Shown here: one piece after another, positions 1 through 64,000 of the stretch | Layout of the letters: the number at the start of each line of letters is the position of its first letter | Position numbering within the stretch: position 1 is the first letter of the stretch | Translations under genes and position numbers: made by a program | Notes under the pieces: model-generated | Seen by the model: the letters and a program-made list of their open reading frames with translations, nothing else | Database searches by the model: none | What the model was told of the DNA's origin: nothing | Source: Monocercomonoides exilis PA203 | Taxonomy: Eukaryota; Protista; Preaxostyla | Direction: 5' to 3' | Length of the DNA: 64,000 nt | NCBI GenBank assembly: GCA_001643675.2 | Contig: LSRY02000055.1 | Location: 248,001 to 312,000, forward strand

Positions 1-768
1 TTTGTGTAATTAAATATGGCAAAATTTTTTTTTAATTATTGTGTATTTCAATAACAGTTACAACTGAAGGACGTAGACAAATCGTAAATATTCATTGATC
101 TTTGCATCTATTGGTCTTTACCACTTCTTTCGAATAAATCATTGTTTGGATAAAAAATATGACTGATTGAAAAGATAAGAAGTTTAATAAAAAAAGGAGT
201 TACTTGGATCAGTCCATTCGATTGCAGGCGTATTTTTGTCAAAGAAGTTTTTTAAAATATTCATTGTCTGAAATGAATTTTTTTAGTATTTAACAGTTCT
301 TTCTTTGATCCTTTTTATGTTGGACTTTGTTTTTTACGTTGCAATTTTTAAAGACTGTTATTTATTGTCAAACTGTTTCTTTTTTTTTGATAGCATGCTG
401 ATTTTTCCTTTTTTGTAATTATCTTCTTCTCAAACCAATCCAAAATAATAATAAATCTTTAAACCGAATAAAGCACTAAAGTTTAATGGTTGTAAATTTC
501 ATCCACAACTTTTGGAGATCGGAAGATTGAAGAAAATTTTTTTCTTTGTGTTTAATATTTTTTCTTTTATGACTGTTATTTTTTATTTTGAAAAAAGTTT
601 CTTGCTCATTTCAACAAGATGAAATGTTAAAAAAGCAAACATAACGAATCAGTAAACTTACAACTGTGCATATCACAAATCTTTTTTTGGGTTTTCTTTT
701 TTGTTTAATAATTTCATGAATTTGAAAAAATAAATATTTGAAAAATTAAAACAATATCAATAATTATT

Positions 769-1254
769 TTACTTGAAAATGACAACCTCAGAGTGATTTC
801 CTGCGTGATTTGTTCTCAATGACACTTCAACTTTTCCATCTCTGTGTTCAGCGAATGATTGGAACAAGGCAACTGGTTGGTGGAACTCCAGAGAAGAAGT
901 ATTTAGGAAGGTGTACATGCTGGAGTCAGAAAGCAAGCATCTCAACATTTTAGCATTCCCTCCTTCTTGTGTATACACAATGCCACGTTCATTCATCCTC
1001 AGTCTGACTATCCGAAGTGGAAGGCACCAGTACAAGGAAACTTCCTGCCCTTCTGCTCCAGCTGGCTCTGCAGCACCCGCACACACCCCAGCACCACTGC
1101 ATTCTCCTACGCCTCCTTCCCTTCTCAGCACCTCCGTCACTCTCATGTGCCATGCTCCTTCCTCCCTCCTTTCTGCAGCCTCCCAAATGCACGCACTGCT
1201 GCACGAAAACAAGAGCCATGTCAAATTATATTCAGAATGTGCCAACCCATACAC
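769..1254 (-). CDS. Hypothetical protein: probable 3' portion (last exon or remnant) of a gene extending to ~1790
   Basis: GC-richer island (~770-1790) in AT-rich flanks. The 161-aa ORF has a plausible globular C-terminus (..YWCLPLRIVRLRMNERGIVY..VVIFK*). No family motif recognised and no clear start. Confidence 0.3.
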   Translation of the reverse strand: MYGLAHSEYNLTWLLFSCSSACIWEAAERREEGAWHMRVTEVLRREGGVGECSGAGVCAGAAEPAGAEGQEVSLYWCLPLRIVRLRMNERGIVYTQEGGNAKMLRCLLSDSSMYTFLNTSSLEFHQPVALFQSFAEHRDGKVEVSLRTNHAGNHSEVVIFK

Positions 1255-2579
1255 TTTGCCTCAACCACTGGGATAATATCTCCTCCGCCATCTTTCCCTT
1301 TCAGCCCTTCTTTATCTTTTTGACAGCCTTCACGTCAATATGCTGATCCTTTCCATCCCTCTTCTCTCCCACATTGCACTCACCCATCTTAAACAGTCCC
1401 TGCCACTTCCCCTGAATTCAACTCAGCATATTTTTTAATTGCAAAAAAGAAGAGGCCGATGGCAAGTTATGCACCTCTGCTTCCAGACCGAAGCAATTCC
1501 TCAGCTATTCCGAAAACACAAGCACTGTCCTTCACAGTGCCTCTTCCTCCTCGTCAATATCCTTTTCTGCCGACACTTTTCATTTTTGCTCTATCATCTT
1601 TGCATTCGAAGACCCAGCATCCACAGACCACACTCACACATTCAACTATATTTCATCGAAACATCTGCACATCACCTTCATCATTCCACTTCCTCCTTCA
1701 GCTCTTCTTTTCTCTTCCAATTCTCTCTTGGCCTATCTTGAGAAATGTCGTTCATTCGTTATCCTTTCTTCCAAACCTTTGTAACTGAAAAATCCTATTG
1801 ATAAACACATTCAAATAGACTGAAAGGCAAGTTATCTCAGATTTTGTTGTTCCAGTTGATTCTGGATAATCTCTTTGATTTCATTAATGCAAATTTCTTT
1901 TTCAAATAACTAATAAAAAATGATAATGAAATTCAAAAATATCAATAATGGAGTTGTTGATTACATTCACAGTTGCATTTGTGAATCAAAGTTAGCAAAG
2001 TCATTTCCTTTTCCTTTTGAACTTTTTCGTTTTCCTCCTTGAACGATGTTACTTTCAGAAGGCAGCGAATTCAAAATGAAAACAATTCTGAAGAAAATAT
2101 GCGATAAAGCAAAAGATAGCATACGCAAAGATCAGCAAGAAACTTCTCATTTAGTTCTTCATTTTTTTCAATTTTTTCTTCATTTGACGCTTTCAATGAA
2201 TCCAAAAAAGCTCAAAAATAATTTGAAAAGAACACATTCATAATTAAACAAAAAAAGCAACTAATAATCAACATATATAAAAGCCAAATAATTTAATTGC
2301 AAAAATTGGAATTTCTCGTTAATTTTTATTTCTATGTTTTGACGACAATTCAAATTCTTTGATCAAAGCTGCGTTATTGATTTGGTGAAGATAAAAATTA
2401 TGATGTTGTGTGGAACCTGATAATTATGATGTTTGTATTTGATAAAATCAATTTCAAATGAAACAAGCCATTTCATTGAGAGCGACAGGAATAAATTGGT
2501 TCTATTCTTAAGGAAAGTGATCTATTGCATTGGGGTGAATGCTAACGAGTGAAATAATATTTTTGGGGTTTTTCAATAT

Positions 2580-5345
2580 ATTCAGATGGAAGAATCGATT
2601 TTTTCGGTTATAACGGAGTTATCTGCCAAATTGAATAATCAATAGGATTTTTATCTATAGTGAATGGGAATGATTTCCCTTCGATTTTCGATCTGGTTGA
2701 TGCATCTCTTCGCTTGTCCGCAGCAATGCTGTTTGTGTTTCGATCGATGCAGTCGAGGTTTCATATGATGAAGCAGGACAACGAATTAAAGGATGAGTGG
2801 TTGCAGTGAAAGAAGTGTGGAAGATTGTGAAAAAGGGAATGGAGGCTGTTTTCCTGAGGATGGATGATCAGTTATGTTGTGCAAAATGAATAAGCTGGTG
2901 ACATGGGAGGAGGAAGAAGATGAAGCAGAAGCTACAACAGCAACTGAAGAATAAGGATGAGGAAAATAAAAAAGAAAAATACGAGGATGCTAATCAAGAG
3001 ATAAAGAGGTCTTCTTTGTCCTTGATGTTGTTGCGAATGTTTTGAGATGAAAAGATTGCTGATGAAATCGTTTCAGAAGAAGTACACGATCATCCCAATG
3101 GATCAAAAGACAATTCCAAAGCTGAATGAGAAGGAAGCGCAAAAGTGATGAAGGTGCAGGAGCAGCTGGTTGATGATGATGAAGAAGGATCACATTGATA
3201 TGCGGATCGAGAAGGAGAAGATCCGAATAAAGCAGGATAGCGTGGAAAGAGAAGATTGTGAAGTTTCGTTGGAGTGGAAGGAGAAAAAAGTTACGAGAGG
3301 GTCAAATAAGGTGTGTGCTTTGGAGCTGCATAAGCAGTTGTCGTCTGTGCAGATAAAGCGGCTGCGATGCTGCTGAAGGCAGAGATATAGACATTGCTTG
3401 TGCATACGATCCCTACGAACCGATGGACATCCTCAGACAAGATGAGAGTGATCCTGGACAAGGACATTGCTAGGTCGGCTGGTGCAAACGTTCTGAGAAT
3501 TGCATTTGATACTTTAAAGTTTCTGTGAACAGGGGAGAAGCGCTCTGAACAGATGAAGAATGAAACTGAGTGACATGGATTAATTAACGAACTGTTGGTT
3601 ATGGCAGAACTTTGTGGATATTAGGCTATTAGATAAGATTGCGCTTGAGGAGTTTATTGAAGATGAGTTATTGTTCTTCTCATGCTGCATCATGTTTCTT
3701 GAATGATCAGTGTTGAAAAAGATCAATATGTTTTTCGGTGAGTTTGAGGGCTGCACTAAAAGAAGTGTGAAGCTGATGCGTTTGAGTTTCTGTTGTTTTA
3801 GCAAATCATAACCAAGCAGAAGCAGCGATGTGGAAAGAGGTGAGGAAGGTACTGGATGATATCATATTTACTAGCAATACACAGTTTTCATCTTCATCAG
3901 TGTTGCAATTGTTATCTGTTGTGGCTTGAGCAGGCATCTCGTTAGATGAAGTTGAGTCTTTCATGCTTGTTGTTATCAGGCGCTACTTGTGTAGTGGCAG
4001 CAGATCTTCTAGGATGCAAGCCGTATATCTTGATGTTGAGCACTATCTTTGGAGTTTTTTCTTGAGGCTTGGTAATATGGCAACTTCGTGATGCACTTGA
4101 ACCAGCAAGATGAATGCAACGTGGTTGACCAGTGAGCGCCTTTGATCTCATCCAAAAACAATGAGCTTGCAAAGACTGTAAGCAGAAGCTGGACGACCAT
4201 TACTCAGAGTGGGTGTGGTTTCGGTTGAAGCGGAGAATTGAAGCTGTGCAATTGGAGGTGGAGAAGAAAGGAGACAGGAGCAGTTTCAGTCGGCGATGAT
4301 TCTGGAGGATGCGGAGGAGCTACAGCTGCGGATGGACGAGGTAGAAGGTGAGATCTGCTAAAGTCACCTTTGTGTTACGGGAAGAGGATGGAGCTGTTTC
4401 ATGATACAATAACATGGCATTGGAAGAAAGAAGGAGACTACACCTTTCCATCATCATGTGTTTATTTCGCACTGTTAAGACAAGTTTTAAGCGAGAAAGA
4501 GATGACAATCAACAACATACAGATGTTCTTTGAGAGTGCATAGTGTGAATATTGATCATTTGACATTCCCACTCGTGTTTTCAAATGAGTTGTTAATTTT
4601 TAATAAGTTGTCTTGTTTTCCAAATTCTTCCAATTTTTCCTCCTTTTTCAATAAGCCTTCTCCAAATTTCAAATTGTTTTGGGAATCATACAAATATTTA
4701 TTTCACATCGAGAATGCATTATTTTGTCTCAACATATTTCTGAGCAAAATGCTTGAAAAGAGAAGTTGTTGAAGAAAAAGGAGAAGCTCAATTGGAGGAG
4801 CTAACTGTAGAAGAACGAACGATAAGTCAGTGAGAGTTTTTCATCTTATCAAACAGATAACATTAGTTTATTGATGCAGAATCTGAGCACGCTGCTCCCC
4901 TGATCTGTTATGTTCCAGAAGAACATCTTCGCATTTCCCACATGTGCAGCATATTTGAATAAGTCTTGAGGGAAAGAATGGATGAGCTGGATTTGACGAA
5001 CGAGAAGATTGCAGCAAAGGATAACAGTGCAAAGAAGGTGATGGAGCTGAGGAGGATGAGGAGAGGGAAATTGGGACTGAGAATGGGAGTTGAGCTTTTG
5101 ATTGAGCCAGTTGGGTTTGAACAGAGCATAGAAGGGAGAGAAGGGGACAGGAATGAGAGACAAAATGGATGTTTCGAAATGGATGTGGTATTGAGGCATT
5201 CTGGAACTTAAAAGAAGGTGGAGAGCATTGATGAGTTTGTTACGATTGGGGCTGTCGTTCCGCAGGAAAGTGTACTGTCGATAGCTGTGAGTTATGTGAC
5301 ATTTACGATAAGCCAAGTGTTCTTCATGAAAGGAATAAGTGTGTT
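2580..5345 (+). pseudogene. Decayed coding region, product unknown
   Basis: ~2.7 kb with coding-like, purine-rich + strand composition (GAA/GAG/GAT-rich), broken by many stops. Only short ORF fragments remain (e.g. 4966-5211, 5218-5403). Confidence 0.35.
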
Positions 5346-6306
5346 GTTTTCTTTTTCGCATTTGATGTTTTGTTCTTTCAAAACCTTTTCATTCACTTTT
5401 TAGTGTAAACAAAACATTATTTTCGTTGAAGATATTCAAGATGATTTCTCTTTCATTTCAGAAAATTAGACAAAATGATAAAAAATTAGAAGAAGAAATA
5501 AAATAATTGTTTTTCTTTAATTTTGAAGTGTCTATATTAAGTTTTTCAAAAGAATAATAATAAATGATGTTCATTTCGCTGATGGAAGGAATAAATAAAA
5601 TTTTGAAAAAGTTTCACCAAAAATTTAAATGAATAAAGAGTTAGCAAAACGATGATTCAAACTGACAGAAAATAGATAATAATTAATGCAAATGAAGATC
5701 TCAGTTTTTTTGCAGCCGTTCATGTGAAAGATAACAGTAATATCTTCTTTTATTTCAATAATCAGCAGTTTTAAAAAGAACTGTCTTGTGACAGTTTTCT
5801 GTAACTTATTTCATAATTGAGATGCTTCTGTAAAGAATATGAAAACAATAAAATAGTTATTGAATAAATGCATAATCTGTCATATTAAAATCAGTTAAAT
5901 TTCATCAAAACATCATTTATCACACATTTGATCACTTCAAATTAAAATAATGGATATTGAACCATTACCTTTATTTTTTCGTTCTTGAAACTTGACCAAT
6001 TTTTTTCCGGATAACCAAATTCTCAATGATGTTTTCGGAACTTTCACCTTCTCGCAAAAGTGAAATATGCTCATATGTGTGGACTTTTATGAATAAAAAA
6101 TCATCGAACCAAGTTGTGGAGTTGATGAATCATATGTTTTTACATACAAATTTTGGAAAGAAAATTTTTACAAAGATTCAAAGTATTTTTGATGGTATGT
6201 TATTGATGAATTCTTTGATGATTAATTCTTTGTTGTTTGTTTAATATTTTTCAACTCAGATACAAATAAATTTGTTACTCTTCGTCTGGCCAGTCTGTAC
6301 AATAAA

Positions 6307-6465
6307 GAGAAAAACTTGCACACAAAAGTTGCAATACTAAAGTGTGTGTGCTTCGAATACAGTTTTCACCAACTCCGCGAGCTTGGCTTTGAGTGCACGC
6401 TAGGAAATTATGCACATGCAAAACAAACCGGATCAACAGAGTCTTTTGATATTTTCATTCCGGAC
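6307..6465 (+). other. GC-richer hairpin cluster upstream of the USP-transposase gene (possible element left end or structured 5' region)
   Basis: Short stems: GCACACA 6318-24/TGTGTGC 6345-51, AAAACT 6311-16/AGTTTT 6361-66, ACTC 6372-75/GAGT 6391-94, GTGCA 6393-97/TGCAC 6411-15, CCGGA 6428-32/TCCGG 6459-63. Confidence 0.35.
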
Positions 6466-6770
6466 AAGCCACCTACACCACCTTCGAAATCTAGTTTGTT
6501 ATTATATAACTATTTTTTAAATTTCTATTAATTCTTTTTTTAGAACTGAGTCCACAAGATCAACAAAAATTTGAAAAGTTTTTGATTGAAAATTCCACAG
6601 AATCTTCTGAGTCAATATGCAGACTATCTCGTTCAAAAAAAAGTTTTTTTTTGTTATTGTTTTATCTTCACATTTTTCTTTTGATATTTTTTTCTTATTT
6701 TATTTGTATTTGTTAAGATTCCTCACAAATAATTGATGATGATTTCGCAATTTTAAACTCGGATTCGAAC

Positions 6771-9700
6771 ATGGAACCTGACATCGATCCCTTAAGAAAT
6801 TATTTTTCTCAAAATAATATCACTCCGCGTGAAATTAACGAACGTTCTGTTTCAAATCAGAGTATTCAAACTTCTGAATGGAATCATATGGATATCGAAA
6901 GTTCAACAGAGGATTTTCAAGACAATTCAACGAATTCAGTTTTAACAAGGTCTCAAGCTTATTTTGACAACGATTGGTTTTCATTTGATAATCCAAATGA
7001 ATCCTTGACAATGAGACAAACAAATAATTCAATGATTAATGACGAGAGCAATGACAACAATTCAGTTCAAATTTTATCTGGAAACAACTCTGATATAAGG
7101 AATACTTCAGATGCAGAATTATCATCTCAAGTTGAACTTTCAAATGCGTCAGAAGACAAGTCTTTGTTGACAAGTCTTGCACTTCCCAATTTAGGTAATA
7201 CATGCTGTTTGGCATCACTGATTCAAGTCTTTCGTTCTGTCTTCAAATATGGAGGAGTATTTGATATTCGGAAGGGGAAAATCGATAAATTTCATTCACA
7301 GCTAAACTCTCTTGTCAATAACAGCTTTGATAAGTTGAAACCATCAAATTCAAATTTCAAAAAATCATGGAACAAATTATTAACGAAAAAATGGGAGAAG
7401 AATCATAATTTGAGACATGATGATCAACAAGAATTTTACATTTCGTTTTTTGATTTTTGCCAAGATTTATGCAGCACAACACCAAAATTGAATAATAATA
7501 TTAAATCAACACTCAGCTTTCCAAAAATTTGTTCAAAATGCAACATTCGATCTGAAGGTCCAATAGAAATTTCATCGTTAATAAGGTTGCAGGGTCACAA
7601 TATTGTTGATGCTTTCAATGATGCATCCATTGTGAATTCGGATAATTCAAATAATAAAGAAGCATATTGCGAACTTTGTGGTCAAAACACATATCATGAT
7701 TCTTTTTTGAACATTGAGAACTTTCCAAAATTTTTATTCATTGCATTGGAAGACCCCAGTAACATTCAACATTCAAACACGCACGTGCCTCAGAATATCA
7801 GTTTCTCTAGCATTCAAGGGAAACAAGTTTTGAGTGACATTCATTATTTAAACGCTCACAATTACACTCTTATTGGACAACTATTCTACAACGGTGACAA
7901 TGATAATGGTCATTTTTTTTGCTTGAGAAGAATTGATGATTCATTATTCGATTCTCATTCAAGGCATTCAGAAAAATGGATTTTATGCAATGATGGAAAT
8001 ATTTTATCAATTTCAAAACCTATAAATGAAGAAATAAACAAACATATTTCAAATGGATCAAGACCACTCCTATCCATATTCATGCAAATTTATCTAAGAG
8101 AAAATTATGCAGTGAATAATCCAGAATCTCCGAATTTGTTTTTTACAAAAACAGCAAAAGAAAAATCCACTGTACATTTCAACGCTTCAGATATTCACTT
8201 CGAGGATACAAACACTTCACAATATTCTAACATTTCACACTCACATCAAAACAATGGATACCAATTTGAGCAAATTAATATCAGTCACAATACAAATATT
8301 GCTATTCCTTCCTCATCTGCAAACAACAAACAAAAACACTTCACATCTGATATCACAAATGATTCAACATTATCTAGTCCTTCACAATCATCATGTATTC
8401 CTCGAAGCTCACTTCAGTATCAACATCCGATTCAGCTTCACATATCGGAAAATAATCAAGGAGAAGAGGCTGGAAATTCATCATCTTCTGAAAGATGTTG
8501 CAACAATAACATTTCATTTCAAACAAGTCATTCACATTCATTTTCCAATGTCTATTCTGAAGAACAACTATCAAACCAATTTTCTTTTTTCACATCGTGT
8601 AATGGCAATGATGCAGCCAATGCAAAATTTCAAACAAGGCTCATCAACATCCCAAAGATTAAACTTTACGAAAAGTTCAAATTGTTAAACATCAAAATGT
8701 CTGCGAGTTCATTTTACAAACGAACTGCACATCTAAAACGAGCAAAAAGAAGAACAGATTTATGCGATCTGTGTGAAAAATATGAATCACTAGTCAAAAA
8801 AAGGGAAACTTTGAAATCACTTGGAAAAACTTTGGATAAAAGAGATGTGGAAACAATGGAGCTGATTCAAAACCACAAGATAATTGCACATCATCAGCAA
8901 ACACATTTTCGATTCATGAAACAGAATCTTAATAATGGAGAAGCGCTCATATTATTCGATTTTAAAGAAAACTGGATAGCTCCGATAAGACGAAATTCAG
9001 TGAGTCGTGATTTCTATGAAAAAGAAGAAATTTCACAGCTTTGTATTATCGTTTACAAACGTGGATCTAATAGGAAAATTGAAAAACATATTTTCAATTA
9101 TTTCTCAAATAATTTGTCTCATGATTACAGGTTTACGATTGAGTGTTTGCAGAGTGTCCTGACAAACCCCATTCTTAAAGAAATAACGGATTATCACTTT
9201 ATGTGCGACACAGGCACACATTTCAGAAACTCAAACGTTTTGCATTTTATTTTATCTGATTCTTCTCCTCAAATGAAAAACAAACGTTCCACTCTCTCTT
9301 TCTTTGGAGAAAAACATGGAAAGTGTGAGTTTGACGCAGAATTTGGATATTTATCGAGGTTAATGAACAATTATTTAGATGATCAAACAGTGATTTACAA
9401 CATTTATAATTTATTTAAATTTTTTCAAACAAATTCATTATTGTCGAGTGCGAATAATCAAAACTTAAGCCAAAATGGGAACGAAACTTTTCGATATTTC
9501 TTAAAGTGTGATTGTTATTGAAACAGTTTAAATCTTTAAATTCAGTTTTGTGTGTTTTTTTTTATTATTAATTAGATACAATCCATCCAACAAAATACTG
9601 TGGAGAAAATTAAATGTTATATCATTGAAGAAATATCTCTTCTACGAAAAAAGAGGAAACGAAGTTTTTCGATCGATAGTCACACCAAAAAATTTGAGAG

Positions 9701-9894
9701 GAACTGAGAAAATCCCTTTCAAAGAAGAGAGAAGCAGAGATGAGAGAATAAGGAAAAAATTCAACAGGACGACTGGAGAAAGTCGCTCATTATCACTTGG
9801 CGAATACACTTTAAAGATTCTTAAAGATAGGAAAAAAATTTTTTGTAATTATTTTGAGAGTGATGATTTTAATAATAATGAAGCTGTCTTTTGA
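6771..9894 (+). CDS. USP/C19 (ubiquitin-specific protease)-domain protein fused to a Sola-like DDD transposase; two exons (6771-9505, 9576-9894), ~1017 aa
   Basis: 916-codon ORF. USP motifs: Cys box LPNLGNTCCLASLIQ (Cys at 7203), DDQQEF, CSKC...CELC zinc finger, His box NGHFF and WILCND. Transposase-like motifs: TDLCDLC, LFDFKEN (D at 8958), MCDTGTHFRN (D at 9207), FFGEKHGKCEFDAEFG (D at 9333). A 70-nt GT..AG intron (9506-9575, gtgtga...attattaattag) joins it in frame to ORF 9550-9894 (..RYFLK|YNPSNK..). Confidence 0.8.
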
Positions 9895-9934
9895 GTTGAA
9901 ATTGTTTTGTTTTGAATATTGAACTTTTGATTTA

Positions 9935-10141
9935 TGTTCCGTTTGAAAAGCCTGCTGCTCAAGCCTTGAATGTCAACCGAAAGGCTAAACTTTCAAGGTA
10001 CCTCGTTCTTTTTCTTGAATAGTTAAAGATTTGAGGCTAGGCTGATTCCGTCCTGTGGCTGTATTGTGACCGGTCCAATACAGCCACTTGAAGGCTTTGG
10101 GTCCAGAATCAGCCTCCCAGGGTGGGCTTTCTTGTGGAACA
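9935..10141 (+). ncRNA. Putative ~207-nt structured RNA (closed multibranch fold) directly downstream of the transposase gene
   Basis: Outer stem 9935-42/10134-41 and 9947-55/10122-30 with four G-U pairs on the + strand. Hairpin 1: 9964-70/9992-98 capped by CC-GAAA-GG. Hairpin 2: 10001-05/10032-36 plus 10007-11/10025-29. Hairpin 3: perfect 10-bp 10039-48/10106-15 plus perfect 12-bp 10055-66/10076-87. Confidence 0.55.
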
Positions 10142-11599
10142 AAAATTTAACATTCAATATTAGTCACTTTTTTTATAAAAGTTTGTTATTGAATTGTGTC
10201 GACACATCTTTTTGTTTTATTATTGTATTCACATATATTTAAATTTATGAAAATTTTTGAAGTTGAATATCCTGTAAATTTGGAAAAACACATTTTTGTT
10301 TATTATAACTTTAATTGAAAATTTTTAATAGGATTCAAACAATTTGTCGATGTATTTCTTATTTTATTACACTTCTATTTCCGCATATATTTAATTTATA
10401 AACGTGCGTTTTTTTGAATGTTTTATTGTTTTCAGTATTAAAAATATTATAATATAAAAGAGAAAACTTTTTTTGAAGTTTAAAAATTGCTTTGAATGAA
10501 AAGTTGCTCAAAGAAAAATTATAAGGAGATATTAAATGGATGCATAAATATATTCTGAAAAAGAAAAAGTTGAAAGAGATTTCATTGAATGCAGTGGATT
10601 GAAAAATATGTGATCAGTCTGAAATCCATATTTGTTTGTCACAAGTGAAGAGCTTCAATAAAAAAATCTCGATAATAATGTAAAGATAATGAATGGCTAT
10701 CACATATTTAAAGTCAGTTATCCACATAACTGAAAATCCGATTTTTCTTTTGTTCGTTTCAAACAAATGAACAAGAGAGATGATGTTCCAAGACGATATC
10801 CAAAGATACTGACTGAATTGCGGAGTTCTTCAGAATTGGTAACAAAATAATTGAAGCAGAACAACAATGAATTCTAAAAATGATGAAGATCTTGTTTGAA
10901 ATTATCGATCATTTTTTTAAATTAAGAAATGAAAAGAAAAGCTAGATAAGTGCATTATCTGAAATTCGAACTCTTTAGAGAAATTCAGCAAACTGAAACT
11001 GATTTCTGCATAGATTCTTTTCGAAATATTTCATCCTCTGTGAATTGATAAAAAATGAATACTTCAAAAGTGATCTGAATCGATATTCATGGATAGAACT
11101 CTGCCAATAAAATAATGCAAGAAATAAAAATCTTATTCAAACACTTCAATATCTAATAAGAGATGAATTAATTGGAAAAATTTGTTCCATATCATGATTA
11201 AAACAAAACAAATGAATAATTCTCAAAGCTTGATATTTCTTTTATTAATAACGTTTTTAAAGAAACTTTAATAAATAAGTCCACGCAAGTCAACATTTGC
11301 AGCGAATCATTTCTGTTTTGATAAAATTTTTTGAAATAACAAGAGTTTTCGCCAATGTTTTGAAAACTTATGGGTTTCAAAAAATATCAAGTTGATTATT
11401 GCTAAATATTTTAATGAAAACACAGTTTTTTCAAACAATAATGATTTTTCGATAAATTATTGTCACAAAAGGTAATTATTTGTTATGTTTTTAATGGTAT
11501 ATTTTTGAGGCCGAAAAAAAATATGATTTCAAAAAAAATCACCCATTTAATAAATTTATAAACCATGAGTTTTTTAATTTTTTGTAAATTTCCATCCTT

Positions 11600-12440
11600 A
11601 TGACATCCTGTTTGAATGATTCAAACAGAAAAATATGAAAAATGAATGAAACTTTCTCTTGAATTCTTGTTCTTTCGATTGGCTTATTGGAAACATTCAA
11701 CAAAAAAATGACAAACGATGTCCAAAATGCAAGATTGAAATGTATATCATCCAGATCTGAGACAATGAGGCAATGTTGATCATCTGAATGTGGAAAGACA
11801 ATTAGCATTTTTGAAGGAACTTCGCTCAGATATTCAAATAGTCCAGTTGACAAACATCTTCATATTTTTTTTGTATTTTTCTCTTAAATTGAGCATCACT
11901 CAATCAAGCATTTTGCTAAATGTTAACAGAAAGACAGTTGGATTCTGGTATTCCCATTGCAGATCTATTTCTTCAAAAATAATTATGGAAAATTTCGAAC
12001 CTATTGGGGGAGATAGTCATATCGTGGAAGTCGACGAAGCAATATTGAGAAAAAGAAAATTACACAAAGAAAGGAAAAAGGCACTTGTCTAGTTTTTTGG
12101 AGGAACAGAAAGAAAAAGAAAAGACAGATGTGAAAAATTTTTTATTATTCGCGTGCAGAACAGAAGCAGTTGATCTTTTTTTCCTGTCATTTTTGCTAAC
12201 ATAAAACCAAAGACAACAATTTATAGTGATGAATTGTGTGCTTTCAACAGCCGAAAAGACTTCAACTTCTCTCACATGATTGTGTGTCACTAATATCATT
12301 TTGTTGACCCAATTACAAGTGTTTGAACAAATGGAATTGATGGTTTTGTTCGAGGTTTCGTGCGTTATAACTTCGAACTTGTGCAAAAGACAAATTTATT
12401 GATGATTTCATAACGAATTTCATATTTCGTTTATTAAAGA
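11600..12440 (+). pseudogene. Merlin / ISXO2 (IS1595-family) DDE transposase pseudogene
   Basis: Motifs across frames: RCPKC zinc ribbon, TVGFWYSHCR, IGGDSHIVEVDEAILRKRK, FFGGTER, IKPKTTIYSDE, HMIVCH*YHFVDPITSV*TNGID. Stops and frameshifts present. Confidence 0.85.
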
Positions 12441-13365
12441 ATTACACCTTCACTTATTTTGAAAAAGAAATTATGAACTTTCTTCCCACCTATGATAAAT
12501 TATAAAATGATAAATCAAGATGAACTTATAATATTAATTTTTTTAGTAAATTTCCTTTTGTCAAGTTTTCAAATCAAAAAAAAAAGAAAAAAAAATTCAT
12601 TTTATTTTCAAATTTCTGTTCACACTCATGAAACTTTACTGAAATGGAAAACATACTATTGTAAAGTTTTTGTTTCCATTTTAGTGAAGTTTCGTTTGTG
12701 GAAACAGAAATTAAAAATATCGGAAATATTTTTATATATGAAATAAAACAAAAGAAACTTTTCAAAAAAACATTAACCACATAGATGATGATTCAATGAC
12801 TCGCTTGGTGGAAGACTCTGAATTGAGTCGCAGTTTCAGCAGAAAAGAAGAAGGAAATGGCTTATCTTCATCTGTGATTGAAGATTCGAAGAAATTATCA
12901 CTGATCATATTTTGTTTCTAACAGAATAAAAGATAAACACATTATTTTATTTTTTCATATTATTATTTATGCTCAATTTCGATAAATCAAAAAAACATTA
13001 GGATATATTTTTATTTATAAAAGTGAGAAATAAAATCCCTTTCCAACAAATAACTTTGTTTTAACTTTCCTCCAAATTTAATTTAAACATTGAATTTTAA
13101 ATTTGACACAAAAAAGAATAAAAAAGGAATTTTTAAGAAAAAACACAATGTGTAAAATATCATTATAAATAAAAATACTAATTATTTTGTTTTGAACAAG
13201 AAAATCTTTTTCAAAAATAAAATTAAATTATTATGTAAAAATGGTTTCAATCTAGATATAATATTCCACAATATTTACCAATAATATTTCCAATCATATT
13301 CTTTAACTTCAATTATCAATTTCTTAAGCATTTATTCACTCTTATCAAAAAGCAAAAAACTATAA

Positions 13366-13387
13366 ATATATATATATATATATATAT
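13366..13387. repeat. (AT)n microsatellite
   Basis: Run of atatatat... read directly. Confidence 0.85.
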
Positions 13388-14450
13388 TTTAATTATTAAA
13401 ATATCATTTATTATCTTTGATTCAATAATAAATATATCTAGAATTTATAATATAAGTTTTATTTATGAAAAGTTAATATTATTATGAAATCAATTAATAA
13501 TTCAAGATTATTTAGTAGTTCAAAACGATTTTTTCTTTATTAATTGATAAATCGATTTTTATTTGTTTGTCTTTTTTAAACATTCATAATATTGAAGATT
13601 TTTCTTTTGTTAGAAAAATTGAAAACTATTATCGTTATTTGTTAATTTTTTAATGTTTATAATTGTTTATATTCAATTTTGTTATATGTTTTTAAAATGA
13701 GATTTGTTATATGAATAACTAATTTTATTTTTGAAAATATTTATAGAATTGAATTTATTGATAATTTAATTATAATTTTAGGATTGGATTAACCAAAAAT
13801 CATTCAAAAGATAATAACTATCAATAAAAATCTAATAATATTATTAATAAAATAATTGTTTTTACAAGTCAATGAAATTAAAGAAAAATATTGTTTCATT
13901 GTTATTGTGAATATTATCGACAATGTTTGTGTTGATTTTTTCTTCATATTTTGAAGATTTTAAATCAAAATAAATTCAAAAATAAACGAGTTACAAAACT
14001 TTTGATGTTGATTTATTTTGAATAAAATGAGTATTTTGCAATTACCAAAATATAAACGCTTCAACACTGTATTTTTTTATTCTTTTCAAAATTGGTCATG
14101 AAAACAAAATTTTTCTTTTGCAAATTTTCAGTGAAAAAGTGTGCATTCAAATGAGATATGTTTCAATTTTGTCATAATTCCTATTAAATTCGAATTACAC
14201 AATTATTCAATATGAGGCATTTGGAAAATATTGAAAAAGCGATGAAAAAGTATTAAAATAACAAGTTTTGTCAATTTTATTTAAAAATATTTTTCGTTTT
14301 TCGAACTTTTGGCTATGATTGAAAGTTTTTCAAGATTTTGATTAATTTTTGGAGTAATAATTTATGAAAGAATAAGGTTTTCAATAAAATTTTTCGAATC
14401 AGATTTGAAAAATTTTAATTTTTGAAAAGTCGCAATTGTTTAATTTTCAT

Positions 14451-14705
14451 ATGGGTCATTATTTTTGAAAAGATGCAATCGTTTTATAACTGTATTTACC
14501 TGAATTGAATTAAATTTTGTCATTTTTTGAAGTGAATGAATCATATTTCTTTACAATGCACTTATTCTCACATCAAATAGGTTTGAAAATTCGAATGTGC
14601 CATATGATAGTGTTTGATGGATTTGCTCCAAAAAATACAAAAAAGAATAAATTTAATTAAAATCAATAATTAAACATTTGCGACTTTTCAAAAAGAATGA
14701 CCCAT
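14451..14705. mobile_element. ~255-bp MITE-like element with 22-bp terminal inverted repeats
   Basis: ATGGGTCATTATTTTTGAAAAG (14451-72) vs reverse complement of the end at 14705, ATGGGTCATTCTTTTTGAAAAG (21/22). An extra subterminal copy at 14419-45 matches 14668-94 inverted at 26/27. Confidence 0.6.
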
Positions 14706-15165
14706 CTGATAAACACAAACATATTAGGATCATAATTGAAATTCAATGGTCAATGGTTGTGGAAATAAAACGGAAATAAACAGTTTGAATGGATTTTCTT
14801 ATCAGTGCATTTTTTATTATTCGGACAAAAAATTATATAATTTGTTTAATCAACCAACTTTTCAGATTTTTATAATTGTTTTTAGTAAATAATGAGAAGT
14901 TTACAGTTTGAAATTCAGATAAAATTTCAATACTTAATCTTTGATTGTGGTGTGGGCATATGGAAGGGTTTGCTCCTCCATCTCTGATTTGTGCCTTCCC
15001 TGAAGAGATTTGGTAGATGCAACGGGGCTGACTAAGTTAGAATTTAATTGAAAAATTTTTTTTGATTTTTTTTCATTTCAAAATAATTTTTTTTTATAAA
15101 AAATAAAAATAAGATCATAATTAATATTTTGTTTTTATAAGCGTAGTGAAACAAAGAAAAAAAAA

Positions 15166-16834
15166 ATGGTATGACGAAATTGAGAGATTTGATGAAATCT
15201 TTCCAGTATCGTCAAATCAAAAATCAATTGGTACGTGTTTCTTCAATAATTGCTGATGGAAAATGCCGTGTAACCAACTCTGCTAATCTAAATGAATTCT
15301 CTCGTTTATCGATAAACCGATCCGTAACAACTGTTGAAAAGGGTTGAACCGTGAGAAAAGTCTGTCGACGAGAGCTTTATACCAAAGACAACAAAGAAGC
15401 AATATCCGGAGTTATCAGAATTGAAAGCATGACAGGAGGAAGTTATTCTGTAACTCAAACAAAACGATTGGTTTGTATTTGATGCTTTTTCTTATCTGTA
15501 TTAATAATAAATTATTATTAAAGATGGAATCAGTGCTATCTGATAGAAAAATTCGAAGTGAAGAAGAAGAAGAAGATCAAGAAGTCAAAATTTCCAAATA
15601 AACTCCTTATTCCTTTGAAAAACGAAATCCATATCTGAAGACATCTATTCCTCATAATGTTGAGATTCAACGTTTATCTGTATCCAATAATCAGTCTCTT
15701 CAACTTTTCTTATCTCTTCTTCAATCAATTCATGACTTTCACAAATGCTCTCATTCACTCATCTTCAATACCTCCGAATCCTCTCTTCGACTCTCCGACT
15801 CCACAAAACAACTGGTCGTTCATCCCTCAGATGTTCCAGTCAGGTTTTCCAAAACACCAATCAACATGCCGAACTCAACTCTTGTGGTTGCAGTTGCAGC
15901 TGATGGTTATTCTTTCCAAGCCTTGTTCTTTGTCCATCAAAAAAACAACCAACTGAAATGAAGGTCTTGCTCAGCCCACAGCTTCACGCCTGGGCAGACA
16001 ATGATGGATGGATGACTGAAACATTGTTAGCTCGATATGCTAAAGAGAGACTGCTTTCTGGAATTGTCCGAAGAAGAAAATTGCTGGATATGTACGAAGA
16101 TAGATGCATGCTTCTCTTGGATTCTCATCCTTCAAGAGCACAGCCAGATCTTTGGTAAAAAAAAAAATTGCATCAAATGGTGTCGTTACGTTTATTCCAT
16201 GCAGCACTCATCTTTCACAGCCACTTGACCGTGGAGTTTTTGATGTGTTTAAAAGATGTTTCAATTCAAACTATGTTGTTCCATCTTCTTCTTCGATCGC
16301 ACTCAGACGAAAAGCAGTTGCAAATGCCTTGCCACAGGCTTTGCAAACTGCATTGCTTCCTTCAACAATTCACTCTGCATTTGAAAAGAGCGGAGTGTTG
16401 TCTGGGCAGTCCAATACTGTATTGGTGAAGTTGCCTGACACTCCTTCAGTTCAGCTGAAAAAAAAAACCCATCGTTTCAATTTCCATGGAAAAAATATTA
16501 CCGACCAAGCATTTTTAGATGAATGGAAAGAATACAAAAAGATGAAAGATGAAAAGAATATTGATGATTCTGCTGAAGAAAAAATTGAAAAAGATTTGTT
16601 TTCTGAAGACAAGCCGAAAAAAAGAAAAATATCAAAATCCCAAATTTTAAAAGATGATGATTTTGAAGATGATAATGAACGAAGAAATCTAAGAAAAATA
16701 ATAAAAAGAGTATTTATGGATTATCTATACTGTTGATTGTTGAATATTTTCGAAAATATCAACATGCAACTAGAAAAAATATTTTATTTTTTGATAAAAA
16801 AATTAAAATAATGTTCGGTTAAAAACAATCACCC
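15166..16834 (+). pseudogene. pogo/Tigger-type (DDE_1, Tc1/mariner superfamily) transposase pseudogene with candidate right TIR
   Basis: Motifs VVAVAADG, HAWADNDGWMT, CMLLLDSHPSR, FIPCSTHLSQPLDRGVFDVFK spread over frameshifted ORFs 15958-16158 and 16104-16736. AAAAACAATCACCC|TA at 16821-16836 resembles a GGG-initiated TIR followed by a TA target site. Confidence 0.85.
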
Positions 16835-16884
16835 TATTGAAAGAATTCAACATTATCATCACCAATTCAAAGGGTGATAACAAT

Positions 16885-16887
<3 letters not shown>

Positions 16888-16919
<32 letters not shown>
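16888..16919. repeat. Poly-T tract (~32 nt)
   Basis: Direct reading. Confidence 0.9.
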
Positions 16920-16920
<1 letters not shown>

Positions 16921-17566
16921 GTTGTGATATTTCTAACGTGTAAATTCGATAATCATATAATTCTCATATTCATGTCAAGTACATCACAATTTTAAAAAAA
17001 GACTATGATTTTGATGAATACATTCCAAAACGATTTTGTAGTTCTGTTTTGATTATTAAGTGAGTAATTGTATTTGATATCAAACTTTTTCAATCAAAAA
17101 ATTAGGTGAATTAAATAAACAAAAAAATGGATAACAATTTCTCAATAAACAATAAAAAAATTCTGAAAAAGTGAAGACAATTATATGTTAGAATATCGTG
17201 ACAGGCAGAAAGCATGAAATGTTGTTGAAAAAAGAAGATAGAAAAAGAAATTGATGGTGCATTTGGTTTTGTAAGCATCCAAAATTCTTCATTCCAAAAT
17301 TATTAACAACTGACTTCTCCATCCTTTCGGACAAAGGAGAAGAGATAATAGGAAATATGTTTTATCGAATTGAGAAAATCTGAAGTTTGACAAAAAAGGG
17401 CTGTTGGGAACATGCAAAAGGTGTGATTCAAATGCAGGGATTATATAATCAATTAGATAGATTCTATAACCTGAATGAAAAAAGTGTGTTGATTCTTGAT
17501 GATAAAATACCAATCCCTTCATTTCACAAACGAAACATCAAAACAAATTGCGAACATCCCGCAAAG

Positions 17567-19897
17567 TTATTGTCCAAGCATTTCAACTTTCAACTTTATA
17601 ATTCGAAACAAGTTTTTTGAATTATTCAATATCGTTTTCTTCTCATCTTTTTTTACCAATTTTTTGTCAAAGCAGTTGACTGAGTTTTTTTTAAAATTTG
17701 AGGTGCTAAATCGAAACAATGAAGATGAAAATATTGACAGCGAGGCAAGCTCAGAAAACAATTGTTTTGCAATATTCATATCTTTTATCTCCACACCAAC
17801 CATCGACAGCTGCGACAGCACCGCCACAAACACTGACGACGACATCACATCGTCTCCTGTTTTACTCGTGGTGATCACAACATCTTCCAATGAGAGTGAC
17901 CCACCCCCATCAGACACCACAGCCACATTCGGCGAAGGATTTATATTTGAGTTGCAGTCAACCTTCAAGTTGCTCATTCCAAGATGACCTGTTGACACAC
18001 TGAACAGCACTCCAGCTGATAAAAGGGCTCCAGTTCCAATCGAACTTGTTTCCCTTTCTTTCCCAATGACTGAAATTTTCTTTTCTCCAATATCAATTGT
18101 TGCTGTCTCACTTTTGTGATCCCCTTCCATCAGAGTGATTGTCAAGCTTATCTGCACCTCGCACATCTCGAAGGCCTTCTTCACTGTTTTGCACGGATTT
18201 GATTCATTTGACCCGCACGGCTCATATGAATCATTCCCACTCACTGAGACGTACATCGTCTTGTCTTTCAACCACCACTTCTTTTCTGTGTGCTGATATG
18301 TCCAACTCCCTGAACTCGACAAATTATATCCATAACATACTCTCTGCTCATCTGTATTCGTTGTGTAGCATTCATGAAATGGATTTCCTGAAGAATTAAA
18401 AAGATCATAGCGATCATAATACATCACATCATGCCCATATGAATTTGATCCAGTCATGCATTTACATTCATGGAAAAAAAGAAAATAACAATAGATTCCA
18501 TCACTTGGAGCTGTTGCTTGAACTGGATAAAACCAAAATCCTCCTCCTTCTCTTAATGCTGAACATGATATAAACTGAACGCTCCTCATTTTATATTTAG
18601 TAGGAACGAATTGACAAAGCATGCCTCCACCACCAGTATTTGTTATTGAGCATGAAGTGAAACAGCAGTCAAACACACACGCACTCTCCCCTTCTCCTAT
18701 TTCTTCTCCAATGCATCCTGTTTCGGAAACCTGAAAATTTTCGAGAAAAAGTCCTCCTCCATCATAACTTGCTTTGCAATTCTGGAATTCACATCCGCTG
18801 ATCCGAACACACGATGAAATCGTATAAACAAACATCCCTCCTCCAAAGCGATTTTGTCCTTCGCAAGAATTAAAAAAACTGTGCTCAATCTCAACCGAAC
18901 TGATTCCAAAACACATGACCCCTCCTCCAGCATAATGAGCATAGCAGTCATTGAATGAACAATGCGAAACTGAAAGTTCTCCAGAATTGAGATTGTACAT
19001 ACAGATTGCCCCTCCACTCGATACCCCGTCCGTAACGGAATCGCTTTCTCCTGTTGTCCTCGAGCCACTCCATTCGCACCAAGTGAATGTGTTTGCTCCA
19101 TTGAATGTTTCGTTTTGTCTGTCTGGCTTCAATGGCACCTCTGTTGTTCCTTCACATACAACATTTCTTGTCCTGCAACACCCAACGAATGATGTATTTG
19201 AGACAGATAATAAAGCCAATTGGTTGTTCAGAGAAGGGACAATCCCGCCATCATATGCGTCACAGACTGATGAAAATGAGCAGCTATTCATAAAACAAGA
19301 GGTTTGTGAAAATGTAGTTGTTGGAGGTGAACATGCATCATTTGTTGTTGAGATGTTGAAAAATGATAATTTGGAGAGGGATACAAGGGGTATTGAAGGT
19401 GAAGAAAGGAACGGGGCTGATGAGACACAAAAAGAAGAGAAGTGTGATTCGCTCACCGAAATGCTCCCTTCAATGCCTTCTCCATATCCATCTCCTTCTC
19501 TTCCTCTCCCCCTTCCTCTTTCTCCTCCTTCTCCTCCTTTTTCTTCACCTCCACCCTTCTCCTCTCCATATCCCTTCCCTCCAAACAGCCTTCCAGAGTA
19601 TATTTCTCCCCCTCTTCTCCACCCTTTCAATGTGATGTTTGTCAACACCCCAATGCTCCCACTCAGATCAAATGCCCCTGCACCATCATCCTTCCCCATC
19701 CCCACAACACACCCCCTCACCACAACCACGCTCCCTTTCCTTCCACACACTAAACAACAATTATCATCATTCTCCAATGAAATTTGATTTAACTCAACTG
19801 ATGCATTTTTAACCACTAAACTCCCTTTAAACACACTCACATCACTAACTGCTTCAACACATGACGCGATTCCCACAATGAACAACAAACTCAACAT
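17567..19897 (-). CDS. Cys-rich right-handed beta-helix (Pmp/pectin-lyase-like) surface protein, copy 1; signal peptide present, C-terminus apparently truncated
   Basis: 776-aa ORF with ATG and hydrophobic leader MLSLLFIVGIASCVEA. Repeated GGAI/GGG(V/M/L) plus CxFxxC turns, and YVSVSG.D...CG..SNPCKT. Confidence 0.8.
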   Translation of the reverse strand: MLSLLFIVGIASCVEAVSDVSVFKGSLVVKNASVELNQISLENDDNCCLVCGRKGSVVVVRGCVVGMGKDDGAGAFDLSGSIGVLTNITLKGWRRGGEIYSGRLFGGKGYGEEKGGGEEKGGEGGERGRGRGREGDGYGEGIEGSISVSESHFSSFCVSSAPFLSSPSIPLVSLSKLSFFNISTTNDACSPPTTTFSQTSCFMNSCSFSSVCDAYDGGIVPSLNNQLALLSVSNTSFVGCCRTRNVVCEGTTEVPLKPDRQNETFNGANTFTWCEWSGSRTTGESDSVTDGVSSGGAICMYNLNSGELSVSHCSFNDCYAHYAGGGVMCFGISSVEIEHSFFNSCEGQNRFGGGMFVYTISSCVRISGCEFQNCKASYDGGGLFLENFQVSETGCIGEEIGEGESACVFDCCFTSCSITNTGGGGMLCQFVPTKYKMRSVQFISCSALREGGGFWFYPVQATAPSDGIYCYFLFFHECKCMTGSNSYGHDVMYYDRYDLFNSSGNPFHECYTTNTDEQRVCYGYNLSSSGSWTYQHTEKKWWLKDKTMYVSVSGNDSYEPCGSNESNPCKTVKKAFEMCEVQISLTITLMEGDHKSETATIDIGEKKISVIGKERETSSIGTGALLSAGVLFSVSTGHLGMSNLKVDCNSNINPSPNVAVVSDGGGSLSLEDVVITTSKTGDDVMSSSVFVAVLSQLSMVGVEIKDMNIAKQLFSELASLSIFSSSLFRFSTSNFKKNSVNCFDKKLVKKDEKKTILNNSKNLFRIIKLKVEMLGQ

Positions 19898-20899
19898 CTC
19901 GTCAAATTTGTGTCAACCTCGCCAAATCAATATTCTTATTGTTCTTTTATCGCTTCCCCTCCCCCTTTTCAAAGCACCTTTTCCATTTTGCAAATCCCAC
20001 CTTTTCCATCCATTTTTTATATTTCCCTTTGCTCACTCATCCATTCCCATTCCATTTCCCACCTTCTGCCATCTTTCTCGTGATTGCCTCAAAATCCATC
20101 TTTCCTCATCCCTTGCGCTTTTATCCAATGAAGATATTCTTCCAAAAAGATCCTTATCCATATTTAAAAAAATATATTATAATATATTGATAAAATGTTA
20201 TTTCTTTTATATAAAAAAAACAATTTTTCAAACCTTGTATAATCTCCATTCTTCATTGTTTCTGTCTTTCTTCTTTCTTCTTTCTTCTTTCTTCTTTCTT
20301 CTTTCTCCTTCTCCAGATTATTTTTCCTTTCTGCAAACGCATCCATTTCCTCTATCTCATTCTTCCATCATTCAATCAACAGCTTTGCTTCTCTTCTGCT
20401 CCTCCAAAAATAAACATCCCATTTCCATTCTCCTGTTCTGCTTCCAGCTGAATGGCTCCTTCAACTTGTGCTTCCAAAAATAGGCGAGGACGACTGAGAA
20501 GAGGAAAAAGTTGAGAAGAAGAAGGAGATGATGATAATTGTTAAGAAAGGTAAAAAGAAGGAAAAAAATGAAACTGATAAAATTGAGAGAAGTAGATAAT
20601 GGCGAAGAAGGCGAAGAAGAATAAGAAGAGGAGGAGGAATAAGGCGAAGAAGGCGAAGAAGGAGAAGAAGGCTTGGAGGAAAATGAAGAAGAATATATGG
20701 AAGAAGAAGAGGAAGACAAATATGATTATGACCAAGAAGAGAAAAATTATATAAAATTTTAATTGTTGAGGAGATGCATTTGATAATAATGACGAAGAAG
20801 AATTCGATGAAGGAAATGAAGTAGATGAAGGGAATGAAGATGAAGAAGATGATGACGGCGATGATGCCGATGATAGAGATGAAGATGATAAAGATGGTG

Positions 20900-22560
20900 A
20901 ATCCGATGTTATTGTCAAGTTTGAATACTGTATATCTTCTGTCAGAAGATATCTTCAGCATCACTTCCTCGTTCTCTGCTTCAATGGATAACGTTTCAAT
21001 GATAGAAGGCTGAAGACAAAGGTTAAATGACTCAAATCCATTTTTGCCTGTAATCCACCCCAAGCTTCTTGTATCACACAGAACTGTCCGTTTTTCTCGT
21101 ATCTATGGTTCAAAAGCCAAGCAATGAATTCCAGTTCCATCGCTCCCCTCAGTCCTTAAAATCAATGTCTTGCCATTCCCACCCCAAGAAATGCGCCTTG
21201 TTCCGTCCCAACTGCTGCCAATCTCCTGTTTCAGTTATTTGCCCCAATCTCTCCAACAAGATTTTTTTGAAAATGACCCAGCCATCTTCAAAGGGTGCTA
21301 CCTTTTCATTGAATTTGGTTATTCGTCCTTTTAAACTTTGAATATCTTCCAACCCCGTTCATTTCTGCTCCATCAGAATTCATTTTTCATCGCATTTCAA
21401 TCCATCGCGCTTGTATAGTCCAAATAAAGTTGCATAAACATTTATGATAAAATACATTCAGGCTCTAATATATTTGAAAGATAACATTTGGCTCACTTCA
21501 TTGCTGTTCTGCTCTGCATGGAATAAATTGTCCATTTTTTATAAATCGTCTGAATCACGACTTTGGAGAGGATACGGATGATAACATCTTCACAACAAAT
21601 AGAACAATATAAAATACATACATTGAAAATTCTTCATTTCCATCGAAAATATTGTTGCTCCCCAGCCATTCATCAATCAAAACGCACAATTTCATCTTCC
21701 ATCAAAGAAATATCGTTTTTGTAGTATCCTCCTTTTCACTGGAAATATTTCATTTAGTCAACCTGCCTTTGTTTTCACTTCGGAGTCTCACTCCGTTGAC
21801 AGTTTCTGAGCATTTGACATTTCTTGATCATGTTCCATAACGAATTAGAGCCACAAAAGAAAAGGGGCACAACTCGATGTGTCGTTGCTGAATGGGAATA
21901 TGAAGACAATGCGATAACAAAGGGATGGATTTATGGAATGGGGTGATGGAGTTGAGCTTTTGGAGGAGGCAGAGTTTTGGAGGGGGAAAGGAGCGATAAA
22001 AGAATATTTATTGTGGAAAAGAGGTATTTTTGGGAGGTTTTATTGGGAAGATGGATGTGCGGAGGATGGATTGGGATGAGGTTTGGAGGGGTTGTTTTTT
22101 CGATTTTTGTGAGTTGGAAGGTGTTTAGGCAGTGTTAATTATTTGAGAAAAGGAATTTAATGTGGAGGAGGTGGGATAAGAGGGGGAAACAAGAAGGGCA
22201 GAAGATGGGTGGAGTGAATGGAATATATTTATTGGAGGGGAAGAGAGAGATGGAAAGGAAATGGAGAAGAAATGGAAAAGTGATTTTTTTTTTTTATGTA
22301 TCGAGAGAAGGAGAAGGCATATGGAGCAGGGCAAGAGGGAGAGTATTTGCGAGTGAGTGTTTGATAAGAAGGAAAAGTGGGGTTGAAGAAAAAAATGTAA
22401 GAGATATTTTTTTTATCTTTTTTTATTTTTTATTGAAAGGACAGTTTGGACGCGCCTCTCATTTGCGGGGCAAGGGATGGAGGTGGGGGCGGAGGAAGAC
22501 GGGAAGAAGGAACATCAGCGCTGGCGCTTTGAATTGGAGGTGTGAAGACAGAGGAAGATG
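20900..22560. repeat. Conserved spacer block between divergently oriented beta-helix copies, copy A; contains a decayed ORF on the - strand
   Basis: Homologous to ~35560-37200 (inverted), ~50400-52030 and ~58920-60550 (inverted). For example CACAACTCGATGTGTCGTTGCTGAATGGG and GGAAGAAGGAACATCAGCGCTGGCGCTTTG occur in all four. Confidence 0.9.
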
Positions 22561-23628
22561 AGGAGCTGATTATGGGAGGTGTTTTGCAATGGAAAGAGAC
22601 AGAAAAAGGATGGAGATATTTATATTTTTTTGGTTGGAAGAAGGGGAATGGGAGATGGGGAGACAGGGACTGTGATATTTGGCGTGGTGGTATTGTTGTT
22701 GTTTTGAGGGGAAATGGAGAGAAGAAGAGGGCAATACAGCGAAAAGGGATGGGAAGGGATTCTTCAGATGGAATCTTCTTCATTGCTTGTTTTTTTATTG
22801 AATGGAGTTTGCGGAGTTGTTTGAGAGGAAGCAGAACAGAGGATTGAGCTTTTGTTAATATTTTAAATAGAAGAAGAAAGAAAAAGTCAGCGAAAAGCGA
22901 TCATTGTGAAAGATATAGGTTTGCATTTTTTTAATTATAATTTTTCATATATTATTTTTTTATGAAACTAGGATTTTTGCAAGAATGTTCAACGAAAACG
23001 AATGAACAAGGAATATGTCAAGAGGGGATGTTGGATGCATTAAAAGAAATCCGGAGATAAGAATTGGAGGGGAGTAATGAGAAATGAGCTGGATGAAATA
23101 TCAAGGAAAAGAGAAGAAGATATTTTTTTATGAATTTTTTTGAAATTTTTCTTTCTTATTGAAGGCATCCTGGACATATGTTATAAAATGAAAAGGGAGA
23201 GAGAGAGTGGAAAAATAGATGATACAGCAGCAGAGGCAGAAGAAGAAGAAGAAGCGGAAGAAGAAGCGGAAGGAGAAGAAGAAGATGAAGATGAAGAAGA
23301 AGCGGAAGGAGAAGAAGCGGAAGAAGAAGAGCGGAAGAAGCGGAAGATTGTGAAAGGATACAGGTTAGATTATTCATATTATTCATATTTTTTTATATTT
23401 TTTTTCTTAATTTTTTTAAATAATGAAAGTTTTCTTGCGTGCATATTCAACAGGAATGGATGGGAATGGAATAAGATTAGGAGGCAGACAATGCCCATCC
23501 AAAAAAGAGATTATTGGGAAAGCGTTCCAATCAGAAGGGGTAGAAGAAATAGAAAAATGTGAATTCAAGCTCAATGCATAGCGCAAAGAGGCGTAGGGAA
23601 GGGGGAGAATGAATAGGAAGAATTCTCT

Positions 23629-25119
23629 TTGAGAAAATCACACTTTTCCTCTTTTTTCCAATTTTTCTCATCGCCTTCAATACCCCTTGTATCCCTCTCC
23701 AAACTCACATTTTTCAACGTCTCAACAGCAAATGAGGCATGCTCACCTTCAACCACTACGTCAACTCAAACATCATGTTTTATGAGTAGTTGTTCATTTT
23801 CATCGGTCTGTGATGTGTATGATGGAGGTATTGTTCCTTCACTCAATAATCCCTATGCCTCCTTAACAGCCTCGAACACCTCGTTTGTTGGGTGTTGTCG
23901 GACAAGAAATGTTGAATGCATTGGAACTGCAGATAGAAAGTTGACTCCAGGGAGGCAAAACACAACAGATAATGGAGCAAACTCATTCACTTGGTGCGAG
24001 TGGAACGGATCGAAGGCTAATGGAAGCAAAGATGATTATGCTGATGATGCTTCCAATGGTGGAGCAATTCGAATGTACAATCTCAATTCAGGAGAACTGA
24101 CAGTTTCGCATTGTTCATTCAACGACTGCTATGCTCATTATGCTGGAGGAGGGGTCATGTGTTTTGGAATCAGTTCGGTTGAGATTGAGCACAGTTTTTT
24201 TAATTCTTGCGAAGGACAAAATCGCTTTGGAGGAGGGATGTTTGTTTATACGATTTCATCGTGTGTTCGGATCAGCGGATGTGAATTCCAGAATTGCAAA
24301 GCAAGTTATGATGGAGGAGGACTTTTTCTCGAAAATTTTCAGGTTTCAGGAACAGGATGCATTGAAGCAGAAAATGAAGGAGGGGAGAGTGCGTGTGTGT
24401 TTGACTGCAGTTTCACTTTATGTTCAATAACTGGCATATGGGGCGGAGGCATGTTTTGCAAAAATGTTCCCAATCAATTCAAGATAAGAAGCGTCAGCTT
24501 TATTTCGTGTAATGCATCGACCAGGGGAGGTGGATTTCATTTGGAGCCAATAAAGCAAACTTTGCCAGCTGATGGGCTTTATTGCTATTTCCTCTTCTTC
24601 CATGGGTGCAAATGCTTGGGTAATCCTCCACATGGGCACGACATGATATACTTGGATAATTACAATTTATATTTTAATTCTTCAGGAAATCCGTTCCATG
24701 AATGTTACACCACAAACACAGATGGCCAGAGAGTATGTTATGGATATGATTATTCGAGTTCAGGGAGTTGGAAATATCAGCACACAGAAAAGTGGGATTG
24801 GCTGAAGGACAAGACGATTTATGTGTCAGTGAGTGGAAATGATACAATTCCACTTTGTGGGGCGAATGAATCAAATCCGTGTCTGACAGTGAAGAAAGCG
24901 TTTGAGATGTGTGAGGTGCAGATTAGCTTGACAATCACGCTGCTGGAAGGGGATCACAAAAGTGAGACAGCAACAATTGATATTGGAGAAAAGAAAATTT
25001 CAGTCATTGGGAAAGAAAGGGAAACAAGTTCGATTGGAACAGGAGCACTTTCATCATCATCTTCTTCCTTCTCATCTTCCTCTGCTTATTATTTCTCCTT
25101 CTCGACATTTTTTATTTAA
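23629..25119 (+). pseudogene. Beta-helix surface protein copy 2: open core cassette lacking ATG and signal peptide, ending at TGALSSSS
   Basis: 496 open codons from a TTG. Homology to copy 1 starts at SHFSS..SSPSIPL. The upstream sequence is decayed. Confidence 0.7.
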
Positions 25120-26383
25120 AAAAATGTTCTCCAATCGCTTCAGTTCACTTCGTGTGAACATAAAATCAGCAAACGGCTTCAAATCTATTTTTCTGCTTTT
25201 ATTGGTTTTTGGAAGCAGATACTTGAGATTACGAAGAACTTGGAGCAGAAAGACAGAATCAGAGCATTTGTTGATGCTGCTAATTGTGAAGGCATTGCCA
25301 AATTCATAATTATTATCACCAACTTTATCATCAATAATTTTTTTTTCAGAAAATATAAACCTTCATTGCCATCTTTTTCATTTTCTTCCGACTCTTTGTC
25401 ATTATCATTGTAGTCTTCTTCCTCTTCCTCTTCTTCGTTTTTCTCGTCTATGCATTAGCTTCTAGTTGTAGGAGTTAATTGAGTGGAAGCAGAACTGAAG
25501 ATTTTTTAAAGGGGTGGTTTTTGAGGTCAAAGGGAAGCGGTACCATTGGCAATGGGACATACAGCAGAGATGGGGCAGACGGGCTTGCAAATGGGAAGCG
25601 ACGATATTTTGAGAGGCACAAGAGAAAGAAATAGAAGAAAGTCTGTGAAAGGTGAAATAATAAGAGGCATGAATTTATATTTTTGCTTATTATTATTATT
25701 ATTATTATTATATAATTATAATCTTTGCAAAAATGCTTTCAGCCAATTCGCACACATGAGATGAGGAAAGATGGGTTTTGAATCGGGCCTGGAAAGATTG
25801 CAGAAGGTGGGAAATGAAGAACAAACAGAGAATAATCCAGATGAAATATATGAAAAGAATGGAAAAGATGAAGTTTGCGAGATGGAAATGGCATTTTGAG
25901 AGAAGGAGGGGAAGAGGCAGAAGAGAGAGCGGAAAGCTGATGAGATGACTAAAGAAGATATCTAACAGAAAATCAAGAAGAATGAAGAATGAAGAATGAA
26001 GAATAGAAGAAGAAGAAGAAGAAGAAGATTTCGAAAAGAAAATGATACTGATTTTTCAAGTTTTTAATATAAAAATTTTTTAATATTACATTTTTGAATT
26101 TAAAAAATTATTAAAAATTTTGTTTTTATAAATATATATTTTTAAAATGATAATAGGGACTTTTGCACAAACATTCAAAAGGAATGGATGAGAATGGAAT
26201 ATGGAAAAAAAAGGCAGAAGTTAACAACAGCCAAAAATGGATATGAGTTCAGCATGCATGTCAGAAGCTGTGGAAGAGATTGAAAAAGAGATTTGGACTT
26301 TTTCGTGAATATTGCGACATTGTGCGTGCATTCAAGACAAGCACATTGCAAATGGGAAAAGGAAAAAGGAAGAATTTTCTTAG

Positions 26384-28027
26384 AGAGAATCGCATTTCTC
26401 ATCTTCAACGGCATTTCGCTCGTCACATTCCATTCCCCTTATATCCCTCTCCAAACTCACATTTTTCAATATTTCAACAGCAAATGATGCATGTTCACCT
26501 TCAACCACTGCGTCAGCCCAAACCTCATGTTTTATTAACAGTTGCTCATTCTCATCAGTCTGTGATGTGTATGATGGCGGAATTGTTCCCTCTCTGAACA
26601 ATCCCTTGGCCTCTTTAACTGCCTCAAACACATCATTCATTGGGTGTTGTCGAACAAGGAATGTTGTATGTGAAGGAAATGCAGATAGAAAGTTGACTCC
26701 AGAGAGGCAAAACACAACAGCCAATGGAACAAATACATTCACTTGGTGCGAATGGGATGGATCGAAAACAACAGGAGAAAGTGACTCGTGGGCTGATGGA
26801 ATGTCAAGCGGAGGGGCCATCTGCATGTACAGTCAATCGTCGGCCGCTGTGTCTGTTTCGCATTGTGCATTCAATGAATGTGTTGCGTATTGGTGCGGTG
26901 GAGGTATTAGTTGCTACAATATTAAATCAGTTGAGATTGTGAACAACACCTTCGATTCATGCGTTGCACAAAATTATTTGGGAGGAGGGGCATTCGTTTA
27001 TACGATTTCAACATGTGCTCGGGTCAGCGGATGTGAATTCCAGAATTGTCAGGCACACCACGATGGAGGAGGTCTTCATCTTAATAATTTTCAGGTTTCA
27101 GAAGGATGCATTCCAACAGAAAATGGAGAAGGGGAGAGTGCGTGTGTGTTTGACTGCAGTTTCGCTTCGTGTTCACTTGCAAGCACAGGCGGTGGAGGCA
27201 TGTATTGTGCAAATATTCCAATCACACAATTCAAAATGAGGAGCATTCAGTTTATTTCATGTTCAGCATCGTCATATGGAGGAGGATTGTATCTTTATCC
27301 ATATAGACAGACATCACAAAATGATGTAATTTATTGTTATTTTTTGTTCTTCCATGAATGCAAATGCTCTGCAGCCACTCCATATGGGCGTGATGTGATG
27401 TATTATGATTACTACAGTGTATATTTATCTCAAAATAATCCGTTCTATGAATGTTACACCACAAGCACAGATGAGAAGAGAATGTGCTATGCCTACAACT
27501 ACTCAAATACAAATGCTTGGACATTTCAGCACACAGAAAAGAAGGATTGGTTGAAAGACAAGACGATATATGTTTCGGTGAATGGAAATGATACATCTCC
27601 GCTTTGTGGGGCAAATGAAACAAATCCGTGTCTGACAGTGAATAAAGCGTTTGAGATGTGTGAGGTGCAGATTAGCTTGACAATCACGCTGCTGGAAGGG
27701 GATCACAAAAGCGAGACAGCAACAATTGATATTGGAGAAAAGAAAATTTCAGTCATTGGGAAAGAAAGGGAAACAAGTTCGATTGGAACAGGAGCCCTTT
27801 TATCAGCTGGAGCGCTGTTTAGTGTGTCAACAGGTCATCTGGGTTTATTACACATAAAGGTTGACTGCAACTCAAATGCAAATCCTTCTTCGCCGAGTGT
27901 GGTTGTGGTGTCTGATGGAAGTGGGTCACTCTCGTTGGAGTACGTTATTATGTATTTATTGTCATTTTTTATTTTTTTCATGTTTGATAATGAAAATAAA
28001 GCAAATATAAATGTGGTAGTTTTTTAA
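26384..28027 (+). pseudogene. Beta-helix surface protein copy 3: open core cassette, no signal peptide
   Basis: Frame is open from after TAG 26381-83 (RESHFSS...) to 28027. Same motifs as the other copies. The preceding ttttcttag could alternatively be a splice acceptor. Confidence 0.7.
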
Positions 28028-28803
28028 TTCCGGATATTTTTTAATAATCATAGGAGAGCAAAAACAAGTTAAAAATGAACAAAACAAATTGTGACAAGTT
28101 TGAATATATTTTTGAGTCATTCTTTAAAAAAATATACCCTCTGATTTTAATTTTGTTTTGTTTCGAATAAAGATCTCCAGAATTTGCGTTTGGTTAATTT
28201 CCAAATCATTTATTTATTCATTTTTTTTAATATTCCCCCTTTCCGCTTGTCTTTAGCAATTTGTCTCAGAAATGCAAGCAATCATCTGTTATTATTATTA
28301 TTTCAAATATCATTTTATTATTTAATTTGTTTGAACGAAAAGCGTGAAAAGTTCCAATTTCTGATTTATAATTTTCTAAAAAAGAAAAGAAAAGACTGAA
28401 TGAATGTTAAATATTGACATTAAAGAAGTTCACTAATTTTATCAAAATTCAATGCAAAAAGAAGTTTTGTGAAAAAATCAATAATTATTTCATTTTGCAA
28501 AAGCATGAATATTTTTCAATATTCGTAATGTAGACTTTCTTTGAAGTCACATTGTTCTTTTCATTTCATCTGGTCAGTTATTTACAGATGCCTCCTTTTC
28601 TTTTATCCAAACATAAATGTTTTTCAAATCAAGCATCATTCTTTTTCAAAAACAAAATTTGTGTTTTGAAATCTGAATTATATTTTTGAATTATTGTATC
28701 TGAGATTATTTTATTTCATTTTATTTAATTTTATAATAATTATTATTGTTGATCAAAGACTTGTTCGTGGGATAAGAGCACTTGAGTGTTGAAAGTTGTA
28801 ATG

Positions 28804-29638
28804 TGGGTGATTGTTTTTGAAATCATAACTTTCATACCGGGGTGTGGCCATTGACATTTCATCTTTTGACATGAACATTGTTATTGAAACCAAGTTGATC
28901 GAAACATAGAATTTCCATCTTCAGTGAACAATCAAAAGCCAAAAAATGACAATCAACTTCATATTTTTTTCTGCCCACCTTTGTTATCAAACAAATTCGA
29001 ACCATCAAAATCAATTTTCACTGAGACTTCCTGATTGGAAAACAATGAATTTGAAAAGGATGAAACATCCAAAGGAGTTCAAATTATATTTCAATGATTG
29101 AAATTTTAGAAGAGAGCTCATGGATCTTTGATTATGTTTTTTATTCTATTGATTTTTTAAATGCAATAACAACAGAGCATTCAAAAGTGAAATTCCTCCA
29201 TCATCCAACACTCTTATTTTTGAAACATGATGAAAGAAATTATTATCCATACCAATTTCATTTTTATCGAAATCATTAATTGCATTAAAAATCAAAAAAC
29301 ATAATCACATCAATAATCAGTGAATTCCCTTCAAAAATTTCAATCATTGAAACTTAATTTGAACTTCTTCGGATGTTTCATCCTTTTCAAATTCATTGTT
29401 TTCCAATCAGGAAGTCTCAGTGAAAATTGATTTTGATTGTTTGAGTTTGTTTGATAACAAAGGTGAGCAGAAAAAAATATGAAGTTGATTGTCATTTTTT
29501 TGGCTTTTGATTGTTCACCAAAGTCGGAAATTCAATGTTCTGATCAACTTGGTTTCAATAACAATGTTCATGTCAAAGGATGAAATGTCAATGACCACAC
29601 CCCTGTATGAAAGTTATGATTTCAAAAACAATCACCCA
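28804..29638. mobile_element. ~835-bp imperfect foldback element forming the centre of palindrome P1
   Basis: Bounded by TGGGTGATTGTTTTTGAAATCATA on both sides (inverted). Arm mismatches start at 28838/29604 and increase toward the centre. Confidence 0.5.
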
Positions 29639-30417
29639 CATTACAACTTTCAACACTCAAGTGCTCTTATCCCACGAACAAGTCTTTGATCAACAATAAT
29701 AATTATTATAAAATTAAATAAAATGAAATAAAATAATCTCAGATACAATAATTCAAAAATATAATTCAGATTTCAAAACACAAATTTTGTTTTTGAAAAA
29801 GAATGATGCTTGATTTGAAAAACATTTATGTTTGGATAAAAGAAAAGGAGGCATCTGTAAATAACTGACCAGATGAAATGAAAAGAACAATGTGACTTCA
29901 AAGAAAGTCTACATTACGAATATTGAAAAATATTCATGCTTTTGCAAAATGAAATAATTATTGATTTTTTCACAAAACTTCTTTTTGCATTGAATTTTGA
30001 TAAAATTAGTGAACTTCTTTAATGTCAATATTTAACATTCATTCAGTCTTTTCTTTTCTTTTTTAGAAAATTATAAATCAGAAATTGGAACTTTTCACGC
30101 TTTTCGTTCAAACAAATTAAATAATAAAATGATATTTGAAATAATAATAATAACAGATGATTGCTTGCATTTCTGAGACAAATTGCTAAAGACAAGCGGA
30201 AAGGGGGAATATTAAAAAAAATGAATAAATAAATGATTTGGAAATTAACCAAACGCAAATTCTGGAGATCTTTATTCGAAACAAAACAAAATTAAAATCA
30301 GAGGGTATATTTTTTTTTAAAGAATGACTCAAAAAATATATTCAAACTTGTCACAATTTGTTTTGTTCATTTTTAACTTGTTTTTGCTCTCCTATGATTA
30401 TTAAAAAATATCCGGAA

Positions 30418-32061
30418 TTAAAAAACTACCACATTTATATTTGCTTTATTTTCATTATCAAACATGAAAAAAATAAAAAATGACAATAAATACATAATAA
30501 CGTACTCCAACGAGAGTGACCCACTTCCATCAGACACCACAACCACACTCGGCGAAGAAGGATTTGCATTTGAGTTGCAGTCAACCTTTATGTGTAATAA
30601 ACCCAGATGACCTGTTGACACACTAAACAGCGCTCCAGCTGATAAAAGGGCTCCTGTTCCAATCGAACTTGTTTCCCTTTCTTTCCCAATGACTGAAATT
30701 TTCTTTTCTCCAATATCAATTGTTGCTGTCTCGCTTTTGTGATTCCCTTCCAGCAGTGTGATTGCCAAGCTAATCTGCACCTCACACATCTCAAACGCTT
30801 TATTCACTGTCAGACACGGATTTGTTTCATTTGCCCCACAAAGCGGAGATGTATCATTTCCATTCACCGAAACATATATCGTCTTGTCTTTCAACCAATC
30901 CTTCTTTTCTGTGTGCTGAAATGTCCAAGCATTTGTATTTGAGTAGTTGTAGGCATAGCACATTCTCTTCTCATCTGTGCTTGTGGTGTAACATTCATAG
31001 AACGGATTATTTTGAGATAAATATACACTGTAGTAATCATAATACATCACATCACGCCCATATGGAGTGGCTGCAGAGCATTTGCATTCATGGAAGAACA
31101 AAAAATAACAATAAATTACATCATTTTGTGATGTCTGTCTATATGGATAAAGATACAATCCTCCTCCATATGACGATGCTGAACATGAAATAAACTGAAT
31201 GCTCCTCATTTTGAATTGTGTGATTGGAATATTTGCACAATACATGCCTCCACCGCCTGTGCTTGCAAGTGAACACGAAGCGAAACTGCAGTCAAACACA
31301 CACGCACTCTCCCCTTCTCCATTTTCTGTTGGAATGCATCCTTCTGAAACCTGAAAATTATTAAGATGAAGACCTCCTCCATCGTGGTGTGCCTGACAAT
31401 TCTGGAATTCACATCCGCTGACCCGAGCACATGTTGAAATCGTATAAACGAATGCCCCTCCTCCCAAATAATTTTGTGCAACGCATGAATCGAAGGTGTT
31501 GTTCACAATCTCAACTGATTTAATATTGTAGCAACTAATACCTCCACCGCACCAATACGCAACACATTCATTGAATGCACAATGCGAAACAGACACAGCG
31601 GCCGACGATTGACTGTACATGCAGATGGCCCCTCCGCTTGACATTCCATCAGCCCACGAGTCACTTTCTCCTGTTGTTTTCGATCCATCCCATTCGCACC
31701 AAGTGAATGTATTTGTTCCATTGGCTGTTGTGTTTTGCCTCTCTGGAGTCAACTTTCTATCTGCATTTCCTTCACATACAACATTCCTTGTTCGACAACA
31801 CCCAATGAATGATGTGTTTGAGGCAGTTAAAGAGGCCAAGGGATTGTTCAGAGAGGGAACAATTCCGCCATCATACACATCACAGACTGATGAGAATGAG
31901 CAACTGTTAATAAAACATGAGGTTTGGGCTGACGCAGTGGTTGAAGGTGAACATGCATCATTTGCTGTTGAAATATTGAAAAATGTGAGTTTGGAGAGGG
32001 ATATAAGGGGAATGGAATGTGACGAGCGAAATGCCGTTGAAGATGAGAAATGCGATTCTCT
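30418..32061 (-). pseudogene. Beta-helix surface protein copy 4 (mirror of copy 3)
   Basis: Translation identical to copy 3 except SLAITLLEGNH vs SLTITLLEGDH. Confidence 0.7.
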
Positions 32062-33322
32062 CTAAGAAAATTCTTCCTTTTTCCTTTTCCCATTTGCAAT
32101 GTGCTTGTCTTGAATGCACGCACAATGTCGCAATATTCACGAAAAAGTCCAAATCTCTTTTTCAATCTCTTCCACAGCTTCTGACATGCATGCTGAACTC
32201 ATATCCATTTTTGGCTGTTGTTAACTTCTGCCTTTTTTTTCCATATTCCATTCTCATCCATTCCTTTTGAATGTTTGTGCAAAAGTCCCTATTATCATTT
32301 TAAAAATATATATTTATAAAAACAAAATTTTTAATAATTTTTTAAATTCAAAAATGTAATATTAAAAAATTTTTATATTAAAAACTTGAAAAATCAGTAT
32401 CATTTTCTTTTCGAAATCTTCTTCTTCTTCTTCTTCTTCTATTCTTCATTCTTCATTCTTCATTCTTCTTGATTTTCTGTTAGATATCTTCTTTAGTCAT
32501 CTCATCAGCTTTCCGCTCTCTCTTCTGCCTCTTCCCCTCCTTCTCTCAAAATGCCATTTCCATCTCGCAAACTTCATCTTTTCCATTCTTTTCATATATT
32601 TCATCTGGATTATTCTCTGTTTGTTCTTCATTTCCCACCTTCTGCAATCTTTCCAGGCCCGATTCAAAACCCATCTTTCCTCATCTCATGTGTGCGAATT
32701 GGCTGAAAGCATTTTTGCAAAGATTATAATTATATAATAATAATAATAATAATAAGCAAAAATATAAATTCATGCCTCTTATTATTTCACCTTTCACAGA
32801 CTTTCTTCTATTTCTTTCTCTTGTGCCTCTCAAAATATCGTCGCTTCCCATTTGCAAGCCCGTCTGCCCCATCTCTGCTGTATGTCCCATTGCCAATGGT
32901 ACCGCTTCCCTTTGACCTCAAAAACCACCCCTTTAAAAAATCTTCAGTTCTGCTTCCACTCAATTAACTCCTACAACTAGAAGCTAATGCATAGACGAGA
33001 AAAACGAAGAAGAGGAAGAGGAAGAAGACTACAATGATAATGACAAAGAGTCGGAAGAAAATGAAAAAGATGGCAATGAAGGTTTATATTTTCTGAAAAA
33101 AAAATTATTGATGATAAAGTTGGTGATAATAATTATGAATTTGGCAATGCCTTCACAATTAGCAGCATCAACAAATGCTCTGATTCTGTCTTTCTGCTCC
33201 AAGTTCTTCGTAATCTCAAGTATCTGCTTCCAAAAACCAATAAAAGCAGAAAAATAGATTTGAAGCCGTTTGCTGATTTTATGTTCACACGAAGTGAACT
33301 GAAGCGATTGGAGAACATTTTT

Positions 33323-34795
33323 TTAAATAAAAAATGTCGAGAAGGAGAAATAATAAGCAGAGGAAGATGAGAAGGAAGAAGATGATGATGAAAGTGCTCC
33401 TGTTCCAATCGAACTTGTTTCCCTTTCTTTCCCAATGACTGAAATTTTCTTTTCTCCAATATCAATTGTTGCTGTCTCACTTTTGTGATCCCCTTCCAGC
33501 AGCGTGATTGTCAAGCTAATCTGCACCTCACACATCTCAAACGCTTTCTTCACTGTCAGACACGGATTTGATTCATTCGCCCCACAAAGTGGAATTGTAT
33601 CATTTCCACTCACTGACACATAAATCGTCTTGTCCTTCAGCCAATCCCACTTTTCTGTGTGCTGATATTTCCAACTCCCTGAACTCGAATAATCATATCC
33701 ATAACATACTCTCTGGCCATCTGTGTTTGTGGTGTAACATTCATGGAACGGATTTCCTGAAGAATTAAAATATAAATTGTAATTATCCAAGTATATCATG
33801 TCGTGCCCATGTGGAGGATTACCCAAGCATTTGCACCCATGGAAGAAGAGGAAATAGCAATAAAGCCCATCAGCTGGCAAAGTTTGCTTTATTGGCTCCA
33901 AATGAAATCCACCTCCCCTGGTCGATGCATTACACGAAATAAAGCTGACGCTTCTTATCTTGAATTGATTGGGAACATTTTTGCAAAACATGCCTCCGCC
34001 CCATATGCCAGTTATTGAACATAAAGTGAAACTGCAGTCAAACACACACGCACTCTCCCCTCCTTCATTTTCTGCTTCAATGCATCCTGTTCCTGAAACC
34101 TGAAAATTTTCGAGAAAAAGTCCTCCTCCATCATAACTTGCTTTGCAATTCTGGAATTCACATCCGCTGATCCGAACACACGATGAAATCGTATAAACAA
34201 ACATCCCTCCTCCAAAGCGATTTTGTCCTTCGCAAGAATTAAAAAAACTGTGCTCAATCTCAACCGAACTGATTCCAAAACACATGACCCCTCCTCCAGC
34301 ATAATGAGCATAGCAGTCGTTGAATGAACAATGCGAAACTGTCAGTTCTCCTGAATTGAGATTGTACATTCGAATTGCTCCACCATTGGAAGCATCATCA
34401 GCATAATCATCTTTGCTTCCATTAGCCTTCGATCCGTTCCACTCGCACCAAGTGAATGAGTTTGCTCCATTATCTGTTGTGTTTTGCCTCCCTGGAGTCA
34501 ACTTTCTATCTGCAGTTCCAATGCATTCAACGTTTCTTGTCCGACAACATCCAACGAATGAGGTGTTTGAGGCAGACAATGAAGCCAAGGGGTTGTTGAG
34601 GGAAGGGACAATCCCGCCATCATATGCATCGCAAACTGATGAAAATGAACAACTACTCATAAAACACGATATTTGGGATAATGTAGTTGCTGGAGATGGG
34701 CAATCTGAAGATGCTGTGGAGATATTGAAAAAAGTGAGTTTGGAGAAGGAAACAAGGGGAATGAAGATTGATGAGAGGAATGGAGCTTGACTCAC
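33323..34795 (-). pseudogene. Beta-helix surface protein copy 5: chimera with a copy-9-like 5' end and a copy-2-identical body
   Basis: GTG-initiated ORF. N-terminus QAPFLSSIFIPLVSFSKLTFF is as in 52804; from RNVECIGTAD onward it is identical to copy 2. Confidence 0.7.
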
Positions 34796-35559
34796 TCACA
34801 GAAATATTCTATTCAATAACCCCTTCTCTTCCTTTCACTTCTTAGAAAAATATCGCAAAACATCCAAACAAGCTTGAATTCACATTTTTCTATTTCTTCT
34901 GCCCCTTCTGATTGGAATGCTTTCCCCGAAATATCCTCTTTGGATGGTCATTTTCCGCCTTCTTTCCTTATTCCAAGTGCAATGCATTGCCATTGAATAT
35001 TCTTGCAAAAATTCTATTTTTATATTAAAAAAATAACATACGAAAAATTGAAAAAAAGAATATTAATAAAAATGCAAGCCAATACCTTTCAAATTATCCA
35101 TTTTTTCGGAGACTATTTTTTCTTTTCCCCTCTTTTCCACAAATTTCTCCCTTCTCCCAAAAGAACAGATCTACCCTTTCTCTGCTTCTCATATGCTCCC
35201 TAAAATTGTTTGTTTCCAATCTTCGGCTCTGCTTCCAGAAGAAAAGCTCAACCAGCTCCGTTCAATAAAAAAATTGAAGAGATACGAGCATTCCATCTGA
35301 GGAGTCCCTTCCTATCCCCTGCCCAAATCGTCTCCACCTTCTTCTCTCCATTTTCCTCCTTCTCCTTCTCCAAGTATTTTTCCTTTCTACCCTCTCATCC
35401 TTCTTCTCCATCTCCAATATTCGATTTCCTATCGCATGTGCCTCTGTCCTTCGTCATCTCCCACTGTTCTGATCCCATTTCTTGCAACATCCCCAAATGA
35501 CCCGATCATAAAAAAACAAATATCTCCAATATTTTGCCTCTTTCCATTGCGAGACAACA

Positions 35560-37200
35560 CCCATAATCAGCTCCTCATCTTCCTCTGTCTTCACACCTCC
35601 AATGCAAAGCGCCAGCGCTGATGTTCCTTCTTCCCGTCTTCCTCCGCCCCCACCTCCATCCCTTGCCCCGCAAATGAGAGGCGCGTCCAAACTGTCCTTT
35701 CAATAAAAAATTTAAAATATTAAATAAATATCTCTCACTTTTTTTTTCTTCAACCCCACTTCTCTTTCTTATCAAACACTCACTCACAAATACTCTCCCT
35801 CTTGCCCTGCTCCATATGCCTTCTCCTTCTCTCGATACATAAAAAAAAAAAATCACTTTTCCATTTCTTCTCCATTTCCTTTCCATCTCTCTCTTCCCCT
35901 CCAATAAATATATTCCATTCACTCCACCCATCTTCTACCCTTCTTGTTTTCCCCTCTTATCCCACCTCCTCCACATTAAATTCCTTTTCTCAAATAATTA
36001 ACACTGCCTAAACACCTTCCAACTCACAAAAATCGAAAAAACAACCCCTCCAAACCTCATCCCAATCCATCCTCCGCACATCCATCTTCCCAATAAAACC
36101 TCCCAAAAACACCTCTTTTCCACAATAAATATTCTTTTATCGCTCCTTTCCCCTTCGTAACCCTGTTTCCTCCAAAAACTCAGCTCCATCACCCCACACC
36201 ATAAATCCATCCCTTTGTTATCGCATTGTCTTCATATGCCCATTCAGCAACGACACATCGAGTTGTGCTCCTTTTCTTTTGTGGCTCTTATTCGTTATGG
36301 AACATGATCAAGAAATGCCAAATGCTCAGAAACTGTCAACGGAGTCAGATTCAGAAGCTAAAACAAGAACAGGTTGACCAAGTGAAATATTTCCAGTGAA
36401 ACAGTAGGGTGTTACAAAAGAATATCTGTTTAATGGAAGATGAAATTGTTCATATTTATTGATGGATGGCTGTGGAGCAACAATATTTTCGATGGAAATG
36501 AAGAATTTTCAATGTATGTATTTTAAATTGTTCTATTTGTTGTGAAGATATTTCCATCCGTATCCTCTCCAAAGTGGTGATTCAGACGATTTATTAAAAA
36601 TGGACAATTTATTCCATGCAGAGGAGAACAGCAATGAAGCGAGACAAATGTTATCTTACAAATATATCATTGGAGCCTGAATATATTTTATCATAAATAT
36701 CTATGTTACTCATTTTGGACTCAGCATGCGCGATGGATTGAAATGCGATGAAAAATGAATTTTAATGGAGCAGAAATCAACGGGGTTGGAAGATGTCCAA
36801 GACCAAAAAGGAAGAATGATCAATCTCTATGTAAAGGGAGCGTTTTTAAAAAGAGGAAGAGGACATTTTCAGAAAATTTTTGTTGGGGAGATTGGGGCAA
36901 ATAACTGAAACAGGAGATTGAAATTGGTTGGGACAGAGCAAGGTGCCTTTCTTGGGATAAGAATGGAAAGACATTGACTTTATAGACCTGGGGGAGCGAT
37001 GGAACTGCTTTTCATTGCTTGGCTTGAGAGGCGAAAATACGAGAAAAACAGACAGTTTGGCGTTATTCAAGCAACTGAGGAAAATTACCGGCAAAATGGA
37101 TTTGAATCATTTTGCTATCGCCTTTTGTATTGTGTCATCGAAGGGTTATCCACAAGAGCAGAGAACGAGGTTTTTTTGAAGCCATCTTCGACCAGAAAAT
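35560..37200. repeat. Conserved spacer block, copy B (inverted relative to copy A)
   Basis: Reverse-complement homology to 20900-22560 and 50400-52030. Confidence 0.9.
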
Positions 37201-38047
37201 ATCCGTTATTTGAGATCTCGATAGCATCGTCTTCTTTTTCATCATCTTCTTCTTCGCCGTCATTGTATTCGAATGCACCCACTCCACAATTGAAATTATA
37301 TATTTTTTACCCATTTTTGGTCATTATCTTCTTCTTATTCTTCTTATTCTTCTTCGCCTTCTTCGCCATTATCTACTTCTCTCAATTTTATCAGTTTCAT
37401 TTTTTTCCTTCTTTTTACCTTTCTTAACAATTATCATCATCTCCTTCTTCTTCTCAACTTTTTCCTCTTCTCAGTCGTCCTCGCCTATTTTTGGAAGCAC
37501 AAGTTGAAGGAGCCATTCAGCTGGAAGCAGAACAGGAGAATGGAAATGGGATGTTTTTTTGGAGGAGCAGAAGAGACACAAAGCTGTTGAATGAATGATG
37601 GAAGATGGAGATGGAGGAAATATGTGCGTTTGCAGAAAGGAAAAATAATCTGGAGAAGGAGAAAGAAGAAAGAAGAAAGACAGAAACAATGAAGAATGGA
37701 GATTATACAAGGTTTGAAAAATTGTTTTTTTTATATAAAAGAAATAACATTTTATCAATATATTATAATATATTTTTTTAAATATGGATAAGGATCTTTT
37801 TGGAAGAATATCTTCATTGGATAAAAGCGCAAGGGATGAGGAAAGATGGATTTTGAGGCAATCACGAGAAAGATGGCAGAAGGTGGGAAATGGAATGGGA
37901 ATGGATGAGTGAGCAAAGGGAAATATAAAAAATGGATGGAAAAGGTGGGATTTGCAAAATGGAAAAGGTGCTTTGAAAAGGGGGAGGGGAAGCGATAAAA
38001 GAACAATAAGAATATTGATTTGGCGAGGTTGACACAAATTTGACGAG

Positions 38048-39991
38048 ATGTTGAGTTTGTTGTTCATTGTGGGAATCGCGTCATGTGTTGAAGCAGTTAG
38101 TGGTGTGAGTGTGTTTAAAGGGAGTTTGGTGGTTAAAAATGCATCAGTTGAGTTAAATCAAATTTCATTGGAGAATGATGATAATTGTTGTTTGGTGTGT
38201 GGAAGGAAAGGGAGCGTGGTTGTGGTGAGGGGGTGTGTTGTGGGGATGGGGAAGGACGTTGAGGGAGGGGCATTTGATCTGAGTGGGAGCATTGGGGTGT
38301 TGAGGAACATCACATTGAAAGGGTGGAGAAGAGGGGGAGAGATATACTCGGGAAGGCTGTTTGGAGGGAAGGGATATGGAAGGGAGAAGGGTGGAGGTGA
38401 AGAAAAAGCGAGTGAAGGAGGAGAAAGAGGAAGGGGAAGGGGAAGAGGAAGAGAAGGAGATGGAGAAGGCATTGAAGGGAGCATTTCGGTGAGTGAATCA
38501 CGATTCTCTTCTTTTTGTGTCTCATCAGCCCCATTCCTCTCATCCCCTTCCATTCCCCTAATATCCCTCTCTCATTTGACATTTTTCAACATCTCAACAG
38601 CAAATGATGCATGCTCACCTTCGACCGCAATGTCAACCAAAACCACTTGTATGATGATCAGTTGCTCATTTTCATCGGTTTGCGATGCATATGATGGAGG
38701 AATTGTCCCTTCTCTGAACAATCCCTATGCCTCTCTGACAGCCTCAAACACATCATTCATTGGATGCTGCCGGACAAGAAACGTTGTTTGCGAAGGAAAT
38801 GCAGAGGCACCATTGAAGCCAGACAGACAGAACGAAACGTTCAATGGAGCAAACACATTCACTTGGTGTGAGTGGAGCGGTTCGAGGACAACAGGAGAAA
38901 GCGATTCCGTTACGGACGGGGTATCGAGTGGAGGGGCAATCTGTATGTACAATCTCAATTCTGGAGAACTTTCAGTTTCGCATTGTTCATTCAATGACTG
39001 CACTGCATACTACCATGGGGGAGCAGTCATGTGCCATGCAATCAAGACGATCAAAATGGTGAGCAATGTGTTTAATTCGTGCACAGCACAAAACTATGGC
39101 GGGGGAGGTATGTATGCTTGCGAAATACGTTCATGTGCCCTTGTCAGTGGGTGCGACTTCCAGATGTGCAAGGCTCGTATCGATGGAGGAGGGTTGAGAT
39201 TGTACAATTTTCAGGTTTCAGGATCTGGATGCATTGGAACAGAAAATGGAGAAGGAGGGAGCTCGTGTGTATTTGACTGCAGTTTCACTTCGTGTTCACT
39301 GACATCGACTTGGGGTGGAGGAATGTATTGTCACACTGTTCCTGCAGCATTCAAAATGAGGAGCATTCAGTTTATTTCATGTTCAGCATCTGCAAATGGA
39401 GGAGGATTGAGATTTAATCCGCTTCAAGCAACTGCACCGTGCGATGGAATCTATTGTTATTTCCTGTTCTTTCACGAATGCAAATGTTCGGCCAATTCTC
39501 CACTTGGACATGATGTTGAATATGCAGATCATTACAGTCTTTATTTGGGTTCAGGAAATCCATTTCATGAATGTTATACCACAAACACAGATGACCAGAG
39601 AGTGTGTTATGCGTATAATTACTCGAATGCAGGTGCCTGGAAATTTGATCAAACATCAAAAAAGACGTGGCTGAACGAATGGTCGAAGGTTCTGTTTGTG
39701 GGGGTGAATGGTAAGGACTCGAGTGGGATGTGTGGAATGGGCGAATCGGCTCCATGCCAGACGGTGGGACACGCAGTGGAGACGGGCTTGGAAGAGCTGA
39801 GCTTATCAGTCACGCTGCTGGATGGAAATCATCAAAATGAGGCAACAACGATTGAGATTAAGGAAAAGAAGATTTCTGTCATTGGGACGGGCAAAAATAA
39901 AAATTCGATTGGAACAAAAACGAATTTAAACCGTTCATTCTCCTCCTCTCCATCTGGTTGCTATTTCTTCTTCCTTCAAATTTTCCTCTAA
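38048..39991 (+). CDS. Beta-helix surface protein copy 6; ATG and signal peptide present, C-terminus apparently truncated
   Basis: 647-aa ORF starting MLSLLFIVGIASCVEA. Its upstream region is nearly identical (inverted) to that of copy 1. Confidence 0.8.
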   Translation: MLSLLFIVGIASCVEAVSGVSVFKGSLVVKNASVELNQISLENDDNCCLVCGRKGSVVVVRGCVVGMGKDVEGGAFDLSGSIGVLRNITLKGWRRGGEIYSGRLFGGKGYGREKGGGEEKASEGGERGRGRGRGREGDGEGIEGSISVSESRFSSFCVSSAPFLSSPSIPLISLSHLTFFNISTANDACSPSTAMSTKTTCMMISCSFSSVCDAYDGGIVPSLNNPYASLTASNTSFIGCCRTRNVVCEGNAEAPLKPDRQNETFNGANTFTWCEWSGSRTTGESDSVTDGVSSGGAICMYNLNSGELSVSHCSFNDCTAYYHGGAVMCHAIKTIKMVSNVFNSCTAQNYGGGGMYACEIRSCALVSGCDFQMCKARIDGGGLRLYNFQVSGSGCIGTENGEGGSSCVFDCSFTSCSLTSTWGGGMYCHTVPAAFKMRSIQFISCSASANGGGLRFNPLQATAPCDGIYCYFLFFHECKCSANSPLGHDVEYADHYSLYLGSGNPFHECYTTNTDDQRVCYAYNYSNAGAWKFDQTSKKTWLNEWSKVLFVGVNGKDSSGMCGMGESAPCQTVGHAVETGLEELSLSVTLLDGNHQNEATTIEIKEKKISVIGTGKNKNSIGTKTNLNRSFSSSPSGCYFFFLQIFL

Positions 39992-41749
39992 AAATTGTTC
40001 ACTGCCAATTAGGTTAATTTCATAGCAATTTTAGATCTTCAAGAATCTTGTTTTCAATATCCATTCTCTTGTTATTTTTACCAAGAAAATATTTGAGATA
40101 ACGAAGAAGGAGGAGCAGAAAGACAGAATCAGAGATTTGTTGTTCTTGCTAATTGTGAAGGATATGCTTAATATTCATTTGTTCTTTCCAACTTTTTCAT
40201 CAATAATTTTTTTTGTTCAAAAAAAGCTTCTTATCCCTCTTTTTATTCCTCATTTTCTTCTTCATCCTCATCTCAATTTGTTATTCTTTCTTTTCCTTTT
40301 CTTTCCTTTTATTTCCTTGTGTTATCTTTTATTATTGTTCTTTTATCAACTTAAACTGAATAACAATGATATTTTTTTTACTTTTTCTTTATTGGATGAA
40401 AATTGATTGGAACAACACATGTCGATTGAACGACATATTGTGTGAGAAAAAACAAAAAATCAAAACAAAGGAGAAAACAAAAGAAAACAATGTTGAATGT
40501 AATGGAGAAATAGGATTGTCCATTTTAAGGAAAGCTTTTCAGCTCCAAATGGCTATTCGATGCATCGGCTGGCTAAAAATATAAGCATGTGTGATAATAA
40601 AATTCAATCTGTTGATCAAATAATGTTGGCGAAAGCCAAAAACAAAAATCTGTTTGACAAAAATGAAAAAAGTGAAACAAAAATGGAAACAATAACAATT
40701 GAAGTGCTGGATTGAATATCACTGCTGCATTTCCCATGATGAGCATCATAAAACACATTTCGCTCTTCATCAATAATCCCGTGCCAGCAGCAAAAATCGC
40801 ATCAAAATGGTTACCTTTCCCATCTTATTGGTAATGCCCTCTTTCCATTCGGCAGTCGTTCCTCTGTTCCTTCAGCAAAATGTATCTCGTTCATTCCCTC
40901 TTTCTTCTTCCCTCTTCCCTCTTCCCTCTTCCCTCTTCCCTTCATCCTCCATTCATCCAGTCCTCTCTCACAGCACACTTTCAGCTGGTGCTGTGCGTAA
41001 AAGAATGTGGATGAAATTGCACCGAATAAATAGCACTGAATGACAAATGCACTCGTTTCCAACTGCCTTTCCGGTTCTTCATTTTTGTGATCGAATTGTT
41101 CTTATTGTTCTTCACTCATTCCTTCATTTTCCTTGCTGCTCTTTGAGCCTTCCTTTTCCTTTCTCCTATGCCTCCCAATCTGTTCATTCTCCATGGCACC
41201 TTAGTCGCCAAATCCTGTTGTTTCCTTAAAGAATTCAGTTCTTGCCTTTGAAAAAAAAGATAGCCATGTTGAAAAGAAATATCGTGTTAATTGTGCTTTT
41301 CTTCTTCTTTTCTGATGAAAAATCAACAGATAAAATAAATTGAATAATAAAATAAATAAACCAATAAAACAAACAAACAAACCTTCAAACATCATCAATT
41401 TGAATGTCTCTTCACCCATTTTCCCCCTTTCCATTGCAAAGATCAAACGAATATTTCGTCCCATCTTCATTTCTTCATCCAAATTGCTTGGCTGCTTCCT
41501 CCTCAATAAAGAAAACAATTGGCGAATAACACTCTTCATCCATCTCTCTGCCTCAGTCGCCTTCTTCTGATCTGTCATTGAAATGTGATTGAAACAAACA
41601 ACGAAGAAATAATTTCATTTTCGTTATAAGAACTTTTTTGAGTGAATCAGTGAAGAATGATGATGTTGTTGTTGAAGATGGCCTCATATTCCAAAAAATG
41701 CAGCAATCAAATAGAACCAATGATGGCAGGGGAAGGATATTTATCATTG

Positions 41750-42680
41750 ATTGAATGGCAAATGGCAGTCTCTTTGTCTTTTCATATCGTTTCTTTGGAA
41801 AAGTTTCTCCATTGAGGCTGAAATAGGTGGTTGAGCAATGAATATGGTGAAGAAATATGTAGAATTTCTTTGTAGGAGGACAATAATATGCTTGGTCGAA
41901 AATCATGTTCCGAGGCTCCAACAAGGCTTCTTTGGAGGGAACGGAGAATTACTCAAAAAGGATCAGTGAAAAATCATCAAGAACCAATCTCCAAAAATGC
42001 TTGCGAAAAGCTTCATCAGCTCAATCCGTGATACGAATTATTGCATTTCGCTCATATGTGAGGACAAACAAATCGCTTTGTTCAAATCAACGGAGAAATT
42101 GTGGCAAGCAACTAAAAAATCGTCATTGGCACAAGTCGGCAAAGGCTTCGAAGAGAAAATATCGGATATACGCTTGATCATGTAGCAATACTCCAAATAT
42201 TCTCATTCCACGTGGTTTGTGAGAGATTCTGTTCTGCGATGTTTTGTAAAAAAAAAAATAAATTCAAATACAGCATCGGTTGTTGTCCAAAAAAAAAAGT
42301 ATTTGAAATCCATGCGGCAGAATTCATGTTTGGCGATATGCAACCAGTATTTCGAACAATCGCACACAATCTTGAGTGTTCGTGAAAATATCTCGTTTCT
42401 TGTAGTTTCCCCTCCTTTCATCCAAAATACAAATTGGAAAGGTTCGCTGAAGCTGCTCATGCGCCAGACTCTGTTGGTGGATGCCCAGTAACTGTGAGTG
42501 TCTTATTGTGGAACAACTGCAGAAACAAACAGAATGAGGAAATTCAGTGATTTCGATACAAAACTGTTTATTGTTCGTTTGAAAGAAGACATGACATTTT
42601 CGGTAATGAAGCACCTGGCAAACCTCTCCATTCTGCTCGCGATGTCACGTCGTTGCTCAAGAAGTATTCGGTGTTTCTGG
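41750..42680 (+). pseudogene. Decayed coding remnant, family not recognised
   Basis: Consecutive same-frame ORF fragments 41997-42185, 42219-42491 and 42498-42740 separated by single stops. Higher GC than flanks. Confidence 0.3.
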
Positions 42681-43723
42681 AGAAAAAAAATAAGTTTTGT
42701 TCTCACCAAATCACATTCCAACTTATATTTCGATCAATAAATTCGAAAAAAATAATCAATCCACTTGAATTCAACAAAAAATAAAGATAATAAATTATTA
42801 TTAATTGTGATTATTGTTGATAGTAGTTTGGTTGCAAAAAGCGAGTTTTGTATTGGTTTCTTTTTTGTGAAAAAAAAAATATATTTGAAAAATTAGAAAT
42901 AGATAACATTTCTTTTCATTTGGACAAGATAACAGTGAATCCGCAAACCGTGATATCAAAAACTCTTTGTCTAAATATTTTGTTGATTTGAACAAAAAAA
43001 TCATATTTTTCATTTTTTGATTTGAAAGAATAACAGTGATTCAGAAAATAAAACATTCTTCAACAAGAAGAATAAACTAATTTTAATTTTGAAAAAATGA
43101 AATATTTGATTTGAATGATTTATTGAACTGAGAACATATTTCCTGATAAAAATCCATTAGAAATTGAAATTTTGTACTCCGTCGAGTTCAGTAGTATTAT
43201 CTCTTCAAGGTTGAAACATTATTTCAGTTCAGTCAATGACAAGGAGAATGAATGACAGAAAGAAATATGAGATAAAATATGGAACTTCAATCACTTTTTA
43301 TAAAAAATACGAATAGTGAATAAAATTTATAGTTTTTAAAAAAAAACACTTCTGATAAAAATTGTTTGAAAAACACATATTTCTTGTTTCCAAACAATAT
43401 TTCATCACAGTTCTTGTATTTCATAACAAACATGAAAAGTCGATTTATTTATGAGTTCCAGCCAGAATATTGAATTTATTTGGAGAAAAGAGCTTTTGAT
43501 GAATTGTGAAAAAAAAATGCTTGAAAATCAATCTTTTTTCTGAACTCGGATATTTGTTTTGCACCCGAATTAATTTCTGGAAATATTGGTGGTTTCAACA
43601 AAAAATGATTGTTTCACAGAAAATGAAGATTTCCTTTGGATGAACTCAACACATATTCACACATTAGTTATTTGAAAGAGAAAATCATTTCAAACAAATT
43701 GATTTTTTTTTTTATTTTGAATA

Positions 43724-43980
43724 TGTGTGATTCTTTTTGATTTCATATTTTTCCTATCAAAATATTGGAATCAACAATTTGTCGCAAATACAAATGAATC
43801 TATCTAATATTGAAATGAAAATCATAAATGAACTTTTCTGTCTTTCAATGACAATGTGTGTTTGGAAGATAATGATTTGAAAACATGTTACGCTTTTTTG
43901 AAAATTCTAGTGCAAATAACTGTGAATCAGAATATGACACATTCCCCGAAAAATGTTTTGATTTCAAAAACAATCACTCA
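43724..43980. mobile_element. 257-bp MITE-like element with TGTGTGATT.TTTTTGA.TCA terminal inverted repeats
   Basis: TGTGTGATTCTTTTTGATTTCATA at 43724 vs the inverted TGAGTGATTGTTTTTGAAATCAAA ending at 43980. Both ends are homologous to 54743-55001. Confidence 0.55.
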
Positions 43981-45069
43981 AATTTTCATTTGAATGTTTT
44001 CCTCTATTTAACCGTTTATATATTGATTGAACTCTTGTGTTTCAGTTGAGTGTTCGAAAAGAAGTGAGAAAACAAAAACACTCAATCCATTCAAAAAATA
44101 ACAAACAAATAACAAAGATCATTTTCAACTCAATGAGAGATTCAGCCAGGTCGTATGGATGATTATTTTTGATATCACAATTCTCATCCATGATTGTTAT
44201 TCAACAAAAACAGCTTCATTCGAATGAACACCTGACATTTCTTTTCAAATTTTTTGAATGTGTTTTAAAAAAAAAAATTTTTTTTTGTTTCAGGCACAAT
44301 TCAATTGATGATTTGAAAAAAAGAAAAGAAAAAGAAAACTCGTAATATGCGTATATTTTTTTTGAACAAAACAATAACATGTCATTAAGTCTGAAATAAT
44401 AATCAACATTCTGAAAATGTTGCTAATTTACATTCTTTCATCGAATCGTCTGTTTTATTTTAATCCTTCTTTGAATTCACTTGTTAAAAAAATATAAGAA
44501 ACAAGAATCAAACCAATTCATTTATTATTTGTAATCGAAAATAGAAATAATTTTTTCAAATATCTCTTCTTTGATAAAAAAGGAATGAAAGATCACATTT
44601 GAAAATTCAATAAAACAAGCAAACAAATGAGTTATAAAGACAATGATGAAAACAATAATTCAAGAAATAAGACAATTCTGTTGAAGATGAACAAGAATAA
44701 TTGTCAAAGTATGAAATTCTTATACCTATGTGTAATATTCACAAGATGATGAAAAATTCATAAAAAAGAACAACTTGGGATATTTCTTTTTCAACAATTT
44801 TTTCTCTTTTCTTGAACTCAAAAAATGGCACTGAATAGGTTTTTCTTCTTTCCTTCCTTTTTCATTTATTCTTAAAAATAATAAATATTTGAATTTTTGA
44901 AAAATTATTTCTTTTTTTTCATCATACAAAAAATCCATAAAAATCAAAATGAAATGAAAACAATATGCATTTGAAAACAAAACTCCAAATATTTAAATAA
45001 CAAAAATTTGCAAATCAAATCGTTTTTGTAATAAAATTGTAAATTTTTTAATTTAATATTTTTCTCCAT

Positions 45070-46650
45070 TTATAATATGACTAACTTGCTTCTTGAATAA
45101 AGTGGAAATGTCCCACTTTTATCAGGCACCACAGCCACACTCGGCGAAGAAGGATTTGCATTTGAGTTGCAGTCAACCTTCATGTGCAATAAGCCAAGGC
45201 TTCCTGTTGACACACTGAACAACGCTCCTGCTGCTGATGGTGATGAAAGTGCTCCTGTTCCAATCGAACTTGTTTCCCTTCCTCTCCCAATGACCGAAAT
45301 CTTCTTTGACCCAATCTCAATTGTTGTTGCCTCGCTTTGATGATCCCCTTCCATCAGAGTGATTGTCAAGCTAATCTGCACCTCACACATCTCAAACGCT
45401 TTCTTCACTGTCAGACACGGATTTGACTCATTTGACCCGCATAGCTCATTCAGATCATTCCCATTCACAGAAACTAATATCGTCTTGTCCTTCAGCCAAT
45501 CCTTTTTTGATGTTTGATCAAATGTCCAGGCACCTGCATCAGCATAATTGTATGCAAAGCAGATCCTCTTATCGTTTGTGTTTGTGGTGTAGCATTCATG
45601 AAACGGATTTCCTGAACCCAAATACAGATTGTATGTATCGACATACTCAACATCATGCCCGTATGGATTAGTTGCATCTCTGCATCTGCATTCGTGAAAG
45701 AACAAAAAATAGCAATAAGTTCCATTGCTGGGCTTTTCTGTTTTTTCTGGCTTGAAGAACAATCCTCCGCCTTCTCTTAATGCTGAACATGAAATGAACT
45801 GAATGCTCCTCATTTTCAATAAAACAGGAACATATTGACAAAGCATGCCCCCACCAGCAGTATTTGCAACAGAGCATGAAGTGAAACAGCAGTCAAACAC
45901 ACACGCACTCTCCCCTTCTCCTATTTCTTCTCCAATGCATCCTGTTTCTGAAACCTGAAAATTTTCAAAAAGAAGTCCACCTCCTAAGCCACTAGCTTTA
46001 CAATTCTGGAAATCACAACCGCTGATCCGAGCACATGTTGAAACAGAGCTGATATACATTCCTCCTCCATATTGATTTTGTGCTGTACAGGCATTGAACA
46101 CATTATTTTCGATATGCACAGTCTTGATTGTATGACACATAATCCCACCCCCACGGCTGTATGCAAAACAGTTATTAAACAGACAATTCGAAACTGAAAG
46201 TTCTCCATTTCCCTTGTTGTACATGCAGATAGCCCCGCCACTCGATTTTCCATCTGAAACAGAATCGCTTTCTCCTGTTGTCTTCGATCCGTTCCACTCG
46301 CACCAAGTGAATGAATTTGCTCCATTATCTGTTGTGTTTTGCCTCTCTGGAGTCAACTTTCTATCTGCAGTTCCAATGCATTCAACGTTTCTTGTCCGAC
46401 AACATCCAACGAATGAGGTGTTTGAAACAGACAAAGAGGCATAGGGATTGTTGAGGGAATGAACAATCCCTCCATCATATGCATCACATACTGATGAGAA
46501 TGAGCAGCTACTCATAAAACATGATGTTTGGGTTGACATTGTGGTTGGAGGTGAACATGCATCATTTGCTGTTGAGACGTTGAAAAATGTGAGTTGTGAG
46601 GAGGAAACAAGGAGCATTGAGGGAGTTGAAAGAAATAGGGCTTGATTCAC
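45070..46650 (-). pseudogene. Beta-helix surface protein copy 7: open core cassette, no signal peptide
   Basis: 526 open codons from a GTG. A frameshifting deletion after SVSES separates it from the decayed 5' part. Confidence 0.7.
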
Positions 46651-47631
46651 TCACCGAACATTTCCTTTCCCTCTCTCATTTTCCATAAGCCTACTATGCC
46701 TCTCAACGAGTTATTCATCAAGATTCAAATGAGCCTGAGCTCCCTTTTCCTGCATCTTCTCCTGCTTCTGAAATGCATATCCCCAAAAGAAAAGTATCTT
46801 TTTCCTTCAGTTCCACCAAATGCAAACGGATCTCCAATGCTATTTGTCGTCTGTTTTTCCCCACATCCCTTTTTGGCTGTTGCAATCGCCTCCTTTTTTC
46901 CATTCCAGATTCTCTTCAAAAGCCATCTCTCCTCATTCCATATCCATGCATTGGCATTGAAACATTTGCATTCAATATTCTTGCAATGACTCCAACTTCG
47001 TAAATATAATATTAGAAATATTGAAAAAAAAATATTAATAAAATAATACAAGAACCAAACCTTTGCATTAAATATGTCAACTCTTCACACATTTTCACTT
47101 TCCTAATTCTCTCCTTCTCCAAGTATTGTTACTTTCTGCCAACAACATCCAGCTGATCTGCCTCCGCTGTCTATCTTATTGCCATTATCATCACTTCCCT
47201 TCTGCTCAAAAAAATATTGCTTATTACTAATCCTCTGCTCAACTTCCATTAGAATAATTCCAATAACAAAAATATAAATATTGACAAAGCACATGAAGAC
47301 GAAGACGAAGACGAAGACGATGATGATGAAGACCAAAAAAAAAGTATTTTAGCTAATGTTTGACAAAAAGGTTATGATAAAAAAGTTATGATGAAAAAGT
47401 TTGTGATGATAAATACGCATTTAGCACTGCCTTCACAATTTGAAGTATCAACAAATGCTCTGATTCTGTCTTACTGCTCCTCCTTCTTCGTTATCTCAAA
47501 TATCTGTTCGGAAAAAATAACAAGAGAAGAGATATTGAAAATAAGATTCTTGAAGATTTAAAATTGTTATGAAAAGAATTGAAGCTGTTGAATCACTTTT
47601 TCTCGAGGATAAATAATAAATAGGGAGAAGT

Positions 47632-49091
47632 TCATGATGAAAATGATGAGGAAGAAGATGATGATGAAAGTGCTCCTGTTCCAATCAAACTCTCCGTCCT
47701 TTCTTTCCCAATGACTGAAATCTTCTTTTCTCCAATATCAATCGTTGTTGTCTCGCTTATGTGATCCCCTTCCAGCAGCGTGACTGACAGGCTCACCTGG
47801 ATCACGCTCTTTTCAACTGCAACACCGATGGTTCGGCATGCACTTGACTCATCCAATCCACACAGATCGTCTTCGCCACCACCACTCACTGCCACAAATC
47901 GATTGAGAATCCCTCTCTTCAGCCAATCCCACTTTTCTGTGTGATAGAACGACCAACCCTTGGAATCCGTATAATCATATCCGTAGCACACTCTCTTCTC
48001 ATCTGCATTTGTGGTGTAACATTCATAGAACGGATTATTAGAAGATAAAAAGACACTGTAGTGATCATGATACATTACATCATGGCCGTAAGATGGGTTG
48101 TTAGAACATTTGCACTCGTGGAAAAAAAGGAAATAACAATAGATTCCATCATCGGGTGCGGTTTGTCTGTATGGATACAATCTCATTCCTCCACCATATG
48201 CAGTTGCAGAGCAAGAAATGAACTGAATGCTCCTCATTTTGAATGCAGCTGGAACAGTAGCGCAATACATGCCTCCACCAAAATTATTTGTAACCGAACA
48301 TGATGTGAAACAGCAGTCAAACACGCACGCACTCTCTCCTCCCTCATTTTCTGTTGGAATGCATCCTGTTCCTGAAACATTAAAATTATCAAGATAAAGT
48401 CCTCCTCCATAATTAACTGCTTTGCAATCCTTGAATTCACATCCGCTGATCCGAACACACGATGAAATCGTCAAAATGAACATTCCACCCCTCGATAACT
48501 TTGCGCAGTGCATGAATCAAATGTGTTATTCACAATCTCAACAGACTTAATATTGTAGCAATTTATTCCGCCGCCTGCATAATGAGCATAGCAGTTGCTG
48601 AAAGTGCAATGAGAAACAGACACAGAGGCAGATGATTGACTGAACATGCAGATAGCCCCGCCACTCGATTTTCCATCTGAAACAGAATCATTTTCTCCTG
48701 TTGTTCTCGAACCATCCCATTCACACCAAGTGAATGTATTAGCTCCGTTGAATGTTTCATTCTGTCTCCCAGGAGTCAACTTTCTATCTGCAGTTCCAAT
48801 GCATTCAACGTTTCTTGTCCGACAACACCCAACGAATGATGTATTTGAAACAGACAAAGAGGCATAGGGATTGTTGAGGGAATGAACAATCCCACCATCA
48901 TACATATCGCAAACTGATGAAAAGGAGCAACTGCTCATCGGACATGTGGTTTGGGTTGACATAGTCGTTAAAGGCAAACATGCCTCATTTGCTGTTGAGG
49001 TGTTGAAAAATGTCAGATGTGAGAGGGATATTAGGGGAATGGAAGGCGATGAGAAAAATTGGAAAAAATAGGAAAAGTGTGATTCGCTCAC
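47632..49091 (-). pseudogene. Beta-helix surface protein copy 8 (mirror of copy 11); 1-nt homopolymer frameshift near 48490
   Basis: ORFs 48471-49091 and 47632-48513 together equal 61866-63326. C4 here vs G5 at 62466-70. Confidence 0.7.
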
Positions 49092-49984
49092 TGAAACACT
49101 TCCTTCTGTGCATCCTTCTCTTTCCCTTGCCTCTTAGCACCATGCCAAAAAATATCTCAATATAGTTGTATCATTTTTTCTGCTTCTTCTTCCCCTTCTG
49201 ATCATCATGGCTTCCACACATCTCTTTTTTTCCTTCTGTTTCCGTTTTCTTCCTTCTTTCCATATTCCATTCGCATTCATCCCTTTTGAATATTCATGCA
49301 AAAGTCCCTGTCATCATTGAAAATAAAAATATAAAAAATACATAAAATTGATATTAAAAATATCACAAACCAGTACCTTTTTCTTTTTGCATTCTTCTTC
49401 CTTTTCTTCATCTTCATTTCCATCTTGACTTCCTGTCACATTTCTTCTTCAGCCATTTCCTCAATTTTCCGATTACTCTTTTCCGTCGCTTCCCCTTCTT
49501 CTTTTTCAAATCGCTGCACAAATCTTCAAAGGTCTCCTCTTCCATTCATTTCAGTTAACACCTCTGGCTCATTCTTCAATATTCTCAAATTTTTTGTCAT
49601 TGCCTGATTTCTCAAAAGCATCCAACGTGCTCTTTTTCCCATGTTCATTCGTTGCCTGAAAGCATCCTTCCATAAATCTTAATCCCTCAAAAAAATAAAA
49701 AAAATAAATATGTGAAAAATTTGAGAAAAAAAAATAATATAAAACAAACTCTAAAAATATATTTATTGCCAATCTTCACACACTTTCTTCTTCTTCTTGA
49801 GCCTCTCAAATTATTGTTCTTTTCTGCCAACAAAACTCGCCTTTTTTGCTTCTGCTGCCTGTTTCATTGCCAATGAAATCGATTCTGTTCTGCTTCCAAA
49901 AACTAGCTCACTTCCAATCCTCGGAACTGCACTCATCGGAATATCCTCTTTTATTCGAATCTTTCGAAAAGGCGGAGAAGGTGG

Positions 49985-50072
49985 AGAAGACGAAGAAGAT
50001 AAAGAAGAAGAAGAAGAAGAAGAAGAAGAAGAAGAAGAAGAAAAAGAAGAAAAAGAAGAAGAAGAAGAAGAA

Positions 50073-50111
<39 letters not shown>

Positions 50112-50230
50112 GATGAAGATGAAGAAGAATAAGAATAAGAAGAAGAATAAGAAGAAGAAGATGATGAAGGAGATGAAGGCGAAGAAGACGAGGAAGGCGA
50201 TGAAGGAGATGAAGGCGAAGAAGATAAAGA
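49985..50230 (+). repeat. (GAA)n/(GAT)n compound trinucleotide repeat, polypurine-biased
   Basis: Direct reading; mirrored at ~60725-60975 with one extra unit. Confidence 0.9.
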
Positions 50231-50399
50231 CGAATATGATAATGGACAAGTAGGATGAAATTTATGTAATTTCATTTGTCAAGGAGGTGCATATGAAAAA
50301 AATGATGGAGAAGAATTCGATGATAGCAATGAAGTAGATGAAGGAGATGAAGATGAGGATGAAGAAGGAGAAGAAGGCGAAGATGGAGAAGAAGGTAAA

Positions 50400-52030
50400 G
50401 AAGGCGAAGAAGGCGAAGTTATTTTCAAGTTTGAATACTGTATATCTTCTGACAGAAGATATTCTCAGCATCGCAGCCTCGTTCTCTGTTCTTGTGGACA
50501 ACCCTTCGATGATAGAAGGCTGAAGACAAAGGTTAAATGACTCAAATCCATTTTGCCTGTAATTTGCCTCCAGCTGCCTGTATAACGCTAAGCCGCCTGT
50601 TTTCCTCGTATTTTCGCCTCTCAAGTCAAGCAATCAAATGCTGTTCCATCGCTCCCCTCAATCCATAAAATCAATGTCTTGCCCTTCTTATTCCAAGAAA
50701 TGCTCCTTGTTCTGTCCCAACTGCTGCTAATCTCTGTTTCAGTCATCGGCCCCAATCTCTCCAACAATGCTTTTTCTGAAAAAATCCCACCCTCATTAAA
50801 AAACGTTCCCTTTTCATAGAGATTGATCATTCTTCCTTTTTTAGCTTTGGATATCTTCCAACCCTGTTGATTTCCGCTCCATCAGAATTCATTTTTCATC
50901 GTATTTCCATATGCCACATGTTGAGTCCATAAAAAGTTGCATAAACATTTATGATAAAATACATTCTGGCTCTAATATATTTGTAAGATAACATTTAGCT
51001 CGCTTCCTCGCTGTTCTCCTCTGCATGGAATAAATTGTCCATTTTTAATAAATCGTCTGAATCACCACTTTGGAGAGGATACGGATGGAAATATCTTCAC
51101 AACAAATAGAACAATTTAAAATACATACATTGAAAATTCTTCATTTCCATCGAAAATATTGTTGCTCCACAGCCATCCATCAATCAATATGAACAATTTC
51201 ATCTTCCATCAAGCAAACATTCTTTTGTAATACCCTACCTTTTCACTGGAAATATTTCACTTGGTCAACCTGCCTTTGCTTTAGCTTCGGAGACTCACTC
51301 CGTTGACAGTTTCTGAGCATTTGGCATTTCTTGATCATGTTCCATAACGAATAAGAGCCACAAAAGAAAAGGAGCACAACTCGATGTGTCGTTGCTGAAT
51401 GGGCATATGAAGACAATGCGATAACAAAGGGATGGATTTATGGTGTGGGGTGATGGAGCTGAGTTTTTGGAGGAAACAGGGTTACGAAGGGGAAAGGAGC
51501 GATAAAAGAATATTTATTGTGGAAAAGAGGTGTTTTTGGGAGGTTTAAGAGGCAAAATGGATGTTTGGGAGATGGATAGGGATGGAGTTTTGAGGGGTTG
51601 TTTTTTCGATTTTTGTGAGTTGGAAGGTGTTTAGGCAGTGTTAATTATTTGAGAAAAGGAATTTAATGTGGAGGAGGTGGGATAAGAGGGGGAAACAAGA
51701 AGGGCAGAAGATGGGTAGAGTGAATGGAATATATTTATCGGAGGGGAGGATTCGAGATGGAGAGATATGGGGGGAAGATGTTATTTTTTCAAATGCAGGG
51801 AGAGAGAGGAGGGTTCATATGAGGCGGAACAAAGAGAAGAGTTTTTGCGGATGTATGTTTGATAAGAAAGGGAAGTGGGGTTGAAGAAAAAAAGTGAAGA
51901 AAAATTTTTTCATATTTTTATATAAATTATTGGATGGACCCTTTGGACGCGCCAGGTATTTGAAGGGCAAGGGATGGAGGTGGAGGTGGAGGAAGACGGG
52001 AAGAAGGAACATCAGCGCTGGCGCTTTGCA
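50400..52030. repeat. Conserved spacer block, copy C
   Basis: Direct homology to 20900-22560. Confidence 0.9.
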
Positions 52031-52803
52031 TTGGTGGTGTGGAGGCAGAGGTGCGACAGGAATGGGGCGATATGAAGGGTTTACCATGAGAGGGTGTTTT
52101 GCGCTAGAGACATACAAAGAAATGAAGTATATATTTTTTGATTAGGAGAAGGATGATGGGAGAAGGAGATGCAGGAAGTGAGGGAAAAGGGATTTGGGCG
52201 AAGGGGTTGCGACATTTGGTGGAGGGGAGTTGATATTTTGGAGGAAATGGTGAGAAGAAGGCGGAGACGATTTGGGCAGGGGATGGGAAGGGACTCCTCA
52301 GATGGAATGCTCGTATCTCTTCAAATTTTTTTATTGAACGGAGCTGGTTGAGCTTTTCTTCTGGAAGCAGAACCGAAGATTGGAAACAAACAATTTTAGG
52401 GAGCATATGAGAAGCAGAGAAAGGGTAGATCTGTTCTTTTGGGAGAAGGGAGAAATTTGTGGAAAAGAGGGGAAAAGAAAAAATAGTCTCCGAAAAAATG
52501 GATAATTTGAAAGGTATTGGCTTGCATTTTTATTAATATTCTTTTTTTCAATTTTTCGTATGTTATTTTTTTAATATAAAAATAGAATTTTTGCAAGAAT
52601 ATTCAATGGCAATGCATTGCACTTGGAATAAGGAAAGAAGGCGGAAAATGACCATCCAAAGAGGATATTTCGGGGAAAGCATTCCAATCAGAAGGGGCAG
52701 AAGAAATAGAAAAATGTGAATTCAAGCTTGTTTGGATGTTTTGCGATATTTTTCTAAGAGGTGAAAGGAAGAGAAGGAGTTATTGAATGGAATATTTCTG
52801 TGA

Positions 52804-54414
52804 GTGGGTCAAGCTCCATTCCTCTCATCAATCTTCATTCCCCTTGTTTCCTTCTCCAAACTCACATTTTTCAATATCTCCACAGCATTTTCAGATTGCC
52901 CATCTCCAGCAACTACATTATCCCAAATATCGTGTTTTCTGAACAGTTGCTCCTTTTCATCAGTTTGTGATGCGTATGATGGCGGGATTGTTCATTCCCT
53001 CAACAATCCCTATGCCTCTTTGTCTGTTTCAAATACATCATTCACTGGATGTTATCGAACAAGGAATGTTGAATGCAATGGAACTGCAGATAATAAGCTA
53101 ACTCCAGGGAGACAAAATGAAACATTCAATGGAGCAAATTCATTTATTTGGTGCGAATGGAATGGGTCGAATACAACAGGAACAGAAAATACATCCGCTG
53201 ATGTTGCTTCAAATGGAGGGGCCATCTGCATGTATGGCCAATCAAGCGCATCGGCTTCAATTAAGCACTGCTCATTCAATGATTGCAATGCTTATTGGGA
53301 TGGAGGGGGAGTCATGTGTGCAAATATTAAATCGGTTGAAATTGAAAACAATACGTTCAACTCTTGTTCCACAAAAACTAATGGCGGAGGAGGAATGTGC
53401 ATTTATGCAATTTCATCGTGTGTTCTGATCAGTGGGTGCGAATTCCAGAATTGTGAAGCAGATCGTGCTGGAGGAGGACTTTATCTTGAAAATTTTAATA
53501 TTTCAGGATCTGGATGCATAGGTGAAGAAGATGGAGAAGGAGGGAGCTCGTGTGTGTTTGACTGCAGTTTCACTTCATGCTCAATCACAAATTCATATGG
53601 TGGAGGCATGTTTTGTAAAACTGTTCCTGAGACACAATTCAAAATGAGGAGCATTCAGTTCATTTCATGCAATGCATCATCATATGGAGGAGGATTTCAT
53701 TTAAATCCGAACAGACAAACAACCCCAAATGATAGAATCTATTGCTATTTTTTGTTCTTCCACGAATGCAAATGCTCAGCCAATCCTCCACGCGGACATG
53801 ATATTGCATATGCAGATTATTACAAACATTTTTTGGATTCTGGAAATCCGTTCAACGAGTGCTATACTACAAATGCTGATGATCGGAGATTATTTTATGA
53901 ACATTACAATGGAAGTAATTGGATTGGTCAACATATAGAAAAGAAGTGGTGGTTGAAAGACAAGACGATATATGTTTCGGTGAATGGAAATGATACATCT
54001 CCGCTTTGTGGGGCAAATGAAACAAATCCGTGTCTGACAGTGAAGAAGGCGTTTGATATGTGTGAGGTGCAGATTAGCTTGACAATCACTCTGATGGAAG
54101 GGGATCATCAAAGCGAGGCAACAACTATTGAGATTGGGACAAAGAAGATTTCGGTCATTGGGAAAGGGAGGACGGAAAGTTCGATTGGAATAGGAGCACT
54201 TTCATCGGTAGGAGCGCTGTTCAGCGTGACGACAGGAAACCTTGGCTTATTGCACATGAAGGTTGACTGCAACTCAAATATAAATTATTCGCCGAGTGTG
54301 GTTGTGGTATCTTATAGAAGCGGATCATTTTCACTTGAGTCAAGAAGCGAATTGGGCAAATCGGAAATGGAGAAATATTTATTAATTTTATTAAAATTTC
54401 TTTTTGCTCTTTAA
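52804..54414 (+). pseudogene. Beta-helix surface protein copy 9: open core cassette, no signal peptide
   Basis: 536 open codons from a GTG. Same frameshifting deletion after SVS(E/G)S as copies 5, 7 and 10. Confidence 0.7.
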
Positions 54415-54742
54415 ACAAAAAGAAGTGACTTATTAATTTTATAATTATCATTTTTAATTGAATTTTATTTTGTTTTTCACATACACCAAAAATAATTCAA
54501 TTTCGAAAAAAAAAATAATTCAATTTCGAAATGAAAAATTTTTTGATTTGTGGAACGAATAGCTTGTGTTTTGTGGTTAAAATTCTCTTAATTGATGCCT
54601 CATCAGAACATTTTGTTTATCAACATTTGATAAATGATGAATTTTCATAAAAATAAATAAATTGATTTTGATTGAAAAATTTCAAATTTTTTGTTAATTC
54701 AAAAAAAAAAAAGAGAGAGAGAGAGAGAATATCATTTTCTTG

Positions 54743-55001
54743 TGTGTGATTATTTTTAAATTCATATTTTCTCTATCAAAAATTTTTGTTAGAAAACTCT
54801 CTTTGAATGTTGATAAATGATCACAGAAAAGTGACAACTCCTTTCAAAGATTCTTTTTTCTTGTATATTATCTCAAACATCGTCATTAAAAACTATTGAA
54901 ATGATTTTCACATTTCAATGATTAATTGATTCTCTTTGAAAGTGAATATTCATAATAATCATCACCCCGAAAAAAGTTTTGATTTCAAAAATAATCACAC
55001 A
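54743..55001. mobile_element. 259-bp MITE-like element (same family as 43724-43980)
   Basis: TGTGTGATTATTTTTAAATTCATA ... CCCCGAAAAAAGTTTTGATTTCAAAAATAATCACACA. Confidence 0.55.
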
Positions 55002-55959
55002 TATTATAAATTGATGTTTTTCTTATTTTCACCTCAGAAACTATAAAATTTTTACGAAAAAATATCTTTTCTTTTGTCATTCAATAAATATGGTGAAAAA
55101 TACGGACTTTCAAGCTTTTTATGCACAAGGCATGAAAAAATTGTTTCATTTATTACATTTTGAAACTCAACCAGATTTCAAATTTATTTGATTTTCATAT
55201 TTGAAAGCAAACGCCATTGATATAATAACATCATGTTGTGTGACATCACATGTATTTCAAAAAACAAACTCATTTTTTTCAAATTTTTTGATCACAAAAA
55301 GATCATCTTTGATACATAATTTTTCAATGAAAATGCCTAAAGTCAAATATTTTGTCCCATATGTTGTTTTTTTTGAAATGTCGAAATTGTTTGATTTTCA
55401 AATAATATTGAAATTCAGTATTTTAATCTTGTACTTGTTTGGATACATGACACTCCACCATCATGGAATTTATCGATTGATGATTCAATAAAATCCTTTC
55501 TTGTGTATGTTCATAAGCGGAAATTATTATTTGATAAAAATATTGAATTTCAATATTATTTGAAAATCAAACAATTTCGACATTTCAAAAAAAACAACAT
55601 ATGGGACAAAATATTTGACTTTAGGCATTTTCATTGAAAAATTATGTATCAAAGATGATCTTTTTGTGATCAAAAAATTTGAAAAAAATGAGTTTGTTTT
55701 TTGAAATACATGTGATGTCACACAACATGATGTTATTATATCAATGGCGTTTGCTTTCAAATATGAAAATCAAATAAATTTGAAATCTGGTTGAGTTTCA
55801 AAATGTAATAAATGAAACAATTTTTTCATGCCTTGTGCATAAAAAGCTTGAAAGTCCGTATTTTTCACCATATTTATTGAATGACAAAAGAAAAGATATT
55901 TTTTCGTAAAAATTTTATAGTTTCTGAGGTGAAAATAAGAAAAACATCAATTTATAATA

Positions 55960-56218
55960 TGTGTGATTATTTTTGAAATCAAAACTTTTTTCGGGGTGAT
56001 GATTATTATGAATATTCACTTTCAAAGAGAATCAATTAATCATTGAAATGTGAAAATCATTTCAATAGTTTTTAATGACGATGTTTGAGATAATATACAA
56101 GAAAAAAGAATCTTTGAAAGGAGTTGTCACTTTTCTGTGATCATTTATCAACATTCAAAGAGAGTTTTCTAACAAAAATTTTTGATAGAGAAAATATGAA
56201 TTTAAAAATAATCACACA
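55960..56218. mobile_element. Mirror copy of the 259-bp MITE-like element
   Basis: Reverse complement of 54743-55001. Confidence 0.55.
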
Positions 56219-56547
56219 CAAGAAAATGATATTCTCTCTCTCTCTCTCTTTTTTTTTTTTGAATTAACAAAAAATTTGAAATTTTTCAATCAAAATCAAT
56301 TTATTTATTTTTATGAAAATTCATCATTTATCAAATGTTGATAAACAAAATGTTCTGATGAGGCATCAATTAAGAGAATTTTAACCACAAAACACAAGCT
56401 ATTCGTTCCACAAATCAAAAAATTTTTCATTTCGAAATTGAATTATTTTTTTTTTCGAAATTGAATTATTTTTGGTGTATGTGAAAAACAAAATAAAATT
56501 CAATTAAAAATGATAATTATAAAATTAATAAGTCACTTCTTTTTTGT

Positions 56548-58157
56548 TTAAAGAGCAAAAAGAAATTTTAATAAAATTAATAAATATTTCTCCATTTCCG
56601 ATTTGCCCAATTCGCTTCTTGACTCAAGTGAAAATGATCCGCTTCTATAAGATACCACAACCACACTCGGCGAATAATTTATATTTGAGTTGCAGTCAAC
56701 CTTCATGTGCAATAAGCCAAGGTTTCCTGTCGTCACGCTGAACAGCGCTCCTACCGATGAAAGTGCTCCTATTCCAATCGAACTTTCCGTCCTCCCTTTC
56801 CCAATGACCGAAATCTTCTTTGTCCCAATCTCAATAGTTGTTGCCTCGCTTTGATGATCCCCTTCCATCAGAGTGATTGTCAAGCTAATCTGCACCTCAC
56901 ACATATCAAACGCCTTCTTCACTGTCAGACACGGATTTGTTTCATTTGCCCCACAAAGCGGAGATGTATCATTTCCATTCACCGAAACATATATCGTCTT
57001 GTCTTTCAACCACCACTTCTTTTCTATATGTTGACCAATCCAATTACTTCCATTGTAATGTTCATAAAATAATCTCCGATCATCAGCATTTGTAGTATAG
57101 CACTCGTTGAACGGATTTCCAGAATCCAAAAAATGTTTGTAATAATCTGCATATGCAATATCATGTCCGCGTGGAGGATTGGCTGAGCATTTGCATTCGT
57201 GGAAGAACAAAAATAGCAATAGATTCTATCATTTGGGGTTGTTTGTCTGTTCGGATTTAAATGAAATCCTCCTCCATATGATGATGCATTGCATGAAATG
57301 AACTGAATGCTCCTCATTTTGAATTGTGTCTCAGGAACAGTTTTACAAAACATGCCTCCACCATATGAATTTGTGATTGAGCATGAAGTGAAACTGCAGT
57401 CAAACACACACGAGCTCCCTCCTTCTCCATCTTCTTCACCTATGCATCCAGATCCTGAAATATTAAAATTTTCAAGATAAAGTCCTCCTCCAGCACGATC
57501 TGCTTCACAATTCTGGAATTCGCACCCACTGATCAGAACACACGATGAAATTGCATAAATGCACATTCCTCCTCCGCCATTAGTTTTTGTGGAACAAGAG
57601 TTGAACGTATTGTTTTCAATTTCAACCGATTTAATATTTGCACACATGACTCCCCCTCCATCCCAATAAGCATTGCAATCATTGAATGAGCAGTGCTTAA
57701 TTGAAGCCGATGCGCTTGATTGGCCATACATGCAGATGGCCCCTCCATTTGAAGCAACATCAGCGGATGTATTTTCTGTTCCTGTTGTATTCGACCCATT
57801 CCATTCGCACCAAATAAATGAATTTGCTCCATTGAATGTTTCATTTTGTCTCCCTGGAGTTAGCTTATTATCTGCAGTTCCATTGCATTCAACATTCCTT
57901 GTTCGATAACATCCAGTGAATGATGTATTTGAAACAGACAAAGAGGCATAGGGATTGTTGAGGGAATGAACAATCCCGCCATCATACGCATCACAAACTG
58001 ATGAAAAGGAGCAACTGTTCAGAAAACACGATATTTGGGATAATGTAGTTGCTGGAGATGGGCAATCTGAAAATGCTGTGGAGATATTGAAAAATGTGAG
58101 TTTGGAGAAGGAAACAAGGGGAATGAAGATTGATGAGAGGAATGGAGCTTGACCCAC
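56548..58157 (-). pseudogene. Beta-helix surface protein copy 10 (mirror of copy 9); 1-nt homopolymer frameshift near 57210
   Basis: ORFs 57024-58157 and 56548-57219 together equal 52804-54414. A5 here vs T6 at ~53748. Confidence 0.7.
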
Positions 58158-58919
58158 TCACAGAAATATTCCATTCAATAACTCCTTCTCTTCCTTTCAC
58201 CTCTTAGAAAAATATCGCAAAACATCCAAACAAGCTTGAATTCACATTTTTCTATTTCTTCTGCCCCTTCTGATTGGAATGCTTTCCCCGAAATATCCTC
58301 TTTGGATGGTCATTTTCCGCCTTCTTTCCTTATTCCAAGTGCAATGCATTGCCATTGAATATTCTTGCAAAAATTCTATTTTTATATTAAAAAAATAACA
58401 TACGAAAAATTGAAAAAAAGAATATTAATAAAAATGCAAGCCAATACCTTTCAAATTATCCATTTTTCGGAGACTATTTTTCTTTTCCCCTCTTTCCACA
58501 AATTTCTCCCTTCTCCCAAAAGAACAGATCTACCCTTTCTCTGCTTCTCATATGCTCCCTAAAATTGTTTGTTTCCAATCTTCGGTTCTGCTTCCAGAAG
58601 AAAAGCTCAACCAGCTCCGTTCAATAAAAAATTTGAAGAGATACGAGCATTCCATCTGAGGAGTCCCTTCCCATCCCCTGCCCAAATCGTCTCCGCCTTC
58701 TTCTCACCATTTCCTCCAAAATATCAACTCCCCTCCACCAAATGTCGCAACCCCTTCGCCCAAATCCCTTTTCCCTCACTTCCTGCATCTCCTTCTCCCA
58801 TCATCCTTCTCCTAATCAAAAAATATATACTTCATTTCTTTGTATGTCTCTAGCGCAAAACACCCTCTCATGGTAAACCCTTCATATCGCCCCATTCCTG
58901 TCGCACCTCTGCCTCCACA

Positions 58920-60550
58920 CCACCAATGCAAAGCGCCAGCGCTGATGTTCCTTCTTCCCGTCTTCCTCCACCTCCACCTCCATCCCTTGCCCTTCAAATA
59001 CCTGGCGCGTCCAAAGGGTCCATCCAATAATTTATATAAAAATATGAAAAAATTTTTCTTCACTTTTTTTCTTCAACCCCACTTCCCTTTCTTATCAAAC
59101 ATACATCCGCAAAAACTCTTCTCTTTGTTCCGCCTCATATGAACCCTCCTCTCTCTCCCTGCATTTGAAAAATAACATCTTCCCCCATATCTCTCCATCT
59201 CGAATCCTCCCCTCCGATAAATATATTCCATTCACTCTACCCATCTTCTGCCCTTCTTGTTTCCCCCTCTTATCCCACCTCCTCCACATTAAATTCCTTT
59301 TCTCAAATAATTAACACTGCCTAAACACCTTCCAACTCACAAAAATCGAAAAAACAACCCCTCAAAACTCCATCCCTATCCATCTCCCAAACATCCATTT
59401 TGCCTCTTAAACCTCCCAAAAACACCTCTTTTCCACAATAAATATTCTTTTATCGCTCCTTTCCCCTTCGTAACCCTGTTTCCTCCAAAAACTCAGCTCC
59501 ATCACCCCACACCATAAATCCATCCCTTTGTTATCGCATTGTCTTCATATGCCCATTCAGCAACGACACATCGAGTTGTGCTCCTTTTCTTTTGTGGCTC
59601 TTATTCGTTATGGAACATGATCAAGAAATGCCAAATGCTCAGAAACTGTCAACGGAGTGAGTCTCCGAAGCTAAAGCAAAGGCAGGTTGACCAAGTGAAA
59701 TATTTCCAGTGAAAAGGAGGATACTACAAAAACGATATTTCTTTGATGGAAGATGAAATTGTGCGTTTTGATTGATGAATGGCTGGGGAGCAACAATATT
59801 TTCGATGGAAATGAAGAATTTTCAATGTATGTATTTTAAATTGTTCTATTTGTTGTGAAGATATTTCCATCCGTATCCTCTCCAAAGTGGTGATTCAGAC
59901 GATTTATTAAAAATGGACAATTTATTCCATGCAGAGGAGAACAGCGAGGAAGCGAGCTAAATGTTATCTTACAAATATATTAGAGCCAGAATGTATTTTA
60001 TCATAAATGTTTATGCAACTTTTTATGGACTCAACATGTGGCATATGGAAATACGATGAAAAATGAATTCTGATGGAGCGGAAATCAACAGGGTTGGAAG
60101 ATATCCAAAGCTAAAAAAGGAAGAATGATCAATCTCTATGAAAAGGGAACGTTTTTTAATGAGGGTGGGATTTTTTCAGAAAAAGCATTGTTGGAGAGAT
60201 TGGGGCCGATGACTGAAACAGAGATTAGCAGCAGTTGGGACAGAACAAGGAGCATTTCTTGGAATAAGAAGGGCAAGACATTGATTTTATGGATTGAGGG
60301 GAGCGATGGAACAGCATTTGATTGCTTGACTTGAGAGGCGAAAATACGAGGAAAACAGGCGGCTTAGCGTTATACAGGCAGCTGGAGGCAAATTACAGGC
60401 AAAATGGATTTGAGTCATTTAACCTTTGTCTTCAGCCTTCTATCATCGAAGGGTTGTCCACAAGAACAGAGAACGAGGCTGCGATGCTGAGAATATCTTC
60501 TGTCAGAAGATATACAGTATTCAAACTTGAAAATAACTTCGCCTTCTTCG
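58920..60550. repeat. Conserved spacer block, copy D (inverted)
   Basis: Mirror of copy C, except for a patch identical to copy A (59718-59786). Confidence 0.9.
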
Positions 60551-60724
60551 CCTTCTTTACCTTCTTCTCCATCTTCGCCTTCTTCTCCTTCTTCATCCTC
60601 ATCTTCATCTCCTTCATCTACTTCATTGCTATCATCGAATTCTTCTCCATCATTTTTTTCATATGCACCTCCTTGACAAATGAAATTACATAAATTTCAT
60701 CCTACTTGTCCATTATCATATTCG

Positions 60725-60843
60725 TCTTTATCTTCTTCGCCTTCATCTCCTTCATCGCCTTCCTCGTCTTCTTCGCCTTCATCTCCTTCATCATCTTCTT
60801 CTTCTTATTCTTCTTCTTATTCTTATTCTTCTTCATCTTCATC

Positions 60844-60882
<39 letters not shown>

Positions 60883-60975
60883 TTCTTCTTCTTCTTCTTC
60901 TTTTTCTTCTTTTTCTTCTTCTTCTTCTTCTTCTTCTTCTTCTTCTTCTTCTTCTTTATCTTCTTCGTCTTCTCC
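60725..60975 (-). repeat. (TTC)n/(ATC)n compound repeat, mirror of 49985-50230
   Basis: Direct reading. Confidence 0.9.
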
Positions 60976-61865
60976 ACCTTCTCCGCCTTTTCGAAAGATT
61001 CGAATAAAAGAGGATATTCCGATGAGTGCAGTTCCGAGGATTGGAAGTGAGCTAGTTTTTGGAAGCAGAACAGAATCGATTTCATTGGCAATGAAACAGG
61101 CAGCAGAAGCAAAAAAGGCGAGTTTTGTTGGCAGAAAAGAACAATAATTTGAGAGGCTCAAGAAGAAGAAGAAAGTGTGTGAAGATTGGCAATAAATATA
61201 TTTTTAGAGTTTGTTTTATATTATTTTTTTTTCTCAAATTTTTCACATATTTATTTTTTTTATTTTTTTGAGGGATTAAGATTTATGGAAGGATGCTTTC
61301 AGGCAACGAATGAACATGGGAAAAAGAGCACGTTGGATGCTTTTGAGAAATCAGGCAATGACAAAAAATTTGAGAATATTGAAGAATGAGCCAGAGGTGT
61401 TAACTGAAATGAATGGAAGAGGAGACCTTTGAAGATTTGTGCAGCGATTTGAAAAAGAAGAAGGGGAAGCGACGGAAAAGAGTAATCGGAAAATTGAGGA
61501 AATGGCTGAAGAAGAAATGTGACAGGAAGTCAAGATGGAAATGAAGATGAAGAAAAGGAAGAAGAATGCAAAAAGAAAAAGGTACTGGTTTGTGATATTT
61601 TTAATATCAATTTTATGTATTTTTATATTTTTATTTTCAATGATGACAGGGACTTTTGCATGAATATTCAAAAGGGATGAATGCGAATGGAATATGGAAA
61701 GAAGGAAGAAAACGGAAACAGAAGGAAAAAAAAGAGATGTGTGGAAGCCATGATGATCAGAAGGGGAAGAAGAAGCAGAAAAAATGATACAACTATATTG
61801 AGATATTTTTGGCATGGTGCTAAGAGGCAAGGGAAAGAGAAGGATGCACAGAAGGAAGTGTTTCA

Positions 61866-63326
61866 GTGAGCGAATCACACTTTTCCTATTTTTTCCAATT
61901 TTTCTCATCGCCTTCCATTCCCCTAATATCCCTCTCACATCTGACATTTTTCAACACCTCAACAGCAAATGAGGCATGTTTGCCTTTAACGACTATGTCA
62001 ACCCAAACCACATGTCCGATGAGCAGTTGCTCCTTTTCATCAGTTTGCGATATGTATGATGGTGGGATTGTTCATTCCCTCAACAATCCCTATGCCTCTT
62101 TGTCTGTTTCAAATACATCATTCGTTGGGTGTTGTCGGACAAGAAACGTTGAATGCATTGGAACTGCAGATAGAAAGTTGACTCCTGGGAGACAGAATGA
62201 AACATTCAACGGAGCTAATACATTCACTTGGTGTGAATGGGATGGTTCGAGAACAACAGGAGAAAATGATTCTGTTTCAGATGGAAAATCGAGTGGCGGG
62301 GCTATCTGCATGTTCAGTCAATCATCTGCCTCTGTGTCTGTTTCTCATTGCACTTTCAGCAACTGCTATGCTCATTATGCAGGCGGCGGAATAAATTGCT
62401 ACAATATTAAGTCTGTTGAGATTGTGAATAACACATTTGATTCATGCACTGCGCAAAGTTATCGAGGGGGTGGAATGTTCATTTTGACGATTTCATCGTG
62501 TGTTCGGATCAGCGGATGTGAATTCAAGGATTGCAAAGCAGTTAATTATGGAGGAGGACTTTATCTTGATAATTTTAATGTTTCAGGAACAGGATGCATT
62601 CCAACAGAAAATGAGGGAGGAGAGAGTGCGTGCGTGTTTGACTGCTGTTTCACATCATGTTCGGTTACAAATAATTTTGGTGGAGGCATGTATTGCGCTA
62701 CTGTTCCAGCTGCATTCAAAATGAGGAGCATTCAGTTCATTTCTTGCTCTGCAACTGCATATGGTGGAGGAATGAGATTGTATCCATACAGACAAACCGC
62801 ACCCGATGATGGAATCTATTGTTATTTCCTTTTTTTCCACGAGTGCAAATGTTCTAACAACCCATCTTACGGCCATGATGTAATGTATCATGATCACTAC
62901 AGTGTCTTTTTATCTTCTAATAATCCGTTCTATGAATGTTACACCACAAATGCAGATGAGAAGAGAGTGTGCTACGGATATGATTATACGGATTCCAAGG
63001 GTTGGTCGTTCTATCACACAGAAAAGTGGGATTGGCTGAAGAGAGGGATTCTCAATCGATTTGTGGCAGTGAGTGGTGGTGGCGAAGACGATCTGTGTGG
63101 ATTGGATGAGTCAAGTGCATGCCGAACCATCGGTGTTGCAGTTGAAAAGAGCGTGATCCAGGTGAGCCTGTCAGTCACGCTGCTGGAAGGGGATCACATA
63201 AGCGAGACAACAACGATTGATATTGGAGAAAAGAAGATTTCAGTCATTGGGAAAGAAAGGACGGAGAGTTTGATTGGAACAGGAGCACTTTCATCATCAT
63301 CTTCTTCCTCATCATTTTCATCATGA
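61866..63326 (+). pseudogene. Beta-helix surface protein copy 11: open core cassette, no signal peptide, ending at TGALSSSS
   Basis: 486 open codons from a GTG (VSESHFS..). A decayed homologue of the G/E-rich linker lies upstream. Confidence 0.7.
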
Positions 63327-64000
63327 ACTTCTCCCTATTTATTATTTATCCTCGAGAAAAAGTGATTCAACAGCTTCAATTCTTTTCATAACAATTTTAA
63401 ATCTTCAAGAATCTTATTTTCAATATCTCTTCTCTTGTTATTTTTTCCGAACAGATATTTGAGATAACGAAGAAGGAGGAGCAGTAAGACAGAATCAGAG
63501 CATTTGTTGATACTTCAAATTGTGAAGGCAGTGCTAAATGCGTATTTATCATCACAAACTTTTTCATCATAACTTTTTTATCATAACCTTTTTGTCAAAC
63601 ATTAGCTAAAATACTTTTTTTGGTCTTCATCATCATCGTCTTCGTCTTCGTCTTCGTCTTCATGTGCTTTGTCAATATTTATATTTTTGTTATTGGAATT
63701 ATTCTAATGGAAGTTGAGCAGAGGATTAGTAATAAGCAATATTTTTTGAGCAGAAGGGAAGTGATGATAATGGCAATAAGATAGACAGCGGAGGCAGATC
63801 AGCTGGATGTTGTTGGCAGAAAGTAACAATACTTGGAGAAGGAGAGAATTAGGAAAGTGAAAATGTGTGAAGAGTTGACATATTTAATGCAAAGGTTTGG
63901 TTCTTGTATTATTTTATTAATATTTTTTTTTCAATATTTCTAATATTATATTTACGAAGTTGGAGTCATTGCAAGAATATTGAATGCAAATGTTTCAATG

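Follow-up and report, generated by a model that had tools for sequence, protein, structure and literature searches.

Organization of the locus

The stretch of DNA analysed here, referred to as the window, is 64,000 nt long (positions 248001–312000 of contig C53) and comes from Monocercomonoides exilis, a gut protist and the model eukaryote without mitochondria. A protist host had been correctly proposed in a sequence-only reading of this DNA, which described 11 cassettes. All 11 open reading frames were recovered at the coordinates given there. That reading had not registered the mirroring: five frames are mirror images of others, and the window therefore includes six independent sequences. 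In the assembly, two nested giant palindromes, P1 and P2, appear to contain these head copies, which face each other either tail-to-tail or head-to-head.

P1 has its centre at 28947..29495 (axis ~29221) and its arms reach out to ~17.5 kb and 40 kb. The arms are 100% identical in their inner part (over 2.4 kb), 97% in the middle and 84–91% in the outer part. One arm carries A1 (17567..19897, minus strand), A2 (23629..25119, plus) and A3 (26384..28027, plus). The other carries the mirror copies A3m (30418..32061, minus; 99–100% identical to A3), A2m (33323..34795, minus) and, as the outer partner of A1, A1m (38048..39991, plus), whose core has been largely replaced (dS 0.8 versus A1). A1 and A2 lie head-to-head across a spacer (19898..23628) which is 80–88% homologous to the spacers at 35.5–37.2, 50.0–52.4 and 58.6–61.0 kb. 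P2 is centred on 55477..55484 (axis ~55480), with 8 nt between its arms, which extend for 10.4 kb or more to either side and have segments 95–100% identical. It includes B1 (47632..49091, minus) and B2 (52804..54414, plus), mirrored by B2m (56548..58157, minus) and B1m (61866..63326, plus). The remaining copy, L (45070..46650, minus), has a 100% mirror just beyond the window (C53:312305-313886) and thus belongs to the outer arms of P2.

Two frames are broken, each by a one-base homopolymer slip, and these are the only breaks, as had been noted earlier. B1 is split at ~48489 in a C-run and is otherwise the same as the intact B1m (C4 versus C5), while B2m is split at ~57210 in a T-run relative to its intact mirror, B2 (T5 versus T6). 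Only A1 and A1m possess an ATG and a hydrophobic, signal-peptide-like N-terminus. In A1 (776 aa, truncated and without a TM segment) this is followed by an N-domain, a low-complexity G/E/R linker and the beta-helix core. For the nine other copies, which include A2, A3, L and B2, GTG or TTG stands first in the ORF list, and in each an in-frame stop lies directly upstream of the SESHFSS/SQAPFLSS region. The stop-to-stop frame of A3 (547 codons) includes no Met ahead of the core. All copies stop soon past IGTGAL or GSLSLE: A2 ends with IGTGAL followed by poly-Ser, A3 after GSLSLE and B2 after a GSFSLE-type motif, and A1 is ~100 codons longer. The earlier statements on missing starts (nine of 11) and on the common end point therefore hold.

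P1 and P2 are part of an array of ~320 kb, and two other contigs carry similar arrays. In our census, C80, C53 and C71 carry most of the at least 120 short head frames, which often form plus/minus pairs. Long frames of at least 2500 aa number at least 60; they lie elsewhere, spread over many contigs. About 95% of the short copies are stop-free, stop codons being present in ~5–7%. Signal-peptide-like starts were found in ~18 of 26 long copies sampled and in 3–4 of 48 short copies. With their long inverted arms, short spacer and near-identical arms, the structures in the assembly resemble gene-bearing ampliconic palindromes.

Relationship to giant receptor-like proteins

In a database search, the best 120 of 121 matches were all M. 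exilis ‘uncharacterized proteins’. The long members of this family, here called giants, are single uninterrupted open frames of 2900–3100 aa with a signal peptide, a very long right-handed beta-helix ectodomain, one hydrophobic/TM segment at ~aa 2600–2740 and a cytoplasmic kinase-like domain. In this domain only the C-lobe can be recognized, PF07714 being matched over that part alone, and one giant has a PF13229 match in its later part. The window copies match the giants by tblastn and HMMER with 54–80% identity, and six giants match the window only via their residues ~50/213–846. Judged by this homology, each window copy corresponds to the first beta-helix head (residues ~215–840) of ~3000-aa single-exon proteins. 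The giant residues beyond ~846 (~2200 aa including the TM and kinase regions) have no match anywhere in the window.

The window copies are truly truncated: nothing follows the head, and nine of the 11 also lack a leader. The missing anchor noted in the sequence-only reading is thus confirmed, and the full-length, TM-anchored relatives for which it had proposed a search elsewhere in the genome were found; they have conversion tracts in common with the truncated copies. It had also raised the possibility that these are ordinary multi-exon genes which obtain leader and anchor by splicing. M. exilis is indeed intron-rich (PMC6759080). The search for upstream or downstream exons of the copies, by homology and in RNA contigs, returned none. 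A3 and A3m, like B2 and B2m, lie tail-to-tail only 2.1–2.4 kb apart, which leaves no room for missing exons, and both the uninterrupted frames of the giants and the lack of RNA-contig joints onto A2 speak against splicing. The mirror copies might alternatively be a nanopore fold-back assembly artefact, as the 100% identity of the inner arms and two homopolymer slips of the nanopore type (PMC8767320) could suggest. Against this, the outer arms have diverged (84–97%) and show discrete replaced blocks and arm-specific sequence, mirror pairs recur on three contigs, in at least 15 places, and the window lies in mid-contig. We regard multi-exon genes or an assembly artefact as very improbable.

The largest M. 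exilis gene family comprises 332 predicted ‘protein tyrosine kinases’ (PMC6759080). Repeats make up ~46% of the assembly (37.8 of 82.3 Mb), are mostly ‘unclassified’ and overlap this family (PMC8767320). The papers found in our literature search make no mention of head-only arrays, palindromes or conversion in the kinase-like family. The homology between the window copies and the frames ending in PF07714 lies in the N-proximal ectodomain of these frames, and the copies have neither the TM segment nor the kinase.

Predicted fold and conserved motifs

AlphaFold2 predicts the core (residues 245–545) with a pLDDT of 85–97, and VIA-align superimposes the predicted core on tailspikes, lyases and epimerases over 230–255 residues (Z 17–18, rmsd 3–4 Å) at a sequence identity of 6–12%. 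Foldseek alone gave weak matches (E at least 0.02). A Pfam search of the window copies yielded no significant model, Beta_helix and Chlam_PMP included, and their language-model neighbours fall into DUF1565, Chlam_PMP and Beta_helix clusters. The core is thus predicted to be a right-handed parallel beta-helix, in agreement with the fold proposed earlier.

In an alignment of 50 sequences, the anchor motifs named in the sequence-only reading are invariant or at least 90% conserved, and conserved and variable 10-residue blocks alternate (entropy 0.4–0.7 versus 1.3–1.8). The alternation that it described is therefore real, but the placement of the variable segments in loops is not borne out: no excess of variable positions is seen outside the predicted strands (p = 0.58).

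Constraint on the open frames

Non-mirror copies differ at 16–30% of nucleotides (dS 0.5–1.2) and have nevertheless kept open frames of ~410 codons, with pN/pS of 0.24–0.36. The frames are open beyond chance. The cores are selectively constrained and are not decaying, and pN/pS is as among the giants (median 0.39 for short-short pairs versus 0.40 for long-long pairs). Private substitutions, at ~0.3% per site, have a pN/pS of ~1 or more in short and long copies alike and do not discriminate between them. For a 146-aa segment of A3 the first 28 non-self matches are all short frames (76–87%), the best giant reaching 75–76%. For a hypervariable 50-aa portion of A3, the whole genome offers no relative above ~75% among the giants, and this portion was thus not recently copied from an extant one.

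Gene conversion and mosaicism

That the copies are mosaics, as first proposed from the letters alone, is supported by several observations. The PHI test gave z = -22, with none of 500 permutations as low. Identical tracts reach 260 nt, and 76 Bonferroni-significant tracts involve window copies, 16 of them shared between a short and a long copy. Synonymous divergence drops to 0.00–0.2 inside the tracts versus 0.5–0.8 outside. Differences within sister and mirror pairs are almost all confined to blocks. Between A2 and A2m every difference falls within a single block (alignment codons 3–92), which indicates an ectopic conversion tract. A tree of the cores interleaves short with long copies and forces at least 10 changes. 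The copies are patchworks produced by frequent short-tract (~50–500 nt) gene conversion, whose partners are the palindrome arms, array copies from separate contigs and, more rarely, intact giants.

Exchange with the giants is seen in 19 short-long pairs with stretches of 120 nt that are at least 95% identical, and in tracts of 95–100% identity common to short copies and giants, including giants on other contigs. B1m carries a ~150–240 nt tract 97% identical to the giant gene L006 on C80. For the shared tracts of the giants L001, L005 and L006, all other members seen of the allele families are short copies, and for the B1m tract they are long copies. This suggests short-to-long transfer in the first three cases and long-to-short transfer in the last, the direction being assigned by parsimony from a sample that includes roughly one quarter of each class. 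Short-long tracts are mostly old (pS ~0.1–0.2) and the freshest exchange is between short copies. Conversion also occurs among the giants themselves, with significant tracts in 49 of 324 pairs downstream of the head versus 22 of 325 in the head. Since the downstream region is not covered by the arrays, the arrays are not needed for diversification as such.

These data could also be explained if the arrays are a functionless by-product of segmental and palindromic amplification of 5′ fragments. Repeated conversion, with selected full-length paralogues or other fragments as the source, would then passively keep their frames open and constrained-looking. Conversion outpaces point mutation by far, pairs differing almost only by imported blocks with few private substitutions (~0.3% per site). 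It is family-wide rather than head-specific, and the B1m tract looks like an import from a long copy. The identical pN/pS of short and long copies is as expected if one pool circulates segments, and stops do occur in ~5–7% of short copies. Moreover, much of this sequence is already included among the ‘unclassified repeats’ overlapping the kinase family (PMC8767320). However, the nearest relatives of short copies are overwhelmingly other short copies (the first 28 for A3), and the lack of a close giant relative for the hypervariable portion of A3 implies that such segments have long resided in the short pool, yet ~95% of its copies contain no stop. In addition, intact giants carry several tracts of allele families otherwise encountered only among short copies. 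A passive origin of this kind deserves serious consideration, although we think it rather unlikely.

RNA evidence

The RNA evidence consists of assembled contigs, which do not allow a ranking of expression. One 114-nt RNA-library contig matches A2 exactly, in a segment (23734-23847) unique in the genome, and at least one start-less copy is thus represented in the RNA libraries. No joints linking A2 to other exons were found in the RNA contigs, RNA is absent directly upstream of A2, and the region 21.8–23.6 kb is nearly empty in the RNA libraries. Upstream of the A1 ATG, an 81-nt GT..AG joint (20152..20232, minus strand) was seen in three RNA runs but is absent from the DNA run. With only 22 nt on its shorter side, it is probably, though tentatively, a 5′ leader intron of A1-type transcripts. 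At this 5′ end one RNA contig variant equals the A1m allele wherever it differs from A1, two of these sites being shared with a close paralogue; the A1 allele itself is not among the RNA contigs listed.

These observations bear on whether the copies are independently expressed as truncated proteins, A1 and A1m as secreted soluble heads (decoys, lectins or adhesins) and the others via an internal Met or undetected leader exons. The ATG and signal-peptide-like start of A1 and A1m, the RNA contigs over the leader of A1m-type alleles with their intron-like joint, the exact contig on A2 and the constraint at the protein level are all compatible with this, and two window copies are modelled in the public annotation as genes from an internal Met (P0018 and P0088). 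On the other hand, no signal peptide is present in 44 of the 48 short copies sampled, and in some copies (A3, B2 and L034) the core is not preceded by any Met. A cysteine-rich ectodomain would be unlikely to fold if synthesized in the cytosol. A2 has neither joints to exons nor RNA directly upstream, and the A1 allele is missing from the listed 5′ contigs, which are not quantitative. Independent expression of the copies in general therefore appears improbable to us.

A proposed reservoir of receptor-head segments

The interpretation towards which we lean, by a small degree, is that the truncated palindromic head copies form arrays which serve as a reservoir of head segments diversifying many receptors. 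Arm-to-arm conversion would keep the mirror copies identical and ectopic conversion would shuffle segments. The arrays could then supply pre-tested segments to the membrane-distal tip of many receptors, a role suggested by the exchange with giants, which seems to run both ways. Start-less frames might be kept open by selection through use of the reservoir, or via the few leader-bearing, possibly secreted copies. Such a system would be diffuse, with many donors and many recipients, and not a single-expression-site switch as in vlsE or VSG. In a more specific form, germline head cassettes without leader or anchor, kept in self-correcting palindromes, would act as pseudo-V-like templates for short-tract conversion. 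In dozens of giant receptor pseudokinases they would continually re-assort the tip that faces the ligand, with selection keeping the cassettes open. This we put forward as a speculative and somewhat doubtful possibility.

The conversion-donor archive of the sequence-only reading survives in so far as the copies are truncated, in-frame and mosaic. A single expression site is not supported, given at least 60 intact ~3000-aa paralogues on many contigs. The earlier interpretation is thus partly supported: the support extends to the copies as constrained mosaics and does not reach programmed antigen switching.

The analysis identifies part of the M. exilis repeat fraction as ordered palindromic arrays of protein-like receptor-head fragments which exchange sequence with full-length genes. 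If the arrays feed receptors, they would add a new case from beyond pathogens and vertebrate immunity in which templated conversion diversifies a repertoire of surface receptors, and a tractable case of palindromes and ectopic conversion preserving start-less coding sequence. If they do not, the arrays are still a clear warning for annotation: two window copies are modelled from an internal Met of truncated fragments, and the same probably goes for many among the family’s more than 100 ‘genes’ (430–600 aa).

Comparison with known systems

Beta-helix proteins such as phage tailspikes, pectate/alginate lyases and Chlamydia Pmp-type proteins with GGA(I/L/V) repeats resemble the window copies in predicted fold (Z 17–18), and the copies carry GGAI and GGG turn motifs. 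They differ in that no Pfam match is significant and identity is 6–12%, and no catalytic function is implied for the copies.

Primate sex-chromosome palindromes have multi-kb near-identical arms, tiny spacers and multi-copy genes, and arm-to-arm conversion is their usual explanation. The M. exilis palindromes share the inverted near-identical arms, the tiny spacers and the multi-copy cargo. In contrast, their cargo is gene fragments, their arrangement is nested and serial, and blocks in single arms keep being overwritten by ectopic conversion with other loci as the source.

In Borrelia vls, Anaplasma msp2, Neisseria pilS and Trypanosoma brucei VSG, one or few expression sites are used and switching occurs during infection. 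Like these archives, the M. exilis arrays cluster start-less, in-frame, truncated copies which are segmental mosaics. Unlike them, at least 60 intact paralogues coexist and no distinguished acceptor is seen, and M. exilis is regarded as a commensal (PMC6759080).

Chicken immunoglobulin pseudo-V genes are truncated V-like copies without leader and promoter, present in both orientations and largely open, which donate short patches by conversion to one rearranged acceptor gene in a somatic, AID-driven and unidirectional process. We know of no enzyme or programme for head conversion in M. exilis. The two systems have in common truncated, leaderless, open copies in both orientations and short-patch conversion, but M. 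exilis possesses dozens of intact germline acceptors and its exchange is apparently bidirectional.

Head copies of the window

The DNA of the window is AT-rich and eukaryotic, and the genome assembly searched comprises 82.3 Mb in 101 contigs, with the window at C53:248001-312000 (C53 being contig LSRY02000055.1). All 11 ORFs described in the sequence-only reading lie at the positions given there. Their protein matches (the best 120 of 121) are all "uncharacterized protein MONOS_*" of Monocercomonoides exilis and no significant Pfam match was obtained for the window head ORFs. Only A1 (17567-19897, minus strand) and its mirror copy A1m (38048-39991, plus strand) carry an ATG start and a hydrophobic leader, leaving nine copies with neither, as had been noted. 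Each of these nine has an in-frame stop immediately upstream of where conservation begins, with remnants of the G/E/R-rich family linker lying out of frame upstream. All copies stop shortly 3′ of IGTGAL or GSLSLE. Two copies are broken, and the breaks are indeed homopolymer slips, each of the two differing by 1 base from its intact mirror (a C-run at ~48489 and a T-run at ~57210). The motifs proposed as anchors are invariant or almost so among 50 aligned family members.

The public gene models P0018 (copy L) and P0088 (B1/B1m) each take as their start a Met codon inside a truncated head fragment; the family has over 100 gene models of 430–600 aa, and many are probably of the same kind. To the left of the array, a 916-aa ORF (6771-9521, plus strand), read from the sequence as a deubiquitinase-transposase fusion, gave only sub-threshold Pfam matches. 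Minority contigs of the DNA run carry several one-base "left out" variants at 19400-25400 (for example at 25108 and 25118), which could be paralogue differences or residual assembly errors.

Two giant palindromes

The region is organised by two giant palindromes. P1, with its axis at ~29221, mirrors A3/A3m (100% identity), A2/A2m (97%) and A1/A1m (84–91%). P2, with its axis at 55480 and 8 nt between the arms, mirrors B2/B2m and B1/B1m (~100%). Copy L (45070-46650, minus strand), seemingly alone, has a 100% identical mirror just to the right of the window at C53:312305-313886, so that the P2 arms must be at least 10.4 kb long and extend past the window. The 11 cassettes initially proposed are all real ORFs, but five are mirror images and only six independent sequences remain.

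We regard the palindromes, judged from the assembled sequence, as real, since divergence of the outer arms is confined to discrete blocks, A2 includes sequence specific to its arm and present nowhere else in the genome, and mirror pairs 4–6 kb apart recur at 15 places or more on three contigs.

The P2 head-to-head spacers each contain an ORF of 154–155 aa, at 49811-50275 (minus strand) and, as its mirror, at 60680-61147 (plus strand); both combine an extended Ser-rich stretch with a C-terminal tail that is conserved. Head-to-head spacers are 80–88% conserved between units (20.5–22.8 kb compared with 50.0–52.4 kb) and RNA contigs lie over part of them.

Full-length relatives and truncation

A genome census using one core as query gave 2134 first-look candidates, of which those scored fall into two classes. 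Frames of ~500–800 aa (short copies, head only) are concentrated at C80:1.15-1.83 Mb, C53:197-517 kb and on C71, while frames of 2700–3100 aa (long copies, or giants) are dispersed. The six giants examined have uninterrupted frames, in most cases with a signal-peptide-like start, and each includes one strongly hydrophobic segment at ~aa 2600–2740; full-length relatives with a candidate transmembrane segment, which the sequence-only reading had suggested looking for, thus occur elsewhere in the genome. Signal-peptide-like starts are found in ~18 of 26 long heads compared with 3–4 of 48 short heads. In the cytoplasmic tail of the giants, PF07714 is matched over the C-lobe only (profile positions ~157–257; 29–46 bits for a cut-off of 23.1), and no GxGxxG (glycine loop), HRD or DFG motif is visible in the two tails read. 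From their sequence, the giants may be pseudokinases.

The window copies might instead have been ordinary multi-exon genes whose remaining exons lie nearby. This was rejected: searches with the six complete giants gave matches limited to giant residues ~50/213–846, and more sensitive tblastn searches, in which the N-terminal and C-terminal portions of annotated long paralogues served as queries, found nothing in the window outside the cores. Moreover, convergent copies are only 2.1–2.4 kb apart, too close to accommodate the 2200 residues that are missing. On these sequence comparisons the window copies are truly truncated heads. The segment directly following the head occurs at 86 or more genomic places, ~60 of them in frames of at least 2500 aa. 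On C53 and C80 together it occurs only three times, in each case at an array edge or close to one.

Predicted fold

An AlphaFold2 model of A1 (50-sequence alignment) has a pLDDT of 85–97 for residues 245–545 and ~80 for a small N-domain. VIA-align of this model gave Z scores of 17–18 over 230–255 residues to phage tailspikes, polysaccharide lyases, epimerases and adhesins; Foldseek against the PDB with the whole 776-aa model returned weak rows only (E ≥ 0.02). Language-model neighbours of the head belong to DUF1565, Chlam_PMP and Beta_helix clusters. The modelled structure thus confirms the predicted beta-helix fold. Conserved and variable blocks do alternate, as proposed, but a comparison of strands and loops revealed no difference, variability being no higher outside the predicted strands.

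Selective constraint

Neutral decay of the cores, which would have contradicted the sequence-only reading, was not found. Non-mirror window copies have dS values of 0.5–1.2 and pN/pS of 0.24–0.36, and ~95% of scored short copies have stop-free frames. A sample of 47 short and 26 long heads gave median pN/pS values of 0.40 for both long-long and short-long pairs and 0.39 for pairs of short heads. Private substitutions, compared as a test for relaxed constraint, have N/S ratios of ~1.2–1.5 in both classes and do not discriminate between them (Fisher p = 0.49). In the nucleotide comparison of core and flank, gap density is higher in the flanks, the global alignments being noisy.

Mosaic structure

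The best partner of each window copy, followed in 120-nt windows, switches every 100–300 nt, with a local identity of 90–100% to the best partner compared with 70–80% overall. Mosaicism is strongly supported by the PHI test (z = −22; none of 500 permutations as low) and by a GENECONV-type test, which identified 76 tracts of perfect identity that involve window copies and are significant after Bonferroni correction, 16 of them between a short copy and a giant. Examples include tracts of 224 nt (A1 with A2), 260 nt (A1m with a copy 90 kb distant) and 159 nt (B1m with a copy on C38). Synonymous divergence is 0.00–0.06 inside the A1-A2m tracts and 0.10–0.24 inside those joining A2, B1m and L to the giants L013, L006 and L001, respectively, compared with 0.5–0.8 outside. 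Since synonymous divergence falls inside them, the tracts reflect exchange and not conservation.

Differences within sister and mirror pairs are almost confined to a single block: codons 3–92 for A2 and A2m, codons 14–187 for the head copies L039 and L045, and, for most of the differences, codons 276–440 for L027 and L032. Conversion is therefore faster than point mutation. Short-copy monophyly, implying a single datable truncation, was rejected because the two classes are thoroughly intermixed on the core tree, with 10 or more changes forced (parsimony gives 18, compared with 21 for shuffled labels).

Exchange with the giants

Nineteen short-long pairs have common 120-nt windows of at least 95% identity in variable regions, some reaching 99–100%; most of the tracts joining the two classes are old. 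Three intact giants, L001 (C14), L005 (C8) and L006 (C80), carry tracts whose alleles are otherwise seen in short copies only, which points to short-to-long transfer. For a B1m tract the other carriers are giants, pointing to transfer from long to short. These directions are parsimony assignments with approximately a quarter of each class sampled.

Genome-wide, the nearest relatives of A3 are short copies (87% compared with 75–76% for the best giant over 146 aa), and for its hypervariable 50-aa window no giant exceeds ~75%. The short pool therefore holds segments, kept open, that are absent from extant giants. A 180-aa open fragment outside the arrays (C24:746748-746900) is 94% identical to this 50-aa window, no other genomic relative of which exceeds 77%.

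Mosaicism in the post-head region of the giants, a region outside array coverage, is no weaker than in the head, with giant-giant tracts in 49 of 324 pairs compared with 22 of 325 for the head. Exchange among giants outside array coverage disfavours an archive-specific role.

Transcription

Parts of the window are represented in four RNA-library runs, all of one study, and in four DNA runs; three RNA runs and one DNA run were examined, all as contigs, whose depth does not rank genes. The A2 ORF, the leader region of A1-type copies and a portion of the spacer are covered by RNA contigs; 21.8–23.6 kb is nearly empty in RNA and present in DNA. In the systems to which the cassettes had been likened, the donors are silent. 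A 114-nt RNA contig matches start-less A2 exactly on genome-unique sequence, and at least one start-less copy is thus not strictly silent. No joint from A2 to any other exon was found among the RNA contigs.

In the leader region, one RNA contig variant agrees with A1m at sites differing from A1; the remaining variants match neither, and the A1 allele is on none. An 81-nt GT..AG joint (20152-20232, minus strand) in the 5′ leader of A1-type transcripts, upstream of the A1 ATG, occurs in three RNA runs, supported by just 22 nt on one side, and is absent from the DNA run. It is probably a 5′-UTR intron, as every reading frame from there to the ATG is interrupted by stops.

Relation to known systems

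M. exilis has been reported to encode, as its largest family, 332 "protein tyrosine kinases", including 320 of TKL type (PMC6759080), and unclassified repeats overlap its kinase family (PMC8767320). This "largest kinase family" may turn out to consist largely of pseudokinases. None of the literature searched deals with head-only arrays, palindromes or conversion in M. exilis.

There is solid evidence for truncated receptor heads in nested palindromes, constrained, intensely mosaic and exchanging with full-length genes. Their proposed function as a donor reservoir for receptor diversification is plausible, though unproven. The sequence-only reading had likened the array to the donor archives of vlsE, msp2, pilE and VSG; with ~60 giant frames of at least 2500 aa distributed across many contigs, a switching system of the vlsE or VSG type, operating at a single site, is not supported.
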